Source of the DNA: Bacteroidales bacterium UBA4181
GTDB taxonomy: Bacteria; Bacteroidota; Bacteroidia; Bacteroidales; UBA4181
Assembly (NCBI GenBank): GCA_002380425.1
Contig: DFUR01000048.1
Location: 2,890-66,889 of the forward strand
Reading direction: 5' to 3'
Length of the DNA stretch: 64,000 bases
Shown here: one piece after another, positions 1-64,000 of the stretch
How positions within the stretch are numbered: position 1 is the first letter of the stretch
Layout: each line of letters begins with the position of its first letter
The notes under the pieces: model-generated
The model's database searches: none
Told to the model about the DNA's origin: nothing
The model's input: the letters and a program-made list of their open reading frames with translations, nothing else
Position numbers and translations under genes: made by a program

Positions 1-1
1 G

Positions 2-3000
2 AACCGCTCATATCTTACTGAAGCAATACAGTTGATGGGCAATGTCCGTTCCCGGTTGACCTTGTTGTCCCGGTTGGACAGTGTGCTGCGCCCTGGGTCT
101 ATGGACCTGATGCTTTTCCGTAGTTTTCTGGAAACCAGAGGGCTCGAAACCGGTTATGGGGTGCGGGATGTTCAGGTGGGTCAGTGGATCAAACTGGCCG
201 ATATGCAGCCCGAGGAGATGTCTGCAGTGCAGAATTTGTCCAGGCAGGCTCATAGTAAAGCGTCCCTGTTGATGGCCCAGTGGCAGGCAGTATCCAATGG
301 AACGTCAGTGGATGATCTGAAAGCTCTGGATAAAGATTTAGAAGAGTTTGTGGCTCTTGCAGCTTCGTTTGGCCGACAGGTGATGGATATGAGTGACTGG
401 ATTCACAGGAAACTCCTGGTGGTATTTTCGGTTTTTGTGGTCATGCTGGTGCTGGGTCTCACCGTGATGCTTTTGTATTTGGTCCGCTCAGTGAGTTTGA
501 AGCGACAGGAGCAGAGGGAGCAATGGATCTTTCAGGGGCTTAGCGAACTGGACAACCATATCCGGGGCAATCATTCCCCTCAGGAGATTTCTGACCGCAT
601 CATTCGCACCCTTAACCGTGTTTTGGGTGTTTCTATGAGTTCATTGTATGTCTGTGATCAGGAGCTACGCAAACTGAAGCTTTCTTCTGCCAGTGGCCTG
701 AAGATGGATGAGTTGCAAAAAGAGCTGAGTTTGGGAGAAGGTTTTTCCGGTCAGGCGGCCTTGCAGGAGGGCCTGCAAATCATGGAAACTGGGGGGGCTT
801 ATCATAAGTTCTACGGTGCCACCGGGGAGATTATCCCGGAATTTGTTTACCTGCTGCCACTCCGGTATAACGAGGAGCTTCAGGGAGTGGTGGAACTCGC
901 CTGCGGAAGGGAACTGGACGCCAAGAGCCGGCGTTTCCTGGAGCAGAGTGCCGACCGTCTGGCTGTAGCTTTGAGCTCTGCTCTGATGGTGGCTCGCAAT
1001 AGCGAATTGTTGTTGAAAAACAAGGAACAGGCCGAGGCCATACAGCAGCAGCAGGAGTTGAATCAAAGTATGCATGCGACACTGATTCGACAGAAAGCGC
1101 TGCTTGACTCTATGCTCCGGACTCTGCCGGACAATATCTACTTCAAGGATCTGGAAAGCCGTTTCTTGCGCATCAGCGATTCCATGGTTCGTTTCTTTGG
1201 AGTCAAGAGTGCTGAGGATGTGATCGGGAAATCGGACTTTGACTTCAAATCGCCCGAGAAAGCCCGTAAGTACTTCGAAGAGGAACAGACCATTATTCGT
1301 ACCGGAAAGGGTTTCTATGATGAAATTGTCCAGCAGACCGACAGCGAAGGCAATGAGGTGTGGTCCTCTATCTCCAAACTTCCTTTGTACGATGAAACCG
1401 GCCAGTGTATCGGGACATTCGGGATTTCCAAGAATATAACCAACTTTAAGAAGCTCGAGCAGTCTGTGAGGGAACAGAATGAGCAGCTTCTGGCACAGCA
1501 GAAGGAACTGCAGACAACCATATCCGGGATGGTTCAGGCTCAGGAGGCTCTGAAGTCCCAGATGGCTGAAAATGCTGAGATGCATCAGCTTCTGGAATGG
1601 GAGAAATCATTGATGGACGCCCTGCTGGGAAATGTGCCTGACCTGATTTACTTCAAGGACTCTCAGAGCCGTTTTGTGAAGGTCAGCGCTTCTATGGCCA
1701 GACGTTTCGGGTTGGAAGACCCTGCTGAGTTGGTCGGGAAGACAGACTTCGATATTCAGGATGCCGAGCATGCCCGGCAGGCATTCGAGGATGAACAGAC
1801 CATCATGAGGACCAGGACTCCTGTGGTGGGACTCGTTGAAAAGGAAAAGTCCGGTGATGAGGATCACTATGTATTGACCACCAAGATGCCCTTGCTCGAT
1901 CACGAGGGCAAGGTGTTGGGTACATTTGGTATCTCCAAGGACATCACGGAGTTGAAGAACCTGGAGATGGAGGTTACCCGTCAGAATGAGGAATTGATGG
2001 TGCAACAGGAAGAACTCCGGGTTACCAATGATGAACTCAATGCTCAGCAGGAAGAACTCAAGGCTGCCAATGAGGAGTTGCAATCTCAGGAGGAGGAATT
2101 GCGTGTCACCAACGAAGAACTTGAGGAGCGGGGCAAGGAATTGGAGATGGAGCGGAAGGAGGTGGAGCACAAGAATAAGGAACTTGTGAGGGCTCAGAAT
2201 GAATTGTTGCAAAAGGCCCGCGATTTGGAGCAGGCCAGCCGCTACAAGTCCGATTTCCTTGCCAATATGTCCCATGAGCTTCGTACACCCCTGAATAGTT
2301 TGCTCATTCTCTCCAAGATCCTCGCTTCCAACAAAGCGGGGAATCTAACCCCTGACCAGGTCAAGTCGGCTTCCATTATTTACAACAGCGGCAAGGATTT
2401 GCTTGAGCTTATCAACGAGGTTTTGGATCTGTCCAAGATCGAAGCCGGAAAGATGACCATTGAACTTGCTGAGACAGAGATAAGCGGAATCGCCGGTGAA
2501 TTGCTACAGTTGTTCCGCCCGGTTGCTGAGGAGAAGAAGCTTCAGTACCTTGTGGAACAGGAGAAGGACTGTCCGGAACAGATTGTTACCGACCGTCAGC
2601 GTTTGATGCAGATTGTCCGTAATCTGCTCTCCAATGCCTTCAAGTTCACTGCCAGCGGTAGTGTGGTTGTCCGTTTGGGGCTGGCTCCGCAAGGGTTCCG
2701 GTGGAGGAACTCTGACGTTGATCCCGGGCCGTTGCTGAGAATCTCTGTGCAAGACTCCGGTGTGGGTATTCCTCAGGCAAAACTGTCTGCGATTTTTGAG
2801 GCCTTTCAGCAGGCAGATGGGAGCATCTCCCGTCGCTTTGGCGGAACCGGTCTGGGACTGTCAATTTCCCGCCAGCTGGTGCGTATGCTTGGGGGAGAGA
2901 TTCATGTGGAGAGTGCGGAGGGGACCGGTTCTTTGTTCACTATTTATCTTCCGCTGACACAGACGGGTTCGGCTCCGGAAGTGGCTGCTCCCGTCCTCAC

Positions 3001-4261
3001 GGCTCCTGCCCAGAAAACACCTGAGATGGCCGTTCGGGTTGTGCAAGAGGTGCCTGAACATCCGGAAACCTCCAAACTTCCCTTCCTGATTGAGGATGAC
3101 CGGGATATGGACACAGCAGCCCCCATGATATTAATTATCCACGCAGACAAAGTTAAAGCCCGGAAAATACTCAAATTGTCCCGCAAGAGGGGATTTCATG
3201 GGGTAGTCTCCGGGGATATTGCCGGAGGTGTCCGTTTGGCAGAGGCTTTCCGGCCCAAGGCTATTATTCTTGCGGCCGAACTGAATTCTTTGTCTGAGGC
3301 GGCGCAATTGCGCCAGAGCAAATGGACCGCAAAACTCCCGGTGCACATCGTTTCTGTTGTTGAAGAGGGAATGTTCGACCAATTGGGTGAATCGGTCCCT
3401 CAGGAATCGAAGGAGTCGCATCACCCTGTCTCCATTACCAGCCGGGTGACTGATGGAAACAATATTCTGCTGGTTGAAGATGATTCAGCTACCCGTCAGA
3501 CGGTCAGGATGCTGCTTGAAGAAAAAGAGGTGCAGATTACGGAGGCGGTTACCGCCAATCAGGCATACGGGTTGTTGAAAACCCAGACTTTTGACTGTGT
3601 TATTTTGGATCTGGGGCTGCCCGATTATTCAGGCAAGGAATTGCTGGAGAAACTCAAGGCTGAAAAGATCGTGGTGCCGAATGTGATTATCCATACGGCT
3701 CGTGAACTCTCTGAGAAGGAATTCCGGGAGCTTCAGAAATTGTCCAGTTCCATCGTTGTCAAGGGGCTCAAGTCGGATGAGCGTCTGATGGATGAAGTTA
3801 CCCTGTTCTTGCATCATCTCTCGAGGGAAATTCCCGGTGTTCAGGAACCCAGGGAGGTTGTCCCCGCTGACTCAGGGGGTTTTAAAGGCAAGAAGGTGCT
3901 GATTGTGGATGACGACATCCGCAATATCTTTGCTTTGGCACAGGTGCTTGAAGAAAACGGAGTGGAGATCATGGAAGCCGAGAATGGACAGGTTGCGATT
4001 GACCTTTTGGAACAGAACCCGGACATAGACTTGATCCTGATGGATCTGATGATGCCCGAGATGGACGGATTCCAGGCAATGAAGGTGATCCGTGCTATGG
4101 ATGCGTTCAAGGATATCCCGATTATAACGGTTTCGGCCAAGGCCATGAAGGAAGACCACCTGAAAGCACTTGAGGTCGGGGCCAACGATTATATCTCCAA
4201 GCCTGTGGATGATGGAAAGCTTTTGTCCCTGTTGAAAATCTGGCTTAACAAGAAACGCTGA
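2..4261 (+). CDS. Multi-domain hybrid sensor histidine kinase (TM, GAF-like, 2x PAS, EEL coiled coil, HisKA, HATPase, pseudo-REC, 2x REC); probably 5'-truncated by the window edge
   Basis: The frame is open from nt 2 with no stop before the first ATG at 32. The first ~136 aa contain no TM1, so the N-terminus likely lies upstream. Visible elements: TM helix LLVVFSVFVVMLVLGLTVMLLYLV; tandem PAS units (PDNIYFKDLESRF... and PDLIYFKDSQSRF...); H-box MSHELRTPLNS (His codon 2273-2275); ATPase boxes DSGVGI and GGTGLGLSI; receivers with VILDLGLPD and ILMDLMMPEMDG. Confidence 0.9.
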   Translation, partial: NRSYLTEAIQLMGNVRSRLTLLSRLDSVLRPGSMDLMLFRSFLETRGLETGYGVRDVQVGQWIKLADMQPEEMSAVQNLSRQAHSKASLLMAQWQAVSNGTSVDDLKALDKDLEEFVALAASFGRQVMDMSDWIHRKLLVVFSVFVVMLVLGLTVMLLYLVRSVSLKRQEQREQWIFQGLSELDNHIRGNHSPQEISDRIIRTLNRVLGVSMSSLYVCDQELRKLKLSSASGLKMDELQKELSLGEGFSGQAALQEGLQIMETGGAYHKFYGATGEIIPEFVYLLPLRYNEELQGVVELACGRELDAKSRRFLEQSADRLAVALSSALMVARNSELLLKNKEQAEAIQQQQELNQSMHATLIRQKALLDSMLRTLPDNIYFKDLESRFLRISDSMVRFFGVKSAEDVIGKSDFDFKSPEKARKYFEEEQTIIRTGKGFYDEIVQQTDSEGNEVWSSISKLPLYDETGQCIGTFGISKNITNFKKLEQSVREQNEQLLAQQKELQTTISGMVQAQEALKSQMAENAEMHQLLEWEKSLMDALLGNVPDLIYFKDSQSRFVKVSASMARRFGLEDPAELVGKTDFDIQDAEHARQAFEDEQTIMRTRTPVVGLVEKEKSGDEDHYVLTTKMPLLDHEGKVLGTFGISKDITELKNLEMEVTRQNEELMVQQEELRVTNDELNAQQEELKAANEELQSQEEELRVTNEELEERGKELEMERKEVEHKNKELVRAQNELLQKARDLEQASRYKSDFLANMSHELRTPLNSLLILSKILASNKAGNLTPDQVKSASIIYNSGKDLLELINEVLDLSKIEAGKMTIELAETEISGIAGELLQLFRPVAEEKKLQYLVEQEKDCPEQIVTDRQRLMQIVRNLLSNAFKFTASGSVVVRLGLAPQGFRWRNSDVDPGPLLRISVQDSGVGIPQAKLSAIFEAFQQADGSISRRFGGTGLGLSISRQLVRMLGGEIHVESAEGTGSLFTIYLPLTQTGSAPEVAAPVLTAPAQKTPEMAVRVVQEVPEHPETSKLPFLIEDDRDMDTAAPMILIIHADKVKARKILKLSRKRGFHGVVSGDIAGGVRLAEAFRPKAIILAAELNSLSEAAQLRQSKWTAKLPVHIVSVVEEGMFDQLGESVPQESKESHHPVSITSRVTDGNNILLVEDDSATRQTVRMLLEEKEVQITEAVTANQAYGLLKTQTFDCVILDLGLPDYSGKELLEKLKAEKIVVPNVIIHTARELSEKEFRELQKLSSSIVVKGLKSDERLMDEVTLFLHHLSREIPGVQEPREVVPADSGGFKGKKVLIVDDDIRNIFALAQVLEENGVEIMEAENGQVAIDLLEQNPDIDLILMDLMMPEMDGFQAMKVIRAMDAFKDIPIITVSAKAMKEDHLKALEVGANDYISKPVDDGKLLSLLKIWLNKKR
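1975..2235 (+). repeat. In-frame heptad repeat coding for an EEL-type coiled coil (xxxQ/N-E-E-L x ~8) just upstream of the kinase H-box
   Basis: Translation reads NEELMVQ QEELRVT NDELNAQ QEELKAA NEELQSQ EEELRVT NEELEER GKELEME RKEV, with Leu at every 7th residue. Confidence 0.85.
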
Positions 4262-5853
4262 TGGAGCGTCCCAAAATATTGATTGTGGATGACCTGGTCC
4301 AGAACCTGGTTAGTCTTGAGTTATTGCTGGCCGATTTTGACGTGCAATTTGACCGGGCGACCAGCGGAGCCGAAGCCTTGCGAAAGACCCTCAAAGAGGA
4401 ATATGCTATGGCCATTATGGATGTGCAAATGCCGGGCATGGATGGCTATGAGACCCTGACTCTGATGCGTCAGCGCCACAAAACGCGCTTTTTGCCGGTT
4501 ATCTTTGTGTCAGCGATCTACCAGAGTGATGTGTATATCATCAAGGGGATTGAGACCGGGGCGGTGGATTTTATCCCCAAGCCAATTATTCCTGAGATAC
4601 TTATTGGCAAGGTCCGGGTTTTTCTGGACTTGCATCGTCAAAAGCAGGAATTGAAGGACCTGCTCGAGAAACTCGAACACAATAACGAAGAGCTGGAGGT
4701 TCAGAGAAAGAAGGCTGAGGAGGCTACCCGGGCCAAAGCTATGTTCCTGGCCAATATGTCGCATGAGATTCGTACTCCGCTCAATGGAATTATTGGCATT
4801 TCCAAAATTCTGGAAAAGTCGGAACTGCCCTCGGATCAAAAGGACCTCATCCAGATCATTACCAACTCCGGGATGAATCTGCTCAACATTATCAACGACC
4901 TGCTGGATTTCACCAAGATTGAGGCTGGTCAGATAGAGTTGGAAAGTATTGAATTTGATATGGTTGAGGTTGTACACAATGTGGTTGGTTTGTTCCGTAA
5001 TCTGGCAGAAGAAAAGGGGTTGCGACTGGGCTCTTTGCTGGATTCCAAGATTCCCAGGGTACTTCGGGGCGATCCCCTCCGTTTAAGCCAGATTCTCAAC
5101 AACCTTACCAATAATGCCATTAAGTTCACCGAAAAGGGAGAAGTGTGCATATCTGCCGAGCTGGTCTCCAGAACAGAGCATGAGGCTGCTGTTTTGATCA
5201 AGGTCACCGATACCGGCATCGGAATTCCTCCTGAGAGCATTGGAAAATTGTTCCGGGATTTTTCTCAGGCCGATGCATCTACTACCCGAAGGTACGGAGG
5301 AACGGGCTTGGGGCTGGCCATATGCAAAAACCTGGCAACCCTTATGGGTGGACAGATTGGAGTGGACAGCCAGCCTGGAGCAGGGTCCAGTTTCTGGGTG
5401 CGCCTGAACCTCCAGGTGCATCAGGGGAATGCCGATGCCGGCTCGGTCGGGGAGCGTTCGGTTCCTGATTCGTTCCGGATCCTCTTTGCAGAAGACAATC
5501 TGATCAACCAAAAGATTACCCTGATGTTGCTCAAGCAAATGGGCTTGCGCTGTGATGTGGTGTTGAATGGTGAGCTGGCAGTCGAGGCTCACTTAAAAAA
5601 ACCTTATGATTTGATCCTGATGGATATGCAAATGCCCGTTATGGATGGAATGGATGCTGCACGAAGGATCCGGGAGGACGAGAACGCCCGAAACGAAAAG
5701 GCGCCGGTGTATATTGCCGCCGTTACCGCGAATGCTTTTGTTGAGGACAAACAATCATGCTTGGATGCCGGGATGGACGAGTTTTTGGTCAAACCGTTTA
5801 AAGAGTCGGATTTAAGAACTGTAATTCAGAATGCCCTCAGAAGAAAAAAATAA
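4261..5853 (+). CDS. Hybrid histidine kinase / response regulator (REC, coiled coil, HisKA, HATPase, REC)
   Basis: N-terminal receiver (ILIVDD...[11 protein letters not shown]), H-box [11 protein letters not shown], ATPase boxes DTGIGI and [10 protein letters not shown]-terminal receiver ([12 protein letters not shown]). The start overlaps the upstream stop by 1 nt (TGATG). Confidence 0.9.
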
Positions 5854-6712
5854 GAAAAATCAGGAGGATTCCGGTGGATCCAGCGCCGATATCCAGTCCA
5901 TCGAGATGAGACTGCTGCTCGAAGCGGTCTTTCTGAGGTATGGCTATGACTTCAGGAACTATTCCAAGTCGCACCTTCGTCGCAGAATTGTGCATCATCT
6001 GGGAATGAATTCCCTCTCTTCGGTGTCTGAACTGCAGGCAAAGATTATGTGGGACCGTTCGGCTTTTAACCGGCTGATGACTGACTTGTCTATCAATGTG
6101 ACCGAGATGTTTCGCGACCCGGAATTCTATCAGGCTTTCAGGACACAGGTCATTCCCATGCTGTCCACCTATGCCCATATCAAAATCTGGCATGCCGGTT
6201 GTTCTACTGGTGAGGAGGTGTATTCTCTGGCCATTTTACTCAAAGAGGCAGGCCTCCTTGGACGTGCTCAGATCTATGCCACTGACTTTAACAAATACGT
6301 TCTGGAGGTCGCCAGAGAAGGCATTTACAGACAGCAGGAGATAGAACTTTATGAACAGAACTATCTAAAGGCCGGAGGCCAGGGGAAGCTTTCGGATTAC
6401 TATACCTCCCGATACGGATCCGTAATCTTCGATAAATCGCTGACAAAAAAAGTGGTGTTTGTGGATCATAATCTGGCTACTGATGGCGTTTTTGCTGAAG
6501 TCAATGTCATTGTCTGCCGGAATGTGCTAATCTATTTTGACCGGATACTCCAGAGCCGGGTGATTGACTTGTTTTACCACAGCCTGCCGGGTATGGGGGT
6601 TTTGTGTCTCGGGACCCGTGAAAGTCTTCGTTTCTCCGAGTGGGAGAGCAGTTTTGCCGTGATGGACCCTGTGAATAAAATTTTCAAGAAAGACCCAACC
6701 CTTGCTCCATGA
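5831..6712 (+). CDS. cheR: CheR-type protein-glutamate O-methyltransferase
   Basis: SAM-binding motif IWHAGCSTGEEVYSLAILL, CheR N-terminal helical segment, CRNVLIYF motif. It overlaps the upstream ORF by 23 nt. Confidence 0.88.
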   Translation: MPSEEKNKKNQEDSGGSSADIQSIEMRLLLEAVFLRYGYDFRNYSKSHLRRRIVHHLGMNSLSSVSELQAKIMWDRSAFNRLMTDLSINVTEMFRDPEFYQAFRTQVIPMLSTYAHIKIWHAGCSTGEEVYSLAILLKEAGLLGRAQIYATDFNKYVLEVAREGIYRQQEIELYEQNYLKAGGQGKLSDYYTSRYGSVIFDKSLTKKVVFVDHNLATDGVFAEVNVIVCRNVLIYFDRILQSRVIDLFYHSLPGMGVLCLGTRESLRFSEWESSFAVMDPVNKIFKKDPTLAP

Positions 6713-7272
6713 TTCGCGCTATCGTCATCGGCGCATCCTTCGGGGGTATTGAGGCCATCCGCGAGATTTTATTGCATCTTACCCCGGAGGTACGGGTACC
6801 TGTGTTTGTTGTTTTGCACATCGGGAACAACCGGATTGACGGGTTTGTGAACTTTCTCAACAACCATACCCACTTCTTGGTTTCGGATGCCTGTGATAAA
6901 GACGAGGTCCTCCCGGGTCATGTATATTTTGCTCCGCCCAACTATCATCTTATGATAGAAGACGATCAAACGCTGACCCTCTCGGTAGATGCCAAGATTA
7001 ATTTTTCCAGGCCCTCTATAGATGTGCTTTTCGAATCGGCCGCCTGGGTGTATGGTCGTGATCTGCTGGGAATTCTGCTTACGGGTTCCAATGCTGACGG
7101 TGCGCACGGGATGACGGTCATCAAGCAATGCGGGGGAACGACCATTGTCGAAGACCCCCGAACGGCCACTTCGGGGGTGATGCCCATGGCTGCCATTGAA
7201 AGGACTATTCCCGACCTGATTTTGCCATTGCGGGAGATTGCCCCCAGGGTGTGCTCTATTCTGGGTTGCTGA
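6709..7272 (+). CDS. cheB: CheB-type protein-glutamate methylesterase, catalytic domain only (no receiver domain)
   Basis: Catalytic-triad contexts are present: GASFGG (Ser), VLHIG (His), LTGSNADGAHG (Asp). It is only 187 aa. ATGA overlap with cheR. Confidence 0.85.
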   Translation: MIRAIVIGASFGGIEAIREILLHLTPEVRVPVFVVLHIGNNRIDGFVNFLNNHTHFLVSDACDKDEVLPGHVYFAPPNYHLMIEDDQTLTLSVDAKINFSRPSIDVLFESAAWVYGRDLLGILLTGSNADGAHGMTVIKQCGGTTIVEDPRTATSGVMPMAAIERTIPDLILPLREIAPRVCSILGC

Positions 7273-7648
7273 TGCGTTCCGCAATCCGCAGGAACTGCTC
7301 CCGGCTCAGACTTAGTTTTGGCCTGTGGAAGTTGACATCGGCTTCGGAATTGATGGGGATCAGGTGAATGTGGGCGTGGGGTACTTCAAGCCCCAGCACT
7401 ACAACGGCAACCTTTCGGCAAGGGAAGGCTTTCCTGATGTTGCCGGCTACCTTCTGCGCAAAGAGTATCATCCCGGCTAGGTCTTGCTCCTCCATGTCGA
7501 AGAGGTAGTCCACTTCTTTGCGGGGTATGACCAGAGTGTGTCCTTCCACCAGGGGATTGATGTCCAGAAAGGCTACATACTTATCATCTTCGGCGACCTT
7601 ATAGGAAGGAATCTCTCCCGAAGCGATGCGTGAGAATATGGATGCCAT
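7256..7648 (-). CDS. HIT (histidine triad) family nucleotide hydrolase
   Basis: Histidine triad HAHIHLIP and typical N-terminus IFSRIASGEIPSYKV. The 3' end overlaps convergent cheB by 17 nt. Confidence 0.9.
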   Translation of the reverse strand: MASIFSRIASGEIPSYKVAEDDKYVAFLDINPLVEGHTLVIPRKEVDYLFDMEEQDLAGMILFAQKVAGNIRKAFPCRKVAVVVLGLEVPHAHIHLIPINSEADVNFHRPKLSLSREQFLRIAERISNPE

Positions 7649-7660
7649 GGCTGACAGGTA

Positions 7661-8134
7661 TTAGAGGGATATGGACAGAATCTCAAACCGTAGTTGCCCG
7701 GCTGGAACGGAGATCTCGACCACATCTCCGGTCTTCTTTCCAAGCAGACCTTTGCCGATAGGTGTGTTGATGGCAATCTTTCCTTCCTTGAGGTTGGCTT
7801 CACTCTCAGAGACCAGAGTGTATTCAAGAACGGCATTGGTCCGTGTATTCTTGATCCTGACCTTGTTCATGATCTGAACAGTGTCCACCCCGATGCGGGA
7901 CTCGTCAATCACTCGGCAGTTGGTGATGAGCTGTTCCAGTTTGTGAATGCGGGCTTCCAGCATGCCCTGGGCATCCTTGGCGGCATCATACTCTGCGTTT
8001 TCGGACAAATCGCCCTTGTCGCGGGCTTCGGCAATCTGTCTCGAAATGGCGGGGCGTTCCACGGAGGTGAGGTGTTCCAGTTCTTTTTTAAGCTTTTCGA
8101 GTCCCTCTTCTGTAATGTAAGAAACCTTTGTCAT
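7661..8134 (-). CDS. greA: Transcription elongation factor GreA
   Basis: 157 aa with a coiled-coil N-domain (EEGLEKLKKELEHL..., DLSENAEYDAAKD) and a C-terminal FKBP-like domain. Confidence 0.95.
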   Translation of the reverse strand: MTKVSYITEEGLEKLKKELEHLTSVERPAISRQIAEARDKGDLSENAEYDAAKDAQGMLEARIHKLEQLITNCRVIDESRIGVDTVQIMNKVRIKNTRTNAVLEYTLVSESEANLKEGKIAINTPIGKGLLGKKTGDVVEISVPAGQLRFEILSISL

Positions 8135-8432
8135 GGTATATTTTTAAGTATTGCTGTAAGGTATCCCGGTGTCACCGGAATCCTTTTCCCGTGACAACCC
8201 GAGGTTTATGCGATGCGATTGTTGTTAACGTAAATCATCAATACAAACAAAAAAACTCACTTCACACCTTTCGATGTGAAATGGGGAGAAAAACAACAGA
8301 ACAAACAACGACCTGTTGCGGGTAGCCCGGATGATCCGGGCCGATGTAAAGATAGAAAATCTTTGCGAATTGAACAAGGGGGTGAATTTTGTCAAAAGAG
8401 AAAGAAAAAATTTTTTCTTATCAAAAAACCAT

Positions 8433-8440
8433 TACCTTTG
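8433..8440 (+). promoter_or_regulatory. Candidate Bacteroidota -7 promoter box (TACCTTTG = TAnnTTTG) for rpsT
   Basis: Motif match 32 nt upstream of the rpsT ATG. Confidence 0.4.
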
Positions 8441-8472
8441 CATGCTGAAATTTTTTTAACAGACAATCTGAT

Positions 8473-8727
8473 ATGGCAAACCATAAATCTTCAGAGAAAC
8501 GCATCAGGCAGACGGAGACCCGTCGTGTTGAAAATAAATACTATGCCCGCACTGCACGCAACGCCGTGAAGAAGTTGAGGCTTATGACCGATAAAGAGGC
8601 TGCAGCAGCCGAACTCCCAAAGGTTTCGGGGGTTTTGGACCGTCTGGCCGGGAAAGGCGTTATTCACAAAAATAAAGCATCAAATCTCAAGGGGAAGCTT
8701 GCCAGGTTTGTCTTCCGGATGGCTTAA
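8473..8727 (+). CDS. rpsT: 30S ribosomal protein S20
   Basis: MANHKSSEKRIRQTETRRVENKYYARTARNAVKKLR is a typical S20 N-terminus; 84 aa. Confidence 0.95.
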   Translation: MANHKSSEKRIRQTETRRVENKYYARTARNAVKKLRLMTDKEAAAAELPKVSGVLDRLAGKGVIHKNKASNLKGKLARFVFRMA

Positions 8728-8733
8728 AATCTG

Positions 8734-8757
8734 AACCCTGGCGACAGGGTTTTTTTA
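8734..8757 (+). terminator. Rho-independent terminator of rpsT
   Basis: AACCCTG-gcga-CAGGGTT hairpin followed by a T7 run, immediately after the stop codon. Confidence 0.7.
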
Positions 8758-8792
8758 TTGCCCGGATATACTATAAAACAAATACTAAGCCA

Positions 8793-9470
8793 ATGAAGAT
8801 TAAAGATTGGTGTCCGGCGGACCGACCCCGGGAAAAGATGTTGCAACGGGGGTGTGAGGCACTCACGGATACCGAATTGCTGGCGATACTGCTGGGATCA
8901 GGGAGCCGGAATGAGACAGTTGTTGAAATGGCCGGGAGGCTTCTTCGTTCGGCTCGTGAGGACCTGAATGTGCTGGGACGTTATGGGGTGGCTGACTTCA
9001 TGCGCCACAAAGGTGTTGGAAAGGCTCGCGCTGTGGTTCTGATGGCTGCTTTTGAGTTGGGACGGAGACGACAGGCAACGGCAGCGGTACGTGACGAACC
9101 TGTTTCATCAAGCCATGATGTTGCGGCCTATTTTCAAACACGTATGGCAGACTTGCCTTACGAAGAGTTCTGGGTGCTGTTCCTCAACCGGGCGAACCGT
9201 CCTCTTGAAACATTCAAAGTCAGCCAGGGTGGTATTTCTGCTACGGTGATTGACTGTCGTTTGATCATGAGAAAGGCTCTGGAACTCCTTGCCAGCGGGA
9301 TTATACTCTGTCACAATCATCCCTCTGGAAATGTCTCTCCCAGTCCTTCGGACATGACTATCACCCGTAAGATTAAAGAGGCCGCCGCATTTTTTGATAT
9401 TTCAGTTGTTGATCATGTCATCATTGCCTCAGGAGCAAGGTACAGTTTTGCTGACGATGGGGTATTGTAA
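8793..9470 (+). CDS. radC: RadC-family JAB/MPN domain protein
   Basis: JAMM motif HNHPSGNVSPSPSD and N-terminal HhH-like LTDTELLAILLGSG. Confidence 0.9.
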   Translation: MKIKDWCPADRPREKMLQRGCEALTDTELLAILLGSGSRNETVVEMAGRLLRSAREDLNVLGRYGVADFMRHKGVGKARAVVLMAAFELGRRRQATAAVRDEPVSSSHDVAAYFQTRMADLPYEEFWVLFLNRANRPLETFKVSQGGISATVIDCRLIMRKALELLASGIILCHNHPSGNVSPSPSDMTITRKIKEAAAFFDISVVDHVIIASGARYSFADDGVL

Positions 9471-9514
9471 GGGCCGGAAATTGTTTTTTTTTGTATGTTT
9501 ATCAGAAAAAATAT

Positions 9515-10222
9515 ATGGCAGAATATAAGAGAGTGTTGCTCAAACTGAGCGGTGAGGCTCTGATGGGTGGTAAGTCTTATGGTATTGATGAACAGCGTCT
9601 TATGGAATATGCCCGGGAGATTGGGGCAGCGACCAGGCTGGGCGTGTCGATAGGGATTGTATTTGGAGGCGGAAATATTTTTCGTGGTTTGAACGGAGTG
9701 GATAAGGGTTTCGACCGGGTGCGCGGAGACTACATGGGCATGCTTGCCACGGTGATCAACGGGCTGGCGATTCAGTCGGCCTTACAAAGTATCGGTGTGC
9801 CATCACGCTTGTTCACCGCGTTTTGCATGCAGCCCGTAGGTGAGGTTTTTTCCCGTGACCGGGTGCTGGAGTCGCTTCACCATGGAGAGGTGGCCATATT
9901 CAGCGGAGGTACCGGGAATCCCTACTTCACCACCGATACTGCCTCAGCATTGAGGGCCGTTGAAATGGATGCTGATGTTCTGCTAAAGGGAACGCGGGTG
10001 GATGGGGTGTATTCGGCCGATCCCGAAAAGGATCCTTCGGCGGTCAAGTATGCTTCACTCTCATTTGACCGGGCTTACGAGGAGAACCTCAAAATTATGG
10101 ACCTCACTGCATTCACACTTTGTAGGGAAAATCAAATGCCGATTATTGTCTTCGATATGAACAAGCCTGGAGAGCTGGTTCGGGTCCTTTCAGGAGAACC
10201 TGTCGGAACCATCATCAGATGA
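9515..10222 (+). CDS. pyrH: UMP kinase
   Basis: YKRVLLKLSGEAL...GGGNIFRG...TTDTAAALRA-like motifs. The track's TTG start at 9491 is replaced by the in-frame ATG at 9515. Confidence 0.93.
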   Translation: MAEYKRVLLKLSGEALMGGKSYGIDEQRLMEYAREIGAATRLGVSIGIVFGGGNIFRGLNGVDKGFDRVRGDYMGMLATVINGLAIQSALQSIGVPSRLFTAFCMQPVGEVFSRDRVLESLHHGEVAIFSGGTGNPYFTTDTASALRAVEMDADVLLKGTRVDGVYSADPEKDPSAVKYASLSFDRAYEENLKIMDLTAFTLCRENQMPIIVFDMNKPGELVRVLSGEPVGTIIR

Positions 10223-13092
10223 CCCGCCTGTTGCCTATACTCTGGTTTTTCGGGTTCCTCTGGTTCCTGCCCGGACTCTTCCTGTTCCCTTTGGTCGCGG
10301 CAGATGCCCCGCAAGTTACCCGGTTGTCCGACGGGGTTCAGATCCGTTTTTCCGGCAAAGACAAGCCGATGACATGGCTGCGGTTCCGGTTGATTTCCGA
10401 CCGGGTCGTACGGGTGAGTGCAACCATGAATGATGCTCTGGATCTTCAGGAACGTCTTATTGCACAGCCTCATTCTGACCCTCCACCCCGATTCCGGGTC
10501 AGGACGGTTCCCGGAGTGTTTGTTTCTCTCTCGACATCCCAAATGCAAGTGCAGGCTTCTCTGATAACCGGCGAGGTAAGATTTCTTGATGATAAGGGGG
10601 TGCCGATCCTTTCAGAGCGCGATGGGGGTGGTAAGACTTTTCAGCCGGTCACGGTGGACGGAGTGCATGCTTTCACCCTGCGGCAGGAGTTTGATTCTCC
10701 GGGCCGGGAGGCTATTTATGGTCTTGGCCAGCATCAGGCCCACCGCATGAACTACAAGGGAGCGCGTGAGGACCTGTTTCAATACAATACCAAGGTGTCT
10801 GTCCCATTCGTGGTTTCTACCCTCAATTACGGTTTGCTATGGGACAATTATTCGCTCTCGCGTTTTGGCGATCCCCGTCCCTTTGAACCATTATCCAGGC
10901 TTAAGTTGTTCGACGATCAGGGCAATCCGGGGGCTCTGACGGCTTCCTATTATGGTGGAGACGGAACTCTGATTACGCAACGCCGGGAATCCGGGATAGA
11001 GTACACTGATTTGGAATCGGTGAAAACCTTGCCCGACCGTGTGCCTCTTGCCAGGGCGCGGGTTACCTGGACGGGATGGGTGGAGGCTCCTGAGGAGGGC
11101 TTGCATCGCTTTCAGCTATATTATGCCGGGTATGCCCGGGTTCAGTTGGGTGGGGAATGGATGATGGAAGAGCGTTGGAGAACGGCCTGGAATCCTTCGG
11201 TGTGCACTTTTGAGAAAACGCTGTGTCCTGGGGAACGAGTTCCCGTTCGCATCGAATGGCGGCCTGACGGGGGGGGCTCCTACCTGGGGCTCAGCGTGTT
11301 AACCCCTATCCCGGAGGAGGACCGCCAACGGCTTTCGTTTTGGTCTGAGATGGGCGACCAGATTGACTACTATTTTATCCGGGGCAACTCAATGGATGAG
11401 GTTATTGCAGGTTACCGTCAGGTGACGGGCCAGGCGGTGCAGCTCCCGGCTTGGGCCTTTGGATACTGGCAGAGCCGGGAACGCTACAAGAGTGCCGACG
11501 AGTTGCTCCAGGTGGTCCGGACTTTCAGAGAACGGAGCATTCCTTTGGACAACATTGTTCTGGACTGGTTCTATTGGAAAGAGGACCAATGGGGAAGTCA
11601 TGAGTTTGACCCGGAACGCTTTCCCGATCCTGAAGGAATGGTGCGCAGCCTTCATGACGATTACCACACCCGCATCATGATTTCGGTGTGGCCCAAGTAT
11701 TACGTTGGTACAGAGCATTTTGAGGAATTTGACAGTAAGGGTTGGATGTATCGGCAGGCCATCCGCGATCAGGTCCGGGACTGGGTGGGCCGTGGTTATG
11801 TGGGCTCCTTTTACGATGCGTACCGTCCCGAAGCCCGGAAATTGTTCTGGTCCCAGCTCAGTGAACACCTTTATCCCAAGGGTTTCGATGCGTGGTGGCT
11901 GGATGCAACCGAGCCGGACATTCTCTCCAACGCATCTGTTGCGTATCGCAAGGTCTTAATGAATCCCACGGCACTTGGGCCTTCCACACAGTATTTCAAT
12001 GCCTACGCCCTGATGAATGCACGGGGAATATACGAGGGGCAGCGAACCCTGAATCCGGATAAGCGGGTGTTTATCCTCACCCGGTCGGGTTTTGCCGGCC
12101 TGCAAAACGCTGCAGCAGCCACCTGGAGCGGCGATATCGCCACCCGCTGGGAAGATATGAGGGCTCAGATTACAGCTGGGCTGAACTTCTCGATGTCTGG
12201 ATTACCTTACTGGACGATGGACATTGGCGGTTTCTCCGTGGAAAAGCGGTTTGAACAGGCCTTGGAGGGCTCTTCGGACATGGAGGAGTGGCGAGAGTTG
12301 AACGTGCGGTGGTTTCAGTTCGGGGCTTTCTGTCCCTTGTTCAGGGCGCACGGGCAGACTCCGTTCCGGGAGCCCTTTAATCTGTTTCCGGAGGGCCATC
12401 CCGGATACAGCGCAGTTACTGATGTCATCCGGATGCGTTATGCTTTGATGCCCTATATCTATTCGCTTTCCGGGGCGGTGTGGAAGAACGGTTACACGCT
12501 GATGCGTGGGTTGGCCATGGATTATCCCGATGACCCGCGGGTGTACGACCTTCCGGACCAATTCATGTTTGGGCCCTTTCTGATGGTGTGTCCGGTGACT
12601 GAATATAAGGCGCGTAACCGGGCCGTGTATTTTCCAGGAAGTGTGGGCTGGTACGATGTGTATAGCGGGCAATTTGTGCCGGGGGGTGACTCTGTACAAG
12701 TGCCTGCGCCTCTCGACAAAATGCCGTTGTTTGCCCGCTCTGGTGCTATTTTGCCCATGGGCCCGGAGATACAATACACTCAGGAAAAATCTGCAGACAC
12801 GCTTACTCTGTTTGTGTACACGGGTAAGGACGGAGATTTCGTTCTTTATGAGGACGATGGCCTGACTTATCAGTATGAGCAGGGAGCTTACTCGACCATA
12901 CCGATTCATTGGAATGACCGCCGGGCTATGCTAACCTTGGGCAAACGTCAGGGGAGTTTCCCCGGAATGCCGGAACGCAGGGTCTTTCGTGTGGTTCGGG
13001 TATCCCCCGCAGTTCCTGCCGCCTTTTCCAGACATACTCCCGTTGTCCGCCAGGTAGTGTACGAAGGGAGACGAATCACCTTGCATCTTTGA
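10219..13092 (+). CDS. Secreted GH31 glycoside hydrolase with a PA14-like insert (alpha-xylosidase/alpha-glucosidase type)
   Basis: Signal peptide. PA14-like block (TASYYGGDG...GLHRFQLYYAGYARVQLGG). GH31-type core (DAWWLDATEP, WSGDI, FRAHG). ATGA overlap with pyrH. Confidence 0.8.
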   Translation: MTRLLPILWFFGFLWFLPGLFLFPLVAADAPQVTRLSDGVQIRFSGKDKPMTWLRFRLISDRVVRVSATMNDALDLQERLIAQPHSDPPPRFRVRTVPGVFVSLSTSQMQVQASLITGEVRFLDDKGVPILSERDGGGKTFQPVTVDGVHAFTLRQEFDSPGREAIYGLGQHQAHRMNYKGAREDLFQYNTKVSVPFVVSTLNYGLLWDNYSLSRFGDPRPFEPLSRLKLFDDQGNPGALTASYYGGDGTLITQRRESGIEYTDLESVKTLPDRVPLARARVTWTGWVEAPEEGLHRFQLYYAGYARVQLGGEWMMEERWRTAWNPSVCTFEKTLCPGERVPVRIEWRPDGGGSYLGLSVLTPIPEEDRQRLSFWSEMGDQIDYYFIRGNSMDEVIAGYRQVTGQAVQLPAWAFGYWQSRERYKSADELLQVVRTFRERSIPLDNIVLDWFYWKEDQWGSHEFDPERFPDPEGMVRSLHDDYHTRIMISVWPKYYVGTEHFEEFDSKGWMYRQAIRDQVRDWVGRGYVGSFYDAYRPEARKLFWSQLSEHLYPKGFDAWWLDATEPDILSNASVAYRKVLMNPTALGPSTQYFNAYALMNARGIYEGQRTLNPDKRVFILTRSGFAGLQNAAAATWSGDIATRWEDMRAQITAGLNFSMSGLPYWTMDIGGFSVEKRFEQALEGSSDMEEWRELNVRWFQFGAFCPLFRAHGQTPFREPFNLFPEGHPGYSAVTDVIRMRYALMPYIYSLSGAVWKNGYTLMRGLAMDYPDDPRVYDLPDQFMFGPFLMVCPVTEYKARNRAVYFPGSVGWYDVYSGQFVPGGDSVQVPAPLDKMPLFARSGAILPMGPEIQYTQEKSADTLTLFVYTGKDGDFVLYEDDGLTYQYEQGAYSTIPIHWNDRRAMLTLGKRQGSFPGMPERRVFRVVRVSPAVPAAFSRHTPVVRQVVYEGRRITLHL

Positions 13093-13124
13093 AGACTTAA
13101 TGATACATTACACCAACAACGCTC

Positions 13125-15317
13125 ATGATTATGACTTCTGTTCTGAAACACCTGCTTTGTACCGGGTTGCTCCTGGTGCTGCTCCTGCTCCCTTCTCTCG
13201 CTCAGCCTCTTTCGTCGGGCGAGGAAGAGAAACTCATTAAAAGCTACTTGTCTCAAATGACTCTTGCCGAGAAGGTGGGTATGTTGCATGGAAACTCAAA
13301 GTTTACATCCACCGGGGTACCCAGACTGAACATCCCGGAGTGGCATCTTTCGGATGGTCCTCATGGAATTCGTGAAGAAATTCAACGGGATTCCTGGAAC
13401 CCCGCCGGATGGACGGATGATGCTTCTACCTGTTTTCCTACGGCAACGGCCCTGGCAGCAACCTGGAATCCTGCTCTTGCGCAACTCGAAGGAGAGGCTC
13501 TTGGGGAGGAAGCCCGGCACCGCAAGAAAGATGTGCTTCTTGGACCCGGAGTGAATATTCTGCGTACCCCTCTCGGTGGCCGTGGGTTTGAGTATCTCAG
13601 TGAAGATCCTTATTTGACATCTGTGATGGCTGTTGCATGGATTAAGGCTGTTCAAAGCCGGGATGTGGCCGTGAGCGTGAAGCATTTTCTCGCCAATAAT
13701 CAGGAGCATGAGCGTAACAGGGTGGATGTGACCATGAGTGAGCGTGCTTTGCGTGAGATTTACCTGCCAGCCTTCCGAGCCGCAGTGATGGAGGGCGGAG
13801 CCCTGACCGTGATGGGCGCCTACAACAAGTTCCGTGGGGTATGGTGTTGCGAGAATCCTTTTCTGGGACGTACACTACTGCGGAATGAGTTCGGATTCCA
13901 GGGCGTTTATTTGTCGGACTGGGGCGGGGTACACACCACGGTTGAGTCAGCCTTGGCGGGTCTGGACCTGGAAATGGGGACCAATGGCGCCTACAATAGC
14001 TATTTCTTTGCCGATCCATTGTTGCTGGCGGTCACCCAGGGCAAGGTTCCTGAGTCGGTGGTGAATGAGAAAGTTTCGAACATTCTCAGGGTGATGCTTC
14101 GCACGAAGGTGATAGGCCCGGAAGTTGATAAGCGGTTCCCGGGATCATTCAATACTCCGGAGCATCAGGCGGCAGCCTACAAGGTGGCCTCCGAATCGGT
14201 GGTGTTGCTGCGCAATGCAGGAGGTTTGCTCCCGCTAAATTTTTCCAAACTACGTTCCGTTGCAGTGATTGGCAGGAACGCCACCCACAAGCAGGCAGCC
14301 GGCGGCCAGAGCTCGGGTATTAAGGCCCTTTATGAGGTTACCCCGCTGGAAGCAATGCAAAAGAAGTGGGGAAGCCGGGTTCGTATTGATTATGTGCTGG
14401 GCTATGACAAACCTGAGCCGGTGGTCGAGAACGGACGCCGTCGGCCCGCAAATGATCTGGTGGCCAACCAAAAATTGCTCCAGGAAGCCGTTGAAACTGC
14501 CCGGAAGGCTGATGCCGTCATCTTTGTCGGGGGGCTTGATCATGACTATGATACCGAAGGCTCGGACAAACCTCATATGGAGCTTCCCTACGGTCAGGTT
14601 GAGGTCATTCAGGAGATCAGTAAGGTGAATCCAAATGTTGTGGTGGTCATCGTTGGCGGCTCTCCTGTAGATATGAACGGTATCGTGCACCGGGTCCCGG
14701 CTTTGGTGTGGGCGTGGTTCAACGGAATGGAAGCCGGGAATGCCCTTGCCGATGTTCTGGATGGCAAAGTGAATCCATCAGGTAAACTGCCCTTTACCCT
14801 GCCTTCATCGCTTAGCCAGTCGCCTGCCCATGCTCTGGGTAATTATCCCGGGAAGAATCTCAAGGTACATTACGAAGAAGATATCTTTGTGGGCTACCGC
14901 TGGTTTGACACCAAACAGATCCAGCCGCTGTTTCCATTTGGATTTGGGCTCTCCTACACAGATTTTGTGATTGATCAGCCCTCATTGAATAAGAAAGTCT
15001 ATGGTATGGCTGATCGGGTACAGGTGCAACTTACCGTACGCAATACAGGGAAGATTGCCGGTGCGGAGACTGTTCAGTTGTATGTGGGTGACCCCCAGGC
15101 TTCGGTGCCCCGGCCTCTGAAGGAGTTGAAGGCTTTTGCCAAAGTCTTCCTGCAGCCGGGAGAATCCCGCAAAATTACCCTCACGGTTCCGGTGGAACAT
15201 TGTGCCTTCTTTGAGGAAAAATCTGCAAAATGGGTGGTGGAACCCGGAGAATTTATGCTCTACGTGGGGAACTCTTCGCGGAACATTGTCCACGCCAAGT
15301 CATTCAATGTAAAATAA
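13125..15317 (+). CDS. Secreted GH3 beta-glucosidase (BglX-like) with a C-terminal Fn3-like domain
   Basis: Signal peptide plus GH3 motifs KHFLANNQE and GVYLSDWGG (nucleophile Asp context), and a C-terminal [10 protein letters not shown]...L.PGES beta-sandwich. Confidence 0.88.
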
Positions 15318-15324
15318 CTCAGTC

Positions 15325-16275
15325 ATGAAAAAGATTGCCCATGGAATTTCCGATCTTATCGGAGACACACCGTTGCTGAGGCTCGCACACTTTATGTCCC
15401 TCAGAGAGGCGCAGGCCGATATCCTTGCTAAACTGGAGTATTTCAATCCCGGGGGAAGCATCAAGGACCGGATTGCCCTGGCCATGATTGAGGATGCTGA
15501 GAATAAAGGTTTCTTGAAAAAGGGAGCCCTGATAGTGGAGCCTACCAGCGGAAATACGGGGGTAGGCCTGGCCATGGTAGCTGCGGCTAAGGGTTATCCC
15601 TTGGTGCTGACCATGCCCGAAACCATGAGTATTGAGCGCAGAAATTTGCTTAAGGCACTTGGAGCCTGCATCGAACTCACTCCTGGTGCCGAAGGGATGA
15701 AAGGCGCCATTCGCCGGGCTGAGGAGATATCTGCAGCGCATCCCGGCTCGTTCATACCGCAGCAATTTCAGAACCCCGCGAACCCCCGGATACACCGGCT
15801 GACGACCGGGGAGGAAATCTGGCGGGATACGGACGGATCGGTGGATATTCTGGTGTGCGGTGTCGGCACCGGCGGGACTATTTCCGGAGCAGGCGAGGCC
15901 CTGAAGATGCGGAATGCCCGGATACAGGTGGTTGCCGTGGAGCCTGACGAATCCCCGGTGTTGTCCGGCGGAGCGCCTGGCCCGCACAAGATTCAGGGCA
16001 TCGGAGCCGGTTTTGTTCCCGACGTGCTCCGTATGGAAGTGATTGACGAGATTATACGGGTGCCTGGCGATGAGGCAATACGTGCCGGCCGTCAGGTGGC
16101 ACGATGTGAGGGCCTGCTGGTAGGGATCTCTTCGGGAGCAGCGTTGTATGCAGCCGCGCAGCTGGCTTGTCGCCCTGAGAACAAAGGGAAACAGATTGTT
16201 GTGATTCTCCCTGATACCGGGGAGCGTTATTTGTCCACCTTGCTTTATGCTTTTGAAGATTATCCTTTAGACTGA
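15325..16275 (+). CDS. cysK: Cysteine synthase A / O-acetylserine sulfhydrylase family PLP enzyme
   Basis: [15 protein letters not shown] (PLP Lys), TSGNTG and GTGGT loops; 316 aa. Confidence 0.85.
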
Positions 16276-17417
16276 TGAATATGCAATTTTCTACACTTGC
16301 CGTATGGGGGGGGCAGGACCCCGATCCCCAGACAGGGGCCGTAATTTCCCCGATTTATCCAACCAGTACTTATGCCCGGGCCGATCTGGACGAGCACAGG
16401 ACGTTTGAGTATTCCCGAACGGGTAATCCCAATCGTGCTGCGTTAGAGAAATGTTTGGCGATGCTGGAGCATGGCTCTCAGGCTTTTCTCTTTGCTTCGG
16501 GCGTTGCTGCCACCCATGCTGCACTTTCGTTGCTGAAACCGGGCGATCACATTATTTCGCCAGATGATATCTATGGAGGTACTTTTCGTTTGCTCGATCA
16601 GGTGCTGGCCACCGCGGGTATCGGAATTTCGTACGTTGATGCCTCTGACCTGCAGGAAGTGGCTGCTGCGTTCCGGCCCACAACCCGTATGGTCTGGCTG
16701 GAAACACCCACCAACCCGCTCCTGAAAATTTTCGATATCGCAGCCCTTGCAGAGCTTTCACACCGCAAAGGCGCTCTTTTGGCAGTGGACAATACTTTTG
16801 CCACGCCCTATTTTCAAAATCCGCTGGACCTGGGTGCAGATATTGTGGTGCACAGCACCACCAAGTACATCAACGGACACTCGGATGTAATCGGGGGCTG
16901 CGTGATTATCGCCAAAGAAGAACATGCCGGAGCCATGCGCTTTCAACAGAATGCTTTGGGCGCTGTGCCCAGCCCGTTTGATGTGTGGCTTACCCAGAGA
17001 GGTCTCAAAACCCTTCCCCTGAGGATGCAGCAGCACGAGAAGAACGCTGTGGCAGTTGCCGATTTTCTCAATAGCCACCCGCGTTGTGAGTCCGTCTTTT
17101 TTCCGGGGCTCAAAACCCACAAGAACCATGAAGTTGCATGCAGGCAGATGTCGGGCTTTGGGGGTATGGTTTCCTTCCGTATAGCGGGGGGCAGGGAGGA
17201 GGTGAATCAGTTTGTGCGAAAGCTCAGTTTGTTCTCTCTGGCTGACAGTTTGGGGGGGGTGGAATCCCTGGTGAATTATTCTACTCTGATGACGCATGGC
17301 AGTTTCCCCCAGGCTCTGAAGGATAAAATTGGGATTACCTCCAACCTGGTTCGGCTTTCTGTAGGTATTGAGGATATTGAGGATTTGCTTTACGACCTTC
17401 GACAGGCTCTAGCCTGA
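16275..17417 (+). CDS. Cys/Met-metabolism PLP enzyme (cystathionine gamma-lyase / gamma-synthase family)
   Basis: HSTTKYINGHSDVIGG (PLP Lys) and ESLGGVESL motifs; 380 aa. The start overlaps the cysK stop. Confidence 0.85.
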   Translation: MNMQFSTLAVWGGQDPDPQTGAVISPIYPTSTYARADLDEHRTFEYSRTGNPNRAALEKCLAMLEHGSQAFLFASGVAATHAALSLLKPGDHIISPDDIYGGTFRLLDQVLATAGIGISYVDASDLQEVAAAFRPTTRMVWLETPTNPLLKIFDIAALAELSHRKGALLAVDNTFATPYFQNPLDLGADIVVHSTTKYINGHSDVIGGCVIIAKEEHAGAMRFQQNALGAVPSPFDVWLTQRGLKTLPLRMQQHEKNAVAVADFLNSHPRCESVFFPGLKTHKNHEVACRQMSGFGGMVSFRIAGGREEVNQFVRKLSLFSLADSLGGVESLVNYSTLMTHGSFPQALKDKIGITSNLVRLSVGIEDIEDLLYDLRQALA

Positions 17418-17528
17418 TCAGAAAAATTCATTCTTAGGATCTGTTTCGGAGGGTGTGGTGAGGTTTTTTTTATACCTTTACACAGATGGATTTTGTGTTC
17501 GTATTGTTCGTACTAATTAGATCATACA

Positions 17529-17975
17529 ATGCTTCAGGTTGGGGATAAGGCTCCTGATTTCGAGGGGGTGGATCAAGACGGGGCAAGGGTGTCTCTTGCG
17601 CAGTATGCGGGGAAAAAATTGGTGCTGTATTTTTATCCCAGGGACAATACCCCCGGTTGTACTGCCGAGGCGTGTAGCCTGAGGGATGCTTATGAACAGT
17701 TGCTTTTGCATCGCTACGATGTGGTGGGTGTTAGTGCAGACAGTGTGGCCTCGCACCGGAAGTTTGCCGGGAAATACCAGCTTCCCTTCCGTCTGATTGC
17801 CGATCCAGAGAAACGGATTCTTTTGGCATACGATGCCTGGGGAGAAAAAAAACTTTACGGAAAGCCCTATATGGGGGTGTTGCGTAAGACCTTCCTTATT
17901 TCCGGGGAGGGCATTGTGGAACAGATTATTGACAAAGTGGATACCGCCCGACACGCGGACCAGATACTTAAATAA
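17529..17975 (+). CDS. bcp: Thioredoxin-dependent peroxiredoxin Bcp
   Basis: YFYPRDNTPGCTAEAC peroxidatic Cys motif; 148 aa. Confidence 0.9.
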   Translation: MLQVGDKAPDFEGVDQDGARVSLAQYAGKKLVLYFYPRDNTPGCTAEACSLRDAYEQLLLHRYDVVGVSADSVASHRKFAGKYQLPFRLIADPEKRILLAYDAWGEKKLYGKPYMGVLRKTFLISGEGIVEQIIDKVDTARHADQILK

Positions 17976-17984
17976 ACATAGACT

Positions 17985-19013
17985 ATGGAAGAAAAGGATG
18001 TTCGCAGGGAAATGAATAAGGATAAGCTCAAGGCATTGCAGCTAACCCTTGACAAAATTGATAAGGATTTCGGCAAGGGGGCCATCATGAGAATGAGCGA
18101 CAAGGCCATTCAGGAGGTTCCCTCCATTTCAACCGGCTCCATCGGTCTGGATGCAGCCCTGGGTATCGGAGGCTTTCCCAGAGGACGGGTGGTAGAGATA
18201 TATGGTCCGGAATCGTCCGGAAAGACCACTCTGGCTATTCATGCCATAGCTGAGGCGCAGAAAGCCGGTGGTATCGCTGCGTTCATTGATGCCGAGCATG
18301 CCTTCGACCGCACTTATGCTCAGAAACTGGGCGTGGATATGGATAATCTTTATGTTTCCCAGCCGGACAACGGGGAACAGGCCCTTGAGATTGCTGACTC
18401 GCTGATTCGTTCCGGGGCCATTGACATCATTGTGATTGACTCAGTTGCTGCATTAACCCCAAAAGCTGAGATCGAGGGGGATATGGGAGATTCCAAGGTG
18501 GGCCTTCAGGCCCGGCTGATGTCGCAGGCATTGCGGAAGCTTACAGCCAATATCAGCAAGACAAATACCTGCTGTATCTTTATCAACCAGTTGCGGGAAA
18601 AAATCGGGGTGATGTTTGGCAACCCTGAAACTACTACCGGGGGAAATGCACTGAAATTTTATGCTTCCGTGCGTATTGATATCCGCAGGACCACCCAGAT
18701 TAAGGAGGGGGAAGAAGTCAGTGGCAACCGGGTGAAAGTTAAGATTGTCAAGAACAAAGTGGCTCCTCCCTTCCGGAAGGCAGAGTTCGATATTATTTAC
18801 GGGGAGGGCATTTCCCGAATTGGCGAGATTGTCGATCTGGGAACCGAGTTGGGCATCATTAAAAAGAGCGGTTCATGGTTCAGCTATGGAGATGTGAAGC
18901 TGGGTCAGGGTCGGGATGCTGTAAAACAATTGATGAGGGATAACCCTGAGTTGGCTGAGGAACTTGAGAAGGGTATTCGTGAAGGGCTGGATAAGACTCC
19001 TTTGACAGACTGA
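17985..19013 (+). CDS. recA: Recombinase RecA
   Basis: Walker [25 protein letters not shown] and [30 protein letters not shown]. Confidence 0.97.
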
Positions 19014-19023
19014 CGCTCTGAGT

Positions 19024-19860
19024 TTATACAAATACCGGTTCCATGGGGAGGTCATGCAGAAGTCCTGCGTGATGTCCCCTGCTGAATAACTCCCTCATGG
19101 CCAGTGTGCCCTTCTCTCCCGTATGCACGGAGAATTCGTTGACGTAGAGATGTATATGTGCCTGGCACACGTCTGGGTCCATACTTTGAGCGTATTCCCG
19201 GACAAAGTTGGCGGATGCTTCGGGGTGTGCCAGGGCGTAGGCCACGCTGGCGCTGAGGCTCCGGTTGAGTGCTTGTTTGGTGGCTTCCGGCAGGTCCCTC
19301 CGAACCGCAACGGCCCCCAGAGGGATGGGCAATCCGGTGGTTTCTTCCCACCATGTGCCGAGGTCTTCCAAAGAAACGAGTCCACGCTTCTGAAAAGTGA
19401 ATCGGGTTTCGTGGATCAGCAGGCCGGCATCGGCCCTGTGGTCTGTGAGGGCTTGCTCAATGTCAGAAAAAAGCATCACTTCCTTGTGGGTGGCGTCAGG
19501 ATGTGCGATGGAAAGTAGCAGATGGGCGGTGGTGTGCCACCCGGGGATGGCAATCCTCATGCGTGGAAGCTCCGAAAGCGGGAACGGATTGCGGGCGATC
19601 AGCAGAGGACCGTTTCCGTATCCCATCGCGGCTCCGGAAGTGAGTAACTGGTAGTGCTGTGAAATCTCTGGGTAATGGGCGCAACTGATCTTGATCACGT
19701 CCGCTGCATTGGCCCGGGCAAGTTGGTTCAGCGTTTCAATATCATGGAAACCAGTGTGAAACGACAGACCTTCAGTTTCCGACAGATGATGTAGCAGAGC
19801 GTGAAACATAAAGGTGTCGTTAGGACAGGGGGAGATGTTCAGTCTCAGCGAAGGTTTCAT
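19024..19860 (-). CDS. mqnD: 1,4-dihydroxy-6-naphthoate synthase MqnD (futalosine pathway)
   Basis: MKPSLRLNISPCPNDTFMFHALLHH is a MqnD-type N-terminus. The track ORF (to 20244) is trimmed to the ATG at 19860 because its extension runs out of frame through mqnB. Confidence 0.78.
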   Translation of the reverse strand: MKPSLRLNISPCPNDTFMFHALLHHLSETEGLSFHTGFHDIETLNQLARANAADVIKISCAHYPEISQHYQLLTSGAAMGYGNGPLLIARNPFPLSELPRMRIAIPGWHTTAHLLLSIAHPDATHKEVMLFSDIEQALTDHRADAGLLIHETRFTFQKRGLVSLEDLGTWWEETTGLPIPLGAVAVRRDLPEATKQALNRSLSASVAYALAHPEASANFVREYAQSMDPDVCQAHIHLYVNEFSVHTGEKGTLAMRELFSRGHHAGLLHDLPMEPVFV

Positions 19861-19861
19861 G

Positions 19862-20494
19862 TCACAGGGAGGTGAGCAACTTGGGGATGGACGCTTCAAG
19901 GGCCCTGATGGCCCGTGGAATTTCCCACTGTACCCGATTGTCCGGTGCGACCGGGTTGGAGATGGCTCTGATCTCATGGAAGGGCTGGCTAAGGGACAGA
20001 CATACATAAAACAAGGCGGCACTCTCCATGGTTTCGATGTCGGGGTTAAACTCCCGGCAGATTCTGCTGATGGTTGGCTCGCTCCCGCTGACTGTGTCAA
20101 CCGTAACGCCGGTGACGCACCCCAGTCCGGGGAGAGGAGTTGTGGTCTGTTCCAGCCAGGGTCCGGTGAAGGGGTGTGCGTTGCAGAATCCCAACCGAAA
20201 GCCTGGAATAAAAGCTCCGGAACGCTCTGCGCCCAAGGCAGCAAAAGTATCTCTGCGAACCTGAAGCACGGTCCCGGGGGGATAAGAGGGCTGGAAACTG
20301 CCGGCCACTCCGATATGGAGTACCAGATCGCAGGCCTGTGTCTGTAATCTTTGGGTCAGGTGAAACACAGTGGCGGCAACCCCGATCCCTGTGATCAGTA
20401 CCTCAGGACAGACGCCGGTCTGATTCCGGATCATGGCAGGAAGAGAGGCGATTTCTTGATTGGTGGCGGCCACCAGCAGGATGCGGGTTTTCAT
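19862..20494 (-). CDS. mqnB: Futalosine hydrolase MqnB (PNP/UDP nucleosidase fold)
   Basis: ITGIGVAAT, GVAGS, ETMESAA and IRAISNPVAPDNRVQW motifs; 210 aa. ATGA overlap with recF. Confidence 0.72.
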   Translation of the reverse strand: MKTRILLVAATNQEIASLPAMIRNQTGVCPEVLITGIGVAATVFHLTQRLQTQACDLVLHIGVAGSFQPSYPPGTVLQVRRDTFAALGAERSGAFIPGFRLGFCNAHPFTGPWLEQTTTPLPGLGCVTGVTVDTVSGSEPTISRICREFNPDIETMESAALFYVCLSLSQPFHEIRAISNPVAPDNRVQWEIPRAIRALEASIPKLLTSL

Positions 20495-21612
20495 GACTGT
20501 GCGTTACTGGTGGCCAGGATTTGTCCGTCGCTTGATATGTCGAAGATCCGGTGTTCGCACGGAATCTGATGCAAGATTTGCATCATTTGCTGTGGCTCTG
20601 TATGGGTAATGAATATTTGCCCGAAGTTCTGGTCGGAGACCAGGGCGATAATCCGCTGAACCCTGAAGGAGTCAAACTTGTCAAAGATATCGTCCAAAAG
20701 CAGAATCGGCCGTAGCTGACTGTGGTGGCAGATGAATTCAAAGTTAGCAAGTTTCAGCGCCAGAAGATAGGTTTTTTGCTGGCCCTGAGAGCCGCAACGG
20801 CGTATGGGATTTCCGTTCATGATGAGTTGCAGATCATCACGGTGAATCCCCGATGTAGTGTATTGAACGGCTCTGTCCTTATCTGCCGAGGTGCGCAGGA
20901 GGTCGGCAAAATCCTGCTCGTTGAGTTGGGACTGGTATGCCAGGTCCACCTTCTCGGAGCCTTCGGAGATGAGATCGTAATATTTTTGAAAGATAGGTAT
21001 CAGTTCGGTGCAGAAACGGGTGCGGACTTGATGGATACCGTTGCCCAGATGGACAAGTTGCTGGTTCCAGGCCTCCATTGAATCGGCATCATAAGTATTT
21101 CGCTCGGAACAAATCTTCAGTAGGGCATTTCTTTGCTGCAGAACCCGGTTGTATTGAACCAGGTGGTTGAGGTAGGTGTGGTCATACTGGGAGATCACTT
21201 CGTTGATGAACCGTCTTCGTTCTTCGCTTCCGTCCTGAATCAGGGTGGTGTCTGAAGGCGAGATCATGATGACGGGTAGGAATCCGATGTGTTCCGAGAA
21301 TCGTTCGTATTCCTTTCGGTTGCGTTTGAGGATTTTTTTTTGTCCCCTTTTCACTCCGCAATAGATATTCTCGGGCATCTCCTTGCGGAGATAATCGCCC
21401 TGAATCATGAAGAAGTCCTCACCGTACCTGATGTTCTGGGTATCAGCAGTGTTGAAATAACTCTTGCAGAGCGACAGATAATGAATGGCATCCAGAATGT
21501 TGGTTTTACCCACTCCGTTTCTCCCGACCAGACAGTTGATCTTGGGGCTGAATTCCATCCCGGCTTGCTCGTAATTCTTAAAATTAACCAGAGAGAGGCG
21601 TTCCAGATACAT
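20491..21612 (-). CDS. recF: DNA replication and repair protein RecF
   Basis: MYLERLSLVNFKNY...GRNGVGKTNILDAIHYL, signature-like SQGQQKT and LLLDDIFDKFD. Confidence 0.95.
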   Translation of the reverse strand: MYLERLSLVNFKNYEQAGMEFSPKINCLVGRNGVGKTNILDAIHYLSLCKSYFNTADTQNIRYGEDFFMIQGDYLRKEMPENIYCGVKRGQKKILKRNRKEYERFSEHIGFLPVIMISPSDTTLIQDGSEERRRFINEVISQYDHTYLNHLVQYNRVLQQRNALLKICSERNTYDADSMEAWNQQLVHLGNGIHQVRTRFCTELIPIFQKYYDLISEGSEKVDLAYQSQLNEQDFADLLRTSADKDRAVQYTTSGIHRDDLQLIMNGNPIRRCGSQGQQKTYLLALKLANFEFICHHSQLRPILLLDDIFDKFDSFRVQRIIALVSDQNFGQIFITHTEPQQMMQILHQIPCEHRIFDISSDGQILATSNAQS

Positions 21613-21643
21613 GGGGGTATTTCCAGGTTTGACGTAAAGTTAA

Positions 21644-21667
21644 TAAAAAACCCCGACAGCGCCGGGG
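21644..21667 (-). terminator. Rho-independent terminator after ilvC
   Basis: The minus strand reads CCCCG-gcgctgt-CGGGG followed by TTTTTTATT, 39 nt after the ilvC stop. Confidence 0.7.
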
Positions 21668-21705
21668 TTTTCTGATATTCCGTTCCCTGACCAGCAGGGT
21701 AGGGG

Positions 21706-22755
21706 CTATTTGAGTTTGGGACGAAGCTGCCGCACCGTTGCTCCGGCGCTCCACAACTCGCTTTCGCGCAGTTCCTTGAGCTCTTTGCCCAGAAGTTCCT
21801 TGTAGTTGGCTCCTCCGGTTGACTCCAGAACCCTCTGGCATTCCCGTCCATCTTTTACCCGGGCATACAGATCCTCGAACACCGGCATGACGGCATCGCG
21901 GAATCTGGGCCTCCAGTCAAGCGCACCTCGCTGAGCAGTGGCGGAGCAGTTGGAATACATCCAGTCCATCCCGTTTTCGTCCACAAGACGAATCAGACTC
22001 TGGGTGAGTTCTTCAACCGTTTCATTGAAGGCTTCGCTGGGAGTGTGTCCATTGTCACGCAGCACTTTGTATTGTGCATCCATGATTCCGGCCAAAGCAC
22101 CCATAAGCACGCCCCGTTCTCCGGTGAGGTCGCTGTACACTTCCTGTTCGAAGGAGGTGGGGAAGAGATATCCCGAGCCAATAGCAATCCCCAAAGCCAA
22201 AGTCCGTTCGGTAGCCCGTCCGGTGAAGTCCTGGAAAACAGCGTAGCTGGAGTTGATCCCTGCGCCTGCCAGGAAGTTTCTGCGAACGCTGGTTCCTGAG
22301 CCCTTGGGCGCTACCAGAATCACATCCACATCAGCGGGAGGAATAACCCCTGTGTGGTCCTTGTAGGTGATGGAGAAACCATGGGAGAAATAGAGGGCAT
22401 CGCCCGGTTTGAGGCAGGGTTTGAGAACCGGCCAGATGGCGCGCTGGGCGGCATCAGAAACCAGATACTGGATGATGGTGGCTTTTTGAGCTGCTTCCTC
22501 AATAGAGAAAAGCGTTTTTCCGGGAATCCAGCCGTCAGCTACAGCACGGTCCCAGTCGGCCTTGAATTCCGGGGCCTGACCAATAATTACCTGAACGCCG
22601 TTGTCACGCATATTCAAAGACTGGGCAGGGCCCTGTACTCCGTAGCCGATAACTGCGATGGTTTCGTTCTTGAGGATTTCCCTGGCCTTGCTGAGGGGAA
22701 ATTCTTCGCGGGTTACCACATCTTCCAGAACTCCGCCAAAATTGATTTTTGCCAT
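21706..22755 (-). CDS. ilvC: Ketol-acid reductoisomerase
   Basis: MAKINFGG...IGYGVQGPAQSLNMRDNG Rossmann motif. The start is trimmed to the ATG at 22755. Confidence 0.95.
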   Translation of the reverse strand: MAKINFGGVLEDVVTREEFPLSKAREILKNETIAVIGYGVQGPAQSLNMRDNGVQVIIGQAPEFKADWDRAVADGWIPGKTLFSIEEAAQKATIIQYLVSDAAQRAIWPVLKPCLKPGDALYFSHGFSITYKDHTGVIPPADVDVILVAPKGSGTSVRRNFLAGAGINSSYAVFQDFTGRATERTLALGIAIGSGYLFPTSFEQEVYSDLTGERGVLMGALAGIMDAQYKVLRDNGHTPSEAFNETVEELTQSLIRLVDENGMDWMYSNCSATAQRGALDWRPRFRDAVMPVFEDLYARVKDGRECQRVLESTGGANYKELLGKELKELRESELWSAGATVRQLRPKLK

Positions 22756-22858
22756 TTTCTTGATTTTAGGTTGATTGAACTTAGGCTGAAGCAAAACTTC
22801 GGCCCAAAATTAGAGAAAATTATTTATATGTATGCAGCCTGCTGATATTGAAATTGGT

Positions 22859-23407
22859 TTACCGGCATTCCTGCTTGTTCCGGGTCATACGGTCGATCTC
22901 ATCCAGATAGTCGTTGAGGCGTTCCCGAATCTCCTTCGTGACGGCAATCCGGCCCGAACGGGTGAACTGGCTAACCTTGAAAGGCTCCAGCACTTCGAAC
23001 AGTTCCGTGGTGTCAGCCTTGTGTCCGGTTTTTTCAATGATGGCGAAATCCGGGGTGATTTCCAGTACCCGGGCACCGTACTTCCGCATGATGGGTTCCA
23101 CGTCGTGCAGCATGAATTCCTTGGTGGAAACCTTGTATAAGGCGATTTCCTGACTGACAATCTCATCGTTGACGTGATAGAAGCATTTGAGGACCTCAAC
23201 CTGTTTCTCGATTTGTTTGACCACTTTCTGCACCTGTTCCCGGGTAGAATTCACCACAATGGTGAATTTATGAATTCCCCGGATGGCTGAAGCCGAAACG
23301 GTAAGACTCTCAATATTGAGCCTGCGACGGGTGAAGATAATGGTGATGCGGTTGAGCAGCCCGATGCTGTTCTCTGAAAAGGCGGTGATGGTATATTCCT
23401 GTTCCAT
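22859..23407 (-). CDS. ilvN: Acetolactate synthase small (regulatory, ACT-domain) subunit
   Basis: ITAFSENSIGLLNRITIIFTRRRLNIESLTVS is an ACT domain. Confidence 0.9.
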   Translation of the reverse strand: MEQEYTITAFSENSIGLLNRITIIFTRRRLNIESLTVSASAIRGIHKFTIVVNSTREQVQKVVKQIEKQVEVLKCFYHVNDEIVSQEIALYKVSTKEFMLHDVEPIMRKYGARVLEITPDFAIIEKTGHKADTTELFEVLEPFKVSQFTRSGRIAVTKEIRERLNDYLDEIDRMTRNKQECR

Positions 23408-23419
23408 AACTGTAAGGTG

Positions 23420-25129
23420 CTAATCGGTAAAAAGAATGTCATTCACTTTGGTGCCGGCGGGAATCATGGGAAACACATTCCCTTCCTGCTCTACATTCAC
23501 TTCCAGCAGATAGGCTCCCGGGTGGGCAAACATCCGGTCGATGGCCTGGTGGAGTTCCCCGCGTTCCGAAACCCGTTCCCCGGTGATGTCATAACCTTTG
23601 GCGATGGTGATGAAGTCGGGATTGGTCATAGGGGTGCTGGAATACCTCTTGTCGAAGAATAGTTGTTGCCACTGACGCACCATTCCGAGGTAACCATTGT
23701 TGAGCAGCACAATCTTGACGCCCACGCCCCACTGCATGACAGTGCCCAGTTCCTGAATGGTCATCTGGATGCCACCGTCACCAACGTACAAGATCACTTC
23801 GCGGTCAGGGCAGGCGATTTTGGCTCCGATGGCCGAAGGTAGCCCGAAGCCCATAGTTCCCAGACCACCAGAGGTGACAACAGAGCGGGACTGCTCGACT
23901 CTTGCATACCGGGCCGCCACCATCTGGTGCTGGCCCACATCGGTGGCAACAATGGCCTTTCCACCGGTTTTTTCATTGATTATATTCACCACCTCGGCCA
24001 TTGTTATGGCCTTGCCGTCACCGGGATTCATCTCCCGCTCAATCACGCGGGCGAATTCTTCCTCATGCAGAGGCTTAAACTGACTGATCCACTGGTGATG
24101 CAGGTTGGTGCGGATTTTCTCGGTAATCAGGGGTAGGGTCTGCTTGACGTCGCCGGCAACGGGCACATGGGCTTTGATGTTTTTGTCGATTTCAGCCGGG
24201 TCGATCTCCAGATGAATCACTTTAGCCTGACGGGCAAAATGGTTCACATCACTGGTAACCCTATCGTCAAAACGCATTCCGATGGCAATCAATACGTCGG
24301 CTTCGTTGGTCATTTTGTTGGGGGCCAGGTTGCCGTGCATTCCCAGCATTCCCATGTTCAGAGGGTGTCCGGTAGGTAGCGCGGACATGCCTAGGAGGGT
24401 CCATGCCGCAGGAATGCCCGATTTTTCCAGAAAAGCTTTGAGTTCCTGTTCCGCATTGCCCAGAATCACACCCTGTCCAACCAGAGCCAGAGGGCGTTCA
24501 GCCTTGTTGATCAGGTCGGCAGCTTCCTCAATCCGGGATTTCTGGATGTGTGGTGCCGGGATGTAGCTGCGAATAAAATGACAGGGCTTGTACTGAAACT
24601 CCAGTTGGCCGATTTGAGCATTCTTGGCGAAGTCAATCAGCACCGGACCGGGACGGCCGGACCGGGCGATGTAGAATGCCTTGGCCAGCGTGCAGGGGAT
24701 ATCTTCGGCACGGGTAATCTGGATGTTCCATTTTGTGATGGGCATTGAGATGCCTATCACGTCGGTCTCCTGAAAGGCATCGGTGCCCAGGAGGCTTGCA
24801 CCCACCTGTCCGGTAATGCACACCAGGGGGGTTGAATCGATCATGGCATCAGCAATGCCAGTGAGCAGGTTGGTGGCGCCAGGTCCGGAGGTGGCGATGG
24901 CCACGCCCACTCTTCCTGATGCCCGGGCATAGCCCTGGGCCGCGTGCACAGCACCCTGTTCATGACGGGTAAGGATATGCCTGATGCGGTCGCGGTACTT
25001 GTAGAGACTGTCGTACACCGGCATGATGGCGCCCCCGGGATAGCCGAACAGGGTGTCCACTCCTTCGGCGAGCAAACACTCAATAAGGGCGTCGCCTCCG
25101 GAGATACGGGCTTTGGTTGAGTCGGTCAT
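23420..25129 (-). CDS. ilvB: Acetolactate synthase large subunit (ThDP-dependent)
   Basis: [26 protein letters not shown] and the ThDP motif [14 protein letters not shown]...NNG. Confidence 0.95.
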
Positions 25130-25146
25130 AGGATAATCATTAAAGG

Positions 25147-26985
25147 TTAAAGAATTCTGATGGCTCCCGTGTCGGCGGAGCTAACCATTTTGGCATAAGT
25201 CTGGAGTGCTTTGGACACTATCCGGTCGCGGTTGCGTGGGGTGAAGGCAAGCTCACCGCGCGCCAGTTCTTCGGCCCGGCGTGACTCCATCTCCTGTTCG
25301 GAAATGCCAGCCTGAATGCTGCGGCCGGGAATATCAATCTCGATCATGTCTCCGGTGCGGATCAGCCCGATCTCTCCTCCGGCGGCTGCTTCGGGAGAAA
25401 CATGGCCAATGGACAATCCTGAGGTTCCTCCTGAGAACCGCCCGTCGGTGAGCAGGGCACAAGCTTCTCCCAGTTTCCGTGATTTGATGTAGGAGGTGGG
25501 ATAGAGCATTTCCTGCATCCCGGGCCCGCCCCGGGGGCCTTCGTAACGAATCACCACAACGTCACCGGCCTGAATGTCCTTCAGGATGCCCTCGCAGGCG
25601 TCTTCCTGAGACTCAAATACAACAGCTTTTCCTTTGAAATGGAAGATTTTCTCGCTCACTCCGGCGGTCTTGACGATGCAGCCGTTACGGGCAATATTTC
25701 CGTACAGCACAGCCAGTCCGCCGTCCGTACTGTAAGCGTGAGCGATATCACGGATACACCCGTTGGCCCGGTCGGTGTCAGGTTGGTCGTAACGGGTGTC
25801 CTGAGAGCCCATCACCAGGTTGAACTTGCCCCCCGGAGCAGCCGTGGCACGTTCCAGCGCTTCTGAGGTAGCAGAGGGACGGACAATGTCGTTCTGCGCA
25901 ATGGCTTCACCTAATGTGAGACCGTCAGCACGGTACACAGAAGTGTCCAGCAACCCACCCCGCTCCAGTGCCCCCAGAATCGAAAGAATGCCTCCGGCGC
26001 GGTTGACATCTTCGATATGGTACTTGAGGGAGTTGGGAGCCACCTTACAGACAACGGGAATCTTTCGGGAGAGCATGTCAATATCCTTCATGGAAAAGTC
26101 CACGCCGGCTTCCTGGGCAATCGCCAGCAGGTGCAGCACGGTGTTGGTGGAACCGCCCATAGCAATATCCAGTGACATGGCGTTCAAAAAGGCTGACTTG
26201 GTCGCAATAGAGCGGGGCAGGACCTTGTTGTTGCCTTCGAAGTAATACTCTCTGGCCATCTCGACAATCCTTCGGGCTGCTTTGCGGAACAGAGAAAGTC
26301 TTTGGGCATGCGTGGCCAGAATCGTTCCGTTTCCGGGGAGTGCCATTCCGAGAGCCTCGTTGAGGCAGTTCATGGAATTGGCGGTGAACATTCCGGAGCA
26401 GGAGCCGCAGGTGGGGCAGGCATTCTGTTCAACCTGATTCAGGGTGCGCTCTTCCACAGAGTCGTCGGCGCCCATCACCATCACATCTACCAGATCGTAC
26501 TTTTTTCCATCGACCTCTCCGGCCTCCATGGGCCCGCCGGAAACAAAGATGGCCGGAATATTCAGGCGCATGGCAGCCATGAGCATGCCCGGGGTGATCT
26601 TGTCGCAGTTGCTGATGCAAATAATCGCATCCACGGTGTGGGCATTGCACATATACTCTACACTGTCGGCAATCAAATCCCTGGAGGGAAGGGAATAGAG
26701 CATCCCTCCGTGTCCCATGGCGATACCATCGTCGATGGCAATGGTATTGAACTCGGCGGCGAAGCAGCCCTCGGCCTCAATAAGTTTTTTGAGCTCCTGT
26801 CCGATATGGTGCAGGTGTACATGCCCGGGGACAAACTGTGTGAATGAGTTCACAATGCCGATGACAGGTTTGCCAAAATGTTCTTCTCTCATGCCGTTGG
26901 CCCTCCAGAGGCTTCTGGCTCCGGCCATTCTTCGGCCTGAGGTGCTGGTGTTGCTTCGAAGTTCAGTTCTCATGGTGTGTTTCAT
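25147..26985 (-). CDS. ilvD: Dihydroxy-acid dehydratase
   Basis: [32 protein letters not shown] and [17 protein letters not shown] Fe-S motifs. The start is placed at the ATG at 26985; the track used TTG at 27000, and an ATG at 26973 is also possible. Confidence 0.93.
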
Positions 26986-27002
26986 TATGGATATATTCAA
27001 AC

Positions 27003-27030
27003 AAAAAACCCTCCCCGGAAGTGGGAAGGG
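27003..27030 (-). terminator. Attenuator/terminator hairpin between the ilv leader peptide and ilvD
   Basis: Minus-strand RNA is CCCUUCCC-ACUUCC-GGGGAGGG (8 bp including one G.U) followed by UUUUUUGUUUG. On the plus strand the same stem would carry a C.A mismatch, which supports minus-strand function. Confidence 0.7.
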
Positions 27031-27061
27031 TTTTTAGATTATACTATACAACGCTCCCACA

Positions 27062-27127
27062 TCAGTTTTTGCCGACGACGACGACTACGAGAGCGACGAG
27101 CAGACTTATGTTTTGCGTAAGGTTCAT
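27062..27127 (-). CDS. ilv operon leader peptide (21 aa, MNLTQNISLLVALVVVVVGKN)
   Basis: Hand translation of the minus strand gives ATG at 27127-27125 and TGA at 27064-27062. Eleven of 21 codons are Ile/Leu/Val, including five consecutive Val codons (27088-27074). It lies between a TAnnTTTG box and the terminator hairpin, directly upstream of ilvD. Confidence 0.6.
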   Translation of the reverse strand: MNLTQNISLLVALVVVVVGKN

Positions 27128-27143
27128 AATCATTTATATGCCG

Positions 27144-27151
27144 CAAATATA
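27144..27151 (-). promoter_or_regulatory. Candidate -7 promoter box (TATATTTG) for the ilv leader transcript
   Basis: TAnnTTTG match on the minus strand, 16 nt upstream of the leader ATG. Confidence 0.3.
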
Positions 27152-27172
27152 ACAAAAAAATATTTCACCGGT

Positions 27173-27799
27173 TTATTCCGGGAAAAAATTTGTTTTTGAG
27201 GCAATAAATTCGCATTCCTGAAGTTTGTGGCTTCTGGTCAGATCAATAATCTCCATCTGGACCCGGTAGATGGTGTGTGGGTCTCCCGGGTCGTTTCCGC
27301 CGGACCGTGAAATACTGCCTGTAATGAGGACATCAGCAGAGGCTCCCGTTGCCCAGTGGTGAAGGACCTCTGTCCGGGTGAACTGCTCCTGGCCGGGATA
27401 TCCCCTGCGCAGGGCAGCCCTTGCATCTGCCCCCGGGATCAGGCTTGCCTGCGTCCATCCGGAAAGCAATGATTCCATATCCCGGCAAAAAACTTCCGCG
27501 CTTATTGTTCCGTGGGCCAGGTTGTGCAACGGGGCAATCAGGATGGCAGGCTCCCGGTGGTAGGTTCTGCGAAACTCCCGCACCCATTGGCCCGAAGAAA
27601 TCTGCCGGGCGAGAAAGAGTGCAGCTTGTCGGGAATCAGCATCGTTCCATGGACCCCGAGCCAGAGGAGCCGTATCGGAAATTACGACAGGTCCGGCAGG
27701 CAAATCCGGAATGGATTGTGTTGCAGGCGAAGTCATGCGGCATCCGGGCATGAGAAGCCAGAGCAGCGACAGAAGGGAACAAAGAAAAGCAGTCTTCAT
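27173..27799 (-). CDS. Lipoprotein, possibly LpoB/COG3417-like
   Basis: Lipobox LLMPGC after a signal peptide. The C-terminal layout loosely resembles LpoB. Family assignment is weak. Confidence 0.55.
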   Translation of the reverse strand: MKTAFLCSLLSLLWLLMPGCRMTSPATQSIPDLPAGPVVISDTAPLARGPWNDADSRQAALFLARQISSGQWVREFRRTYHREPAILIAPLHNLAHGTISAEVFCRDMESLLSGWTQASLIPGADARAALRRGYPGQEQFTRTEVLHHWATGASADVLITGSISRSGGNDPGDPHTIYRVQMEIIDLTRSHKLQECEFIASKTNFFPE

Positions 27800-27804
27800 T
27801 GTGA

Positions 27805-29520
27805 TTACCAGTAAAAGCTCGTGGTAAAGGTACTGAGATTATCTTTTGCATCTCTGACCGATAGGTCAATCTGGTGGTTCTGACCGGGCTGAGTCCGTTC
27901 CGGGCGTAGAGTATGTACAAACAGATTGTTTTTGGCATCATAGTCGAACAGCGCCCACTGGCCGTCAATGAGGGCCACGAACGAAGCAATGCCCGACAGG
28001 TCATCGGTGACTGTAATCCGGATGACACCGTCTTCGGGGGAGGTCTCCGCAGAAGGCATAAACAGAGGAGTGATGCTTGGTGGAACGGTGTCGGTGGCAA
28101 TGGCATAGGTGCCGAAGGAAAAGGTGGATCCGGTCACCATGCCGCCCTCCCACGCACCTCCGAGCGCACTCAGGGAGCTCTTGTTTACCATTACCAGCAG
28201 AGCTTTTGTTCTGAGGTGTTCCGGAAGGCTGTCGTCCCGGATGGACAACTGAATCCGCTTGTGTAGCGGAGTGAATTCCGGACCCAGCGTGTGCAGGGCT
28301 GAGCAGGTATTGCCCAGCCCAGGCTGTGTACTGTATTCCGGGGTAAGTGGGGTGTACAGGGCACCGGCAGGAATGGTGGCTTCGAAACCGGAACCGGAGA
28401 TGTTTTTCTCAGCGTCCCAGTCTTCGGGAAGGTTGCTTTTCTGTGAGGATTCTGAAGGACGGTAACGGAGCGTCAGGGATAGCTCGGAAATATTGCCAGA
28501 TGCATCCCCCACCATGATTCGAATAAGGTGCAGACCGGGCTGCACGAATGTCAGGACGCCCCTGTCCTGCTGCTTCAGGATGGTCTCGCTTTTGTTGCCC
28601 GGCTGGACGTAGAGCAGGTGGATAAGGCGGTTCTGGCTGCGGAATGTTGGATAATCAATCATGCTGTTGACATACCGGGTGTTGTCAAAGGAGAACCGAC
28701 TCATTTCCCGAGCATAGATTTCCCGGCCATCAACCAGGAGTTTGAGTGAATAGGGCCCGCAGTAGGCGGTGGAGCCGTCCGATGGGTCATAGGTCTGAAT
28801 TCCCAGCCCGATTTGGCCGGAGATTTCGGGAATGGCCTTTCCGGAAAGCTGGTAGGCTTGTCCTGTCAGCCTTGTAGAAAAGGTGGCCGCCTGAGCTTTG
28901 CCGTCAACTGTGGAGAAGGAATCCAGTGGATACAATGCCAGCAGTCGAATCAGGGGTGGTTCGGAGTCGCCGACACGGAATCCGTGGAGCAAGGGGTTCA
29001 GGATGTGCTGGGTGGCATCATCGCGCACCTCGAAATGCAGATGCGGGCCGGATGAACTGCCCGAATTCCCGGACCAGGCGATGGTGTCTCCAGCTCTGAC
29101 GGGCAGTTCTCCGGCTTTAGGGAATATATCCACCTGGAACTGTTCCTGGGCATATTGGATGGCCTCCACATAGGCGGAGATGGTTGGGTGGAACCGTTCG
29201 AGGTGGGCGCTGACCGTCATCAGTCCGTTTGGGTGGCTGATGTACAGGGCCTTTCCGAATCCTCCGGGCTCTACCTTAATGCGCGCAACGTACCCGTCAG
29301 CAACGGCCCTCACCGGCCAACCTGTTTTTTCCATGGTTCTGAAGTCCAGCCCCGAGTGCAGGTGGTTGGTTCTGGGTTCTCCAAAGGTGCCCGAAAGGGC
29401 GGGGGAAAGCTCCAGAGGAGGGATGAATCCTGGCTGGTCCTGAGCTTTCAGACCTTCTGTTTGCAGCAGCAGGAACAGCAAGAGGATGAGAGAGTGGAAA
29501 CGCATGGGCTTTTGCTGCAA
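27805..29520 (-). CDS. M23 family metallopeptidase (LytM-type) with a long C-terminal extension
   Basis: Signal peptide plus zinc ligand motifs HLHSGLDF and [15 protein letters not shown]. Confidence 0.85.
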   Translation of the reverse strand: MQQKPMRFHSLILLLFLLLQTEGLKAQDQPGFIPPLELSPALSGTFGEPRTNHLHSGLDFRTMEKTGWPVRAVADGYVARIKVEPGGFGKALYISHPNGLMTVSAHLERFHPTISAYVEAIQYAQEQFQVDIFPKAGELPVRAGDTIAWSGNSGSSSGPHLHFEVRDDATQHILNPLLHGFRVGDSEPPLIRLLALYPLDSFSTVDGKAQAATFSTRLTGQAYQLSGKAIPEISGQIGLGIQTYDPSDGSTAYCGPYSLKLLVDGREIYAREMSRFSFDNTRYVNSMIDYPTFRSQNRLIHLLYVQPGNKSETILKQQDRGVLTFVQPGLHLIRIMVGDASGNISELSLTLRYRPSESSQKSNLPEDWDAEKNISGSGFEATIPAGALYTPLTPEYSTQPGLGNTCSALHTLGPEFTPLHKRIQLSIRDDSLPEHLRTKALLVMVNKSSLSALGGAWEGGMVTGSTFSFGTYAIATDTVPPSITPLFMPSAETSPEDGVIRITVTDDLSGIASFVALIDGQWALFDYDAKNNLFVHTLRPERTQPGQNHQIDLSVRDAKDNLSTFTTSFYW

Positions 29521-29548
29521 AAATCGCCAATTTTTTTCGTTTTTCTGC

Positions 29549-29556
29549 TACATTTG
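29549..29556 (+). promoter_or_regulatory. Candidate -7 promoter box (TACATTTG) for glmS
   Basis: TAnnTTTG match 24 nt upstream of the glmS ATG. Confidence 0.4.
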
Positions 29557-29580
29557 CAAACAATCTGTAACTAACCATCT

Positions 29581-31422
29581 ATGTGTGGAATTGTAGCCTA
29601 TTTGGGGAATAAGGAAGCTTATCCGGTATTGATTCAGGGTCTGAGACGTTTGGAATACAGGGGATATGACAGTGCCGGAGTGGCTTTATGCCAGCAAGGG
29701 GGCTTTCATGTGATCAAAACCAAGGGCAAGGTGGATGATCTGGAGGCTCAGGCCAAGGGTAAGGATGTTTCCGGTACCGTTGGTATTGGCCATACCCGTT
29801 GGGCTACCCACGGGGAACCCAATGATGTCAACGCTCATCCTCATTGTTCTCAGAGTGAGGATATTGTTTTGATACACAATGGCATTATTGAGAACTACTC
29901 GGTTCTGAAGGAGCAGCTACTTCAGGAGGGTTATACTTTTTGCAGTGCTACGGACACCGAAGTGCTGGTACAGTTTATCGATTTCATAAAAAAGTCTCAT
30001 CAGGTCTCCCTGCTTTCTGCGGTGCAGATTGCTTTGCAGCAGGTGGTTGGGGCTTATGCTCTGGCCATACTGTCGCGCGAAGATCCCGATATGATTATTG
30101 CGGTGCGTAAGGGGAGCCCTCTGGTGATAGGTATCGGGGAGGAGGAGTTCCTGCTCGCCTCAGATGCCACCCCCATTGTGGAGCATACTCAGAAGGTGGT
30201 CTATCTGAATGATGAGGAAATTGCCGTACTCAAGCGTGGGCAGCCTATGCAGGTGACTACCATTCATAATGTGCCGCATACATTCAAGGTTACCGAGCTG
30301 GAAATGAGTCTGAGTGCTCTGGAAAAGGAGGGTTTCGATCATTTTATGCTCAAGGAGATCTATGAGCAACCCCGTACCATTCGGGATAGCTGCAGGGGAC
30401 GTGTGAATGTTGCGATGAATCAGCTGAGCATCGCCGGGGTGATTGATCACAGGGAACGTTTTATGGCAGCCAAGCGCATCATCATTATGGCCTGCGGAAC
30501 TTCCTATCATGCTGGGTTGATCGGAGAGTATATGTTTGAGGAGTTTGCCCGGATTCCTGTCGAGGTGGAGTATTCCTCGGAGTTCAGGTACCGGAATCCG
30601 TTGATTTATCCCGACGATATTGTTATTGCTATTTCCCAGTCGGGAGAAACCGCTGATACCCTTGCCGCCCTGGAGATTGCCAAGGAGAAGGATGCCTTTT
30701 TGTTTGGTATCTGCAATGTGGTCGGATCTTCCATTCCCCGGAATACGCATTCGGGATGTTACACCCACGCTGGTCCTGAGATTGGAGTCGCCTCCACGAA
30801 GGCGTTCACAGCGCAGGTAACAGTCCTTGCCTTGCTGTCTCTGGCTGTTGGCCGTCTCAGGGGCACCCTGCCAGATGCCACCTTCCACGAGGTGATTCAT
30901 GAGTTGGATCAGTTGCCCTCTAAGGTGGAATCCATTCTGGAAATGAACGAGGAGCTCAAGGATATGGCCCGGATTTTTACTTATGCACGCAACTTCCTGT
31001 ATCTGGGCCGCGGCTACAATTTCCCGGTGGCTCTTGAGGGAGCCCTGAAGCTTAAAGAGATTTCGTACATTCATGCCGAAGGGTATCCTGCTGCCGAAAT
31101 GAAGCATGGCCCCATTGCGCTCATTGATGCTGAAATGCCGGTAGTGGTGATCGCTACCCACCACAACAATTACGAAAAGATTATTAGCAATATTCAGGAG
31201 GTCAAGGCCCGCAAGGGCCGCATCATTGCGGTCGTGACCGAGGGGGATGTGACCGTGCGGAATCTGGCAGACTTTGTCATCGAAGTGCCTCATACCGTGG
31301 CCTGTCTGGGGCCTATTCTGTCGATCATTCCGCTTCAGATGCTGGCTTACCATATTGCTGTGGTCCGGGGTTGTAATGTGGATCAGCCCAGGAATCTGGC
31401 CAAGTCTGTGACGGTTGAATAG
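29581..31422 (+). CDS. glmS: Glutamine--fructose-6-phosphate aminotransferase
   Basis: MCGIVAYLG N-terminal nucleophile Cys, two SIS domains, C-terminal NLAKSVTVE. Confidence 0.97.
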   Translation: MCGIVAYLGNKEAYPVLIQGLRRLEYRGYDSAGVALCQQGGFHVIKTKGKVDDLEAQAKGKDVSGTVGIGHTRWATHGEPNDVNAHPHCSQSEDIVLIHNGIIENYSVLKEQLLQEGYTFCSATDTEVLVQFIDFIKKSHQVSLLSAVQIALQQVVGAYALAILSREDPDMIIAVRKGSPLVIGIGEEEFLLASDATPIVEHTQKVVYLNDEEIAVLKRGQPMQVTTIHNVPHTFKVTELEMSLSALEKEGFDHFMLKEIYEQPRTIRDSCRGRVNVAMNQLSIAGVIDHRERFMAAKRIIIMACGTSYHAGLIGEYMFEEFARIPVEVEYSSEFRYRNPLIYPDDIVIAISQSGETADTLAALEIAKEKDAFLFGICNVVGSSIPRNTHSGCYTHAGPEIGVASTKAFTAQVTVLALLSLAVGRLRGTLPDATFHEVIHELDQLPSKVESILEMNEELKDMARIFTYARNFLYLGRGYNFPVALEGALKLKEISYIHAEGYPAAEMKHGPIALIDAEMPVVVIATHHNNYEKIISNIQEVKARKGRIIAVVTEGDVTVRNLADFVIEVPHTVACLGPILSIIPLQMLAYHIAVVRGCNVDQPRNLAKSVTVE

Positions 31423-31633
31423 CCCGGGATGGTTTGCCGGACTGCTCATTTGAGGAGTCCGAATGCAGACACTTTTTTTGGCTTGTTTTAATGTGTAAGT
31501 TTTCTGAGCCAGTTTGTGGCAAGTTGGTGATGATTTGAGATTTTTTTGAACGAAAAAGTTTCAATTAGAAATCATAAATCATTTTATTGTAAAAATGTAT
31601 AAGTTTTTCGCACCGAAATATTTAGATTTTTTC

Positions 31634-31641
31634 TATTTTTG
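31634..31641 (+). promoter_or_regulatory. Candidate -7 promoter box (TATTTTTG) for the dapF operon
   Basis: TAnnTTTG match 29 nt upstream of the dapF ATG, in an AT-rich spacer. Confidence 0.4.
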
Positions 31642-31670
31642 CAGAAAATAGTTAAAGATTGTAATTTGTA

Positions 31671-32561
31671 ATGAGTTTTGGCGCTTACCATACTATTCCT
31701 TTTACCAAAATGCATGGAACAGGCAATGATTACATATATATTGATGCCTCCCGTGTGTCCGTGGACAACCCTTCTGCCTTGGCAAGACGTATGAGCGACA
31801 GGCACTTTGGGGTCGGCTCAGACGGTTTGGTGCTGATTCTGCCCTCACAGACCTGCGATGTGGCCATGCGTATGTTCAATGCCGACGGGACTGAGTCGGA
31901 GATGTGCGGCAATGCTTCCCGGTGTGTGGGAAAATATGTGTATGAGCATGGATGGGTTTCGGATACTCACCTGACGCTTGAAACACTTGGAGGCAGGAAG
32001 CATCTGGAACTGACGGTTCGCGATGGAAAAGTCACCGATGTTTGTGTAGATATGGGCGCACCTGTTTTGGAGCCCTCCCGCATTCCTGCCCTGTTCCATG
32101 GTGATCGGGTGATTTCGGCTCCCCTGAGGATTCATGGTGTGGAATATGCCGTTACCTGTGTCTCTATGGGGAACCCGCACGCAGTTGTTTTCGTGGAGGA
32201 TGTGCCGGGGGTGGATGTGTCCTGGATTGGCCCGGAGTTTGAACATCACATCGCTTTCCCGCAAAGAGTGAATGCCGAGTTTGCCACAGTAATTCATCCC
32301 GGGCTGATTCAGATGCGGGTGTGGGAACGGGGAGCAGGTGAAACCCTTGCTTGCGGTACGGGTGCCTGTGCAACTCTGGTTGCGGGTGTACTGAACGGAG
32401 TGTGTGGCCGGCAAGCAACGATTCGCCTCTCAGGAGGAGACTTGCTCGTGGAGTGGCGGGAATCGGACAATCATGTGTATATGACCGGGAATGCGGTGAC
32501 GGTTTTTGAAGGAACCTATTGGACAGAATCTTTAATCAACGGCGATGGCTCTGGTGAATGA
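31671..32561 (+). CDS. dapF: Diaminopimelate epimerase
   Basis: [15 protein letters not shown], catalytic Cys contexts EMCGNASRC and LACGTGACA. Confidence 0.9.
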
Positions 32562-33801
32562 ACATTTTCTGCAGCTCCCGGGAAGCTATCTCTTCTCGGA
32601 TATTGCCCGCCGCGTCAGGATGTTTGAGGAGCAGCATCCGGATATCCCCCTGATTCGCATGGGTATCGGGGATGTTACCCTGCCCTTGCCCAAAGCTGTT
32701 GTGGGGGCCATGCACCTGGCGGTGGATGAAATGTCCCGCAAGGCATCATTCAGGGGTTATGGTCCCGAACAAGGGTACAGTTTCCTGGTAGAAACCATCA
32801 TTGAGAATGATTACCGGCCTCTGGGCGTTTCTCTCGATCCTGATGAGGTGTTTGTGAGTGACGGGTCCAAGAGTGATACGGGAAATATCGGAGATATTCT
32901 GGGTAAGGACAATATCGTTGCTGTTACGGACCCGGTATATCCGGTGTATATTGACACCAATGTAATGGCTGGTCGTGCCGGTGTGCTCACAGAATCGGGA
33001 ATCTGGAGCAATATCAGGTATCTGCCCTGTACGGCAGAGAATGGTTTCATTCCTGAGTTGCCTTCGGAACCGGTGGATATCATTTATTTGTGTTTTCCCA
33101 ATAATCCCACGGGAACGACCCTTACCCGTGCAGAGCTTCGCAAATGGGTAAATTTTGCTATAGATACCAAGGCCCTGATTTTGTTCGATGCTGCTTATGA
33201 GGCGTATATTACCGAAAGAGATGTGCCGCACAGCATCTATGAAATCCGGGGAGCGAAGCAGGTGGCCATTGAGTTTCGAAGCTTTTCGAAAACGGCTGGC
33301 TTTACCGGGACCAGGTGTGCTTATACTGTGGTTCCCAAGGCGGTGTGTGCCTATACCAATGCCGGGGACAAAGTGATGCTCAACGCCCTGTGGAACCGGC
33401 GCCAGACAACGAAATTCAATGGGGTGTCCTATGTGGTGCAACGTGCAGCTCAGGCAGTCTATTCTGAGGAGGGCATCCGACAGGTGCAAAAAATGATTGC
33501 CTACTATATGCAGAACGCCCTGTTGATTCGCAAGAGTCTGCTGGAAGCCGGTTTTGAAGTTTTTGGCGGAGTCAATGCTCCCTATATCTGGGTGCGTGCG
33601 CCCAAGGGCCTCACTTCATGGAAATTTTTCGATATGCTGCTCAATGAGGCACATGTGGTGGGAACTCCCGGGGTGGGTTTTGGCCCCAGTGGAGAAGGAT
33701 ACCTCCGGCTGACCGCTTTCGGGGACAAGAAACTCACCCAGGAGGCCATGAGCAGGATTACTGCCTGGAAATTATCATCTTTGAAATCGAATAATCCCTA
33801 A
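32545..33801 (+). CDS. dapL: LL-diaminopimelate aminotransferase
   Basis: [22 protein letters not shown]-terminus and [15 protein letters not shown] (PLP Lys). It overlaps dapF by 17 nt. Confidence 0.88.
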
Positions 33802-34538
33802 TGAATCCGAGTATGAAAACGATTTATTCTTTTGCTCTGGCAACAACTCACTGTTTCTTAATGCTCTCAGTCAATGCGATGGCTGCAGATAAACCTGAGT
33901 TTTCTCTGGGTGGCGATGTGGTCAGTTCCTATGTGTGGCGCGGTTCCCAGGTTGCGGGTTTTGAGGGCATCAATGTACAACCCTATGCTTCCATGGATTA
34001 TGCCGGTTTCACTTTGGGTGCCTGGGCATCAACCAATTTTGAGGGGGATGGCAAGGAGGTGGATTTCTCACTGGGATATACCCTGGGGGGGCTTTCTGCA
34101 ACCCTCACCGATTATTGGTTTGGAGGTAATTATTTCCGTTACGGGAAAGAAACGGGCACGCATACTTACGAGGCCACCCTGTCTTATGACTTTGGCGAGA
34201 AGTTGCCTTTGTCTGTCTCCTGGAGCACCCTCCTCTATGGGGATGACTACAAGGAAGACGGCAGTAAGCGGTATTCCAGTTATCTGGAGTTGAATTACAG
34301 CACCAGCCTGAGTGACGTGGACCTCACGTTCACCGTGGGAGCTTCACCGTGGTCCAGTAACTGGTACCATCTGGATGCTGAGGGGGACCTGAAATCGGGC
34401 TTCCAGGTCAACAACATTGCTCTGACAGCTGCCAAGGAAATCAAGCTCACCGAGTCATTCTCCCTGCCCTTGTTTGGACAGGTTGTATTCAATCCCTGCC
34501 AGGAAGATGTTCACTTTGTAATTGGTTTGTCGTTATGA
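33801..34538 (+). CDS. Putative small outer-membrane beta-barrel protein of unknown function
   Basis: Signal peptide (MKTIYSFALATTHCFLMLSVNAMA). Alternating amphipathic strands (FSLGGDVVSSYVWRG, YASMDYAGFTLGAWAST, DFSLGYTLGGLSATLTDYWF, YEATLSYDF, YLELNYSTS, HFVIGLSL). TAATG and ATGA overlaps with its neighbours. Confidence 0.6.
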   Translation: MNPSMKTIYSFALATTHCFLMLSVNAMAADKPEFSLGGDVVSSYVWRGSQVAGFEGINVQPYASMDYAGFTLGAWASTNFEGDGKEVDFSLGYTLGGLSATLTDYWFGGNYFRYGKETGTHTYEATLSYDFGEKLPLSVSWSTLLYGDDYKEDGSKRYSSYLELNYSTSLSDVDLTFTVGASPWSSNWYHLDAEGDLKSGFQVNNIALTAAKEIKLTESFSLPLFGQVVFNPCQEDVHFVIGLSL

Positions 34539-35569
34539 GCCTCGTTATCCCCCCAAGATACAAGCCTATGCTTGCACCAGAGCAGACCGAAATGGCTATC
34601 AAGCTACTCAAGGATACCTTTGAGCACGGGCTTTCGTTTGCCCTTAAATTGCGGCGGGTTACTGCACCCTTGTTTGTATTCAGCGGTACTGGGGTCAACG
34701 ATGACCTGAACGGTGTGGAACGGGCTGTGCGTTTCCCGGTCAAGTGTATGGATGACCGGCAGGTTGAAGTGGTTCATTCTCTGGCCAAATGGAAGCGTAT
34801 GAAACTTGCTTCCTACAGTATTCCTCCCGGTTACGGACTGTACACTGATATGAATGCCATCAGACCCGATGAAGAACTCAGCAATATTCACTCCCTGTAT
34901 GTGGATCAGTGGGATTGGGAGCGGACCATTCAGACCAGTGACCGGAATCTGGATTTTCTCAAGAAGATTGTCCGCGAGATCTATGGAGTCCTGCTCAAGA
35001 CGGAAGCCTATATCTTTGGCCAGTATCCTCAGCTGGAGCCATTTCTGCCTGAGCAAATAACCTTTCTTCATTCTGAGGAATTGCTGGAGATGTATCCCGG
35101 TGTGTCTCCCAAGGAGCGGGAGCGCAGAGCGGTCAAGAAATTCGGGGCGGTGTTCGTTATCGGTATCGGAGCCGACCTGGCCGATGGCAAGCCTCATGAT
35201 GGGAGGGCACCCGACTATGATGACTGGAGTACCCCTACAATGAATGGTTTTAAAGGGCTCAACGGAGATATTCTGGTTTGGAATCCTGTACTGGATGCAC
35301 CGCTGGAGTTGTCATCCATGGGTATTCGGGTGGACAGGGATGCATTGGTGAAACAACTGGATTTGGCGGGTTGCCCTGAGCGAAAGACGCTGTTGTTCCA
35401 CAAAATGCTTCTCAGTAATCAGTTGCCTCTGTCTGTGGGAGGGGGCATCGGGCAATCCCGGTTGTGTATGTTCTTCCTGCGTAAGGCTCATATCGGAGAA
35501 GTTCAGGCGAGTATATGGCCCGAACAAATGGAGGCGGAGTGCCGCCGGAACGAAATATTTTTAATGTAA
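34535..35569 (+). CDS. asnA: Aspartate--ammonia ligase (asparagine synthetase A)
   Basis: TEMAIKLLKDTFEHGLS...LRRVTAPLFV, class II aaRS-like core, GGGIGQSRLCMFFL. Confidence 0.9.
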   Translation: MSLVIPPRYKPMLAPEQTEMAIKLLKDTFEHGLSFALKLRRVTAPLFVFSGTGVNDDLNGVERAVRFPVKCMDDRQVEVVHSLAKWKRMKLASYSIPPGYGLYTDMNAIRPDEELSNIHSLYVDQWDWERTIQTSDRNLDFLKKIVREIYGVLLKTEAYIFGQYPQLEPFLPEQITFLHSEELLEMYPGVSPKERERRAVKKFGAVFVIGIGADLADGKPHDGRAPDYDDWSTPTMNGFKGLNGDILVWNPVLDAPLELSSMGIRVDRDALVKQLDLAGCPERKTLLFHKMLLSNQLPLSVGGGIGQSRLCMFFLRKAHIGEVQASIWPEQMEAECRRNEIFLM

Positions 35570-35597
35570 CTTAATCGCAATTTTCAATATCAGAGTT

Positions 35598-37790
35598 ATG
35601 GCAACCTTAAGATTCAAAGTAGTTGAAGAAGCTTTCAGACGGAAAGCTGTCGTGGTGGATGCGCCTGCGTCCAAAGTGTCCGATTATTACGGATGTTGTG
35701 TGTTCAATCGGGAGACGATGAAGAAATATCTGTCGCGGGAAACCTGTTCAATCGTGCTGAATGCCATTGATACCGGAGTTCCCCTGGACCGGGAAATTGC
35801 CAACCATGTTGCCGCTGGTATGAAGATGTGGGCTATGGAGTTGGGCGCGACACATTACACCCACTGGTTTCACCCACTGACAGATGGTACTGCCGAAAAG
35901 CACGATGCCTTTATTGAGCACGGAGCGGTACTTGGCACAGTTGAAGAAGAGTTTGCCGGAAAATTGCTGGCACAGCAAGAGCCTGATGCTTCCAGTTTCC
36001 CCAGCGGAGGCATTCGCAATACCTTTGAGGCCCGCGGATACACTGCCTGGGATCCTTCATCCCCTGCTTTTATCATGGACAAAACCCTCTGTATTCCTAC
36101 AGTCTTTATTTCTTACACTGGGGAAGCTCTGGACTACAAGGCTCCCTTGCTCAAGTCCATTACAGCTGTGGATGAGGCTGCCGTTGAGGTGTGTAAGTGG
36201 TTTGACCCCTCGGTGAAGAAAGTTTTTTCCTATCTGGGCTGGGAACAGGAGTATTTCTTGGTGGATGAGGCCCTTTTTTCTGCCCGTCCTGACCTGATGC
36301 TCACTGGAAGAACCCTCATTGGTCACGAGTCGGCCAAGAATCAGCAGCTGGAAGATCACTATTTCGGAGCCATTCCTACCCGCGTTGCTTCCTTTATGAC
36401 CGATCTGGAGTATGAATGCTACAAACTGGGCATTCCGGCCAAGACCTGTCATAATGAAGTGGCACCGAACCAGTTTGAGATTGCCCCGATTTACGAGGAA
36501 ACCAATCTGGCCGTTGATCACAACCTCTTGCTGATGTCCGTAATGAAGAAGGTTGCCCGTCGGCATAACTTCCGCGTATTGTTGCACGAAAAGCCTTTCA
36601 AGGGCATCAATGGTTCCGGAAAGCACAACAACTGGTCTTTGGGAACAGACACCGGAGTGGGCCTGCTTTCTCCGGGTAAGACCCCGGCAGAGAACCTGCA
36701 GTTCATCACGTTCATGGTGAACATCATGATGGCCGTTTACAAGCATAACGGTTTGCTCAAGGCCAGTATTATGTCTGCACAGAATGCGCATCGGCTTGGT
36801 GCCAATGAGGCACCTCCGGCCATTATTTCCATCTTTTTGGGAACACAAATTGCCGAAGTTCTTGACAAGCTGGAGCAGAGTTCCACTGAGGAGGCCATTC
36901 ATGTGGATGACAAGAAAAGGATGAAGCTTGGGATTGCGCACATTCCCGAGGTATTGCTCGACAACACAGACAGAAACCGGACCTCACCCTTTGCCTTTAC
37001 CGGGAACCGGTTCGAGTTCCGTGCTGTGGGTTCCTCGGCCAACTGTGCTTCAGCCATGACGGCCCTGAATGCTGCTGTTGCCAGTCAGCTCAGGGAATTC
37101 AAGAAATCAGTGGATGCCCGGATCGCCTCCGGGGATTCGCACGAGCAGGCCATCTTCTCCATTCTGAAAGAGTATATCCGGATCTCCAAACCCATCCGCT
37201 TCAACGGAAACGGATACAGTGATGAGTGGAAGGCTGAGGCCGTCCGCAGGGGCCTGGATTGTGAGACCAGTGTCCCGGTGGTGTTTGACTCCTACCTGAA
37301 ACCCGAGAGTGTGCGGATGTTTGAGGAAACCTTAGTATTCAGCGAGAAGGAGTTACATGCCCGGAATGAGGTGAAGTGGGAAACCTACACCAAGAAGATT
37401 CAGATCGAAGCCAGGGTTCTTGGGGATTTGGCCCAGAACCATATTATTCCTCTTGGTCTTCGGTATCAGTCTTTGCTGCTCGAGAATGTATCCCGCCTGA
37501 AGGACCTGTATCCTGAGGATACCTTCAGGAAACTGGCCGCTGAGGAACTGAGCATGATCCAGAAGATAGGAGAACATGTTAATGTGATCAAGACCAATGT
37601 CACTGCGATGATTGAGGCCAGGAAGGTGGCGAACAAGATTGAGGAAGGCCGTGCCAAAGCACTGGCTTACCACGACCAGATTCTGCCCTATTTCGACGTT
37701 ATCCGCTATCATGTGGACAAACTGGAGCTGATTGTGGACGATGAACTGTGGACACTTCCCAAGTACAGGGAATTATTATTTATCCGGTAA
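35598..37790 (+). CDS. glnN: Type III glutamine synthetase
   Basis: 730 aa. N-terminal SDYYGCCVFNRETMKKYL and core NEVAPNQFEIAPIYE...LHEKPFKGINGSGKHNNWS are typical of GSIII. Confidence 0.9.
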   Translation: MATLRFKVVEEAFRRKAVVVDAPASKVSDYYGCCVFNRETMKKYLSRETCSIVLNAIDTGVPLDREIANHVAAGMKMWAMELGATHYTHWFHPLTDGTAEKHDAFIEHGAVLGTVEEEFAGKLLAQQEPDASSFPSGGIRNTFEARGYTAWDPSSPAFIMDKTLCIPTVFISYTGEALDYKAPLLKSITAVDEAAVEVCKWFDPSVKKVFSYLGWEQEYFLVDEALFSARPDLMLTGRTLIGHESAKNQQLEDHYFGAIPTRVASFMTDLEYECYKLGIPAKTCHNEVAPNQFEIAPIYEETNLAVDHNLLLMSVMKKVARRHNFRVLLHEKPFKGINGSGKHNNWSLGTDTGVGLLSPGKTPAENLQFITFMVNIMMAVYKHNGLLKASIMSAQNAHRLGANEAPPAIISIFLGTQIAEVLDKLEQSSTEEAIHVDDKKRMKLGIAHIPEVLLDNTDRNRTSPFAFTGNRFEFRAVGSSANCASAMTALNAAVASQLREFKKSVDARIASGDSHEQAIFSILKEYIRISKPIRFNGNGYSDEWKAEAVRRGLDCETSVPVVFDSYLKPESVRMFEETLVFSEKELHARNEVKWETYTKKIQIEARVLGDLAQNHIIPLGLRYQSLLLENVSRLKDLYPEDTFRKLAAEELSMIQKIGEHVNVIKTNVTAMIEARKVANKIEEGRAKALAYHDQILPYFDVIRYHVDKLELIVDDELWTLPKYRELLFIR

Positions 37791-37817
37791 ACGCACAGGT
37801 TTTTTAGCATTCATACC

Positions 37818-40800
37818 ATGAACAATTTTATTCCTGAAGCACAGGGATTGTATCGTCCTGACTATGAGCGAGACGGATGCGGTGTGGGTCTGGTAGTACA
37901 GATCAAGGGCGACCGTTCACACGATGTGGTGGAGAAAGGTCTTCAGGTCCTGGAGCACATGGTCCACCGGGGCGCTGAGAGTGCCGATAACAAGACGGGG
38001 GACGGTGCCGGTATCCTGTTGCAGATACCCCATGAGTTTATTCTGCTGCAGGGAATTCCTGTCCCTGAAAGAGGACACTATGGTACCGGGCTGGTGTTTC
38101 TGCCCCGGTTGGAACAGGAGGCGGAACTCTGCATGAGCATCATCCGGGAGACCATCCAGAAGGAAGGTCTTTCCCTGCTGGCAGTGCGGGATGTGCCAGT
38201 GGCCAGTGAGACCCTTGGGGAGATTTCCCGGTCCCATGAGCCGCTGATCAAGCAAATCTTTGTGGTCGGCCCTTGTAAGCATGAGGCTCTTGAGCGGAAA
38301 CTCTATGTGGTCAGGAAAAAGATTGAGCGGGCAGTTTCCCGTTCCGGAATGTCCGGGAAAAAGAGCTTTTACGTTGTCAGTCTTTCCGGGACGCGGATTG
38401 TGTATAAGGGGATGCTGACTTCCGATCAGCTGAGGTCCTACTTTCCCGATTTGTCTCATCCCAATCTGACCAGTGCCATCGCTCTGGTACACTCACGGTT
38501 CAGTACCAATACATTCCCTACCTGGGATCTGGCCCAGCCCTTCAGGCTGTTGGGCCATAATGGGGAAATCAACACCATCCGGGGAAACCGTTACTGGATG
38601 GAGGCAAGGGAGAGTGTGCTGAAAAGCGAAGCCCTCGGGGATATGTCCGAATTGTGGCCCGTGATTCAGCCTGGTATGAGCGACAGCGCATCCCTGGACA
38701 ATGTGCTGGAATTTCTGGTGATGTCCGGGAAGTCCCTTCCGCATGCTCTGTCCATGCTTGTGCCTGAGTCCTGGAACGACAAGAACCCAATCTCCGATGA
38801 CCTCAAGGCCTTTTATGAATACCACAGTATCTTCATGGAACCCTGGGACGGCCCTGCCACCCTGTTGTTTTCTGACGGTCGTTTTGCCGGCGGGATGCTG
38901 GACCGTAATGGATTGCGTCCGGCAAGATATCTGATTACACGCGATGACCTGATGGTGGTAGCTTCAGAAACGGGCGTACTGTCTTTTGAGCCGTCACAGA
39001 TCCGCGAGAAGGGTCGTCTCAAACCCGGCAAGATGTTGATGGTGGACACCCTCAAGGGCGAAGTGCTCTATGATGCGGAACTTAAGGAAACTCTGGCCAG
39101 GGAATATCCCTACCGTGAGTGGCTGAACCGCAACCGGATCCATCTGGAGGATCTTTCTTCCGGCCGGGAGGTGAGGGCAGAACTGGGCAACCTGAGTACA
39201 CTCATGCAAGTGTTTGGTTACTACAAGGAGGATCTGGAACGACTTATTGTGCCCATGGCTCTGGATGGAAAGGAGCCCGTATCCTCCATGGGGAATGATA
39301 CCCCGCTGGCGGTACTGTCCCAAAAGCCGCAGAGGCTGTTTCAGTATTTTCGTCAGTTATTTGCCCAGGTAACCAATCCGCCCATTGACCCCATCCGGGA
39401 GGAGTTGGTGATGTCCCTGACCGGATATATCGGTTCTCTTCAGAAGAATATGCTGGACCCTGTTCCGGAACACTGTAAGGTGGTCAAGCTGAAGTCCCCC
39501 GTGCTGAACAACGTGCAGTTCGATTTGATTGAACACTTGCGCTACAAGGGGTTTGCGACAGAGGTGCTGCCTATGCTGTTCCCTGCTTCAGGGGGCGCCC
39601 GTGCCCTGGAGAAGTCCCTGCATGAATTGTGTCTGCGTGCTGAGCAAGCAGTGGATTCGGGGATTCGGTATATCGTTCTCAGCGACCGGGGCGTGAATGC
39701 TTCTATGGCTCCGATTCCGTCCCTGCTGGCGGTTTCGGCGGTTCATCACCATCTGATTGAGCAGCGTAAGCGTGTTCAGATTGACTTGGTTGTGGAGTCG
39801 GCCGAGCCACGCGAGGTGATGCACTTCGCTCTGTTGTTTGGCTTTGGGGCGAATGCGGTCAATCCTTATCTGGTTTTTGCTGTTTTGCATGACCTTGTGA
39901 AAAAGTCAGAACTCGGGATGGATTATCAAACGGCAGAGGCGCACTATATCAAGGCCGTTCAGAAGGGATTGCTGAAGGTGATGTCCAAAATGGGTATTTC
40001 TACCCTGCGCAGTTACCGTGGAGCCCAGATTTTTGAGGCTGTCGGAATCAGTTCAGGGGTGCTTGACAAGTATTTCAGAGGTGTGGTCTCTCGTATCGGA
40101 GGTATTGACCTGCAAGATATGGCGCGGGAAACTCTTGAGGCTCATGCCCGAGGTTTCTCAGGCGAGCCCGGTAGTGTGCTGGAGAATATGGGTCACTACG
40201 CCTATCGGCGGCGGGGTGAGTTTCATGCCTGGAACCCCGAAACTATTGCACGTCTTCAACTGGCTACCCGGTCAGGAGATTACGCCCGGTTCAAGGAGTA
40301 CACCCAACTGGTTGACCAAAAGGAGCAGCGGACATTCCTGCGTGATTTTCTGCAATTTCGCAAAAATCCCATCCCTCTTGACGAGGTGGAGCCCGTCTCG
40401 GAGATAACCCGCCGTTTTGTTACTGGTGCTATGTCCTACGGGTCCATCAGTAAGGAGGCTCACGAGGCTCTGGCCTTGGCGATGAATGCCCTTGGGGGCA
40501 GAAGCAACACCGGTGAAGGAGGTGAGGACACGCTGCGGTTCAAGCCTCGCCCGGATGGGACCAGCGCCCGGAGTGCTATCAAACAGGTGGCTTCAGGAAG
40601 GTTCGGAGTGACCACGGAGTATCTTGTGAATGCCGATGAGCTACAGATTAAGATCGCCCAGGGAGCCAAGCCCGGGGAGGGAGGTCAGTTGCCCGGATTT
40701 AAGGTTGATCAGATTATTGCCAAAACCCGGCATTCGATTCCTGGAATCTCCCTGATTTCCCCTCCGCCCCATCATGACATCTATTCTATAGAGGATCTGG

Positions 40801-42323
40801 CCCAGTTGATTTTCGATCTGAAAAATGTCAATCCCGAGGCCTGTGTGAGTGTTAAGCTGGTTTCTGAGAGCGGGGTGGGTACCGTGGCTGCCGGTGTGGC
40901 CAAGGCCAAGGCTGACCTGATTCTGATCAGTGGTTGTGAGGGAGGTACGGGTGCCAGTCCCTCGAGTTCCATCAAACATGCTGGTCTCCCCGTTGAGTTA
41001 GGACTGGCAGAAACGCAACAGACTCTGGTGCTCAACAATCTGCGCGGGAAAGTTCGGTTGCAGGCCGACGGTCAGTTTAAGACAGGACGGGATGTGATTG
41101 TAGCCGCCTTGCTGGGGGCTGAAGAATTTGGCTTTGCCACCAGCGCGCTGATTGTACTGGGTTGTGTCATGATGCGGAAGTGTCACCTCAATACTTGTCC
41201 GGTGGGCGTGGCCACCCAGAACGAAGAGCTTAGGCGCCGGTTTGTGGGCCGTTCCGAATACCTGATACATTTCTTCACGTTCCTCGCTCAGGAAGTGCGG
41301 GAATACCTTGCGGAAATGGGTTTTACCCGGTTAGATCAAATCGTGGGACGTACTGATTTGCTGGAGTTTGTGCCCGAGAAGGGACATCCCAAATCGTCCA
41401 GGGTGGATCTTACAGGTCTGCTCTACCTGCCTGCTCAGGCCGATCACCATCCCATCCGCCAGGTTACAGTCCAGCATCATAAGGTGGAGCAGATTCAGGA
41501 CCGGGAACTCATAGCTTTGGCTCGTCCCTCCATTGAGTCCCAGAGTCCGATGGAATGTCACCGGCAGATCAGGAATACCGACCGCTCTGCTGGAGCCATG
41601 CTCTCGGGGGTGATTGCCCGGAAATATGGTCAGGAAGGTTTGCCCGAAGACACGATTCGTTGTTGTTTTAAGGGGTCTGCCGGGCAGAGTTTTGGTGCAT
41701 TTCTGGTGCGGGGGGTAACCTTCCGCCTGGAGGGAGATGCCAATGATTATCTGGGAAAGGGCCTTTCCGGAGGAAAAATTATCGTGGTTCCCCCTACTGG
41801 AGCTGCCTTTGCCCCGGAGGCGAACATTATTGCCGGTAATACCCTGCTTTACGGAGCGACCTCCGGGGAGGTTTACATCAACGGTATCGTTGGGGAGCGC
41901 TTCTGTGTCCGCAACAGCGGTGCCATTGCCGTGGTGGAGGGCGCTGGAGACCATTGCTGTGAGTACATGACCGGGGGGCGTGCTGTGATTCTGGGTGCCA
42001 CCGGGAGAAACTTTGCCGCCGGGATGAGCGGGGGCATTGCTTATGTGTGGAATGTGAATGGTGACTTTGATTTCTTTTGCAACATGGAAATGGTGGAGCT
42101 ATCCCTGATTGAGAACAGTGCAGACGAGCGGGAGTTGAAAGGCTTGATTGAAACGCATCTGGCTCATACGTCCAGCCCTCTGGCGGGCAGGATTCTTGCC
42201 GACTGGCCCCGCTATTTGCAGCAGTTTATCAAGGTGATGCCCATTGAGTATAAAAAAGTGCTGCATGATGAGAAGATTGAGGCCATTCGTAAGAAGATCG
42301 CACATGTGGAGTACGATTATTAG
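37818..42323 (+). CDS. gltB: Glutamate synthase large subunit
   Basis: N-terminal CGVG amidotransferase Cys, FMN/Fe-S central domains, C-terminal GXGG repeats; 1501 aa. Confidence 0.96.
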   Translation: MNNFIPEAQGLYRPDYERDGCGVGLVVQIKGDRSHDVVEKGLQVLEHMVHRGAESADNKTGDGAGILLQIPHEFILLQGIPVPERGHYGTGLVFLPRLEQEAELCMSIIRETIQKEGLSLLAVRDVPVASETLGEISRSHEPLIKQIFVVGPCKHEALERKLYVVRKKIERAVSRSGMSGKKSFYVVSLSGTRIVYKGMLTSDQLRSYFPDLSHPNLTSAIALVHSRFSTNTFPTWDLAQPFRLLGHNGEINTIRGNRYWMEARESVLKSEALGDMSELWPVIQPGMSDSASLDNVLEFLVMSGKSLPHALSMLVPESWNDKNPISDDLKAFYEYHSIFMEPWDGPATLLFSDGRFAGGMLDRNGLRPARYLITRDDLMVVASETGVLSFEPSQIREKGRLKPGKMLMVDTLKGEVLYDAELKETLAREYPYREWLNRNRIHLEDLSSGREVRAELGNLSTLMQVFGYYKEDLERLIVPMALDGKEPVSSMGNDTPLAVLSQKPQRLFQYFRQLFAQVTNPPIDPIREELVMSLTGYIGSLQKNMLDPVPEHCKVVKLKSPVLNNVQFDLIEHLRYKGFATEVLPMLFPASGGARALEKSLHELCLRAEQAVDSGIRYIVLSDRGVNASMAPIPSLLAVSAVHHHLIEQRKRVQIDLVVESAEPREVMHFALLFGFGANAVNPYLVFAVLHDLVKKSELGMDYQTAEAHYIKAVQKGLLKVMSKMGISTLRSYRGAQIFEAVGISSGVLDKYFRGVVSRIGGIDLQDMARETLEAHARGFSGEPGSVLENMGHYAYRRRGEFHAWNPETIARLQLATRSGDYARFKEYTQLVDQKEQRTFLRDFLQFRKNPIPLDEVEPVSEITRRFVTGAMSYGSISKEAHEALALAMNALGGRSNTGEGGEDTLRFKPRPDGTSARSAIKQVASGRFGVTTEYLVNADELQIKIAQGAKPGEGGQLPGFKVDQIIAKTRHSIPGISLISPPPHHDIYSIEDLAQLIFDLKNVNPEACVSVKLVSESGVGTVAAGVAKAKADLILISGCEGGTGASPSSSIKHAGLPVELGLAETQQTLVLNNLRGKVRLQADGQFKTGRDVIVAALLGAEEFGFATSALIVLGCVMMRKCHLNTCPVGVATQNEELRRRFVGRSEYLIHFFTFLAQEVREYLAEMGFTRLDQIVGRTDLLEFVPEKGHPKSSRVDLTGLLYLPAQADHHPIRQVTVQHHKVEQIQDRELIALARPSIESQSPMECHRQIRNTDRSAGAMLSGVIARKYGQEGLPEDTIRCCFKGSAGQSFGAFLVRGVTFRLEGDANDYLGKGLSGGKIIVVPPTGAAFAPEANIIAGNTLLYGATSGEVYINGIVGERFCVRNSGAIAVVEGAGDHCCEYMTGGRAVILGATGRNFAAGMSGGIAYVWNVNGDFDFFCNMEMVELSLIENSADERELKGLIETHLAHTSSPLAGRILADWPRYLQQFIKVMPIEYKKVLHDEKIEAIRKKIAHVEYDY

Positions 42324-42346
42324 AAGCAACCTTTAGTAGTAGTGTC

Positions 42347-43762
42347 ATGGGAAATCCGAAAGCGTTTCTGAATATTGAGAGAAAGGAGGCTGGCTATCGC
42401 CCGCTGCATGAAAGAAAGTATGATTTCGGGGAGGTGGAGCAGACCCTCAACACGGAGGATCGTAAACTCCAGGCGTCCCGATGTATGGATTGCGGCATTC
42501 CTTTTTGTCACTGGGCCTGTCCTCTTGGAAATCTTATCCCGGAGTGGCAGGACGCCTTGTACAAAGGTCACTGGCGTGAGGCCAGTGCTCTGTTGCACAG
42601 CACCGACAACTTCCCTGAATTCACCGGAAGGGTGTGTCCTGCACCTTGTGAAAAGGGTTGTGTGCTGAACCTGCAACACACTCCGGTTACCATTCGGGAG
42701 AATGAGGCGGCGATTGTGGAGCACGCATTTGCCGAGGGATACATTCAGCCGAGTCCACCCAGAGAGCGGACAGGTAAGAAGGTGGCGGTAGTCGGTTCCG
42801 GTCCTGCCGGTCTGGCCGCAGCACACGAGCTCAACAAAAGGGGACATCTGGTTACTGTGTACGAAAAAGACTCAGCACCAGGGGGATTGTTGCGTTTTGG
42901 AATCCCCGATTTCAAACTCAGCAAGCACGTCATTGACCGCAGGCTGGACATTCTGAAAGCCGAAGGGGTGACCTTTGTGTGTCATGCCGCTGTGGGGACT
43001 TCGGTGTCTCTCAAGGACCTTACGGCCCAGTATGACGCGGTTTGTATTGCTATCGGTGCCGGACAACCCCGGGATCTTCCTGTACCCGGAAGAGAGCTTG
43101 CGGGAGTACATTTTGCCATGGACTTTTTGTCTCGTCAAAACAAACTTTTGCGAGGTGAAGAGGTGCCCGATCCTATCTCGGCCAAATCCCGCCATGTGCT
43201 GGTGATTGGTGGCGGGGATACCGGTTCGGATTGTGTGGGGACCTCCATCCGGCAGGGTGCTCTGAGCGTGACCCAGATTGAGATTCTGCCCAAGCCCCCC
43301 GAGGGAGAGAATCCGGCTACCCCATGGCCATATTATCCCACTATCCTCAAGGTGTCCTCCTCGCACATGGAAGGCTGTACCCGCAGGTGGGGCCTTAGTA
43401 CCCTGCGTTTCAACGGCTCGGAGGGTCGGGTAACCTCTGTGGATGTGGTGCCCGTGGAATGGCTGCGGGATGATTCGGGAAAAATGACGATGCGCCCTTC
43501 CGGAGAGCCCGAAACGCTTCAGGCTGACTTGGTCTTGCTCTCAATGGGCTTTTTGCATCCGGTACATCAGGGCCTGTTGCAGGATGGCGGGGTGCCTCTG
43601 AACGAACGGGGCAATGTCCGCGTGGATGATACCTGCAAGACTGGATTGCCAAAGGTTTTTGCTGCCGGGGATTCAGTGTCCGGCGCCAGTCTGGTGGTAT
43701 CCTCTATTGCCTCTGGACGAAAAGCCGGAGAGGCTATTCACCAGTTTTTGAGCCGATCCTGA
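42347..43762 (+). CDS. gltD: Glutamate synthase small subunit (NAD(P)H)
   Basis: Cys clusters CMDCGIPFC and CPAPCE, plus dinucleotide folds VAVVGSGPAGLAAA and VIGGGDTGSDC. Confidence 0.95.
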   Translation: MGNPKAFLNIERKEAGYRPLHERKYDFGEVEQTLNTEDRKLQASRCMDCGIPFCHWACPLGNLIPEWQDALYKGHWREASALLHSTDNFPEFTGRVCPAPCEKGCVLNLQHTPVTIRENEAAIVEHAFAEGYIQPSPPRERTGKKVAVVGSGPAGLAAAHELNKRGHLVTVYEKDSAPGGLLRFGIPDFKLSKHVIDRRLDILKAEGVTFVCHAAVGTSVSLKDLTAQYDAVCIAIGAGQPRDLPVPGRELAGVHFAMDFLSRQNKLLRGEEVPDPISAKSRHVLVIGGGDTGSDCVGTSIRQGALSVTQIEILPKPPEGENPATPWPYYPTILKVSSSHMEGCTRRWGLSTLRFNGSEGRVTSVDVVPVEWLRDDSGKMTMRPSGEPETLQADLVLLSMGFLHPVHQGLLQDGGVPLNERGNVRVDDTCKTGLPKVFAAGDSVSGASLVVSSIASGRKAGEAIHQFLSRS

Positions 43763-43797
43763 AAGGTTCGGTTCTGTCAGGATTTTATTCTTATACG

Positions 43798-43835
43798 CGG
43801 CCGGATTCCTGAATATCCGGCCGTAACTTTTTTTT
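43798..43835 (+). terminator. Rho-independent terminator after gltD
   Basis: Perfect 9-bp stem CGGCCGGAT/ATCCGGCCG with an 8-nt loop, then a T9 run. A second 7-bp hairpin (43756-43783) overlaps the stop codon. Confidence 0.75.
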
Positions 43836-43890
43836 GATGTATATCCAGGAGGATTAACTTTTTTTAGCAATCTGGTATCATTATTCTATG

Positions 43891-43898
43891 TAAGTTTG
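43891..43898 (+). promoter_or_regulatory. Candidate -7 promoter box (TAAGTTTG) for the ABC/RND operon
   Basis: TAnnTTTG match in the AT-rich spacer, about 130 nt upstream of the proposed GTG start. Confidence 0.3.
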
Positions 43899-44028
43899 CA
43901 TCACCTGCGAAAATGTTTAAGGTGTTGGCGTTTTTGTAGTACCTTGTATTGCATAGTAATTTATTTTTCTAACTTTGAGGCTGGCTCTGCTGGTGTCAGA
44001 AGTGGAGAAATCAGTAACAATTATTGCG

Positions 44029-44919
44029 GTGAGTATTATTATTGAGGGTTTGACCAAAACCTATCCGAACGGAAATCATGCCCTTAAAGGGATTAACCTC
44101 CAAATTCCCCCCGGAATGTTTGGCTTGCTTGGCCCCAACGGGGCTGGAAAGTCGACGCTGATCCGGATTCTTGTAGCACTTATGGAACCTACAGAGGGAA
44201 AGGTTACCATGTTTGGGCATGACCTGCGCACTCAGAAACAGGAAATCAGGAAGATTCTGGGCTATCTGCCACAGGACTTCCGGTTTTTTGCCCGGTACAA
44301 AACTTATGAATTTCTCGACTATGCTGCCCGCCTTTCGGGGATGAACGACAGCAGGAAGCGCAAATCAGCCGTGGACGCGATGCTGGAGCAGGTGGGGCTG
44401 TACGAGGCCAGGGACCGGTATGCTGCTCGCCTGTCGGGTGGTATGAAGCGTCGCCTCGGTATTGCCCAGGCTTTGATTCATGAACCCAAGATCATTATTG
44501 TGGATGAGCCCACAACGGGTCTGGACCCTGAGGAGCGGATTCGTTTCCGCAACCTGCTTTCGCAGGTGAGTGCCCGGGACGTGTCGATTATTTTGTCAAC
44601 CCACATTGTGGGGGATATCTCCAGCTCTTGTACTTCAATGGCCTTGCTCAACAAAGGCGAAATATCTTTCTTTGGTTCTCCTGAGGAGATGTTGCGCCGT
44701 GCCGAAGGCAAGGTTTGGCTGGTTCGGGTGAGCAACAAAGATTTCAAGGAACTGACCAACAAGTATCCGGTTATTTCTACCATCCCGATTGATGATGGCT
44801 GGGAGGTACAGGTTGTGGCCGAAAAGTTGGATGGTTTCCGTGGAGAGAACATCGTGCCCAATCTGGAGCATGCCTATGTGTATTTTATGGATGCACAGCT
44901 TAACCAGTGGGCTGTATAG
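44029..44919 (+). CDS. ABC transporter ATP-binding protein (NBD1, ABC-2/NatA-like with a C-terminal extension)
   Basis: Walker A GPNGAGKST, Q-loop LGYLPQ, signature LSGGMKRR, Walker B IIIVDEPTTGLD, H-loop STHI. The start is moved from the track's TTG (43975) to the in-frame GTG at 44029, giving (M)SIIIEGLTKTY. Confidence 0.85.
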   Translation: MSIIIEGLTKTYPNGNHALKGINLQIPPGMFGLLGPNGAGKSTLIRILVALMEPTEGKVTMFGHDLRTQKQEIRKILGYLPQDFRFFARYKTYEFLDYAARLSGMNDSRKRKSAVDAMLEQVGLYEARDRYAARLSGGMKRRLGIAQALIHEPKIIIVDEPTTGLDPEERIRFRNLLSQVSARDVSIILSTHIVGDISSSCTSMALLNKGEISFFGSPEEMLRRAEGKVWLVRVSNKDFKELTNKYPVISTIPIDDGWEVQVVAEKLDGFRGENIVPNLEHAYVYFMDAQLNQWAV

Positions 44920-44937
44920 CCGGAACAGATAATTCAG

Positions 44938-47900
44938 ATGTCTATGCTTGTTCTTCACAATATTCTCTCAGTCGCCAAATACGAAAGTAAACTGCTGGTT
45001 CGCAGCTGGTTCTTTAAAGTGTTTTCGACCATTGCGGTGCTGGTTGCATTTGGCTACAGCCTGGGTACACTCAGTGATGCCGGGTCCCCAACCTGGCTGC
45101 TCCGCGCCATCCCTTCGACGATTCCTTACGGGACGCTTATTCTGCTGAATGCCGCGCAGGCGGTGATTGCCATCTTTCTGTCCTCGGAGTTTATCAAGAG
45201 GGACAAGCAGTTGGATACCTCAGAGGTGTTTTATGTGCGTCCGCTCAGCAATGCCGAGTATGTCATCGGGAAAACGTGGGGCAATCTGAGGGTATTTCTG
45301 GGTCTGAATCTGGTGATCCTGCTTATTGCGCTGCTGTTTAATCTAACAGCCAGCAATACATACGTTGACTGGTCGTCCTATCTTGTCTATTTTCTGTTGA
45401 TTAGTGTCCCCACCCTGCTGTTCATCATGGGAATGTCTTTTTGCGCCATGCTGTTGCTGAACAATCAGGCACTCACCTTTGTGGTGATGCTGGGATATGT
45501 GGGCCTGACATTGTTTGTGATTGGCGAGTTGGTGTATCACCTGTTTGACTACATGGCTTTTAGTCTGCCTATGTTCCGTTCCACCATTGTGGGTTTCAGT
45601 GGAATGGAAGAGATTCTGGTGCACCGCGGTATGTATCTGGCTGCTGGAATCGGGTTTATCTGTCTGACGATTTATCTGTTCAAACGATTGCCCCATGCCC
45701 CTCAGAGAAGATTCTGGTGGCTTCTGGTTTCACTGGTGTTCCTGATGGGCAGCGTTTTCCTTGGGTTCCGCTATGTACAGCGTTATGCCTCTGATCTGGA
45801 ACACAGACAGGCCCTGATAGAGCTCAATGATCAGTACGGTGGACTTCCGGTGATGTCGGTTCTGGAGTACAAGATGGATGTGGAGCAGTTGTCGGATGGT
45901 ATTCACGTGCGTTCCCGGATGCTCGCCCGTGCTCTGGACAGTGCCCGGGTATTTGTGTTCACCCTGAACCCGTATCTGGATATTATCTCTGTGAACGCCC
46001 CTCAGGAGCAGGTGCAGATGAAACGGGAACAACAGATTGTTTTGCTCGAGTTCGGACGTGAGATTCCGCGGGGGGACACTCTTATGCTGGAAATGGAGTA
46101 TCGGGGGGGGATTGATCAGTTGCTGTGTTTCCTGGACATTCCTGAGAAGAATCTTTTGGATAAGAATCGGGACAATAACATCAATTTTGCCAAGAGATAC
46201 GCCTTTCACAAGCCGAACTATCTTTTGCTGACTCCTGAATCCTTTTGGTATCCCAGACCAGGGACTGCTTTCAGTACCCGATACACAGGATGGCAGCAGT
46301 CTTTCTTCAGCCATTTTGATGTTTCTGTAAAACCATTGCCCGGCCTGGTACCAGTATCTCAGGGGAAGGTGGATACGCTGTCCGACGGGCGGATTCATTT
46401 CCTTCCTGAGGCTCCGCTCACGGGCCTCTCACTGTCCATTGGTCAATACGACAAGTTGTCTTTCCGGATAGACAGTGTGGATATGGAGTATGCCGTTTAT
46501 TATTTCAAGGGGCATGACTTTTTCACCCGGGGGCTGGATAGTATCAAGAAGGAGATTCCGGGCATCATCCATGAGCGCCGTTTGTCTCTGGAGCGGGACC
46601 TGAAACTTACTTATCCATTCAGGCGCTTTACCCTGGTGGAGGTCCCCGGCCAGTTTGCTGCCTATGCCAGGTCCTGGACTCAGGCACAGGAATGGACCCA
46701 GCCCGAGATGGTTTTTATTCCCGAGATGGCCTATGCCATGAGAGATGCAGAATTTGAACAGCAGGTGAAAATGCGCAGCAGGTTTATGCGGGAGCAGCGT
46801 TCCCTGCAGGATCGTCAGCGGGATGTGCTGAACAACTTTCTATTCAATTTTCAACGAATCAACGGGCGGCCCAACTTCCAGAGGAGCCGGGGTCAGACAT
46901 CCATTCAGCAGACGCCCAATCCATGGTATCAGTTTCCTCAGTTCTACGATTTTACATTCAACCTGTATTCCATTCGCTGGCCTGTGGCCAACCGTCTGGT
47001 GGCATCCTATCTGCAGAACACCAATTCCGGTGTGAACCAATATCAGCGTTCCTTATCCGGGATGTCCCCTGACGAAGAAGCCAGTGTGCTCCTCCAGGAA
47101 CACCCCCTGAGCCGTCTTTTGGCGGATACTGCCTATCGGGACCGGGTGAGCGGTGTGGTTTCGCTCAAGGCCCGCCAACTCTTTGCTTATGGAGAATTGC
47201 TCAAGGGCGAGGAGGATTTCCGCACCGTGGTGTCGAATATTGTCAAGGGAAAACCCTTCCAGAATGTGCGTTTTGAGAGTTTTCTCGGTGAATTGCGTGA
47301 CTCCACAGGGGTGGATATTCTGGACCGGATGGATGCCTGGTTCAACGTGATACAGGTGCCTCGCTATATCATCGGAATCCCCAGAGCCACCCGGGTTCGG
47401 AATGCACAGGAAACCAGGTTTGAAGTAGTGGAACAGATCACCAACAGTTCCGATGTGGAGGGCATTGTTAAGATTTCCCTCCAGTATAGTGGTGGCTGGA
47501 GTGACTCCGAGACCTCCCTGATGTACCTGGCTCCCGGACAGACCAAGGAGATTGTCATGGTGTCCGAAACCGATCCCCGATCCATGGTGATTCAAACCTT
47601 GGTTTCCTTGAACCTGCCTGGCTATGTGGAGCACACATTCTCGCAAGTGGAGCGTCAGCAGCGCAGGGTTCGTGACACCGGACAGTTTGTGGTGCAGAAT
47701 TCGGCTTTGTATGTTCCCGAAGGAGAAATTGTGGTGGATAATGAGGATGAGGACCTGTTCACGGTTACCACGCCCGATGTTACGGGTTTGCTTCAGACCT
47801 GGATGCAAAAAGCAGATGACAAAAAATCCAAGTATTCCGGTTATTCTTATTGGCGGGCTCCGATTCGCTGGACCCTGGTCACCAATTCGGGTTATTACGG

Positions 47901-48291
47901 GCAGTACGTTCGCTCTGCTCATATCATCCGTCCCGGAAATGGTTCCCAGGTGGCTACCTGGAGGGTTCCGCTGAAGGAGAGAGGACGCTATGACGTGTAC
48001 TATTATGCCTATAGAGAGCAGGAAGGCCGGCGCTTTGGCGGTGGTCCCGGTGGTCAGGGAGGACGAGGCGGATTTGGCGGCAGAGGACAACGAGGGGAAT
48101 ATAACCTGAGAATCCGTCAGGGCGCTACCCTGAACGAGCCTGCCTCCATTGAGTTTTGGGGCAGTGCCGGCTGGGTGCTTGTGGGAACCTATATTCTGGA
48201 GGCAGACACAGCGTACGTGGATCTTACCAATAAAGCAGAGATGAATATGAATATTGTCGCCGCCGATGCGGTCAAATTTGTGAAACGATAA
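44938..48291 (+). CDS. Giant ABC-2-type permease: ~7 TM helices (first ~280 aa) fused to an ~830-aa predicted periplasmic region
   Basis: Seven hydrophobic helices fall within aa 25-280. The rest is soluble with no HExxH motif. The C-terminal ~170 aa looks like a beta-sandwich ending ...IVAADAVKFVKR. An internal Gly/Arg tract is present. Confidence 0.7.
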   Translation: MSMLVLHNILSVAKYESKLLVRSWFFKVFSTIAVLVAFGYSLGTLSDAGSPTWLLRAIPSTIPYGTLILLNAAQAVIAIFLSSEFIKRDKQLDTSEVFYVRPLSNAEYVIGKTWGNLRVFLGLNLVILLIALLFNLTASNTYVDWSSYLVYFLLISVPTLLFIMGMSFCAMLLLNNQALTFVVMLGYVGLTLFVIGELVYHLFDYMAFSLPMFRSTIVGFSGMEEILVHRGMYLAAGIGFICLTIYLFKRLPHAPQRRFWWLLVSLVFLMGSVFLGFRYVQRYASDLEHRQALIELNDQYGGLPVMSVLEYKMDVEQLSDGIHVRSRMLARALDSARVFVFTLNPYLDIISVNAPQEQVQMKREQQIVLLEFGREIPRGDTLMLEMEYRGGIDQLLCFLDIPEKNLLDKNRDNNINFAKRYAFHKPNYLLLTPESFWYPRPGTAFSTRYTGWQQSFFSHFDVSVKPLPGLVPVSQGKVDTLSDGRIHFLPEAPLTGLSLSIGQYDKLSFRIDSVDMEYAVYYFKGHDFFTRGLDSIKKEIPGIIHERRLSLERDLKLTYPFRRFTLVEVPGQFAAYARSWTQAQEWTQPEMVFIPEMAYAMRDAEFEQQVKMRSRFMREQRSLQDRQRDVLNNFLFNFQRINGRPNFQRSRGQTSIQQTPNPWYQFPQFYDFTFNLYSIRWPVANRLVASYLQNTNSGVNQYQRSLSGMSPDEEASVLLQEHPLSRLLADTAYRDRVSGVVSLKARQLFAYGELLKGEEDFRTVVSNIVKGKPFQNVRFESFLGELRDSTGVDILDRMDAWFNVIQVPRYIIGIPRATRVRNAQETRFEVVEQITNSSDVEGIVKISLQYSGGWSDSETSLMYLAPGQTKEIVMVSETDPRSMVIQTLVSLNLPGYVEHTFSQVERQQRRVRDTGQFVVQNSALYVPEGEIVVDNEDEDLFTVTTPDVTGLLQTWMQKADDKKSKYSGYSYWRAPIRWTLVTNSGYYGQYVRSAHIIRPGNGSQVATWRVPLKERGRYDVYYYAYREQEGRRFGGGPGGQGGRGGFGGRGQRGEYNLRIRQGATLNEPASIEFWGSAGWVLVGTYILEADTAYVDLTNKAEMNMNIVAADAVKFVKR
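48025..48096 (+). repeat. Gly/Arg-rich low-complexity tract (GRRFGGGPGGQGGRGGFGGRGQRG) within the giant permease
   Basis: Direct translation of 48025-48096 in the ORF frame. Confidence 0.9.
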
Positions 48292-48305
48292 AGACACCTA
48301 CCTTT

Positions 48306-49793
48306 ATGAAGAAAATCTGGTTAATTATGATGTGTTTTCTGGGCTGCACCGGTTTTGCTCAGGGCCAAACGGTGATCACCCTGGAAAAAGCTATGGAGAT
48401 TGCGGCTGAACACAGCCCCTCTATCCGGAGGGTCCGGCTCAACCTTGACAGGACGCGTTACAACCTGCAGGCTCAGAATGCTGCTTTGAAGTCAAGCTTC
48501 TCTATGTCTGTGAACCCGCTTTCCTATTCCCAGTCAAGGCGTTTCGATGAGCGGATTTCTACATGGTACACCAATAAGTCTATGTCTTCCAGCGGTACTT
48601 TCCAGATATCCCAGCCTATTCTCTTGACAGATGGAACGATATCTCTGGTGAACCGTTTTAGCTGGCAGGATAATGAGTCGGACCAGGGTGGAATCACCTC
48701 CAACAACAAAGCATTCACGAACAATCTGAACCTGCAGCTCACCCAGCCCCTGTTCACGTACAACACCCGTAAAATGGAACTCAAGGAGCTGGAGTTTGAC
48801 TATGAGAATGCACACCTGAATTTTGCAGTCCAGATGTTGAATCTGGAGCGTCAGGTTTCTCAGTTGTTTTACAATGTGTACATGGCGCAGATGAATCTCG
48901 ATATTGCCCGTGAGGAGTTGAACAATGCCGAACAAAATTTCGAGATTATCAAGAACAAGGTGGAAGCCGACTTGTCGGCCCGTGAGGAATTGTATCAGGC
49001 GGAGGTCAATATTGCTACCTCCCGGTCCTCGTTCCAGAACAGGGTGGTGTCCTTCGAGGAGGCAAAGGATATTTTTAAACTCAACCTGGGAATGGATCTG
49101 GATGAAGATATTGTCATTTCTGCCAACGTAGAGGCCAGCCCTGTTCCGGTGGATGAGAAACTGGCCCTGGAAAATGCACTTCGTTCCCGGATTGAGTTGC
49201 GCCAGCGGGAAATCACCTACGAGAATTCGGTGTTCCAGATGATTCGGGTGAAGGCTCAGAATGAGTTTCGGGGCAATCTGAATCTTTCGGTGGGGATTAT
49301 CGGGGACAACCGTACGATTGGGGATATCTATCAGAATCCTACGCAAAACCCTTCGGTGGCTCTGACCTTTAATGTGCCCATTTTCGACTGGGGTGCCAAG
49401 AAAGCCCGGATCAAGGCTCAGGAGGCTACCATGGCCAGCAATGAGATTGATGCCGAACAGGAGCGTAAAGAAATCATCCTGAATGTGCGTCAGGTATTCC
49501 GGAATTTGCAGAATCAGCTGACGCAGATTGATATTGCCAGTCAGAACGTACGCAATGCACAGCTCACCTATGACCTCAATCAGGAGCGGTATCGCAACGG
49601 TGATCTCCGGGGTTTGGATATGAATCAATATCAGACCCAGCTTTCCAGTCGCAAAATCGCTCATGCACAGGCTTTGATCAACTACAAACTGGAGTTGCTC
49701 AATATGAAGATTCAGTCGATGTACGACTTCGAAACCAATACCCCTCTGGTTCCCTCCGAGTTGGTCCAGAAGGGAGAAATCAACCGCAATTAA
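48306..49793 (+). CDS. TolC-family outer membrane efflux protein
   Basis: Signal peptide, two OEP repeats with long coiled helices, typical LEKAMEIAAEHSPSIR start; 495 aa. Confidence 0.9.
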   Translation: MKKIWLIMMCFLGCTGFAQGQTVITLEKAMEIAAEHSPSIRRVRLNLDRTRYNLQAQNAALKSSFSMSVNPLSYSQSRRFDERISTWYTNKSMSSSGTFQISQPILLTDGTISLVNRFSWQDNESDQGGITSNNKAFTNNLNLQLTQPLFTYNTRKMELKELEFDYENAHLNFAVQMLNLERQVSQLFYNVYMAQMNLDIAREELNNAEQNFEIIKNKVEADLSAREELYQAEVNIATSRSSFQNRVVSFEEAKDIFKLNLGMDLDEDIVISANVEASPVPVDEKLALENALRSRIELRQREITYENSVFQMIRVKAQNEFRGNLNLSVGIIGDNRTIGDIYQNPTQNPSVALTFNVPIFDWGAKKARIKAQEATMASNEIDAEQERKEIILNVRQVFRNLQNQLTQIDIASQNVRNAQLTYDLNQERYRNGDLRGLDMNQYQTQLSSRKIAHAQALINYKLELLNMKIQSMYDFETNTPLVPSELVQKGEINRN

Positions 49794-49801
49794 TTATCAT
49801 T

Positions 49802-50878
49802 ATGAAGCTCTTAAGTAATATTCCCATGAAATCATTCATCCCGGCACTCCTCATCCTGGCAGGCGCCCTGGTTTCCTGCAACAACAATTTTCAGCAGGTT
49901 CAGACAGACATTGCAGCCCCGGTTTCGGTTTCTGAAATCAAGAAGGGTACGATACATCAGCTGGTCAATACCACAGGAACTGTGTTTGCCCGCGCCGAAG
50001 TCCAGTTGTCTTCGGAGATGGCTGGCCGGTATTCTCTGCAGGTGAACCCGTCCACCGGTAAGCTATACAAAATGGGCGACCGGGTGAAGAAAGGTCAGGT
50101 GATTGCTCGTTTCGAGGATCAGGAGTTTGTCAACGGACTCGGTCTGGATGCCAAGAAGCTTAACCTCGAGATTGTTAAGCAGACACAGGAGAAGCAGGCA
50201 TCCCTGTACGAGAAAGGTGGCGTGACCCTGAGTGAACTGCGCAATGCCGAGGTGTCCCTCACCAACGCCCAGCTCAGTTATGACAATGCATTGCTTCAGG
50301 CGCAACGTATGGAAGTTAAGGCTACCATTGACGGGGTGATTACCGATCTGCCCTATTATACGCAGGGAGCACGTGTGAATCAGAACAGTCTGGTTGTGGC
50401 TATCATGGACTATTCCAAAATGTACATGGAAATCAACCTCCCTGAAAGTGTCATTTCTACCATCAAGGTAGGTCAGGATGCCCGGGTGACACACTACACC
50501 CTCCCAGAAGACACTCTGAGTGGGGTGATTGATGAACTTTCCCCGGCAATCAGTGCGGAGACCCGGACATTCAAGGGCCGTCTGGTCATAGCTAATCCCG
50601 ACCTGCTGCTTCGTCCCGGTATGTTTGTCAAATCGGATATAGTGGTGGCTACCGCAAGTGAGGTGGTCCTGATTCCCAAGGAAGTCATCAGTACTACCCG
50701 GAACCGGAAATCGGTGTACGTTGTGGAGAACAACACTGCTATTCAAAAGAGGATCACCACAGGTTTGGAAGATGAGTTGAATGTTGAGGTACTCACTGGG
50801 TTGAATGCAGGGGAAAGCCTTGTTACCAGGGGCTTTGAGTCTTTGCGCGAGGGCGCCAAGGTTAAAGTGATTAACTAA
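49802..50878 (+). CDS. Efflux RND periplasmic adaptor (MFP/HlyD family) lipoprotein
   Basis: Lipobox LAGALVSC plus barrel-sandwich/hairpin motifs (TGTVFARAEVQLSSEMAGR, ATIDGVITD, RPGMFV). Confidence 0.9.
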   Translation: MKLLSNIPMKSFIPALLILAGALVSCNNNFQQVQTDIAAPVSVSEIKKGTIHQLVNTTGTVFARAEVQLSSEMAGRYSLQVNPSTGKLYKMGDRVKKGQVIARFEDQEFVNGLGLDAKKLNLEIVKQTQEKQASLYEKGGVTLSELRNAEVSLTNAQLSYDNALLQAQRMEVKATIDGVITDLPYYTQGARVNQNSLVVAIMDYSKMYMEINLPESVISTIKVGQDARVTHYTLPEDTLSGVIDELSPAISAETRTFKGRLVIANPDLLLRPGMFVKSDIVVATASEVVLIPKEVISTTRNRKSVYVVENNTAIQKRITTGLEDELNVEVLTGLNAGESLVTRGFESLREGAKVKVIN

Positions 50879-50885
50879 CCGGGAT

Positions 50886-53800
50886 ATGAGAAAGGTTGTA
50901 CAATTTGCCGTGAACAATCCCGTCACGATCACTATGATCGTGCTGGCGGTATTGCTCCTGGGCTTTATCTCCTATGATAAGTTGGGTATAGATTTGCTAC
51001 CCAACCTAAATAACCCCAGACTGTTCGTGGAGATCAAGGCCGGTGAAAGCCCTCCCGAGGAGATTGAATCACAGTATGTCCAGAACATTGAGGCGTTGGC
51101 CATCCGTCAGCGCGATGTGGTGAAGGTGTCTTCCATTGTTCGCGCCGGTGCTGCTCAGATCATGGTTGAGTTTGCCTGGAACAAGGATATGGACGAGGCT
51201 TTCCTGGATTTACAGAAGGCTTTGAATAATGCCTCGGCTGGACTGGATGAGTTGAATATTACCCAGCATGATCCCAATATGTCCCCCGTTGTGCTGGTTT
51301 CCATGAGTCATGCCGAAATCAGGGATATGGCAGAGCTGCGTAAAGTGGCTGAGAGCTATGTCCGCAATGAGTTGATTCGTATTGAGGGAATTGCTGATGT
51401 GCAACTCTCCGGTGAAGAGGTTACCGACCTGGTGATTGAAACAGATCCCTACCGTCTGAAGGCGTTCAACCTGACAATGGATGAACTGGCTTCGCGTATT
51501 GAAAGCGCCAACCGGAATCTCACGGGAGGGCGTGTGAGTGAGTACGGAGTGCAGTATATTGTCAAGGGGGTGGGTTTGTTAACCGACACGAAGGATTTTG
51601 ATAACCTTATTGTGGGTTACCGTGCCGTGCAGGCTGGAACTACAACCGCTCAGGCTGCCGGAGGGCAGAATATGGCGCCCGTTTTTCTGCGTGAGGTGGC
51701 CAATGTGCGTTTTGAGAACAAGCGCCCGGAAAGCATTGTCCGGATGAACGGTCAGCGGTGCATTGGTTTGTCTGTTTACAAGGAAACCCGCTACAACACG
51801 GTGCAGGCGGTCAACGAAGTGGTTGCTGAACTCGCCAATATCTCCAAGGCCTTACCCGGTTATTCGTTCAATGTGGTCACCAACCAGGGAGCGTTTATCA
51901 ACAATGCCATCGGTGAAGTGAAGGATACCGCGGTGCTGGGGATTGTTCTGGCGGTACTGGTACTCTTTGTATTCCTCCGGAGGGTGGGCACTACCCTGAT
52001 TATCAGTGTTGCTATTCCCGTTTCGATTGTGGCTACATTCAACCTGATGTATTTTAATGACCTCACTCTGAATATTATGACCCTGGGTGGTCTGGCGTTG
52101 GGGGCTGGTATGCTGGTGGATAATGCCATTGTGGTCATCGAGAATATTGTCCGGAATCACGAACGGGGGTTACCTCCGCAGGAGGCCGCTGTCACCGGTG
52201 GTCACGAGGTATCCGGAGCGGTGATTTCGTCCACGTTGACCACCATTGTGGTCTTTCTGCCCATTGTTTACCTCCACGGGGCTTCCGGGGAGTTGTTCAA
52301 GGATCAGGCCTGGACGGTTGCTTTTTCCCTGTTGTCTTCCCTGGTTGTGGCACTGTTGGTGATACCCACCCTGTATTATCGGGTGTACAAGTCCAAACAC
52401 CACAATAGTACGGAGCAAAAAACAGTTCATCTCAAGGGCTACGGTCAGTTTGTGAAACGGATTCTGCCTTATCGATGGCCGGTAATCTTTATCGCTTTGG
52501 CCTTGATGGCTGTGACAGCGTTGATTGTGCCTTCTATCGGTACGGAATTTATGCCTAAGGCTGAATCCGAGTCCCTGAATATCTCCATCAAGTTGCCCGA
52601 GGGAAGCCGCCTGGAGCGCACCCAGGGCGTTGTGGAAACCATGGAGCAGTTGTTGAAATCAACGGTGGGGGACAGTATGGATATATACTCCCACATTGGT
52701 CCCAACAGCGGAACGGTTAACTCAGTATTTGAAGGGGAGCATACAGCTCTGATCCGGGTGCATTTTTTTGGGAGCAGCGGAGCTGCTCAGCGGGTGATTG
52801 CCGCTTTCTCTGAGTATGCGAACAATGTGGAAGGCTTGCAGATTTCTTTCAAACAGGATGATTCTGCCCTCAGTTCCTTACTTGGGACCGAATCAGCCCC
52901 TGTGGTTGTGGAAATCAAGGGAGAGGATCTGGATAAACTTGAGGAAATTGCCGGAGTCGTCCGGCAGCGTATGGACAGCATTCAGGGCCTGTACAATGTC
53001 ACCTCTTCGATTGAGGACGGAGCTCCCGAAGTTGAGATTTTGTTAGACAGGACCCGGACCGGTATGGAGAACCTCAGCCTTTCTGCTGTGGTGGGGCAGG
53101 TGCAGCAGCAACTTACCGGTCGTGAGAGCGGACAGTTGGATTATTCCGGTGAGATGCGGGATATCATCATTCGTGTTCCCGAGAAAGATCTGGCTTCGCT
53201 CCCCGGGATGATCATCAGGGTGGGACAGCGGGAATATCGTCTGGAAGAGTTGGCACAGATACGCACATCTGTGGCTCCGGGAGAGATCTTCAGGAGGAAC
53301 CAGAGCCGTATTGCCCAGATTTCTGCAGACCTTGCTTCTTCGGTGAGTTTGGGACAGATGGCTTCGAGGATAGAGCAGACCATGGAGGATATCGAGTTGC
53401 CTCCAAATTATCAGATTTCGGTAACCGGGCAGGAAGAGCAAAGGCGTGATGCCATGAGCAATCTGCTTTTTGCCCTGATGTTGTCCGTGGTGCTGGTGTA
53501 CATGGTGATGGCGTCCCAGTTTGAGTCCCTGTTGCATCCGTTCACCATTCTGTTGACGATTCCGCTGGCAGTGGTCGGAGCCATCCTTATGTTCTGGTTT
53601 ACCGGAACGACCATCAATATTATGGGTGTGATTGGTATGGTGATGCTGGTGGGGATTGCGGTCAATAATGCTATTATTCTGGTGGACCGAATCAATCAGA
53701 TCAAACGTACCGGAGTGGAACTTCCTGAAGCCATTGCGCAGGCGGCTCAGCAGCGTATTCGTCCCATTCTGATGACCAGTCTTACCACTATTCTGGCTCT

Positions 53801-53975
53801 TTTGCCACTGGCCCTTGGGGCAGGTGAGAGTGCGGAGTTGCGTTCTCCTATGGCCTTAGCTGTGATCGGAGGATTGTTCACATCTACGGCCCTTACTCTG
53901 GTTGTCATTCCCTGTGCCTATTCCCTGATGGAAGGCCTGAAGCGCTTATTTGTCAGAACACCCGCAGAGAATTAA
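50886..53975 (+). CDS. Efflux RND transporter permease (RND1, AcrB/SwrC-like)
   Basis: 1029 aa with 12-TM/2-loop architecture. TM4 motif GMLVDNAIVVIEN and TM10-11 motif GIAVNNAIILVD. Confidence 0.95.
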   Translation: MRKVVQFAVNNPVTITMIVLAVLLLGFISYDKLGIDLLPNLNNPRLFVEIKAGESPPEEIESQYVQNIEALAIRQRDVVKVSSIVRAGAAQIMVEFAWNKDMDEAFLDLQKALNNASAGLDELNITQHDPNMSPVVLVSMSHAEIRDMAELRKVAESYVRNELIRIEGIADVQLSGEEVTDLVIETDPYRLKAFNLTMDELASRIESANRNLTGGRVSEYGVQYIVKGVGLLTDTKDFDNLIVGYRAVQAGTTTAQAAGGQNMAPVFLREVANVRFENKRPESIVRMNGQRCIGLSVYKETRYNTVQAVNEVVAELANISKALPGYSFNVVTNQGAFINNAIGEVKDTAVLGIVLAVLVLFVFLRRVGTTLIISVAIPVSIVATFNLMYFNDLTLNIMTLGGLALGAGMLVDNAIVVIENIVRNHERGLPPQEAAVTGGHEVSGAVISSTLTTIVVFLPIVYLHGASGELFKDQAWTVAFSLLSSLVVALLVIPTLYYRVYKSKHHNSTEQKTVHLKGYGQFVKRILPYRWPVIFIALALMAVTALIVPSIGTEFMPKAESESLNISIKLPEGSRLERTQGVVETMEQLLKSTVGDSMDIYSHIGPNSGTVNSVFEGEHTALIRVHFFGSSGAAQRVIAAFSEYANNVEGLQISFKQDDSALSSLLGTESAPVVVEIKGEDLDKLEEIAGVVRQRMDSIQGLYNVTSSIEDGAPEVEILLDRTRTGMENLSLSAVVGQVQQQLTGRESGQLDYSGEMRDIIIRVPEKDLASLPGMIIRVGQREYRLEELAQIRTSVAPGEIFRRNQSRIAQISADLASSVSLGQMASRIEQTMEDIELPPNYQISVTGQEEQRRDAMSNLLFALMLSVVLVYMVMASQFESLLHPFTILLTIPLAVVGAILMFWFTGTTINIMGVIGMVMLVGIAVNNAIILVDRINQIKRTGVELPEAIAQAAQQRIRPILMTSLTTILALLPLALGAGESAELRSPMALAVIGGLFTSTALTLVVIPCAYSLMEGLKRLFVRTPAEN

Positions 53976-53985
53976 CACCGGACCC

Positions 53986-56900
53986 ATGAATGTTTTGATC
54001 AACAGAAAGGTAACCATTTTCATGCTGTTTCTGAGCATTACCCTGCTCGGGTATGTCTCATACAAACAGTTGAAAGTCGAGCTTCTCCCAAATGCGGAGC
54101 TGCCCATGCTGTACGTTCAGGTTAATGCCCGGACCGAGATGGATCCGGCCTACCTGGAATCGCAGGCGGTGATGTATCTTGAAGGCGTCATAACCACCAT
54201 GAGTGGTGTGGAAGAGGTGGAGTCGCTTATCAACACCCGGAACGCGACCATCACGGTTAGTTTCAAACAGAACGTCAATTTCAACTATATCTATCTGCAA
54301 CTGCAGGAGCGCATCAAGGAGGCTTCTGTGCAGCTTCCGGAGGAATTCACTGTGAACCTTTCCCGCGGGAATTCGGTGTCTATGACCAGCAATTTCATGT
54401 CCTTGCAGGTTCTGGGTTCCGGAGGAGTGGACCGGGTTCGTAGCTTGTTTGACGAGGAGGTGCTCGAGGATCTGGAAAATATCGAGGGGATTGCCGCTGT
54501 ATCTGTGTTTGGCGGCCGTCAGAAAACCATTGAGGTTCAGATGAACCGGGAAATGTGTGAGGCCCTGAACCTGACCCCTTCGCGTCTTCAGAGCATCATT
54601 ACTCAGAATAGTCAGGGACGTACCTATGTGGGCAATGCAGAGGAGAGTTTCCGTCAGTATTTTGTGTATGTTCAGTCGGAATACAAGCATGTGACCGATA
54701 TTGAAAATATCGTGGTTGCTCCCGGTCCTATTCTTCTCAAGGATGTGGCCAATGTGTTTTTTGATGTCAAGGATGAGACCAATATCAGCCGGGTCAACGG
54801 TAAAGAAGAAATCTCCGTTTCTCTGATCAATGATTCCCAGGCCAATATGATTGACCTCTCTGACAGGGTACTGGCAGCCATTGAACGGATCAACCAAAAG
54901 ATGAAACCCCTGGATGTGGAGTTGGTTGTGCAGAGCAACGCTGCTGAGGAGATTGAGGAAAACATCGGAAATATTGTTCAGACGGCTCTGTTAGGAGGGT
55001 TGCTCGCCATCTTTGTGCTCTGGGTGTTTCTCAGGAATCTCCGGCTGGTAGTGTTGATTGCTGTTTCGGTGCCCATCTCAATCTTTTCGGCCTATAATTT
55101 CTTTTACGCCTTTGGCGTTACCATCAACAGCCTCACCCTGATCGGGATGGCTCTGGCCGTGGGGATGCTGCTCGATTGCAGTATTGTTGTTCTGGAGAAT
55201 ATATACAGGCTGGCTTCCCAGGGAAATCCGCCGGATAAGGCGGTAACCCAGGGTACCCGGGAGGTATGGCGGTCTATCGTAGCTTCAACGCTCACTACTG
55301 TGGTGGTGTTTGCACCGTTCATTTTCTCGGACAACTATCTGATTGAACTTTTGGGCCTTCAGATAGGGGTGTCTATCATCTCCACTCTGGTTCTTGCCAT
55401 GTGTGTGTCGTTGTTGTTCACACCCATGCTTGCTCATTTGATTTTGTTGGGGCGCAGTCGCAGGAATGCCTTGTTTCAGACGGTATCCATTCGGCAGAAG
55501 GTTGTGCAGCGTTATTTGGTGATTCTCAAGGCCTGTATGAGGCGCCCTGTACCTACCATTCTGGGAGGAGTGATTTTGTTGGTTGTTTCCGTACTTCTGG
55601 CCCTTTCGGTGAGTATTACAAGTATGCGCCAGGTAGATACGGACCGCTTCAATATTTCCGTGCAACTGCGTCAGGGAACGACCCTTGAGGCTACCGATCA
55701 GGTGGTGCTTTCGTTGGAACAGTCCATTGACTCCATTGCCGAGATCAAGGATGTTGTATCCCGTATTCAGGAGGCTGAGGCGGTGATTACCGTGATTCTC
55801 AAAGAAGATTACGAAAAGATTGCCAAGCGCAGTATGTCGGTCATCCGTCAGGATGTGGAGGACCGTGTACGGACTGTGTCCTCTGCCGAAATCAATGTTT
55901 CTCAGGCTACCGGGGGCGGAGGCGGAGCTTCTGCAGGTGCTGTTTCCGGAATGATGAACCTCATGCGTCTGCTGGGTATCGGGGAAAACAGTGAGCGGAT
56001 TATCCTCAAAGGCAGAGATTTTGAACTCATGCAGTCCGTTGCTACCGATATCCGGTATTATCTGGATGAACTGGAGTCGGTACAGTATTCCCGGATTTCT
56101 TCCACTGGAAACCGGCCCGAAGTGCATCTTACCTTTGATCAGGAGTTGCTGAATCAGTATGGAATCACGCAAGCCAACCTGTCTTCAGAACTGGCCTCAG
56201 TGAGCAATGTGTCCTCTTCGGGTGCTCGTATGACATTGGGGGATGAAGAATACGATATTCTGATTCGTCAGTATTTGGAGGATGAGGAGGAGGAACAATC
56301 ACAGGCACAGACAAAAAACCTGACCGACTTAAAAAACACCATGATTCGCAGTCAATCGGGGGGGATTCATCAGCTCCAGAGTATTGCGGGGGTGAATATG
56401 GCCACGGGTAAATCCTCCATCAGGAGGTTGAATCAGGAAAAACTTATAGAGATTTTTTATTCGTTCCCTCAGGAAACACAGGAGTCTAAGGAATTGCTGG
56501 AGTCGTACCGTCTGGAGATCGACCAGCTCATTGCTGGCTATCCGTTGCCAGCGGGGATTGCCATTGAAGTGGTGCATGAAGAGGATCTCTTCGCTGATTT
56601 CAAGTTCCTGATTCTTGTTGCTTTTGTGTTGATCTACATGATCATGGCGGTGGTGTTCGAGTCCTTCTTTACCCCCTTCGTGCTGATGTTCTCTATCCCG
56701 CTGGCGGCCATCGGTTCGCTGCTGGCCCTGGTTGTTACCGGGAACAGCCTGCTGAGTGCCAATACGCTCATAGGGTTTATTATTCTGTTGGGTGTGGTGG
56801 TGAATAACGGGATTATTCTGATAGATTATTCCAATATTCTCCGTAGCAGGGGCTATCGCCGTACCCGTGCTCTGCTGACCTCGGGACTTGCCCGGTTGCG

Positions 56901-58686
56901 TCCTATTCTGATTACGTCCATCACTACCATTGTGGCCCTGCTGCCCATGGCCTTGGGTGAGAGCGGATATGCCGGGATGATAGGTGGTCCTTTTGCCGTA
57001 ACGGTGATTGGGGGGCTTGCCTGTTCATCGTTGCTCACCCTGATATTTGTGCCCACGGTGTATATCTCCCTGGAGAATGCGCTGGATTGGTACAAAACCC
57101 TGAGTGTGAAGATGAAGTTGTTCCATCTTTTGCTGTTCCTGTTCGGGGTGTATCTGATTGTCACACGGATTGAAGGTATTCTTTCCCAGGCTGGTTATCT
57201 GGTATTGCTTGCGGTGGTCATCCCTGCGGTTACGTTCTTTGTTCGTACCAGTCTGCGCAGAGCTGATACCAAATTGATCCCCGAGGAGGAGCCCATTCGT
57301 ATCACTATCAGTAATTTGGTGAAGATTTACGACCGTTCCGGAAGTTTCCTCCGTGAGTGGAAGGCCGGAGATGCACTTCGCGCCCGGCTGGGCCTGAAGG
57401 AAGAATACCACTCGCTGCGGGATTTTGGCAGTCTGGTGTGGCAGTTGCCTCTGCTGGGTTTCCTGATCTATTTTGCCTATTTCTATCTGGACCACAAGTT
57501 CTGGACCTATGTCCTTTCTTTTGTGGTGTTCGTGTTCGTCCGCACTCTTTGGGGAATGATGCGTTCGTGGCTGGAGTACCATCGTGGAACTCCAAAATGG
57601 CTGAATCGCCTGGATCGGATGGTCTTCTGGGGTGTGCCCCTGATTCTTACTGTGGTGATTTTCTCCAAATGGGACAATCCGGGTATGTCCACTCTGGCAG
57701 CCTTCTCATGGTTCCTGATGTTGGGTATCTACGCCACTTCCGATTATCTCTACTCCCGGGAAATCAATATTGACCGTATCGAAGGCCGTATGGCCGGTCT
57801 GCGCAGAGCTCTTGCGCGGTTGGTGAAGACCATTCCTGTTCTGGGCAAACGTCGTCAGCCCTTCAAAGCTCTCAAAGGGGTATCCTTTGAAATCAATACC
57901 GGTATGATTGGCTTGCTGGGCCCCAATGGTGCGGGCAAATCGACTTTTATGCGCATCATTTGCGGCATTCTGGACCAGAGTTACGGTAAAATATGGATCA
58001 ACGGATACGATACAGAACGCTACCGCGAGGAGTTGCAGTCACTAATCGGCTTCCTGCCTCAGGAGTTTGGTATGTATGAGCATATGAGCGCTGAGAGTTT
58101 TCTGGATTTTATGGCCATTCTCAAGGGGATCACCAATCCTGAAACCCGTGCACAACGCATTGAGTATGTCCTCAAATCGGTGCATATGTACGAGAAGAAG
58201 GATCATAAAATTTCTTCCTTCTCCGGTGGTATGAAACAACGAATTGGTATTGCACTGATTCTGCTTCATCTCCCCAGAATTCTTGTGGTGGATGAGCCCA
58301 CTGCCGGCCTGGACCCCAGAGAGCGTATCCGTTTCAGGAATCTGCTGGTCGAACTCAGCCGCGACAGGATTGTGATCTTTTCTACCCATATCATTGAGGA
58401 CATTGCCAGTTCGTGTAATCAGGTCGTGGTCATCAATAAGGGAGACCGGAAGTATTTCGGCAATCCTCGAGAGATGGTGCATCTGGCTTCGGGCAAGGTT
58501 TGGGTGTTTACGATGGACTTAGAGACCTTTGAAGCACTGCCCGATATGTCGCTGGTGGTTCATCATGTACAGGAAGGCAATCAGGTCAGGGTGCGTTATA
58601 TTTCGCGCACACAGCCTGCTCCGGGAGCGGTTCTGGTGGAACCAAACCTCGAAGATGCCTATTTGTGTTTACTGAAGAATATCTGA
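53986..58686 (+). CDS. Fusion protein: complete RND permease (RND2), 2 TM, then an ABC ATPase (NBD2) carrying a 4-TM insertion
   Basis: One uninterrupted frame of 1566 codons. RND motifs are GMLLDCSIVVLEN and GVVVNNGIILID. The C-terminal part has Walker A GPNGAGKST, Q-loop IGFLPQ, signature FSGGMKQR, Walker B ILVVDEPTAGLD and H-loop STHI. The start is set at the ATG at 53986, 10 nt after the RND1 stop. Confidence 0.85.
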   Translation: MNVLINRKVTIFMLFLSITLLGYVSYKQLKVELLPNAELPMLYVQVNARTEMDPAYLESQAVMYLEGVITTMSGVEEVESLINTRNATITVSFKQNVNFNYIYLQLQERIKEASVQLPEEFTVNLSRGNSVSMTSNFMSLQVLGSGGVDRVRSLFDEEVLEDLENIEGIAAVSVFGGRQKTIEVQMNREMCEALNLTPSRLQSIITQNSQGRTYVGNAEESFRQYFVYVQSEYKHVTDIENIVVAPGPILLKDVANVFFDVKDETNISRVNGKEEISVSLINDSQANMIDLSDRVLAAIERINQKMKPLDVELVVQSNAAEEIEENIGNIVQTALLGGLLAIFVLWVFLRNLRLVVLIAVSVPISIFSAYNFFYAFGVTINSLTLIGMALAVGMLLDCSIVVLENIYRLASQGNPPDKAVTQGTREVWRSIVASTLTTVVVFAPFIFSDNYLIELLGLQIGVSIISTLVLAMCVSLLFTPMLAHLILLGRSRRNALFQTVSIRQKVVQRYLVILKACMRRPVPTILGGVILLVVSVLLALSVSITSMRQVDTDRFNISVQLRQGTTLEATDQVVLSLEQSIDSIAEIKDVVSRIQEAEAVITVILKEDYEKIAKRSMSVIRQDVEDRVRTVSSAEINVSQATGGGGGASAGAVSGMMNLMRLLGIGENSERIILKGRDFELMQSVATDIRYYLDELESVQYSRISSTGNRPEVHLTFDQELLNQYGITQANLSSELASVSNVSSSGARMTLGDEEYDILIRQYLEDEEEEQSQAQTKNLTDLKNTMIRSQSGGIHQLQSIAGVNMATGKSSIRRLNQEKLIEIFYSFPQETQESKELLESYRLEIDQLIAGYPLPAGIAIEVVHEEDLFADFKFLILVAFVLIYMIMAVVFESFFTPFVLMFSIPLAAIGSLLALVVTGNSLLSANTLIGFIILLGVVVNNGIILIDYSNILRSRGYRRTRALLTSGLARLRPILITSITTIVALLPMALGESGYAGMIGGPFAVTVIGGLACSSLLTLIFVPTVYISLENALDWYKTLSVKMKLFHLLLFLFGVYLIVTRIEGILSQAGYLVLLAVVIPAVTFFVRTSLRRADTKLIPEEEPIRITISNLVKIYDRSGSFLREWKAGDALRARLGLKEEYHSLRDFGSLVWQLPLLGFLIYFAYFYLDHKFWTYVLSFVVFVFVRTLWGMMRSWLEYHRGTPKWLNRLDRMVFWGVPLILTVVIFSKWDNPGMSTLAAFSWFLMLGIYATSDYLYSREINIDRIEGRMAGLRRALARLVKTIPVLGKRRQPFKALKGVSFEINTGMIGLLGPNGAGKSTFMRIICGILDQSYGKIWINGYDTERYREELQSLIGFLPQEFGMYEHMSAESFLDFMAILKGITNPETRAQRIEYVLKSVHMYEKKDHKISSFSGGMKQRIGIALILLHLPRILVVDEPTAGLDPRERIRFRNLLVELSRDRIVIFSTHIIEDIASSCNQVVVINKGDRKYFGNPREMVHLASGKVWVFTMDLETFEALPDMSLVVHHVQEGNQVRVRYISRTQPAPGAVLVEPNLEDAYLCLLKNI
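57334..57864 (+). other. ~177-aa membrane insertion (4 predicted TM helices) between NBD2 strand beta-1 and the Walker A strand
   Basis: ITISNLVKIYD (matches NBD1 IIIEGLTKTYP) is separated from KALKGVSFEINTGMIGLLGPNGAGKST (matches NBD1 HALKGINLQIPPGMFGLLGPNGAGKST). The intervening segment contains LVWQLPLLGFLIYFAYFYL, FWTYVLSFVVFVFVRTLWGMM, MVFWGVPLILTVVIFS and LAAFSWFLMLGIYATSDYL. Confidence 0.75.
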
Positions 58687-58688
58687 GT

Positions 58689-59396
58689 ATGAAGAAGAAT
58701 CAATTATTTCAAATCCTGTTGCCCCTGATGAGGTACAATCTGAAGGTGATTTTTGCCGGGAAGTTTGTCTGGTTCTTTCTGGCTGCCCTTGGATTTTTTG
58801 TGTTCTTCATGATCAACAATGTCTGGCAGGGAAATCTGATCAATGAGGCACTGATGTACGAGATTCTGTTCTTCCCGGGGGTACTTCTTATTTTCTATCC
58901 CTCCGTTTATGGGATACAGAACGATGAAGATGCCCGTATTCTGGAAATCCTTTTCGGAATTCCCAATTATCGTTACAAGGTGTGGCTGTTTCGTCTCTTG
59001 ATGGTGTATCTGATCTTTTTTTGCTTTCTGGTGCTGTTTGCCTGGATCGGGACTTTCCTGCTGTTCCCAGTTCCCCAGTTTGAAATGGCCGGTCAGTTGA
59101 TGTTTCCCTTGTTGTTTCTGGGAAATATGGCCTTTATGATGTCCACCTGGGTGCGCAGCGGTAATGCGACGGCTGTCATCATGATTATCGTCGGGATCCT
59201 GATGGTCGTACTGACCAGTGCCTTTGGGCTGAAATGGTGGAACATTACCCTCAATCCGTTTGAGGTCCCCGAGAACTTGCATGTGGTTATCTGGGCCGGA
59301 TACCTGACTAAGAGCCGGATCTTTCTGGCTGTGGGCAGTGTGGTGTTCTTACTCATTGGTCTGCTCAATCTACAGAAACGGGAACGTTTTGTGTGA
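58689..59396 (+). CDS. Six-TM membrane protein, probable ABC-2-type permease partner
   Basis: 235 aa and very hydrophobic, with ~6 helices. The ATG lies 2 nt after the fusion gene's stop. Family assignment rests on context only. Confidence 0.6.
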   Translation: MKKNQLFQILLPLMRYNLKVIFAGKFVWFFLAALGFFVFFMINNVWQGNLINEALMYEILFFPGVLLIFYPSVYGIQNDEDARILEILFGIPNYRYKVWLFRLLMVYLIFFCFLVLFAWIGTFLLFPVPQFEMAGQLMFPLLFLGNMAFMMSTWVRSGNATAVIMIIVGILMVVLTSAFGLKWWNITLNPFEVPENLHVVIWAGYLTKSRIFLAVGSVVFLLIGLLNLQKRERFV

Positions 59397-59442
59397 TCCT
59401 TGACGGGGCATCCCTTTTTTGGTCCCGAGGTTATGCAATTTC

Positions 59443-59477
59443 GCACGAATTGTTTATATTTGTAAAACAATTCGTGC
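59443..59477. promoter_or_regulatory. Perfect 13-bp inverted repeat (GCACGAATTGTTT-N9-AAACAATTCGTGC) enclosing a TATATTTG -7 box; candidate operator
   Basis: The arms are at 59443-59455 and 59465-59477. The -7 box is at 59455-59462, 22 nt upstream of the ATG at 59485. Confidence 0.5.
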
Positions 59478-59484
59478 GTGTGCT

Positions 59485-59775
59485 ATGGGAGTTCAACCCG
59501 AAGTGATCGGAGGTTTGCGTGACAGGATTCACAAGTTGATGGAGGTTGCGCAACAGGTTCGCAAGGAGAACGAAGAGTTGAAAGCCCTGGTGGGCCGGCT
59601 TCAGTCGGACCTGCGTACGAAGGTGGCGGAGCAGAGTGAGTTGCGCGAGCGGTATCAACGGTTGAAGATGTCAAAAACCTTTGGCCCTGATGAAAACTCA
59701 GCAAGGGAAACGAAGCTCCAGGTAACCAGAATTGTGCGGGAAATTGACAAATGTATCGCGCTTCTGAATCGTTAA
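59485..59775 (+). CDS. Small coiled-coil protein upstream of zapA (function unknown)
   Basis: 96 aa, heptad-rich (KENEELKALVGRLQSDLRTKVAEQSELRERYQRLK). The start is moved from the track's TTG (59419) to the ATG at 59485. Confidence 0.6.
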   Translation: MGVQPEVIGGLRDRIHKLMEVAQQVRKENEELKALVGRLQSDLRTKVAEQSELRERYQRLKMSKTFGPDENSARETKLQVTRIVREIDKCIALLNR

Positions 59776-59787
59776 CAGAGGGATGGT

Positions 59788-60081
59788 ATGGACGAGAGGC
59801 ATTCAATAAGAATCAATATCGCTGAACGCTACTATCCGCTCAAAATAGATAAAGAAGAAGATGAGGAGCGCCTTCGGAAGGCAGCTGTGCTGATCAATGA
59901 TCGGTTAGGTAGTTACCGGCAGCGCTACTCTGATAAAGATGTTCAGGATTTGCTGGCCATGGTGGCACTGCAGTTTGTGGTCCGGCTGCTTGAACTGGAA
60001 AGAAAAAGCGATTCTTCCATGGTGGAAGGGCAACTCAGGGAGTTGACGCAAACTGTGGATGAGTTTTTAAACCAGATATAA
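59788..60081 (+). CDS. zapA: Cell division protein ZapA
   Basis: IRINIAERYYPLKIDKEEDEERLRKAAVLINDRL...AMVALQFV is the typical ZapA pattern; 97 aa. Confidence 0.85.
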   Translation: MDERHSIRINIAERYYPLKIDKEEDEERLRKAAVLINDRLGSYRQRYSDKDVQDLLAMVALQFVVRLLELERKSDSSMVEGQLRELTQTVDEFLNQI

Positions 60082-60104
60082 TCGTTCTTTTACATAAGAA
60101 GAGT

Positions 60105-60306
60105 TCGCCCGCATAGCTTCTTCAATCCTTCTGAAACTCAACACTAATCTAATTGGAGTTGAACTTTGGTTACGTAGGACAGGCCTAGTACCGGTCACCC
60201 CGGGATTCCGATTCGTCGGAACGTTGGAAGTTCAAAATAACTGGTCACTCCACCCATGTTACATCGGGTTTTCATTAAAGTTTGTCGGTAGCTATGCGGG
60301 TTTTTT
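60105..60306 (+). ncRNA. Structured ~200-nt RNA between zapA and rny (6S RNA candidate, or an rny leader element)
   Basis: Nested helices: an 11-bp closing stem CCCGCATAGCT/AGCTATGCGGG (60108-60118 / 60290-60300) followed by T6; an 8-bp helix TTGAACTT/AAGTTCAA (60159-60166 / 60228-60235); and an apical 6-bp hairpin with a UUCG loop (60206-60221). There is no ORF. Confidence 0.5.
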
Positions 60307-60328
60307 ATAACCATTATATATCCCCTTT

Positions 60329-61861
60329 ATGTCACTAATTATCTATATAACCATTGCTTTTATTGCCGGGGCCGGGCTTGCCTACCTGTTGTACGGGTAC
60401 GTGCTTACCTCCCGGAAGGAGCAGATGCTCAGGGAGGCGCAGGCTGAGGCCGAAGCCCTGAAGAAGAGCCGGATGCTCGAAGCCAAGGAACACTTCCTTC
60501 AGCTGAAGGCCGAACACGAGAATGTATCCAACGAAAGAAATGCCCGGATCTCCCAGTCAGAAAACCGTATCAAGCAAAAAGAAGTAGCGATTGCACAAAG
60601 GATCGAGGACTTGCAACGCCAAAAACGGGATTTGGAGGTTGCGCGTGAAAACCTAGCCAATCAGGTTAAACTGGTAGAGAAAAAACAGGAAGAAACTGAA
60701 GCTCTTCATCGACAGCAAATTGAGCATCTGGAACGTATCTCCGGACTCTCTGCAGCTGAAGCCAGAGCCCAGATGGCTGATTCGCTTAAAGCCGAAGCTA
60801 AATCGGAGGCTATGTCTTACATCAATGAGGTGATGGATGAGGCCAAGATGACTGCATCCAAGGAAGCCAAGAGCATCGTCATCAAGACCATCCAGAGGGT
60901 GGCAACTGAGACAGCCGTGGAGAACTCGGTTACGGTGTTCCCCATCGAAAGTGACGAGATCAAGGGCAGGATTATCGGGCGGGAAGGACGTAATATTCGT
61001 GCGCTCGAGGCTGCTACCGGAGTTGAGCTTATTGTGGATGATACCCCCGAGGCCATTATTCTCTCTGGTTTTGACCCTGTTCGCAGGGAGGTGGCCCGCT
61101 TGTCACTCCATCAGCTTGTTACGGATGGACGCATCCATCCTGCCCGAATAGAGGAGGTGGTAGCCAGAATTCAGAAACAGGTTGAAGAGGAAGTCGTAGA
61201 GGTCGGGAAGAGGACTACCATTGACCTGGGAATCCATGGTCTGCACCCCGAACTGGTACGTCTCATCGGTAAAATGAAATACCGCTCTTCGTACGGACAG
61301 AACTTATTGCAGCACTCCCGGGAGGTGGCCAATCTTTGTGCCATTATGGCCGCTGAGGTTGGCCTGAACGCCAAGATTGCCAAACGTGCCGGTCTGCTTC
61401 ATGATATTGGAAAGGTTCCCGATGACGAACCCGAATTGCCGCACGCTGTACTGGGAATGAAACTTGCGGAGCGATATAAGGAAAAACTGGAAATCTGTAA
61501 TGCCATTGGGTCGCATCATGAGGAAACAGAGATGACCAGTCTCTACGCTCCTATTGTGCAGGTTTGCGATGCTATCTCCGGAGCCCGTCCCGGAGCCCGT
61601 CGGGAAGTAGTAGAAGCCTATATCAAGAGGTTAAAAGAGCTTGAATCGCTGGCTTTGTCCTATCCCGGTGTGACCAAAACTTACGCTATTCAGGCTGGGA
61701 GAGAGCTCAGAGTTATTGTGGGGAGCGAAAAAGTGACCGACCGTGATGCTGAGAGCCTCTCGTATGATATTGCCAAGAAGATTCAGGATGAAATGACCTA
61801 CCCGGGCCAGGTTAAGATTACGGTGATCCGGGAAACCCGTGCGATTAGTTACGCAAAATAA
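60329..61861 (+). CDS. rny: Ribonuclease Y
   Basis: N-terminal TM, long coiled coil, KH domain ([15 protein letters not shown]), HD domain (LLHDIGK...GSHH). Confidence 0.95.
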
Positions 61862-61864
61862 CAC

Positions 61865-63799
61865 GTGTCACGCAAAACCATTTATTTGACGGCAGGAATA
61901 CTCTCTGTATTCCTGCTGCTTTGTCTGCTGGCCAGAACAGTAGTGCCATCTGTCGTACTCAAACAGGTTCAATCCTCTGTTTATCAACGGACAGGGTGCA
62001 CTCTTTCCTTCGATGATTTCCGAATTCAGGGGCTGGCGACTGCTTCTTTCTCCGGCCTCAGAATGGTTTCTGCCGGGGGGGATACCATTGTGTATGCAGC
62101 AGAACTTCAGGCTCGCCCTGCAATCTGGTCCCTGCTCGGTGGACACCTGTCCCTCAAGCGGGTTCACGTGTCCACGCTCCGGGCCCGGTTCACCCGCTCC
62201 TTTCTCCGGGATATGTCCGGAGATGATTCCAGCGCAGATTCCTTACTGGTGGCAAGCCCTGATGCTTATTCGCTGCAGAACTTGTCTTCATCCATGTACA
62301 AGACCTTTGAACGGTTTTTCCCGGAAGAACTATTACTCGAACAGTGTGCTATTGCCTATACATCCGATAGCCTGTTGCCCTTTGTTGCCTGTGATACATT
62401 TGCACTCCGTGAAGGTGTCTTCCGGGGTAGTGTGACTTTTGGGGATGTGCACACCAGCTCGCATTTGGTGCTTGAGGGTTCGGCTCACGATGGCGAACCG
62501 GTACATTGCTCTGTCCATGGAGTGGAGGGGCCGTTTCGTCTGCCCTATGTAACATCGCGCTGGAATATCGACTCTGGTTTTGATACCTTGAACTTTTCGG
62601 TGCGTGTTCGCAATACAAGGGCTGCGACTGAAGTGTCCGGATCTTTCTCCGGCCGCAATGTCTATCTCTTTCATACAGACGTGTCTCCTGATACCATCAG
62701 AGTTGGCAGCGGTGGGTTGGATTTTCTATGTCATATTCGGGGTAGCGAGATGGAGCTGGATAGTCTGTCGGTGGTGCACCTCAATGGGTTTCGCTTCTCT
62801 CCTCATTTGCGTTACCAGCATGGTCCGGATCGGTCTGTTGAGCTGAATATCCCATCTTTTGACTTTGACGCCTCCACTTTGCTCAAAGCGCTCCCTCGGG
62901 GGCTATTTCAGAGTTTTTCCGGTCTTCAGACCGAAGGGCGACTGGCATATCGTTTGCATTGTTTTGTCCCCTTTAACCGTCTGGATTCGCTGGAGTTCAG
63001 TTCCAATCTGGATGCGCGGGGTTTTCGCATCGTTCGTTTCGGAGAGGTGAATCCCTATATGTTGCGCGATTCATTCTATCATCAGGTGTACGAAAGGGGA
63101 CGACTTGTGGCTGCTTTCCCGGTATACAGAGGCAGCCCCCGGTATGTTCCTTTGGAACTTATTTCAGATTATCTCACCGATGCCGTTCTAACCTCAGAGG
63201 ACGGGAGTTTTTTTTACCACCGGGGATTCAATGAGGAAGCATTCCGGGACGCTTTGGCCCTGAATCTTAAAAAGCGCCGTTTTGTCCGCGGTGCCAGTAC
63301 CATCACCATGCAGCTGGTGAAGAACGTATTTCTGACCCGACAGAAGACGCTTTCCCGAAAACTTGAAGAAGTGGCCTGGGTTTGGATGATAGAGAATCTG
63401 GGGATACTGGACAAACATCGTATGCTGGAGGTGTACTTCAATATCGTTGAGTGGGGGCCAGGTATCTACGGCATTCGGGATGCAGCCCAGTTCTATTTCA
63501 ACAAGGCGCCCTCGGCGTTGACGCTCTCGGAGTGTATCTATCTGTCCATGCTGCTGCCACGTCCCAAACAATACGTGTATTTCTTTGATGATCAGGGAAA
63601 CCTGAGGCCCTCTCTGGCAGCCTACATCCCTGTAGCCGTTCGCATCATGCTTCACAGGGAGTGGATTGCCGCCACTGACACGCTCAATCTGGTGCGGGAC
63701 ATCCGTTTGTCCGGTCCGGCAGCGGCACAGCTACGTGTGGTCCAGGATACAATTATTCCTGATAGTACACTCTTTTTACCCGTGGTGAGATTCCCGTAA
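61865..63799 (+). CDS. GT51 peptidoglycan glycosyltransferase domain protein with a ~430-aa N-terminal extension
   Basis: GTG start and an N-terminal TM. The C-terminal GT51 motifs are EDGSFFYHRGF, GASTITMQLVKN, RKLEE and LEVYFNIVEWG. Confidence 0.8.
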   Translation: MSRKTIYLTAGILSVFLLLCLLARTVVPSVVLKQVQSSVYQRTGCTLSFDDFRIQGLATASFSGLRMVSAGGDTIVYAAELQARPAIWSLLGGHLSLKRVHVSTLRARFTRSFLRDMSGDDSSADSLLVASPDAYSLQNLSSSMYKTFERFFPEELLLEQCAIAYTSDSLLPFVACDTFALREGVFRGSVTFGDVHTSSHLVLEGSAHDGEPVHCSVHGVEGPFRLPYVTSRWNIDSGFDTLNFSVRVRNTRAATEVSGSFSGRNVYLFHTDVSPDTIRVGSGGLDFLCHIRGSEMELDSLSVVHLNGFRFSPHLRYQHGPDRSVELNIPSFDFDASTLLKALPRGLFQSFSGLQTEGRLAYRLHCFVPFNRLDSLEFSSNLDARGFRIVRFGEVNPYMLRDSFYHQVYERGRLVAAFPVYRGSPRYVPLELISDYLTDAVLTSEDGSFFYHRGFNEEAFRDALALNLKKRRFVRGASTITMQLVKNVFLTRQKTLSRKLEEVAWVWMIENLGILDKHRMLEVYFNIVEWGPGIYGIRDAAQFYFNKAPSALTLSECIYLSMLLPRPKQYVYFFDDQGNLRPSLAAYIPVAVRIMLHREWIAATDTLNLVRDIRLSGPAAAQLRVVQDTIIPDSTLFLPVVRFP

Positions 63800-64000
63800 G
63801 AATCTCGTAGGGAATGGTTCCCAGCATGCCGGCAACCTCGGTGACGGAAGGATCTTCTCCAAAAACAATCACCTCATCACCTTCCCGTGCTTCTACATCG
63901 GTGAGGTCAATCATGCAACTGTCCATACATACATTCCCGATAATTGGAACGCGTTGACCGGACAGCGATACGGAACCCTTTCCGTTTCCAAGGGCTCGCC
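63753..64000 (-). CDS. alr: Alanine racemase, C-terminal fragment (5' part lies beyond the window end)
   Basis: Hand translation of the minus strand gives ...LSGQRVPIIGNVCMDSCMIDLTDVEAREGDEVIVFGEDPSVTEVAGMLGTIPYEILTGISPRVKRVYYQE*, with TAA at 63755-63753. This ORF is not in the supplied track. Confidence 0.8.
   Translation of the reverse strand, partial: RALGNGKGSVSLSGQRVPIIGNVCMDSCMIDLTDVEAREGDEVIVFGEDPSVTEVAGMLGTIPYEILTGISPRVKRVYYQE

Follow-up and report, generated by a model that had tools for sequence, protein, structure and literature searches.

What do CheR and CheB modify when both are encoded beside a histidine kinase in a genome with no detectable MCP? The question is raised by the window, a 64,000-nucleotide stretch of the Bacteroidales bacterium UBA4181 genome, at the start of which a hybrid kinase (HK1), a second kinase (HK2), cheR and cheB follow one another on the forward strand. 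The original prediction proposed that a glutamate-rich coiled coil within HK1 may serve the two neighbouring enzymes as substrate in place of an MCP. Each comparative test that we ran agrees with this proposal, methyl transfer itself being what we infer from sequence. Our preferred reading is that HK1-HK2-cheR-cheB is a signalling operon of the MAC2 (methyl-accepting coiled-coil) type, in which CheR would methylate the coil and CheB would reverse the modification, and we assign it a probability of about 0.7.

Gene organization and domain architecture of the operon

Window frame +2 (2..4261) covers the C-terminal 1419 residues of HK1; the gene starts 218 nt before the window, and the full protein has 1492 aa (L005:2672-7150). 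The following features were delineated by Pfam and ORF reading, with residues numbered along the window protein:

2..4261, + strand: HK1, MAC-type hybrid sensor histidine kinase
572..975, + strand: HK1 GAF domain (residues 191-324; PF13185/PF01590)
1130..1957, + strand: HK1, two PAS domains (residues 377-480 and 544-652; PF13426/PF08448)
1952..2251, + strand: HK1 heptad coiled coil, from the end of the second PAS domain into the DHp helix (residues ~651-748)
2246..2959, + strand: HK1 catalytic core, HisKA (DHp; PF00512, residues 749-816) and HATPase_c (residues 864-986)
2273..2275, + strand: HK1 phospho-accepting His codon CAT, H-box SHELRTP (residue 758)
3125..4234, + strand: HK1 receivers, two REC domains (starting at residues 1154 and 1297) preceded by a degenerate receiver-like stretch that begins near residue 1042
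4261..5853, + strand: HK2, REC-HisKA-HATPase-REC hybrid kinase (530 aa) whose start overlaps the stop codon of HK1
5831..6712, + strand: CheR-type protein-glutamate O-methyltransferase with CheR_N and CheR SAM-binding domains
6709..7272, + strand: CheB methylesterase/deamidase of 187 aa, catalytic domain only, without a receiver; ATGA overlap with cheR

HK1 opens with a periplasmic sensor between two TM helices, continues through GAF, PAS, PAS, the coiled coil, HisKA and HATPase_c, and ends in the degenerate receiver and the two REC domains. By Pfam, the coil is thus united in one protein with a HisKA and HATPase_c core and not with CheA, and HK1 gives no match to MCPsignal (PF00015); Pfam itself holds no MAC model. 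The linker between the two PAS domains is Q/E-rich and contains two degenerate heptads of the motif (QNEQL and QQKEL).

The original prediction described cheR and cheB as lying beside the kinase and translationally coupled, and this stands as stated, with overlapping stop and start codons. The cheR gene and the end of HK2 share 23 nt. CheR carries the motif AGCSTGEE at residue 122, and Ser10, His37 and Asp130 of CheB fall on the catalytic triad in alignments with solved CheB structures; with the SAM motif and the triad intact, both enzymes look active. HK2, which sits between HK1 and cheR, did not figure in the original prediction; about 20 related loci likewise have an orthologue of it separating the MAC kinase from cheR.

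An in-register heptad coil upstream of the phospho-accepting histidine

Ahead of the H-box SHELRTP, the heptads of HK1 read VTRQNEE LMVQQEE LRVTNDE LNAQQEE LKAANEE LQSQEEE LRVTNEE LEERGKE LEMERKE VEHKNKE LVRAQNE LLQKARD LEQASRY. The pair [E/D][L/V/I/M] recurs with a period of 7 through 14 consecutive heptads, in one register and into the H-box, against at most 5 in 2000 shuffles of the whole protein and at most 4 when the coil composition was shuffled 20000 times. The placement of an EEL heptad coil directly before the phospho-accepting histidine is thereby confirmed, and the histidine codon had been located exactly. The predicted count of about eight perfect heptads was slightly generous: the array is real, with seven strict (Q/N/E)-(E/D)-E-L units, and the start given at 1975 falls a trivial one base off the codon boundary. 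The coil comprises roughly 100 residues, joins the input domains to the DHp histidine and presumably forms a parallel dimer. Position a of its register is Asn or Gln, positions b and c are Glu-Glu and position d is Leu; between -97 and -8 from the histidine, 26 acidic residues stand against 14 basic ones.

At the DNA level, the same segment shows only a weak 42-bp repeat (2.8 copies, 69% matches), which indicates that the periodicity is maintained at the protein level and rules out recent tandem duplication as its source.

Conservation of the coil and its departure from the MCP consensus

The coil belongs to a strongly conserved module, Q-Q-E-E-L-R-V-T-N-E-E-L-E-E-R-T, which thousands of hybrid kinases spread over many phyla hold at a fixed spacing to the phospho-accepting histidine. 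Culturable species with a relative of the kinase include Marinifilum flexuosum, Labilibaculum filiforme, Desulfovibrio mangrovi and Photobacterium chitinilyticum. Across Bacteroidota, Desulfobacterota, Gammaproteobacteria, Bacillota, Nitrospirota, Spirochaetota and others, it aligns at 50-69% identity and without gaps up to that histidine. In a profile of 119 homologues, Q-62, Q-61, E-60, E-59, L-58, N-54, E-53, E-52 and L-51 are near-invariant, partly by construction, since the homologues in the profile, like the compared loci, were picked by motif similarity. Positions -61 and -89 alternate between Gln and Glu among homologues; chemoreceptor modification sites likewise toggle between these residues. 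The family motif QQEELRVTN(D/E)EL occurs twice in HK1, at -90 and -62, with an extra QQEELKAANEEL unit between the two copies. The seven EEL units are contiguous in this lineage, whereas most members have a 2+2 pattern alternating with QTKAL/SEAEL heptads; the unit nearest the histidine is fixed across lineages. The sensor part is GAF-PAS-PAS here, HAMP-GAF or dCache-HAMP-GAF being commoner in the family.

Methylation sites of MCPs follow the consensus [ASTG][ASTG]xx[EQ][EQ]xx[ASTG][ASTG]. The original prediction noted that one unit of HK1, NAQQEELKAA, nearly fits this pattern, and three of the four small-residue positions do agree. The resemblance is incidental: a full site was found within the 125 residues before the histidine in none of 230 family members, and the motif that the family does conserve, QQEELRVTNEELEE, differs from the consensus. 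The MCP consensus is thereby ruled out as the cause of coil conservation, and CheR would here have to recognise its sites differently from the CheR of chemoreceptors.

Linkage of the coil to CheR and CheB in the near-absence of MCPs

The original prediction had suggested surveying whether EEL repeats co-occur with CheR/CheB, and co-occurrence was found at two levels. Among 61 related loci with at least 5.5 kb of downstream flank, to which the count was limited, 55 encode CheR on the kinase's strand, 2-4.5 kb downstream of the coil and mostly together with cheB; all six genomes behind the remaining loci encode CheR elsewhere. At the genome level, genomes of the same class were sorted by CheR first, independently of the motif, and then searched with an HMM of the coil. 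Matches were obtained in 34 of 46 CheR-positive against 2 of 20 CheR-negative genomes, and at E<=1e-10 in 26 of 46 against 0 of 20. The 12 CheR-positive genomes without a coil match imply that CheR also has other partners.

The original prediction also stated that no MCP is encoded nearby, which extends to the whole genome: neither MCPsignal (PF00015) nor CheW was found in this 107-contig draft (97.4% complete), while the same searches were positive in eight control genomes. MCPsignal is likewise missing from 44 of 47 CheR-positive genomes of the class. No other substrate for the two enzymes is apparent. This genome carries three separate CheR/CheB-kinase modules. A second CheR-kinase pair, on contig C105, has no CheB, and its layout is closer to that of RsbK/RsbM (see below).

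Relationship to known methyl-accepting systems

According to a 2022 preprint (bioRxiv 10.1101/2022.05.07.491037) and the MiST 3.0 paper (PMC6943060), the MAC2 class was named by Wuichet and Zhulin in 2010 (Sci Signal 3:ra50). The preprint describes CheB- and CheR-related proteins as separate genes, not fused, in MAC2 systems, and methyl acceptance by the MAC2 coil as uncharacterised at that date (bioRxiv 10.1101/2022.05.07.491037). MAC2 systems and the HK1 operon share receptor and kinase in one protein, a conserved coil as the proposed methyl acceptor, CheB and CheR as separate neighbour genes with no need for CheA/CheW, and occurrence in genomes without other chemotaxis systems. As in MAC2, the acidic heptad motif of the HK1 coil is common to other CheR/CheB-linked proteins. 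Nothing essential differs, the fit being judged from secondary descriptions of MAC2, and we regard the HK1 operon as an ordinary new member of this known kind, whose arrangement was already published in 2010. It departs from the usual MAC2 layout in its contiguous EEL heptads, its GAF-PAS-PAS sensor and the REC-HK-REC kinase before cheR. MAC1 systems are fusions of CheB-CheR to coiled coil, PAS and kinase domains. MAC1-like fusions share the coil motif: in frames of 900-1800 aa from related genomes, the same HMM matches about 600 nt after the CheR domain and in the same frame. In the HK1 operon, by contrast, the enzymes are separate and the coil is the kinase's own linker from input domains to DHp.

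A related experimental case is that of B. cereus, where RsbM is reported to methylate the S-helix of RsbK and to repress this kinase (Chen et al. 2012; PLoS One 2015, PMC4574943); RsbK has the order sensor-HAMP-GAF-S-helix-HK-CA-REC and feeds RsbY/sigma-B (PMC4574943). The original prediction knew of no experimental demonstration of methylation-based control of a two-component kinase, a view that does not hold given the 2010 MAC2 class and the reported RsbM activity. Going by its description, RsbK/RsbM resembles the HK1 operon in its hybrid kinase, its helix before DHp and its adjacent CheR-type methyltransferase, and in it helix methylation sets kinase output. However, RsbM is an orphan methyltransferase without an esterase, whereas the HK1 operon has CheB, so that the methyl mark should be reversible here. 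The sensors also differ, CHASE3-HAMP-GAF in the RsbK type against GAF-PAS-PAS in HK1. Kinases with CHASE3-HAMP-GAF occur among the homologues of the coil; RsbK was not among the best 120 matches listed in a search from a Bacillota homologue (L080). If RsbK is methylated at Glu439 and Glu446, the latter would lie at -59 from His505, on the invariant second Glu of QQEEL, a correspondence that carries no weight in our argument.

The P. putida cfcABCDE cluster similarly has a hybrid kinase followed by a CheB/CheR pair without a chemotaxis role (PMC4951495, PMC6849547). The H-box ANMSHEL of its kinase CfcA is identical to that of HK1, as judged from quoted primers, the comparison otherwise resting on description. 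CfcA is a CHASE3/GAF hybrid kinase with a defined output, the diguanylate cyclase CfcR, and mutants in the other cfc genes, including the CheB/CheR pair, are cited from unpublished data as retaining the CfcA-dependent phenotype (PMC4951495, PMC6849547). MCPs share with HK1 a heptad-periodic coil with Glu/Gln pairs and CheR plus CheB as modifying enzymes; unlike MCPs, HK1 is devoid of an MCPsignal domain, a hairpin four-helix bundle, CheA/CheW coupling and the conserved MCP site consensus. Our literature search found no experimental work on MAC proteins beyond RsbK/RsbM and cfc, and none for a CheR+CheB-coupled member.

Proposed mechanism and alternative explanations

Taken with the locus and genome surveys, these comparisons make the HK1 coil a well-supported candidate target of the downstream-encoded CheR and CheB. 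CheR would use SAM to form methyl esters on specific coil glutamates, most likely the invariant EE pairs of the Q-Q-E-E-L and T-N-E-E-L units, roughly -59/-52 and -87/-80 relative to the histidine, where the c-position Glu is the predicted ester site. The receiver-less CheB would strip these methyl groups and may deamidate neighbouring Gln. Charge neutralisation on a weakly packed, Asn/Gln-cored acidic coil would be expected to alter its stability or register, and the altered coil could shift the balance between on and off states in the kinase that directly follows it. An ordinary HisKA two-component kinase would in this way come under slow and reversible control of its gain or adaptation, with no MCP, CheA or CheW involved.

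A quite unlikely alternative is that the coil is purely a structural linker of the S-helix type between PAS/GAF and DHp, conserved for mechanical reasons, with CheR and CheB modifying HK2, a receiver or an unlinked protein. An E-R-T signature is the hallmark of S-helices, and the proximal coil has a similar one (EERT in the family, EERG here); coiled coils before DHp are general in histidine kinases, a single EEL heptad in matching register precedes the H-box of HK2 as well, and the missing MCP methylation consensus also suits a plain linker. One would not expect such a linker, however, to retain 14 near-invariant residues in over eight phyla or to track cheR/cheB so closely, and in MAC1-type fusions the motif is joined directly to CheR instead of serving as a kinase linker; the B. 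cereus S-helix is, moreover, itself a reported methylation target. We give similarly little credence to the EEL array being a docking rail for CheR/CheB, comparable to the C-terminal pentapeptide of chemoreceptors, with the relevant methylation confined to one or two sites, on a membrane-distal S-helix or on the partner kinase. The lineage-dependent number of EEL units (7 contiguous against 2+2), the fixed last unit before the histidine and the conserved neighbourhood of HK2-type partner kinases would all accord with a rail; the idea is compatible with coil methylation, because the sites would still lie within the same coil.

That CheR and CheB are leftovers or parts of a conventional chemotaxis system, with MCP, CheA and CheW hidden in the unassembled 3% and adjacency to the kinase incidental, is highly improbable. 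The draft state of the assembly leaves some room for it, but the empty MCPsignal and CheW searches with their positive controls, the scarcity of MCPs in CheR-positive genomes of the class and the gene order kept across many phyla (55 of 61 loci) all oppose it, as does a CheB without the receiver domain that is the usual route of CheA control.

Coil methylation by CheR with reversal by CheB, the preferred reading, invites an extension that we put forward tentatively and consider unlikely as a whole: in MCP-free Bacteroidia, the operon might by itself make up a full adaptation circuit serving a multikinase network, with graded sites on the seven-heptad EEL array, CheR/CheB feedback derived from coil conformation alone, and HK2 reading or resetting the gain. 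As part of it, the contiguous array may have expanded from the usual 2+2 pattern in this lineage and would provide many graded sites. With no phosphorylation of CheB by CheA, feedback through the receiver-less CheB and CheR would have to run purely via coil conformation. Such a circuit would place a chemotaxis-style memory on an ordinary kinase, under a feedback logic unlike both MCP/CheA and the irreversible-looking RsbK/RsbM.

If the coil is indeed methylated, ordinary HisKA kinases are tuned by the same reversible covalent 'memory' that is the hallmark of chemotaxis receptors, and this would extend to thousands of bacteria, among them non-motile lineages without MCPs such as the Bacteroidia. 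The methylation question dates from the 2010 MAC proposal, and the CheB-less RsbK/RsbM pair answers part of it only. The present operon adds no new idea; it offers a clean example, in a genome without MCP or CheW and with three CheR/CheB-kinase modules. Relatives of the kinase occur in culturable Vibrio, Desulfovibrio and Marinifilum, and CfcA of P. putida is probably another from a culturable organism.

A heptad coil ahead of the phospho-accepting histidine

HK1, a hybrid sensor histidine kinase that starts 218 nt upstream of the window, heads an operon in which the following features were delineated:

2..4261, plus strand, frame +2: HK1 (complete protein of 1492 residues at 2672-7150 of fetched locus L005)
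4261-5853, plus strand: HK2, a REC-HisKA-HATPase-REC hybrid kinase whose start overlaps the HK1 stop codon
5831-6712, plus strand: CheR (CheR_N and SAM domain)
6709-7272, plus strand: CheB, esterase domain only
After cheB, minus strand: two ORFs of 130 aa and 157 aa, by eye a HIT-family-like protein and a GreA-like one

The strand switches after cheB, and the operon therefore ends there. CheR keeps the AGCSTGEE SAM-binding motif; in CheB, Ser10, His37 and Asp130 fall on the catalytic triad region when aligned to solved structures of CheB.

Pfam assigns to HK1 a GAF, two PAS, a HisKA, a HATPase_c and two receiver domains, with a degenerate receiver-like stretch separating the receivers from the catalytic core. 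The coil, located between PAS2 and HisKA, reads VTRQNEE LMVQQEE LRVTNDE LNAQQEE LKAANEE LQSQEEE LRVTNEE LEERGKE LEMERKE VEHKNKE LVRAQNE LLQKARD LEQASRY. The original prediction correctly placed the phospho-accepting His at 2273-2275 (CAT), and the acidic heptad coil it described upstream is borne out: acidic residues with L/V/I/M directly after them return with period 7 through 14 heptads, whereas the longest run was 5 among 2000 shuffled versions of the protein and 4 among 20000 of the coil composition. At the DNA level, the only repeat is a weak one of 42 bp. Counted from the His, residues -97 to -8 include 26 acidic and 14 basic ones, and in a dimeric coiled coil the register would put Asn/Gln at a, the Glu-Glu pairs at positions b and c, and Leu at d. 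In the HK1 inter-PAS linker (window about 1460-1625, KKLEQSVREQNEQLLAQQKELQTTISGMVQAQEALKSQ...), the QNEEL/QQEEL heptad also occurs twice in degenerate form; this may be a remnant of the coil motif, or a weaker second copy of it.

The coil as a conserved module and its relation to MAC proteins

A search with the coil plus H-box returned at least 8000 matches. The best 120 are all hybrid kinases, carry HAMP/dCache/GAF/PAS sensors and come from Bacteroidota, Desulfobacterota, Vibrionaceae, Ferrimonas and Chlorobi. In an ungapped alignment anchored at the phospho-His, these homologues share L-Q-x-Q-Q-E-E-L-R-V-T-N-E-E-L-E-E-R-T at -65..-47, and the motif recurs 28 residues further upstream. Q-62, E-60, E-59, L-58, N-54, E-53, E-52 and L-51 are each identical in at least 118 of 119 aligned homologues, a profile biased by how the matches were picked; the same motif occurs in Bacillota members found independently of it. 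Coil and H-box are a conserved module, not a local oddity. Positions -61 and -89 alternate between Gln and Glu across homologues, with Glu in the window (QEEEL). Most family members alternate EEL heptads with QTKAL/SEAEL heptads, and seven EEL-type heptads are contiguous in the window's lineage.

[quoted passage not shown] As outlined in the preprint, MAC1 has CheB and CheR as fusions to the protein itself, and MAC2 has them as separate associated proteins (bioRxiv 10.1101/2022.05.07.491037); HMMs for both were built in MiST 3 (PMC6943060). With separate CheB and CheR genes beside a coil-bearing kinase, the HK1 operon very probably belongs to MAC2. The proposal that this coil is the methyl-acceptor of the adjacent CheR/CheB is a correct rediscovery of a published hypothesis, in an ordinary new family member. 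The preprint described MAC proteins as lacking experimental characterization in any respect (bioRxiv 10.1101/2022.05.07.491037), and our literature search found no later experimental study of them.

The accompanying statement that such control had not been demonstrated experimentally was, however, too strong. The principle is on record for a related system: RsbM, an orphan CheR-type methyltransferase of Bacillus cereus, methylates the signalling helix of the hybrid kinase RsbK (CHASE3-HAMP-GAF-S-helix-HK-CA-REC), repressing sigma-B activation with no esterase involved (PMC4574943). Pseudomonas putida has a CHASE3/GAF hybrid kinase, CfcA, which precedes a CheB/CheR pair without a chemotaxis role (PMC4951495, PMC6849547). 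Both kinases are likened to HK1 only by architecture and gene context.

Linkage of the coil to CheR and CheB

In contigs representing one genome per species, a 24-segment coil alignment (A1) gave at least 563 confirmed matches. For the best 80, taken together with flanks of 10 kb, six-frame ORFs were scanned with the CheR and CheB of the window's genome, and the 61 loci with 5.5 kb or more of downstream sequence were counted. In this co-occurrence survey, which the original prediction had called for, cheR lies on the same strand, 2-4.5 kb past the coil, in 55 of the 61, nearly always followed by cheB (four have cheR without cheB). All six remaining loci come from genomes encoding CheR elsewhere.

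HK2 is a conserved partner of the MAC kinase. About 20 related loci have an orthologue (over 500 bits) between that kinase and cheR; in L009 and L015 it lies directly after cheB, and many others have a 680-aa relative directly upstream of the kinase. HK2 itself has one NNEELE heptad, in family register, ahead of its own H-box. Four Bacteroidales loci (L069, L071, L079, L083; about 10001-14000 each) keep the kinase pair with no cheR or cheB within 10 kb and CheR elsewhere in each genome; either the enzymes act on several kinases in trans, or the coupling was lost in these copies. In three further loci, the CheR domain forms the C-terminal end of the kinase's long open frame, with CheB in an overlapping frame: L034 8149-13736 (1674 aa; Alphaproteobacteria), L039 216-5053 (1412 aa; Rhodospirillaceae) and L066 11149-13709 (658 aa; unclassified Proteobacteria MAG). 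Judged by their frames, these look like kinase-CheR fusions in the order opposite to MAC1.

A genome-level association test was set up without starting from the coil motif. [quoted passage not shown] At E<=1e-5 the coil HMM matched 34 of 46 CheR-positive relatives versus 2 of 20 CheR-negative genomes, both of the latter weakly and in short frames; at E<=1e-10 the counts were 26/46 and 0/20. Several weaker matches lie about 600 nt past a CheR domain within one 900-1800-aa frame, the fused (MAC1-like) arrangement. Family f25 (e.g. G011, G026, G126), with small 2-3 Mb genomes, has CheR almost only within about 1000-aa, MAC1-like frames, and MCPsignal is absent from its members in the phylum sample save G354.

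Proposed mechanism and alternatives

Beyond the observed anatomy, conservation, register and linkage of the coil and the lack of MCPs, we put the probability that the coil is in fact methylated at about 0.7. CheR would methylate the b/c glutamates exposed in the QQEEL/TNEEL units; CheB would reverse this and may deamidate Gln. Charge neutralization on an acidic coil whose core is polar (Asn/Gln) would alter its stability or register, thereby biasing the DHp directly below. Since CheB lacks a receiver, feedback, if any, would have to rely on the enzymes having state-dependent access to the coil. In HK1 methylation may act in either direction; in RsbK it represses.

One part of the original prediction fails. 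A full MCP consensus site is absent from the 125 residues before the His in all 230 family members, leaving the likeness of NAQQEELKAA to that consensus a lineage-specific accident; if CheR acts on the coil, the motif recognized therefore differs from the MCP consensus, which fits the classing of MAC CheRs apart from chemotaxis CheRs (bioRxiv 10.1101/2022.05.07.491037). As for a conventional substrate elsewhere, neither MCPsignal nor CheW was found across the window's genome (2.66 Mb, 97.4% complete), in searches positive in eight control genomes, and its two CheR and two CheB each adjoin or are fused to a histidine kinase. The main rival, a purely mechanical linker with CheR and CheB acting elsewhere, appears unlikely. 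A docking-rail role for the coil is a similarly improbable variant, compatible with methylation.

Other CheR/CheB-kinase modules in the genome

Of the 24 H-box ORFs in the window's genome, six have a CheR or CheB no more than 10 kb away. Besides the window operon, two modules were recovered:

G000:C105:25798-29573, minus strand: cheR-kinase pair (CheR part, locus L001)
G000:C51:3336-5591: CheB esterase-PAS-HisKA-HATPase-REC fusion, 752 aa (L003)

On C105, with no cheB nearby, a 280-aa cheR is immediately followed, with an overlap, by a TM-HAMP-GAF hybrid kinase of 980 aa; the RsbK/RsbM layout is nearer to this module than to the window operon. The helix ahead of this kinase's H-box contains five N-x-E-L heptads (ENQNHELEAQKNELSAQSRELSEQNTELMMQQRRL) whose register to the His matches that of the window coil, and two further hybrid kinases and an NtrC-type activator lie downstream. 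The C51 fusion, with no CheR nearby, adds a third type of link between a chemotaxis-type enzyme and a kinase in this MCP-free genome; the helix ahead of its H-box is only short.

Follow-up and report, generated by a model that had tools for sequence, protein, structure and literature searches.

A valine-rich leader ORF with a terminator upstream of ilvD-ilvB-ilvN-ilvC in a Bacteroidales genome: a probable leader-peptide transcription attenuator

The attenuators of the enterobacterial trp, his, leu, thr, ilvBN and ilvGMEDA operons operate by the same mechanism as that considered below for a locus of Bacteroidales. Their reference is the four-segment model of Escherichia coli trpL, with regulatory codons, a stop codon near segment 2 and mutually exclusive 2:3 and 3:4 helices, all of which have counterparts in the locus described here. 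Comparable in function are ivbL and ilvL of Escherichia coli and Salmonella, which precede ilvBN and ilvGMEDA, respectively. Here, too, a short Val/Leu(/Ile)-rich leader ORF stands before branched-chain genes, the first of which directly follows an intrinsic terminator; a ribosome at the leader stop masks the antiterminator strand, and a stalled one leaves this strand free. Candidate attenuators in Bacteroidetes/Chlorobi were reportedly described by Vitreschak et al. in 2004.

Within Bacteroidota, the ilvE leader of Flavobacterium psychrophilum encodes an Ile/Val-rich peptide of 25 aa (MRKFNIIPSIIIAIVIITTAKGML) in a mapped structured 5′ region (Guerin et al. 2021, PMC9723704, SI Appendix D9, Table S7). 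The same study reads the leaders of ilvE, hisG, pheA and trpE as “leader peptide attenuation elements”, that of ilvE being backed by transcriptome data, and reports conditional read-through for the operons with hisG, pheA and trpE leaders (PMC9723704). The cis-regulatory motif Bacteroid-trp (RF01692) is located upstream of trp genes in this phylum (Weinberg et al. 2010, PMC2864571), and the transcriptome report on Bacteroides thetaiotaomicron mentions sORFs “reminiscent of leader peptides” (PMC7366714); the examined portion of the TSS tables of this bacterium contains no entry for ilvD. Leaders of this kind have been predicted in Bacteroidota before, and the ilv leader described here is a further, unannotated one. 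A preliminary description of the locus called the evidence from this phylum sparse, which holds for experiments, as no mutational or biochemical dissection of any Bacteroidota leader-peptide attenuator was found in the literature searched, and does not hold for predictions, the Flavobacterium psychrophilum ilvE leader (PMC9723704) being an example.

The window, i.e. the whole stretch of 64,000 nucleotides of Bacteroidales bacterium UBA4181 (contig DFUR01000048.1) that was analysed, carries on its minus strand the genes ilvDBNC, the products of which are enzymes common to the Val/Ile/Leu pathway according to NCBIfam equivalog models. The genes and the hairpin that closes them are as follows.

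25147–26985, minus strand: ilvD (dihydroxy-acid dehydratase), the first regulated gene (NCBIfam NF009103, 1023 bits)
23420–25129, minus strand: ilvB (acetolactate synthase large subunit; TIGR00118, 699 bits)
22859–23407, minus strand: ilvN (acetolactate synthase small subunit; TIGR00119, 103 bits)
21706–22794, minus strand: ilvC (ketol-acid reductoisomerase), the last gene of the operon (TIGR00465, 305 bits)
21645–21673, minus strand: terminator-like hairpin closing ilvDBNC before recF, with a 13-pair stem and then a T-run

The nearest upstream gene (27173–27799) is co-oriented with ilvD and encodes a lipoprotein-like product of 208 aa with a lipobox-like N-terminus (LMPGC). The gap between them amounts to 187 nt and harbours the ilv leader with the following elements, listed in the order of transcription.

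27144–27151, minus strand: putative Bacteroidota-type −7 promoter box TAtaTTTG, followed by CG, 16 nt before the ATG at 27127 (read from the sequence)
27062–27127, minus strand: leader ORF MNLTQNISLLVALVVVVVGKN with stop codon TGA (ATG at 27127–27125, TGA at 27064–27062; sequence reading, ORF list and translation)
27074–27109, minus strand: broader Ile/Leu/Val block of the leader ORF (sequence reading)
27089–27095, minus strand: possible segment 1 (CGCUCUC), able to pair with segment 2 (centroid fold)
27074–27088, minus strand: run of five Val codons (GTA GTC GTC GTC GTC), the proposed stalling site (sequence reading)
27052–27060, minus strand: segment 2 (GUGGGAGCG), the first seven bases of which are the antiterminator 5′ strand; aligns with GUGAGRAWGG of relatives
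27003–27035, minus strand: complete intrinsic terminator with A5, an 8-bp G+C-rich stem, a 6-nt loop and U6 (fold and consensus scan)
27021–27030, minus strand: segment 3 (CCCUUCCCAC), terminator 5′ arm and antiterminator 3′ strand
27009–27016, minus strand: segment 4 (GGGGAGGG), terminator 3′ arm

The leader ORF has 21 codons (ATG AAC CTT ACG CAA AAC ATA AGT CTG CTC GTC GCT CTC GTA GTC GTC GTC GTC GGC AAA AAC TGA), or 23 if the upstream in-frame ATG at 27133, located two codons 5′ of 27127, is used, in which case the product is a 23-aa peptide MIMNL..., M(IM)NLTQNISLLVALVVVVVGKN. Branched-chain amino acids are specified by 11 of the 21 codons: Leu3, Ile7, Leu9, Leu10, Val11, Leu13 and Val14–18. 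The ORF, its stop, these eleven codons and the run of five Val, all noticed in the preliminary description, were found again at the same minus-strand positions by sequence reading and translation. The run is composed of GTC and GTA, which are the less used Val codons of ilvDBNC (GTC 20, GTA 13, GTG 55).

TAnnTTTG is the consensus known for Bacteroides promoters, and the box of this type lies between the stop of the upstream gene (27173) and the leader ORF. No clear match to a −33 TTTG was seen at the usual spacing from it, and a sigma-70 promoter scan was uninformative, not being applicable to Bacteroidota. The leuA and trpB leaders of the same genome carry the same TAnnTTTGCG box 15–17 nt before their ATG. 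Because this promoter spacing is common to the ilv, leuA and trpB leaders, the available sequences favour position 27127 over 27133 as the start codon; the same-family homologues, which in the upstream regions read begin with MNL... or MTNN..., were also counted toward this choice.

In the RNA, GUGGGAG (27060–27054) begins one base past the leader stop and is complementary to CUUCCCAC (27028–27021). The hairpin downstream consists of CCCUUCCC (27030–27023), the loop ACUUCC, the 3′ arm (27016–27009) and UUUUUU (27008–27003), and the end of the U-tract is separated by 17 nt from the ilvD ATG (26985). Both this pairing and the hairpin had been proposed preliminarily, and reading, folding and the consensus terminator scan place them exactly there, folding and the scan each recovering the hairpin. 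With the flanking A5/U5 the terminator comprises 13 pairs and reaches −19.6 kcal/mol, the core alone giving −14.2; the fold of the 160-nt leader has z = −2.76 versus shuffles. In a nascent transcript devoid of segment 4 the 2:3 structure forms with −12.1 kcal/mol, be the ORF masked or not. In the window the 2:3 helix spans only 7 pairs, a G–U at one end among them (−6.6 kcal/mol for the helix alone), and its duplex is among the weaker of its family (−10.7 versus a mean of −13.6 kcal/mol).

Directly 5′ of the Val run, CGCUCUC can pair with GGGAGCG (27058–27052; −7.7 kcal/mol for the helix alone). This pairing, which was absent from the preliminary description, would possibly complete the classical four-segment layout as a 1:2 helix. 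In the window its energy (−14.6) falls within one standard deviation of that of codon-shuffled ORFs (−13.0 ± 2.5), and the family-wide mean z versus codon-shuffled controls is −1.05. Statistical support for the 1:2 helix was obtained neither in the window, where it is indistinguishable from these controls, nor across the family.

The elements listed very probably constitute a classical ribosome-mediated (leader-peptide) transcription attenuator of ilvD-ilvB-ilvN-ilvC, which would sense mainly valine. Transcription is expected to start just after TAtaTTTG, a few bases past this consensus box, leaving a 5′ UTR of roughly 10 nt. A ribosome would begin to translate the leader of 21 codons before RNA polymerase has finished transcribing it. 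With ample charged tRNA-Val (tRNA-Leu and tRNA-Ile mattering less) the ribosome would arrive at UGA, where its footprint of ~12–15 nt downstream would mask GUGGGAGCG (27060–27052); ~27064–27052 would then be covered, as can be judged from standard ribosome footprints. With segment 2 masked, segments 3 and 4 would pair, and the terminator so formed would end transcription at ~27003. If charged tRNA-Val is scarce, the ribosome would halt on the five Val codons (27088–27074), and with any of Val14–18 in its A site the leading edge would extend at most to about the stop codon. The exposed GUGGGAG would then pair with CUUCCCAC as soon as the latter is transcribed, sequestering the terminator 5′ arm and permitting read-through into ilvD. 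Without translation segment 1 might conceivably hold segment 2, also favouring termination. From this design we infer where transcription starts, that it is coupled to translation and how it responds to amino-acid supply; no demonstration of coupling between a lead ribosome and RNA polymerase in Bacteroidota, a phylum not dependent on Shine-Dalgarno initiation, was found in the literature searched.

How exceptional such a combination is within the genome was estimated by a scan of 1147 terminator-like hairpins of the 2.66-Mb assembly for ORFs of 8–45 codons ending 5–75 nt before the stem. A mini-ORF with at least 7 of 8 residues being Ile/Leu/Val was found upstream of only one of them, namely in the ilv leader; the scan is specific rather than sensitive, as it missed the leuA leader, recovered later by a covariance model. 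Relatives were collected through IlvD, one genome per species with a best identity of 76%, which gave 79 loci, and the best Ile/Leu/Val window of a short ATG-started ORF was scored in the 300 nt preceding ilvD. Windows with 7 or more such residues out of 8 occur at 43 of the 79 loci, versus 0/79 for the reverse complement and 1/395 for dinucleotide shuffles. Thus the comparison with relatives proposed in the preliminary description showed the mini-ORF with its hairpin to be kept before ilvD, and the ilv leader exceeds chance, since it is the only such site among the 1147 hairpins scanned and recurs before ilvD against these controls.

Nearly all Bacteroidota-labelled loci are carriers (Prolixibacteraceae, Marinilabiliales-type genera and many Bacteroidales MAGs), and among the 79 loci the element has no match at those of Desulfobulbia, spirochaetes, Opitutales and most Alistipes/Rikenellaceae. 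In nearly every carrier a strong terminator follows the ORF, the stop of which lies ~90–100 nt before ilvD. Searching 30 relatives at the nucleotide level with the leader DNA as a query yielded mostly matches to the coding part of ilvD; upstream regions were read directly because, outside one same-family genome, the leader has diverged too far for BLAST. This reading revealed homologues in nearly all same-family genomes where ilvD was located, for example MYRALFLLVVLVAVVIGKN, MNLISISHIVSLVVVVLISKN, MTNNSLILSHIVVVLISKN and MGRINTLLSLLVVVLVSNRKRM, each continued by UGA(U)GUGAGRAUGG and a terminator arm CCCUUCUCRC, as well as ...VVLVAVVIGKN*UGAUGUGAGGACGG. The peptides retain only their Ile/Leu/Val composition, residue sequence and length being variable. 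At ten loci at least, the closest long ORF upstream runs in the opposite direction. A recurrent arrangement is that of an ilv gene preceded by two complete ILV leader-terminator units in tandem.

The two alternative helices were then compared across 59 aligned leader units, i.e. the window and 58 others (alignment A2), and across the 12 closest homologues (alignment A1). Paired with the 5′ arm of its own terminator, the post-stop segment of 47 units gives on average −13.6 kcal/mol, versus −10.6 with the arms of other loci and −6.9 for shuffled segments, and none of 20000 own-versus-other arm permutations reached the observed mean. In A2 the terminator helix is paired to 97.1%, with compensatory changes at 8 of 11 pairs. 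For the antiterminator helix the corresponding value is 89.2%, versus 46–55% if the partner is slid by 1–3 columns; compensatory changes affect 7 of its 11 pairs, and its covariation score was reached by 0/500 shuffles. One trio of A2 columns illustrates the double constraint: wherever the terminator arm shows A, U stands in the post-stop segment (16/16 units) and in the 3′ arm, and for a U in the terminator arm the partners are mostly A. The window itself differs from A1 by a three-way change (A>G in segment 2, U>C in segment 3 and A>G in segment 4), so that both helices stay intact; it alone in A1 has a G–C pair in the antiterminator versus A–U of the others, and C–G in the terminator versus U–A. 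The stop codon lies inside the antiterminator strand or adjoins it in nearly all units (U, G and A in 52, 55 and 52 of 59 at columns 55–57), and in most of them UGA itself is within this strand. The elements, their geometry, their conservation and the covariation of both helices are direct observations of the present analysis. The ribosome-mediated attenuation that the preliminary description had suggested for the operon is supported by this geometry and by the comparison (43/79 loci, covariation of the helices).

Against this background the differences from the described systems can be specified. No detectable sequence or covariance-model relationship connects the ilv leader with ivbL or ilvL; it also belongs to another phylum, has another promoter type, lacks a Shine-Dalgarno sequence before the leader and precedes genes in the order ilvD-B-N-C, and its 1:2 helix is not demonstrable. 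It differs from trpL in the amino acid and in that only for trp are a 1:2 helix and a pause site documented. The Flavobacterium psychrophilum ilvE leader, with its companion His, Phe and Trp leaders, represents the same phylum and the same idea, but it is Ile-rich and stands before ilvE in a 437-nt 5′ region, whereas the leader described here is Val-rich and stands before ilvD in a 187-nt gap; both are predicted elements. A link to Bacteroid-trp is provided by the trpB leader of the same genome, which has the promoter box, the spacing and the layout of the ilv leader; Bacteroid-trp, however, senses Trp, and the ilv leader does not match RF01692. An Rfam scan of positions 26000–28000 with permissive E-values returned sub-threshold matches only, driven by the terminator. 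The best leader match, Phe_leader, obtained 22.9 bits against a threshold of 55 and rests on the terminator only, and the gathering threshold was not reached for Leu_leader, Thr_leader, His_leader, Trp_leader, Phe_leader RF01859, Leu/phe leader RF01743 or Bacteroid-trp RF01692. By these models the ilv leader belongs to no curated Rfam family.

The same observations allow other explanations of the locus to be weighed. The hairpin might be a plain intrinsic terminator of the upstream lipoprotein-like gene, with the Val-rich ORF as a chance frame in the spacer, which was the fallback offered in the preliminary description. That gene is indeed co-oriented and ends 138 nt before the hairpin, which has an A-tract and a U-tract as general-purpose terminators do. 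Yet the ORF and the hairpin accompany ilvD in dozens of genomes with any upstream neighbour, and at the ten or more loci with a divergent upstream gene the hairpin is not explicable as a terminator of this gene. Chance frames of such composition were as rare as 0/79 on the reverse strand and 1/395 in shuffled controls, the post-stop segment covaries with the hairpin arm, and the −7 box is situated between the upstream gene and the leader ORF. The fallback was therefore abandoned as extremely unlikely. It is very improbable, too, that what matters is the product of the mini-ORF, as a small hydrophobic peptide with a function of its own (in a membrane or as a toxin, for instance), and that the terminator merely ends its small transcript. 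The leader is hydrophobic enough to resemble a transmembrane segment, and some attenuator leaders have extra functions in trans, an example being peTrpL of Sinorhizobium (PMC7298713). However, a functional peptide would hardly be preserved in its Ile/Leu/Val composition alone, with neither residue sequence nor length kept and with other hydrophobic residues (Phe, Met, Trp, Ala) being scarce. Equivalent leaders before hisG, trpE and thrA bear runs of His, Trp and Thr/Ile, respectively, and the covariation of the antiterminator is unexplained by a peptide function.

Translation of the leader may also regulate ilvDBNC by some route other than the switch between the 2:3 and 3:4 helices: through Rho-dependent polarity in the leader when it is untranslated, control of ilvD translation or binding of a protein or a small molecule to the leader RNA. 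The weakness of the antiterminator in the window is in line with this, as is the fact that ribosome-polymerase coupling is assumed rather than established for the phylum; besides, a hairpin ending 17 nt before the ilvD ATG could affect initiation at this codon. We nevertheless consider such a route unlikely, given a canonical intrinsic terminator with its U6 tract, covariation of both mutually exclusive helices, a stop codon inside or adjoining the antiterminator strand in nearly all 59 units and no match to known riboswitch or leader families.

The attenuator proposed for ilvDBNC appears to be accompanied by others in the same genome. The leuA leader recovered by the covariance model (MTRSTIDILLAIILILQG followed by a terminator) precedes leuA-leuC-leuD and a second isopropylmalate/citramalate-synthase-like gene, and the trpB leader found by the genome-wide scan (MNKIMATYWWWRLRILTS with Trp-Trp-Trp, also followed by a terminator) matches Bacteroid-trp of Rfam weakly, with 28 bits at a threshold of 49. 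Their layout indicates that this genome would control at least three amino acid pathways (ilv, leu and trp) by ribosome-sensed attenuation.

Covariance model R1, derived from A2, was applied to 401 Bacteroidota genomes. In 109 of them it gave matches at E ≤ 1e-3, among which there are His, Trp and Thr leaders as well as, probably, plain terminators; R1 is not ILV-specific, so no phylum-wide frequency is given. The window scored 59 bits and was in the seed. Among the best 30 loci there are ILV leaders before ilvD (10) and ilvE (7), an Ile/Thr leader before a thrA-like aspartokinase gene (1), HHHH leaders before hisG (3) and Trp leaders before trpE (3). The group that R1 outlines upstream of ilvD or ilvE is characterized by an ILV block, a stop codon in or beside GUGAGRAWGG, a spacer and a CCWUUCUCAC...GAGAAWGG terminator, and the window has all these features. 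We can only tentatively suggest that the ilv leader belongs to a phylum-wide family of Bacteroidota attenuators, uncatalogued in Rfam, in which a shared chassis carries swapped regulatory codons. Such a chassis may include a −7 box ~15–17 nt before the ATG, a 5′ UTR of ~10 nt, no Shine-Dalgarno sequence, a stop codon in the purine-rich antiterminator strand GUGAGRAWGG, a terminator of CCWUUCUC type and frequent tandem duplication, and the codons exchanged between pathways may be Val/Ile/Leu, Leu/Ile, Thr/Ile and Trp. One conserved chassis for leaders of every specificity is ruled out, as the terminators of the His leaders found have another sequence.

The element is a probable regulatory feature of ilvDBNC in an uncultured Bacteroidales lineage, one that standard annotation pipelines leave unmarked. 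Leaders of this group are widespread in Bacteroidota and absent from Rfam, and the alignment of 59 units together with R1 could be the starting point for a family and for better annotation. The mechanism itself is a textbook one already predicted in the phylum, so its understanding stays unchanged. The main wider use of the locus would be that of a compact test system for transcription-translation coupling without Shine-Dalgarno initiation, and if the idea of a shared chassis is true, such leaders would give a simple and direct handle on the coupling of the lead ribosome to RNA polymerase where translation initiation is non-canonical.

The operon for branched-chain amino acid synthesis that begins with ilvD is not the only one in the genome of UBA4181 to be preceded by a leader of this kind. 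Two further leaders were found in the sequence of its own genome:

Contig C19 (minus strand, not part of the window), start codon ATG near 34404: branched-chain leader MTRSTIDILLAIILILQG
Contig C66 (minus strand, locus L081), about 41160-41283, upstream of trpB: Trp leader MNKIMATYWWWRLRILTS, followed by a strong terminator

The first of them is followed by leuA-leuC-leuD and a second isopropylmalate/citramalate-synthase-like gene; its peptide contains five Ile, four Leu and no Val, and the segment behind its stop codon, GCAGGAAUGG, pairs with the arm of the terminator GCCAUUCUGC...ACAGAAUGGC-U9. Taken together, the Val-rich leader of ilvD and the Leu/Ile-rich leader of leuA suggest that sensing is divided between two operons.

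The ilvD leader (window 27074-27109) is written in the less frequent synonymous codons, with GTC used five times, GTA once and ATA for the sole Ile, while the Val codons of the four ilv genes are distributed as GTG 55, GTT 28, GTC 20 and GTA 13, and ATA accounts for 4 of their 136 Ile codons. Such a choice might sharpen the response to particular tRNA isoacceptors. The 208-aa open reading frame upstream of this leader (window 27173-27799, minus strand) begins with a lipoprotein-type signal, MKTAFLCSLLSLLWLLMPGC, and has no match among NCBIfam models.

Compared with the Rfam family Bacteroid-trp, the trpB leader scored only 28 bits against a threshold of 49, so that standard annotation would miss it. 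Elsewhere in the same genome a 30-aa, extremely basic reading frame, MPSGKKRKRHKMSTHKRKKRLRKNRHKKKK (contig C68:384-474, plus strand), has a 12-bp terminator-like hairpin 3' of it, just ahead of a long reading frame, and looks like a real gene for a small basic protein rather than a leader.

Among the loci compared (L001-L095), the UGA stop of most ilvD leaders lies inside the conserved purine-rich antiterminator strand GUGAGRAWGG (columns 54-65 of A2, the alignment of 59 leader units). A U-U or U-C mismatch recurs at one fixed position of the antiterminator helix in about one-third of these units (17 by column-trio count; 23 of 56 cells unpaired at the same pair). In several Bacteroidota a single ilv gene is preceded by two complete Ile/Leu/Val (ILV) leader-plus-terminator units in tandem:

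Loci with tandem ILV units: L007, L011, L022, L033, L039
Paired matches, as genome:contig, to R1, the covariance model built from A2 and not specific to ILV leaders: G137:C1, G203:C121, G081:C23, G165:C1, G227:C97

The two units differ in their leader peptides, for instance MKNLAIIINVVLLVVVVNPAK and then MEHFSTYILVVVIVVLLRFC, and such an arrangement may operate as a two-stage attenuator.

Follow-up and report, generated by a model that had tools for sequence, protein, structure and literature searches.

The seven genes described here are proposed to constitute a single composite envelope exporter, inherited as a module, in which an ATP-driven ABC transporter would extract an amphiphile and hand it over to a conduit formed by RND, membrane-fusion (MFP) and outer-membrane factor (OMF) proteins. 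We assign this reading a probability of about 0.5. Its centrepiece is one open reading frame encoding an RND permease joined to an ABC ATPase domain (RND2::NBD2). The window analysed is a stretch of 64,000 nucleotides from Bacteroidales bacterium UBA4181 (contig DFUR01000048.1), in which we located the following features (helix and strand numbers given for the fusion refer to residues of its C-terminal AF2 model):

43797-43834, + strand: intrinsic terminator of the upstream gltD gene, upstream boundary (10-bp stem with 7 GC pairs, then a T-run)
43891-43977, + strand: AT-rich leader with two candidate Bacteroidetes-type -7 promoter boxes (regular expression TAnnTTTG)
44029-59396, + strand: seven-gene operon, in the order NBD1, 1117-aa permease, OMF, MFP lipoprotein, RND1, RND2::NBD2, 235-aa permease
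44029-44919, + strand: NBD1, ABC ATPase of 296 aa with a C-terminal domain of ~90 aa (ABC_tran 2.2e-33)
44938-45837, + strand: big permease, membrane part, aa 1-300 (hydropathy; AF2 helices H3-22 to H255-300)
45853-47352, + strand: big permease, pseudo-M1-aminopeptidase region, aa ~306-805 (AF2 model, pLDDT 78.9; Foldseek)
47365-48291, + strand: big permease, C-terminal beta-sandwich and Golvesin_C (3.8e-09, above its cut-off)
48306-49793, + strand: TolC-family OMF, 495 aa, with N-terminal signal peptide (OEP 8.3e-42)
49802-50878, + strand: MFP (periplasmic adaptor) lipoprotein, 358 aa (TIGR01730 RND_mfp, HlyD_D23)
50886-53975, + strand: RND1, stand-alone RND permease, 1029 aa (ACR_tran 8.8e-214)
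53986-57072, + strand: fusion, RND2 domain, full 12-TM RND permease (ACR_tran 4.1e-158)
57106-57255, + strand: fusion, two-TM hairpin (AF2 helices 13-33 and 37-62; hydropathy)
57301-57330, + strand: fusion, displaced beta1 strand of NBD2 with the A-loop tyrosine (predicted strand 78-87, pLDDT ~88)
57415-57756, + strand: fusion, four-TM insertion between beta1 and beta2 of NBD2 (AF2 helices 116-139, 143-172, 176-200 and 204-229)
57862-58686, + strand: fusion, NBD2 core and C-terminal domain as in NBD1 (ABC_tran 1.1e-28)
58689-59396, + strand: small permease, 235 aa, ~6 TM, probable divergent ABC-2-type TMD (Pfam matches of orthologues; hhalign)
59442-59478, no strand: perfect 14-nt inverted repeat, downstream boundary

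All seven ORFs lie on the + strand and, with the best-supported start codons, are separated by gaps of 18, 14, 8, 7, 10 and 2 nt, in agreement with the 2-18 nt spacing given in the initial annotation. Profile searches of the translated ORFs (Pfam, TIGR) likewise bore out the gene order and domain content that it had claimed. The starts used are GTG 44029 for NBD1, 44938 for the big permease, 48306 for the OMF, 49802 for the MFP, 50886 for RND1, and ATG codons at 53986 and 58689 for the fusion and the small permease, respectively. No excess of terminators was found inside the operon, and together with the short gaps this is compatible with a single transcript.

The suggested boundaries were also recovered. 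Upstream, gltB and gltD were identified by Pfam and the gltD terminator has its 10-bp stem at 43797-43824, while downstream, where a promoter or palindrome had been read, the perfect inverted repeat (TATATTTG covers the 3' end of its left arm and the loop) is a probable promoter/operator for the following unit, a 96-aa ORF and zapA. The placement of the start of the unit at 43891 did not hold, as no start codon is found there: this position is the first base of a match (TAAGTTTG, 43891-43898) to TAnnTTTG, the -7 promoter box consensus of Bacteroidetes. A second match (TAACTTTG) lies at 43970-43977. The NBD1 ORF reaches upstream to the listed TTG codon at 43975, and GTG 44029 is the likelier start because this TTG sits inside the second box. 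A sigma-70 promoter scan, with a model unsuited to Bacteroidetes, gave nothing above shuffled expectation.

The RND2::NBD2 fusion and its gene cluster

The fusion ORF (1566 aa counted from ATG 53986) contains both an ACR_tran domain (residues 14-1041) and an ABC_tran domain (residues 1308-1452). The two-TM hairpin that directly follows RND2 TM12 recurs in 33 of 33 aligned family members with a poorly conserved sequence. It is succeeded by the displaced first strand of NBD2 (ITISNLVKIY), which aligns to the N-terminus of NBD1 (IIIEGLTKTY) and belongs to a '..I.NL.KIY' block conserved in all 33 members, with the K and Y invariant. The presence of the four-TM insertion, and not its sequence, is conserved family-wide; the beta1 strand, A-loop and insertion were modelled by AF2 at pLDDT 86. 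The six linker helices were also considered as a cryptic ABC-2 TMD, a notion rejected on their poor conservation and on hhalign probabilities below 1% against either permease. With so little sequence conservation, the helices could equally be a passive tether or a functional interface.

More than 100 full-length homologues of the fusion were found (1550-1570 aa), each with ACR_tran and ABC_tran domains. Among the best 150 representatives in a search with fusion residues 900-1578 as query, 43 clusters at 50% identity combine RND and NBD, 30 of them with the same ~280-aa linker, and the fusion is conserved down to ~28% identity in at least four phyla. Most partial matches of 526-649 aa begin mid-protein and resemble contig-end fragments; in P0136 and P0212 the fusion might genuinely be split. 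A second class of RND::NBD proteins is encoded by solitary, short-linker genes with no permease, MFP or RND1 nearby, indicating that an RND-fused NBD can exist without an ABC permease.

Loci were gathered by exact-protein look-ups and by a metagenome scan with the linker alignment; a scan of a genome collection with the C-terminal part of the fusion contributed two relevant loci. The initial annotation had named the unlinking of ABC and RND parts in related genomes as evidence against a single system; instead, their linked order is kept across phyla. The order NBD1-big permease-OMF-MFP-RND1-fusion-small permease is found in Parabacteroides gordonii and, by searching from the ABC side, in a P. 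johnsonii-like gut scaffold and in Prolixibacteraceae, and a Rikenellaceae MAG keeps it over the part within reach. Only Bacteroidales loci include the OMF gene; minus this gene, the order is maintained in one contig each from Gammaproteobacteria and Acidobacteriota and in one unclassified genome. A KSB1 locus comprises only MFP-RND1-fusion-small permease, with NBD1 and the big permease not adjacent, which suggests that the NBD2/small-permease half may work without the other half. In the 80 metagenome loci, which represent 16 lineages at 95% nucleotide identity, big permease, OMF, MFP, RND1 and RND2 follow in this order wherever enough upstream sequence is available (52/52), and the small permease lies downstream of the fusion in 64 of 65. 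Flanking genes vary from locus to locus, and divergence runs parallel in all components.

This conserved order, together with the conserved joining of an RND protomer and an ABC ATPase in one polypeptide, supports the earlier idea of one machine. The same data bear on an alternative in which the two-paralogue RND pump works independently of the ABC-2 exporter, the two being co-expressed and sharing adaptor and channel without substrate transfer, and the fusion merely keeps them in the same place or at equal dosage. Either kind of exporter functions alone with an MFP, as YbhGFSR of E. coli (ABC-2) and MdtABC (RND) do, and the presence of a single MFP and a single OMF gene, the weak conservation of the linker helix sequences and the missing NBD1/big-permease pair of the KSB1 locus are in line with such independence. 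However, an operon already provides co-regulation, so that the strict gene order and the persistence of a covalent fusion with its linker architecture over this divergence are hard to ascribe to co-regulation alone, and we consider independent operation of the two exporters unlikely.

The ABC components and the pseudo-peptidase domain

NBD1 presents Walker A, signature, Walker B with the catalytic E and H-loop motifs, all of them kept in orthologues, and among 39 sequences NBD2 does not vary at the Walker A K, Q-loop Q, SGG, Walker B DE or H-loop H. Every catalytic motif, the Q-loop included, is retained in both domains. The two domains are 41% identical across 270 aa, C-terminal extension included, confirming them as paralogues with a common extension. 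The closest relatives of both are the ABCA lipid exporters: the nearest solved sequences of NBD1 are ABCA1/7/4/3 (E about 1e-61), and the top Foldseek matches of NBD2 are TM_1403 (4yer) and ABCA4/7/3. NBD1 and NBD2 fall below the cut-offs of the DrrA subfamily TIGR01188 (194.7 and 167.1 bits; cut-off 312.45) and of GldA TIGR03522 (181.0 and 177.5 bits; cut-off 402.6); they are in the same broad clade as DrrA and GldA without being members.

A Pfam search with the small permease of the window gave no match; two of its eight orthologues match ABC2_membrane_2 (2.7e-07) and one matches ABC2_membrane_3. The small-permease profile found no match in the PDB and a weak one in the TMD of the big permease (hhalign probability 64%, E 6.5e-05, 217 columns), and the two permeases appear to be paralogues. 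Of the 'two ABC half-systems' proposed initially, the paired components stand, but since the NBDs are paralogous and the TMDs apparently so, they are more simply read as one heterodimeric ABC-2 transporter. Such paralogy is expected of a heterodimer and was counted in favour of the composite exporter.

The first 300 residues of the big permease start with an amphipathic helix, followed by seven predicted TM helices. Six of these resemble ABC-2-type helices, and the seventh puts the remainder of the protein on the periplasmic side. The AF2 topology agrees with a six-TM ABC-2 core preceded by an amphipathic helix; the N-terminus matches ABC2_membrane_2 weakly (20.2 bits against a cut-off of 27.2), and some orthologues carry PF12679. 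The adjoining region bears a Foldseek resemblance to IRAP, ERAP1, ERAP2 and APN (E 1e-15 to 1e-13, ~640 columns), with Peptidase_M1 Pfam matches seen in orthologues. The HEXXH-(18)-E zinc site and the exopeptidase motif GXMEN are absent from the big permease and from 40 homologues, distant ones included; an active peptidase was rejected on these 41 sequences, and this M1 fold is read as a pseudo-peptidase. The C-terminal region is all-beta by AF2, and residues 1028-1051 form a Gly/Arg-rich low-complexity insertion of low pLDDT. The name 'xanthan lyase' was not borne out: no lyase domain was detected, Golvesin_C and weak ABC-2 matches being all that the search gave, and the one paper in which both terms occur is unrelated. 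The large domain had been taken as a hint of a glycan or macromolecular cargo, a suggestion that keeps a place, with the qualification that the dead M1 fold suggests a peptide-like or amphipathic binding basket at least as much.

This basket is also the basis of a second alternative, in which the ABC part would be a mechanotransducer like MacB, LolCDE or FtsEX. Cytoplasmic ATP hydrolysis would move the pseudo-M1 domain, which would capture a periplasmic or outer-leaflet ligand and push it into the RND entrance, or would gate or assemble the RND-MFP-OMF duct. The ~840-aa extracytoplasmic domain borne on an extra TM helix and the loss of catalytic residues from a retained fold, as in binding modules, are consistent with such a role, and so is the opening and closing of M1 aminopeptidases around long peptides, ERAP1/IRAP structures in both states being among the top Foldseek matches. 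In contrast, the TMDs are ABC-2/type V-like and not of the FtsX/MacB type VII. No FtsX domain was detected by Pfam in any of the seven proteins, and the sole MacB_PCD match, in one small-permease orthologue, is not significant (E 0.1). Furthermore, the ABCA exporters to which the NBDs are nearest translocate lipid across the bilayer or extract it. A mechanotransducing ABC part is thus, in our view, quite unlikely.

The RND pair and the proposed transport path

The searches with Pfam and TIGR profiles returned one OMF and one MFP, the single copies noted previously. The OMF scores 143.6 bits against OEP (cut-off 22) in three matched stretches and falls short of the TIGR01844 and TIGR01845 cut-offs, and the MFP scores 183.5 bits against TIGR01730 (cut-off 94.9) over residues 41-356 and has a lipobox, LVSC, read off its translation. 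RND1 and RND2 match ACR_tran with 712.7 and 528.4 bits (profile positions 2-1020 and 3-1020 of 1021) and are 29% identical across their full length, which upholds their proposed paralogy, and the MdtBC-type layout, with two neighbouring paralogous RND genes per MFP gene, is present at all loci with enough sequence. The best solved relatives of RND1 are MdtB and ZneA. Both proteins lie below the cut-offs of the NCBIfam models RND_permease_1/RND_permease_2 (594.1 bits for RND1 and 455.9 for RND2; cut-off 1250) and of the MdtB (357.7 and 257.1; cut-off 1584) and MdtC equivalogs (398.4 and 237.0; cut-off 1774).

RND1 carries the motifs 'VDN' in TM4, 'VNN' in TM10 and 'RIRPILMT' in TM11, and the TM4 D and TM11 R of RND2 are conserved in 33 family members. 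Of the AcrB proton-relay quartet (D407, D408, K940 and R971), the equivalents of D407 and R971 are retained in all members of both paralogues, with N, C or S at the D408 position and N at that of K940. ZneA, which is driven by the proton-motive force (PMF), likewise lacks the D408 and K940 equivalents, and by this analogy proton coupling of RND1 and RND2 is plausible. A loss of coupling from the missing residues was not accepted, given ZneA and the invariant TM4 Asp and TM11 Arg.

These substitutions (TM4 'DN/DC', TM10 'VNN') are in turn what a third alternative draws upon, namely that the fused NBD, as a homodimer or paired with NBD1, powers or controls the conformational cycle of the RND protomer, replacing or supplementing the PMF. 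The solitary RND::NBD fusions, in which the NBD has no ABC permease and nothing else to act on, favour models of this kind and were counted against the composite exporter. The invariant Asp and Arg and the parallel with ZneA nonetheless oppose it, RND1 is unfused, and dedicated permeases, probably of the ABC-2 type, are conserved beside both NBDs, making an ATP-powered RND a very improbable reading. Finally, an assembly, frameshift or gene-calling artefact in an ordinary juxtaposition of pumps is refuted by the identical fusion protein on at least 12 contigs from several metagenome samples and by the like architecture of hundreds of homologues, P. gordonii isolate genomes included; nothing was found in favour of it, and the start codon is the sole gene-calling issue (a 1554-aa metagenome gene call begins within TM1).

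In the composite exporter that we favour, the ABC part would probably be a single heterodimeric ABC-2 transporter (type V, ABCA/DrrA-like), with NBD1 and the 1117-aa permease as one half and NBD2 and the 235-aa permease as the other. NBD2, covalently joined to RND2, would be anchored in the membrane through six additional TM helices, of which two lie behind RND2 and four are inserted in the NBD, and RND1 and RND2 would probably assemble as a mixed trimer like MdtB2C, docking to the single MFP and an OMF. ATP hydrolysis by NBD1/NBD2 would enable the ABC-2 dimer to pull an amphipathic, membrane-embedded substrate from the inner membrane or cytoplasm, candidates being a lipid-like molecule, a lipopeptide, an antimicrobial peptide or a bile-like detergent. 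The dead M1-like basket would receive or guide this substrate, and the adjacent RND trimer would take it from the outer leaflet or periplasm and expel it through the MFP/OMF duct using the PMF. Counted against this arrangement is that a C2 ABC dimer would have to sit beside a C3 RND trimer.

A more far-reaching proposal, which we regard as possible and put forward tentatively, is that the system represents an unrecognised transporter class, a primary-active ABC exporter and a secondary-active RND pump united in one complex by a membrane-threaded NBD fusion. ATP and PMF would be used serially on the same cargo, the former for extraction from the inner membrane and the latter for expulsion across the outer membrane, and the solitary RND::NBD proteins with their short linkers would belong to a related branch in which ATP acts directly on the RND.

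Significance and relation to known systems

RND and ABC pumps are treated as separate tripartite efflux classes with separate energy sources, and RND pumps capture from the periplasm or outer leaflet. A conserved covalent RND-ABC hybrid that comes with its own permeases, adaptor and second RND paralogue would be a natural test case for how cytoplasmic or inner-leaflet substrates reach RND pumps. An NBD inserted into the membrane and a probable ABC-2 permease carrying a dead M1-peptidase basket are structurally new in their own right, and the hybrid nature of the system is concealed by the public annotations ('efflux RND transporter permease subunit', 'xanthan lyase', 'multi-copper enzyme maturation permease'). 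Literature searches on RND-ABC fusions, M1/ABC permeases and Parabacteroides efflux operons returned nothing relevant, and the searched part of a 2021 review of tripartite efflux systems does not mention an RND-ABC fusion. The cluster is common in human-gut Parabacteroides, a major commensal group, and could therefore matter for bile, antimicrobial-peptide or drug tolerance, or for envelope-lipid export.

MdtABC-TolC of E. coli resembles the operon in its two adjacent paralogous RND genes, single MFP gene and TolC-family channel. However, RND1 and RND2 score far below the MdtB/MdtC cut-offs, the D408/K940 equivalents present in MdtB are absent here, MdtC has no ATPase, and there are no ABC genes in MdtABC. 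YbhGFSR similarly places ABC-2-type ATPase(s) and two different ABC-2 permeases beside an MFP, but its YbhF is a soluble tandem NBD without membrane insertion, and the system lacks an RND partner, a fusion and any large periplasmic domain.

Among ABC exporters, ABCA1, ABCA3, ABCA4 and ABCA7 share with the operon an NBD followed by a small C-terminal domain, a large extracytoplasmic domain and, probably, the type V fold of the TMD. They are eukaryotic single polypeptides with no RND partner, and their extracellular domain lies between TM1 and TM2, whereas that of the big permease adopts an M1-peptidase fold and comes after an additional, seventh TM helix. This domain has the overall multi-domain fold of the M1 aminopeptidases (ERAP1, IRAP, aminopeptidase N), from which it differs in lacking HEXXH/GXMEN and in being anchored to a probable ABC-2 TMD. 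MacAB-TolC also combines an ATP-driven inner-membrane component bearing a periplasmic domain with an MFP and TolC, but MacB is a type VII protein, with an FtsX-type four-TM domain and MacB_PCD, neither of which occurs in the operon proteins. Lastly, in the Sec holotranslocon the RND-superfamily, PMF-driven SecDF and the ATPase-driven SecYEG-SecA cooperate on the same cargo. Its proteins are separate and unfused, with SecA in place of an ABC ATPase and no MFP/OMF duct. The resemblance is conceptual only; to our knowledge, it is the one well-known case in which an RND-superfamily protein and an ATPase act together on a shared cargo.

Operon layout and boundaries

The seven plus-strand genes proposed in the initial annotation are matched by seven plus-strand ORFs in this region; the opposite strand of the operon region yielded no rival long ORF with a family match. 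The main features of the locus and the Pfam and NCBIfam assignments of the operon proteins are as follows.

Features of the operon and its flanks
34535-43762: nitrogen-assimilation run immediately upstream, consisting of asnA (aspartate-ammonia ligase), a type III glutamine synthetase, gltB and gltD
43797-43824: terminator with a 10-bp stem, following gltB and gltD
43891: TAAGTTTG, which matches the Bacteroidetes -7 promoter box, begins here
43970-43977: second -7 box, overlapping the TTG taken as start by the mechanical ORF list
44029-59396, + strand: the seven-gene operon
59442-59478: perfect 14-nt inverted repeat with arms CGCACGAATTGTTT / AAACAATTCGTGCG
60107-60306, + strand: possible structured RNA in the zapA-rny intergenic region (~240 nt)

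Domain assignments of the operon proteins, in gene order
NBD1: ABC_tran
Big permease (1117 aa): weak N-terminal ABC2_membrane_2 match; C-terminal Golvesin_C
OMF: OEP domain, repeated
MFP: TIGR01730, 183.5 bits (cut-off 94.9)
RND1: ACR_tran, profile positions 2-1020 of 1021
RND2::NBD2 fusion: single ORF in which ACR_tran covers residues 14-1041 and ABC_tran 1308-1452
Small permease: hydrophobic, 235 aa, without a Pfam match of its own

The starts best backed by homologues include GTG 44029, ATG 53986 and ATG 58689, and with homologue-supported starts the successive intergenic gaps are 18, 14, 8, 7, 10 and 2 nt, in agreement with the 2-18 nt described previously. For the fusion, ATG 53986 (10 nt past the RND1 stop, giving 1566 aa) fits the homologues better than ATG 54022, the start used by metagenome gene calls at two neighbourhood loci (L004 and L005), which shortens the protein to 1554 aa and loses the conserved 'INRKVTIF' start of RND TM1. 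The terminator and the palindrome were likewise confirmed as upstream and downstream boundaries, and terminator-like sites within the operon show no excess over shuffled sequence. The coordinate originally assigned to the start of the unit, 43891, belongs instead to the promoter box.

Several further observations concern the flanks. The strong terminator divides the nitrogen-assimilation run from the pump operon, with no regulator gene between them. The downstream repeat, whose left-arm 3' end and 9-nt loop are covered by a -7-like box (TATATTTG), immediately precedes a 96-aa coiled-coil-like ORF and zapA, a cell-division unit whose operator/promoter it is likely to be. In the intergenic element at 60107-60306, CCCGCAUAGCU...AGCUAUGCGGG form a long closing stem, and a U-run comes next. 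The element matches 6S-Flavo RNA weakly (26.5 bits, where the gathering score is 85; E 0.066) and folds with a z-score of -1.9. It is a possible divergent 6S-like RNA, lying downstream of zapA in a way that recalls E. coli ssrS.

A family of RND2::NBD2 fusions with a split NBD

The exact fusion protein is present on 12 contigs read, from several metagenome samples, and more than 100 full-length homologues carry both domains (1550-1570 aa), including proteins from Parabacteroides gordonii isolate genomes; 'efflux RND transporter permease subunit' is all that public annotation says of them. When fusion residues 900-1578 were searched exhaustively without a profile, a full RND plus NBD was present in 43 clusters (50% identity) among the best 150 matches, 30 of them with a common linker of 270-313 aa and 13 with a short one. 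Members are named by record as Bacteroidota, candidate division KSB1 and Gammaproteobacteria, together with one Acidobacteriota contig. The fusion is thus real and defines a family.

Alignments of 33 and of 39 family members show a constant order of elements past RND TM12: two hydrophobic helices; a conserved '..I.NL.KIY' block, corresponding to the first beta-strand and A-loop tyrosine of an ABC ATPase ('IIIEGLTKTY' in NBD1); a short amphipathic stretch with 'REW', followed by four hydrophobic helices; and the rest of NBD2, 'AL.GVS..I..GM.GLLGPNGAGK'. The AlphaFold2 model of the 538-residue C-terminal part (mean pLDDT 86.2) places these elements consistently, with helices at 13-33 and 37-62, a strand at 78-87, helices at 116-229 and the NBD from residue 265. 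Taken together, alignment and model indicate that a four-TM insertion interrupts NBD2 in its beta1-beta2 hairpin and that NBD2 has six anchoring helices in total. These linker helices are conserved in presence and topology, not in sequence, and no profile similarity to either permease was found; they resemble a tether or interface more than a route for transport.

The paralogy proposed for NBD1 and NBD2 is supported by 41% identity over 270 residues, extending through the C-terminal extension quoted in the initial annotation. The catalytic residues of NBD2 are all invariant in the 39-sequence alignment and NBD1 orthologues retain theirs, so that both predicted ATP sites should be active. By sequence, the closest solved structures to NBD1 are ABCA1, ABCA7, ABCA4 and ABCA3 (E ~1e-61, the next family lying near 1e-41), and the top match of the NBD2 model is TM_1403 (4yer), an ABC ATPase with a C-terminal domain, followed by ABCA proteins.

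A second class of RND::ABC-ATPase proteins (1390-1500 aa) was also observed, comprising the homologues P0185 and P0156, as well as P0152, P0158, P0163, P0168, P0169, P0179 and P0186, with loci at L014:9420-13757, L015:10001-14338 and L016:601-4878. These proteins have a short linker, soluble for the most part, in which a 'WRW..LFW' motif follows the RND; a 25-aa insert ('IPS.RY..G.RP..G..AL') takes the place of the four-TM insertion. Both neighbourhoods examined show a solitary gene, near which neither an MFP nor a second RND nor an ABC permease was found. Separately, two homologues (P0136, 526 aa; P0212, 539 aa) start with a Met at the first linker helix and continue with beta1, the four-TM insertion and the NBD, and might be natural split forms, that is, membrane-anchored NBDs without an RND, rather than fragments.

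The ABC permeases and the RND pair

[quoted passage not shown] Its AlphaFold2 model (pLDDT 78.9, pTM 0.73) matches the M1 aminopeptidases IRAP, ERAP1, ERAP2 and APN with E values of 1e-15 to 1e-13 over ~640 columns, and two orthologues match Pfam Peptidase_M1. Neither HEXXH nor GXMEN was found in the protein or in 40 homologues, the most distant included; the periplasmic region is a pseudo-peptidase, after which come a beta-sandwich and Golvesin_C. Within Golvesin_C, a Gly/Arg-rich low-complexity insertion (GRRFGGGPGGQGGRGGFGGRGQRG; 48019-48090, aa 1028-1051) has pLDDT <50, and no comparable stretch was found at this site in the consensus of a 36-sequence alignment.

Homologues of the big permease (P0299, P0329, P0374, P0382, P0392 and others) carry record names such as 'xanthan lyase', 'golvesin C-terminal-like domain-containing protein' and 'multi-copper enzyme maturation permease'. 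Since no lyase domain was detected, these names appear to have been propagated from the Golvesin_C domain and COG1277.

Small-permease orthologues match ABC2_membrane_2 and ABC2_membrane_3, and hhalign aligns their family with the membrane part of the big permease (probability 64%, E 6.5e-05, 217 columns). The initial annotation had recognized two ABC half-systems; the two NBDs and two permeases stand, but their paralogous NBDs and apparently paralogous TMDs, as in a heterodimeric ABC-2 transporter, lead us to read them as probably a single such transporter.

RND1 and RND2, also described as paralogues, share 29% identity along their whole length; each is a complete RND permease, scoring far below every curated subfamily and equivalog cut-off. 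The equivalents of AcrB D407 and R971 are invariant in both, the D408 position is occupied by N, C or S, and the K940 position by N. The same pattern is seen in ZneA, the second-best solved relative. As ZneA is proton-driven, these replacements are no evidence of lost proton coupling.

Conserved linkage and a proposed composite exporter

Gene neighbourhoods were compared to establish whether the ABC and RND parts are routinely unlinked, and the opposite was found. The host, an uncultured Bacteroidales, comes from a bioreactor metagenome. P. gordonii, whose fusion is 58% identical, keeps all seven genes and their order, between flanks that are unrelated. A Rikenellaceae MAG presents big permease (3' end)-OMF-MFP-RND1-fusion-small permease, and a search from the big permease located NBD1-big permease-OMF-MFP-RND1-fusion in a P. 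johnsonii-like gut scaffold and in Prolixibacteraceae. Beyond these, the cross-phylum sample is small and comprises four non-Bacteroidota loci and one unclassified genome, with taxon labels taken from record names. The unclassified genome and the gammaproteobacterial and Acidobacteriota contigs, with fusions 28-34% identical, show NBD1-big permease-MFP-RND1-fusion-small permease without an OMF gene, and a KSB1 contig (L011:1-11429) shows only MFP-RND1-fusion-small permease. A metagenome scan with the linker alignment yielded 80 loci, mostly from human gut and representing 16 lineages at 95% nucleotide identity. Big permease-OMF-MFP-RND1-RND2 are ordered in all 52 loci with at least 9.8 kb upstream, the small permease is present in 64 of the 65 with enough downstream sequence, and divergence is parallel for all components. 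This conserved order indicates that the ABC and RND parts are stably linked across the compared loci.

The KSB1 locus is the sole one lacking NBD1 and the big permease before MFP-RND1-fusion-small permease, its upstream gene being of the LOG/lysine-decarboxylase family; either the NBD1/big-permease pair lies elsewhere in the genome or the NBD2/small-permease half can work alone.

The operon is most economically read as encoding one composite exporter; we assign physical integration of ABC and RND in one complex a probability of about 0.7. An ABCA/DrrA-like ABC-2 heterodimer would be tethered to RND2 via NBD2, with RND1 and RND2 forming a mixed trimer beneath the single MFP and an OMF. The OMF gene belongs to the cluster in Bacteroidales, and in other phyla it would lie at a separate genomic site. 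Type V ABC exporters pull lipids or lipid-linked molecules from the bilayer, and RND pumps capture substrate from the outer leaflet or periplasm. By analogy, the two parts may act in series, a coupling to which we give even odds: ATP-driven extraction or flipping, guided by the pseudo-M1 basket, would precede expulsion via the duct, probably proton-driven. As a guess, the substrate would be a membrane-active amphiphile, a lipopeptide or peptide, or a lipid.

Set against this stably linked composite exporter, independent pumps with common accessories seem unlikely, and we are slightly more doubtful that the ABC part is a MacB/FtsEX-like mechanotransducer. Direct action of ATP on the RND is improbable, and is kept alive by the solitary short-linker RND::NBD fusions. 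That the operon or its fusion is an artefact is refuted.

In the portions available of the literature searched and of a major 2021 review, neither an RND-ABC fusion nor a membrane-inserted NBD nor this operon was found to be described. Strict membership tests gave no positive result past superfamily level. We group the proposed exporter with tripartite efflux as a variant of it, with a substantial possibility that it belongs to a new, dual-energy class of transporters. Among known systems the closest are MdtABC for the paired RNDs and YbhGFSR and MacAB for ABC pumps with an MFP; ABCA exporters resemble it in NBD type and general plan, and M1 aminopeptidases in fold only.

Follow-up and report, generated by a model that had tools for sequence, protein, structure and literature searches.

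Textbook tripartite pumps are powered either by the proton-motive force, through an RND permease, or by ATP, through an ABC transporter of the MacB type. In two-step efflux, which has been reviewed elsewhere, a single-component exporter carries the substrate out of the cytoplasm, after which an RND tripartite pump captures the substrate and expels it across the outer membrane. Membrane-fusion proteins are also encoded together with ABC-2-class ATPases and six-helix ABC-2 permeases, as in YbhGFSR and YhiI-RbbA-YhhJ from Escherichia coli, of which YbhFSR has reportedly been described in a published study. Among RND permeases, MdtBC is a known heterotrimer (PMC8277102). A preliminary description of the DNA studied here proposed that an RND permease and an ABC ATPase are joined in one polypeptide, and that no such protein had been characterized. 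Indeed, we found no described system that joins the two engines in one protein, in a search that covered full-text literature and had subscription journals, TCDB, and InterPro outside its scope; nor is the architecture described in the available text of a 2021 Chem Rev review.

We analyzed a stretch of 64,000 nucleotides from the Bacteroidales bacterium UBA4181 (contig DFUR01000048.1), hereafter the window. The fusion is encoded by the sixth of seven genes in a conserved operon (43975-59396), in which it is preceded by genes for a free ABC-2 ATPase, a large ABC-2-like permease, an outer-membrane factor (OMF), a membrane-fusion protein (MFP), and a plain RND permease, and followed by one for a small permease:

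43797..43824, plus strand: terminator-like hairpin at the 5' operon boundary (10-bp stem with 7 G-C pairs, then a T-run)
43975..44919, plus strand: gene 1, free-standing ABC-2-class ATPase, 314 aa (ABC_tran, E 2e-33)
44938..48291, plus strand: gene 2, large putative permease, 1117 aa (weak ABC2_membrane_2 match, Golvesin_C match, hydropathy)
48306..49793, plus strand: gene 3, outer-membrane factor of the TolC family, 495 aa (Pfam OEP, E 8e-42; conserved synteny)
49802..50878, plus strand: gene 4, periplasmic adaptor (membrane-fusion protein), 358 aa (HlyD_D23 match; TIGR01730 RND_mfp)
50886..53975, plus strand: gene 5, plain RND permease RND1, 1029 aa (ACR_tran, E 9e-214)
53986..58686, plus strand: gene 6, RND::NBD fusion, 1566 aa
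58689..59396, plus strand: gene 7, small predicted six-helix permease, 235 aa (AlphaFold2 model, Foldseek)

Translation confirms that positions 53986-58686 of the plus strand hold a single frame of 1566 codons with one terminal stop. The longest version of the frame starts with a TTG at 53950; we took as the start the ATG at 53986 (MNVLINRK...), where alignments to homologues begin. All motif strings quoted in the preliminary description occur in the translation, namely GMLLDCSIVVLEN (with D397), GVVVNNGIILID (with N940), KLFHLLLFLFGVYLIVT, and GYLVLLAVVIPAVTFFV, and, in the ATPase, GPNGAGKST (K1318), FSGGMKQR, ILVVDEPTAGLD (E1437), and STHI (H1468); the Q-loop reads LPQEFG (Q1359). A frame of this kind might arise if a sequencing or assembly indel had erased a stop between two genes, or might belong to a decaying pseudogene, but we regard such an artefact as scarcely conceivable. 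Three assemblies from independent JGI metagenome samples, two of which span the whole frame (L165 and L166) and one its 3' 2.4 kb including the junction (L164), are 99.96-100% identical to the window without gaps. Gene-caller products in independent assemblies are 1554-1563 aa long and carry both ACR_tran and ABC_tran. The fusion is one frame of 1565-1616 codons in 29 of the 30 species-representative genome loci with sufficient upstream DNA, and the frame is open across the RND/ATPase junction in all 43 metagenome loci that reach it. The stop or frameshift once considered near the junction is absent from these independent assemblies. Moreover, the catalytic motifs of the ATPase are all invariant. 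The artefact reading can point to two long-read assemblies in which the gene is broken by frameshifts (L001, with products of 652 and 931 aa, and L031); these, however, are MAG contigs in which the adjoining genes are also fragmented, and whose contig_N naming fits long-read assembly. We drew the counts of fused versus split genes from DNA loci and a representative library. A protein-homologue index, which lists no match above 940 aa, appears to lack very long proteins, as it lists the window's 222-aa product but not the window's own 1566-aa protein. The open frames and independent assemblies refute the artefact, and the RND::NBD frame is a genuine gene fusion that is selectively maintained.

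The fusion protein comprises the following parts:

53986..57090, plus strand: RND domain, aa 1-1035, with 12 TM helices and two periplasmic loops (ACR_tran match; alignment to MdtB and MexB)
57115..57246, plus strand: predicted TM13-TM14 hairpin, aa 1044-1087 (hydropathy; model helices at residues 12-32 and 36-65 of the C-terminal fragment; charge distribution)
57283..57342, plus strand: detached ATPase β-strand 1 with A-loop Tyr1115, aa 1100-1119, EEEPIRITISNLVKIYDRSG (modelled strands, fragment residues 77-88)
57433..57759, plus strand: predicted four-helix membrane insertion TM15-TM18, aa 1150-1258 (hydropathy, model, charge)
57853..58683, plus strand: ATPase core and C-terminal domain, aa 1290-1566 (ABC_tran; DrrA/GldA class; Foldseek)

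The RND part is complete. Pfam ACR_tran matches aa 2-1029 (E 7e-158, 527.7 bits against a cut-off of 28) and is covered end to end, from profile position 3 to 1020 of 1021. As had been proposed, the first ~1035 residues parallel the neighboring 1029-aa RND1, with 29% identity over the full length, and the best solved relative of both is MdtB. The fusion nevertheless scores far below the NCBIfam cut-offs for RND_permease_1, RND_permease_2 (456 versus 1250), MdtB (249 versus 1584), and MdtC (237 versus 1774). The preliminary description had pointed to matching TM4 and TM10 motifs in the two paralogues, and these are present, but in a non-canonical variant of the proton relay. According to alignments to MdtB and MexB, D397, R970, and T977 are kept, whereas the positions of AcrB D408 and K940 hold C398 and N940, with Asn at the D408 site in most orthologues; the HAE-1 (AcrB-like) relay of a TM4 Asp-Asp pair (AcrB D407 and D408) and a TM10 Lys (K940), together with an Arg and a Thr in TM11, is therefore not complete in the fusion. 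Neither RND paralogue of the operon has equivalents of D408 and K940. Among the nearest 150 representatives, the unfused RNDs of ~1030 aa mostly have Asn at both sites (68 N/N versus 8 D/K), and the two positions co-vary. The unusual relay characterizes the whole RND clade rather than the fusion. We had considered relay loss as a fusion-specific sign of ATP drive, and rejected this since the N/N pair is common to unfused RNDs.

The ATPase is also catalytically complete, so that both engines of the proposed pair are indeed present in one polypeptide. Pfam ABC_tran matches aa 1296-1440 (E 1e-28, 101 bits against a cut-off of 25), and the sequence contains Walker A (K1318), the Q-loop (Q1359), the signature SGGMKQR, Walker B (D1436/E1437), and the H-loop (H1468), all five of which are retained in 31 of 31 orthologues. 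Across these orthologues the mean pairwise identity is 75% for the NBD core, in which 78 of 211 columns are invariant, versus 52% for the RND part. The core is the best-conserved part of the protein, and this pattern indicates that the fused ATPase is under strong selection. Its best profiles are GldA and DrrA, both of which it matches below the cut-offs (TIGR03522, 177.5 versus 402.6; TIGR01188, 167.1 versus 312.45); the RbbA profile also matches, while profile searches of the fusion returned no match to MacB or FtsX. Foldseek matches to the ATPase model include TM_1403, ABCA4/7/1, NosF, and LptB. In agreement with the proposal that the C-terminus is an ABC NBD, the fused ATPase belongs to the ABC-2 class, and its likeness to GldA and DrrA holds at the class level only.

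Between TM12 and the ATPase core, hydropathy and an AlphaFold2 model of the C-terminal fragment place two plus four additional helices, the number given in the preliminary description. Since this number is even, the ATPase should stay cytoplasmic, as had been argued. The Lys and Arg residues, of which 29 lie in the four stretches proposed as cytoplasmic and 1 in the three short loops proposed as periplasmic, are distributed in keeping with the positive-inside rule. The pTM of the model is 0.49, and the placement of the helices relative to the ATPase is unreliable in it. The four helices do not form a spacer ahead of the ATPase. Instead, the fused ATPase is split, with TM15-TM18 inserted between β-strand 1 and β-strand 2. 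It has no contiguous N-terminal β1-β2 hairpin with the A-loop aromatic residue; the gap between strand 1, which carries Tyr1115, and strand 2 is ~170 residues and contains the four TM helices. In the LVKIY core of the strand-1 segment NLVKIYDR, the L, V, K, and Y are invariant in 25 aligned fragments. When strand 1 was joined to the core in a splice test, the start of the GldA profile match moved from 16 to 3 with a gain of 3.9 bits, whereas shuffled and reversed controls gave neither the extension nor the gain. The fusion thus shows that an ABC ATPase can tolerate a membrane domain inserted in its core. Among the 31 orthologues, the insertion has ~30% mean pairwise identity and conserved Trp and Pro positions, and no part of the protein is less conserved than the linker regions (30-45% identity). 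The idea that the extra helices are a degenerate ABC-2 permease was rejected, as hhalign between the profiles of the linker and the small permease returned E 0.18 at 0.3% probability.

The hairpin at the 5' boundary closes the upstream gltBD-like genes, of which 42347-43762 encodes a protein like the glutamate-synthase small subunit. Sites found in a sigma-70 promoter scan, which does not cover Bacteroidota promoters, were no commoner than in shuffled sequence. For gene 1, the best NCBIfam profiles are again DrrA and GldA, both under their cut-offs, and the product is 41% identical to the fused NBD, C-terminal domain included; in those metagenome loci whose upstream DNA reaches this far, orthologues with 71-73% identity are found at this position. 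The gene 2 product has an ABC-2 permease-like N-terminal region of ~280 aa with 6-7 TM helices, followed by a domain of ~830 aa, for which no solved relative was found and which has a Golvesin_C-like end. In nearly all loci that extend far enough upstream, gene 2 immediately precedes the OMF gene; a scan of metagenome contigs with the single 1117-aa protein gave no match, while an alignment-based scan succeeded. The OEP gene and the adaptor gene, whose product scores 183.5 bits against the TIGR01730 RND_mfp cut-off of 94.9, provide the upstream partners expected of a tripartite RND system, and both are kept in nearly all loci of this long fusion type. The gene for RND1, a paralogue of the fused RND domain, is always directly upstream of the fusion, and none of the 80 metagenome loci conflicts with the arrangement of genes 1 to 6. 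Gene 7, whose ATG lies 2 nt past the stop codon of the fusion, follows in every locus with enough downstream DNA and has 5281 database relatives. Its product has no significant sequence match in Pfam, NCBIfam, or the PDB, including the ABC-2 membrane families. Its AlphaFold2 model (pLDDT 81.6, pTM 0.79) nevertheless has top Foldseek matches that are nearly all type-V ABC transmembrane domains (ABCG2, PmtCD, CcmABCD chain B, NosY, ABCG5/8, ABCG25), at weak statistics (query-normalized TM-score mostly 0.43-0.60, E only 0.03-1).

The joining of two engines in one polypeptide thus stands, but because the operon also encodes another ABC ATPase as well as two permeases of the ABC-2 type, two engines acting on one pump is only one of several readings. 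Our main reading, to which we give about even chances, is a two-step, dual-energy, hard-wired efflux machine. The fused ATPase would be catalytically active and work as ordinary ABC-2 ATPases do, dimerizing either with another copy of itself or, as we find more appealing, with its free paralogue encoded by gene 1, and the dimer would power the adjoining ABC-2-type permease or permeases. RND1 and the fusion would build an MdtB2C-like heterotrimer, which is plausible since they are adjacent, anciently diverged paralogues (29% identity) that share MdtB as best solved relative. The covalent tether and the extra helices might then dock the ATP-driven extractor or flippase onto this heterotrimer. 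The ABC part would take the substrate from the cytoplasm or the inner leaflet and hand it directly to the proton-driven RND-adaptor-OMF conduit, which would expel it across the outer membrane. In favor of this model, the fusion is real and conserved, its ATPase is under strong selection and of the ABC-2 class, and partner permeases are co-encoded, with a type-V-like fold predicted for gene 7 and an ABC-2-like region in gene 2.

Genome loci with the fusion span Bacteroidales, Marinilabiliales, Cytophagales, a Calditrichaceae MAG, and Latescibacterota; many fusion-bearing loci come from human-gut metagenomes and several from cultured strains, the cultured carriers including Marivirga tractuosa, Prolixibacter bellariivorans, Draconibacterium mangrovi, and Parabacteroides massiliensis. 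Fusions representing 20 clusters at 50% identity measure 1550-1594 aa, and their RND identity to the query goes down to 30%. There is also a shorter type of fusion that lacks the extra helices and has a soluble insert of ~30-65 aa at the site of the four-helix insertion; in some cases it is accompanied by the same parts in another gene order. A large M1-like permease directly precedes short-type fusions in two loci (L167 and L172), and distant counterparts of gene 2 beside short-type fusions give weak ABC2_membrane_2 and Peptidase_M1 matches. In one locus (L173), the same seven kinds of parts are reordered, such that the free ATPase adjoins the small permease and the large permease overlaps the fusion by 4 nt, which suggests that the parts of the operon behave as one unit. 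The positional counterpart of the small permease in this locus matches Pfam ABC2_membrane_2 (30.5 bits against a threshold of 27.2), and by hhalign its relation to gene 7 is no more than tentative (E 0.0046, probability 7.6%).

Such rearrangement bears on the possibility that the fusion is only a tether. The ABC-2 transporter and the RND pump would then act on different substrates or steps without any hand-over, and the fusion would serve co-localization, equal expression, or co-assembly, or the ATPase would act as an ATP sensor or regulator. The variable order of the parts among lineages would suit this proposal, as would the low conservation of the linkers, and fusions between neighboring genes of an operon are common and do not imply mechanistic coupling. 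However, the fusion has survived deep divergence in two linker designs, the seven genes are strictly co-inherited, and a four-helix insertion within the ATPase is elaborate for a passive link. We therefore hold both the independence of the two transporters and these purely organizational or regulatory roles of the fusion to be unlikely.

The short-type fusions raise another alternative. In some loci (L169/L170 and L171), no ABC-2 permease, adaptor, or OMF gene lies within 10 kb of the fusion, which suggests that the ATPase may not always need a partner permease. The fused ATPase could instead couple directly to the RND transmembrane domain, via TM13-18 or the short linker; we consider such coupling improbable, and equally so its corollary that the ATPase drives or licenses RND transport, by itself or in concert with the proton-motive force, with no need for a canonical ABC permease. 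Besides the orphan genes, for which partner permeases may be encoded elsewhere in the genome, several features agree with this reading: no other part of the protein is as conserved as the ATPase core, the fusion is maintained down to ~30% RND identity, and the extra helices, being unrelated to ABC-2 permeases, could be a dedicated coupling element. On the other hand, ATPases of this class are known for acting via the coupling helices of type-V transmembrane domains, and the long-type operon invariably encodes type-V-like permeases as well. Three ATPase domains per trimer could not all pair canonically, and the odd relay, being common to unfused RNDs of the clade, is no sign that proton coupling has been replaced. 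If the reading were true, this would be the first case of an RND transporter that ATP powers or gates, with or without the proton-motive force; the orphan short-type fusions would be its minimal form, and RND transporters could no longer be assumed to depend on ion gradients alone.

The two-step model, which we prefer, has a difficulty of its own in the symmetry mismatch between an RND trimer and an ABC dimer, and how the two stoichiometries are reconciled we can only infer. If the ATP module does feed the RND pump, the operon would offer a natural hard-wired case of two-step efflux, usable for studying substrate hand-over. Either way, it encodes an uncharacterized envelope export system in a phylum that is important to gut and marine ecology. 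The family is widespread, the small permease alone having more than 5000 database relatives. The split ATPase, the conserved seven-gene operon, and the shorter fusion type without extra helices are new.

Compared with known systems, the locus most resembles AcrAB-TolC and MdtABC-TolC in its RND components, which have the full-length ACR_tran fold (12 TM helices, two periplasmic loops), are encoded with an adaptor and an OMF, and form an adjacent pair of paralogues as in mdtBC. It differs from them in that one paralogue carries ~530 extra residues, comprising six more TM helices and an ABC ATPase, and in the clade-wide replacement of AcrB D408 and K940 (by C/N and N, respectively). With MacAB-TolC it shares an ABC ATPase covalently joined to an inner-membrane component that uses an adaptor and a TolC-family channel. 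However, MacB is a dimer with the NBD first, followed by four TM helices and a periplasmic domain (type VII fold), whereas here the ATPase follows a 12-TM RND, is of the ABC-2 (DrrA/GldA/NosF) class, and has permeases of predicted type-V fold alongside.

YbhGFSR and YhiI-RbbA-YhhJ likewise combine an ABC-2 ATPase, a permease, and an adaptor, and the RbbA profile matches the fused NBD, but these systems are not known to include an RND component or to join one to an ATPase, nor are their ATPases known to be interrupted by membrane helices. NosF, NosY, and CcmABCD chain B are among the nearest structural neighbors of the fused ATPase and the small permease; this likeness to NosDFY and CcmAB does not extend to family membership at the sequence level, and the operon is without nos or ccm genes. 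Finally, the logic that we propose for the operon is that of two-step efflux. The known cases consist of separate, unlinked transporters, whereas here the two steps would be fused and co-inherited.

Translation of the strand at 53986-58686 (+) gives a single frame of 1566 codons whose sole stop is the terminal one, and every motif string quoted in the preliminary description is found in its product. Pfam recognizes both proposed engines in this one polypeptide: ACR_tran matches end to end over residues 2-1029 (E 7e-158), and ABC_tran matches residues 1296-1440 (E 1e-28), so that the C-terminus does score as an ABC nucleotide-binding domain (NBD), with all catalytic motifs retained. The proposed parallel between the first ~1035 residues and the neighboring 1029-residue RND paralogue also holds, the two being 29% identical along their whole length. 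In NCBIfam, the N-terminal part groups with multidrug RND permeases and the C-terminal part lies nearest to the ABC-2-class ATPases GldA and DrrA, in each case with scores below the curated cut-offs (MdtB, MdtC, AcrB, GldA, and DrrA). The nearest structures to the fused ATPase found by Foldseek are TM_1403, ABCA4/7/1, NosF, and LptB.

That the fusion is an artefact, produced by an indel that erased a stop or by decay of a pseudogene, is refuted by gapless independent assemblies and open frames, and we consider it hardly conceivable. Contigs assembled from three separate JGI samples match the window at 99.96-100% identity with zero gaps; two of them (L165 and L166) span the entire ORF, and the third (L164) spans its 3' 2.4 kb, with the junction. 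One of the three must be an independent assembly, since it carries two substitutions relative to the window. In a scan that sampled each species by a single genome, at least 33 loci match the linker (the TM13-18 region between the RND part and the ATPase core) as well as the ATPase; of the 30 loci with sufficient upstream sequence, 29 have the match within a single frame of 1565-1616 codons. The junction is likewise open, free of any stop or frameshift, in all 43 loci that reach it in a separate metagenome scan. Other pipelines have called products of 1554-1563 residues with both Pfam domains, and an exhaustive search returned 20 cluster representatives of 1550-1594 residues, with RND identities to the query down to 30%. 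The gene is broken in two cases (L001 and L031), both MAG contigs on which neighboring genes are fragmented too. A protein-homologue index returned the window's 222-residue product but neither its own 1566-residue product nor anything above 940 residues; it thus seems to lack very long proteins and therefore understates fused architectures.

Conservation among 31 orthologues is highest in the ATPase core, where mean pairwise identity is 75%, 78 of 211 columns are invariant, and all catalytic motifs are kept; identity is 52% in the RND part and 30-45% in the linker parts. Among the carriers are Bacteroidales (a Proteiniphilum MAG, Parabacteroides-like strains, and Rikenellaceae), Marinilabiliales (Draconibacterium, Prolixibacter, Maribellus, and Mariniphaga), Marivirga of the Cytophagales, a Calditrichaceae MAG, and Latescibacterota MAGs, and many loci come from human-gut metagenomes. 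One complete operon of the long type, with TM13-18, lies on a contig (L033) assigned to 'uncultured Eubacteriales', an order of Firmicutes; because the operon includes an outer-membrane factor (OMF), the contig was probably misbinned, and a Gram-positive carrier is the less likely reading.

The extension was studied by hydropathy and an AlphaFold2 model of residues 1030-1566 (pLDDT 75, pTM 0.49), in which the arrangement of the helices relative to the ATPase is unreliable. Both agree on the order of elements after TM12: a TM13-TM14 hairpin, a β-strand (IRITISNLVKIY), an amphipathic helix, the four transmembrane helices TM15-18, one more helix, the ATPase core, and a C-terminal domain. The strand is the missing first strand of the ATPase. 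In its LVKIY core, L, V, K, and Y are invariant in 25 aligned fragments, and in the free paralogous ATPase this motif stands only some eight residues before the equivalent of FKALKG. Moreover, when residues 1100-1119 are spliced to residues 1290-1566, the GldA profile match starts at position 3 instead of 16 and gains 3.9 bits, whereas shuffled and reversed controls give neither a longer match nor added bits. The ATPase is therefore split by a membrane insertion of ~170 residues. The earlier helix count of 12 + 2 + 4 stands as a number, but the final four sit inside the ATPase rather than ahead of it. The predicted topology obeys the positive-inside rule, with 29 Lys and Arg residues in the proposed cytoplasmic stretches versus one in the proposed periplasmic loops, which supports the cytoplasmic location suggested for the ATPase.

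A second, short type of RND::NBD fusion (1389-1445 residues) emerged from the search of cluster representatives. These proteins lack TM13-18; after TM12 come a Trp/Arg-rich stretch, the first ATPase strand, a soluble insert of ~30-65 residues, and Walker A. This layout confirms a cytoplasmic RND C-terminus and shows that what is conserved is the fusion rather than the extra helices. Genomic contexts vary. One locus (L173) encodes the same seven kinds of part as the window's operon in the order adaptor, free ATPase, small ABC-2 permease, RND, large permease, RND::NBD, and OMF; its small permease exceeds the Pfam threshold, and its large one has weak ABC2_membrane_2 and Peptidase_M1 matches. In two others (L167 and L172), a large M1-like protein lies directly 5' of the fusion, and in L169/L170 and L171 no transporter genes stand beside it.

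In the window, the fusion is the sixth gene of a seven-gene operon with intergenic gaps of 2-18 nt.

Operon of the RND::NBD fusion
43797-43824: strong terminator-like hairpin 5' of the operon
43975-59396: seven-gene operon
Gene 1: free ABC-2-class ATPase, 314 residues, 41% identity with the fused NBD, extending through the C-terminal domain
Gene 2, 44938-48291 (+): large permease, 1117 residues, ABC-2-like membrane N-terminus and ~830-residue extension
Gene 3: OMF
Gene 4: periplasmic adaptor
Gene 5: plain RND
Gene 6, 53986-58686 (+): RND::NBD fusion
Gene 7: small permease candidate, 235 residues, six helices, starting 2 nt past the fusion stop codon

The order of genes 2 to 7 recurs in nearly all genome loci, and that of genes 1 to 6 is consistent in 80 of 80 metagenome loci once contig ends are taken into account. 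Gene 7 has no sequence-family match in Pfam, NCBIfam, or a PDB profile search. Its model is confident (pTM 0.79), and the top Foldseek matches, among them ABCG2, PmtCD, CcmABCD chain B, NosY, ABCG5/8, and ABCG25, are nearly all type-V (ABC-2) transmembrane domains, which is consistent with a type-V fold, albeit with weak statistics (E 0.03-1).

Gene 2 belongs to a family (also L173:7314-10001, L167:3-2276, and L172:1-1998) that combines an ABC-2-like membrane N-terminus with a 600-830-residue extension showing at most weak Peptidase_M1 and Golvesin_C matches; a structure-database search found no solved relative of the gene 2 extension. The family accompanies the long-type fusions and three of the five short-type contexts examined. 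Upstream, 35598-43762 (+) encodes a type III glutamine synthetase (730 residues) and the large (1501) and small (471) subunits of glutamate synthase, a nitrogen-assimilation cluster closed by the hairpin. Downstream, 59419-63799 (+) encodes a 118-residue coiled-coil protein, ZapA, RNase Y, and a 644-residue transglycosylase-domain protein. The same four genes follow gene 7 in the near-identical contig L164; L165 and L166 end within or just past the first two to four of them, and other genera (L001 and L162) have different genes there.

Alignment to MdtB and MexB shows that the fusion lacks the canonical HAE-1 proton relay. The variant with Asn for D408 and K940 (AcrB numbering) occurs in both RND paralogues, although the window's own fusion has Cys for D408. 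This is no mark of lost proton coupling, as Asn/Asn is the rule among the clade's ordinary unfused RNDs (68 versus 8 with Asp/Lys among the nearest representatives). Across representatives of this clade the two positions co-vary, Asp pairing with Lys or Arg and Asn with Asn, which suggests a different relay design in a large set of RND pumps that are otherwise ordinary. The same control weakens the idea that the fused ATPase directly drives or gates the RND part, as do the class of the ATPase and the co-encoded permeases; orphan genes of the short type and the very strong conservation seen in the ATPase speak for it, and on balance we find it unlikely. It would, if true, be categorically new.

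ABC-2-class ATPases dimerize and grip the coupling helices of type-V permeases. Two candidate permeases and a second ATPase are always co-encoded with the long type, and in L173 the adjacency pairings of ATPases and permeases are swapped relative to it. In the simplest reading, the four ABC parts would form one ABC-2 module, probably heteromeric, which the fusion would anchor to an MdtB2C-like RND heterotrimer. The dimer might comprise the free ATPase and the single fusion protomer of each trimer, or else two fusion protomers, and either arrangement would abolish the trimer-dimer symmetry mismatch. Substrate would be carried from the cytoplasm or inner leaflet by the ABC module and expelled through the RND-adaptor-OMF conduit. 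We give this hard-wired two-step efflux about an even chance of being correct, and a passive tether serving co-assembly or regulation seems as improbable as direct ATP drive. For both RND paralogues the best solved relative is MdtB, and MdtBC provides the known precedent for RND heterotrimers (PMC8277102).

The claim that no characterized protein joins both engines is in keeping with searches of openly accessible full-text literature and of part of a major 2021 review, in which no account of an RND-ABC fusion turned up. Public records label members generically (for example, 'efflux RND transporter permease subunit' or 'ATP-binding cassette domain-containing protein'). Separately, three RND permeases of 1394-1517 residues (P0292, P0316, and P0377) match both ACR_tran and OEP (156.9 bits for OEP in P0316), a TolC-family OMF domain being fused to their C-terminus after an additional helix that is hydrophobic and signal-like. 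Such a union of a pump of the inner membrane with a channel of the outer membrane is odd and may imply cleavage.

We rate the operon as a tripartite efflux system whose composite inner-membrane engine is unprecedented. It resembles MdtABC in its two RND paralogues, MacAB-TolC as an ATP-driven tripartite pump, although the fusion is unlike MacB, and YbhGFSR and RbbA-YhhJ-YhiI as adaptor-associated ABC-2 exporters. Two-step efflux is itself established, but there the pumps are separate, whereas here they would be hard-wired.
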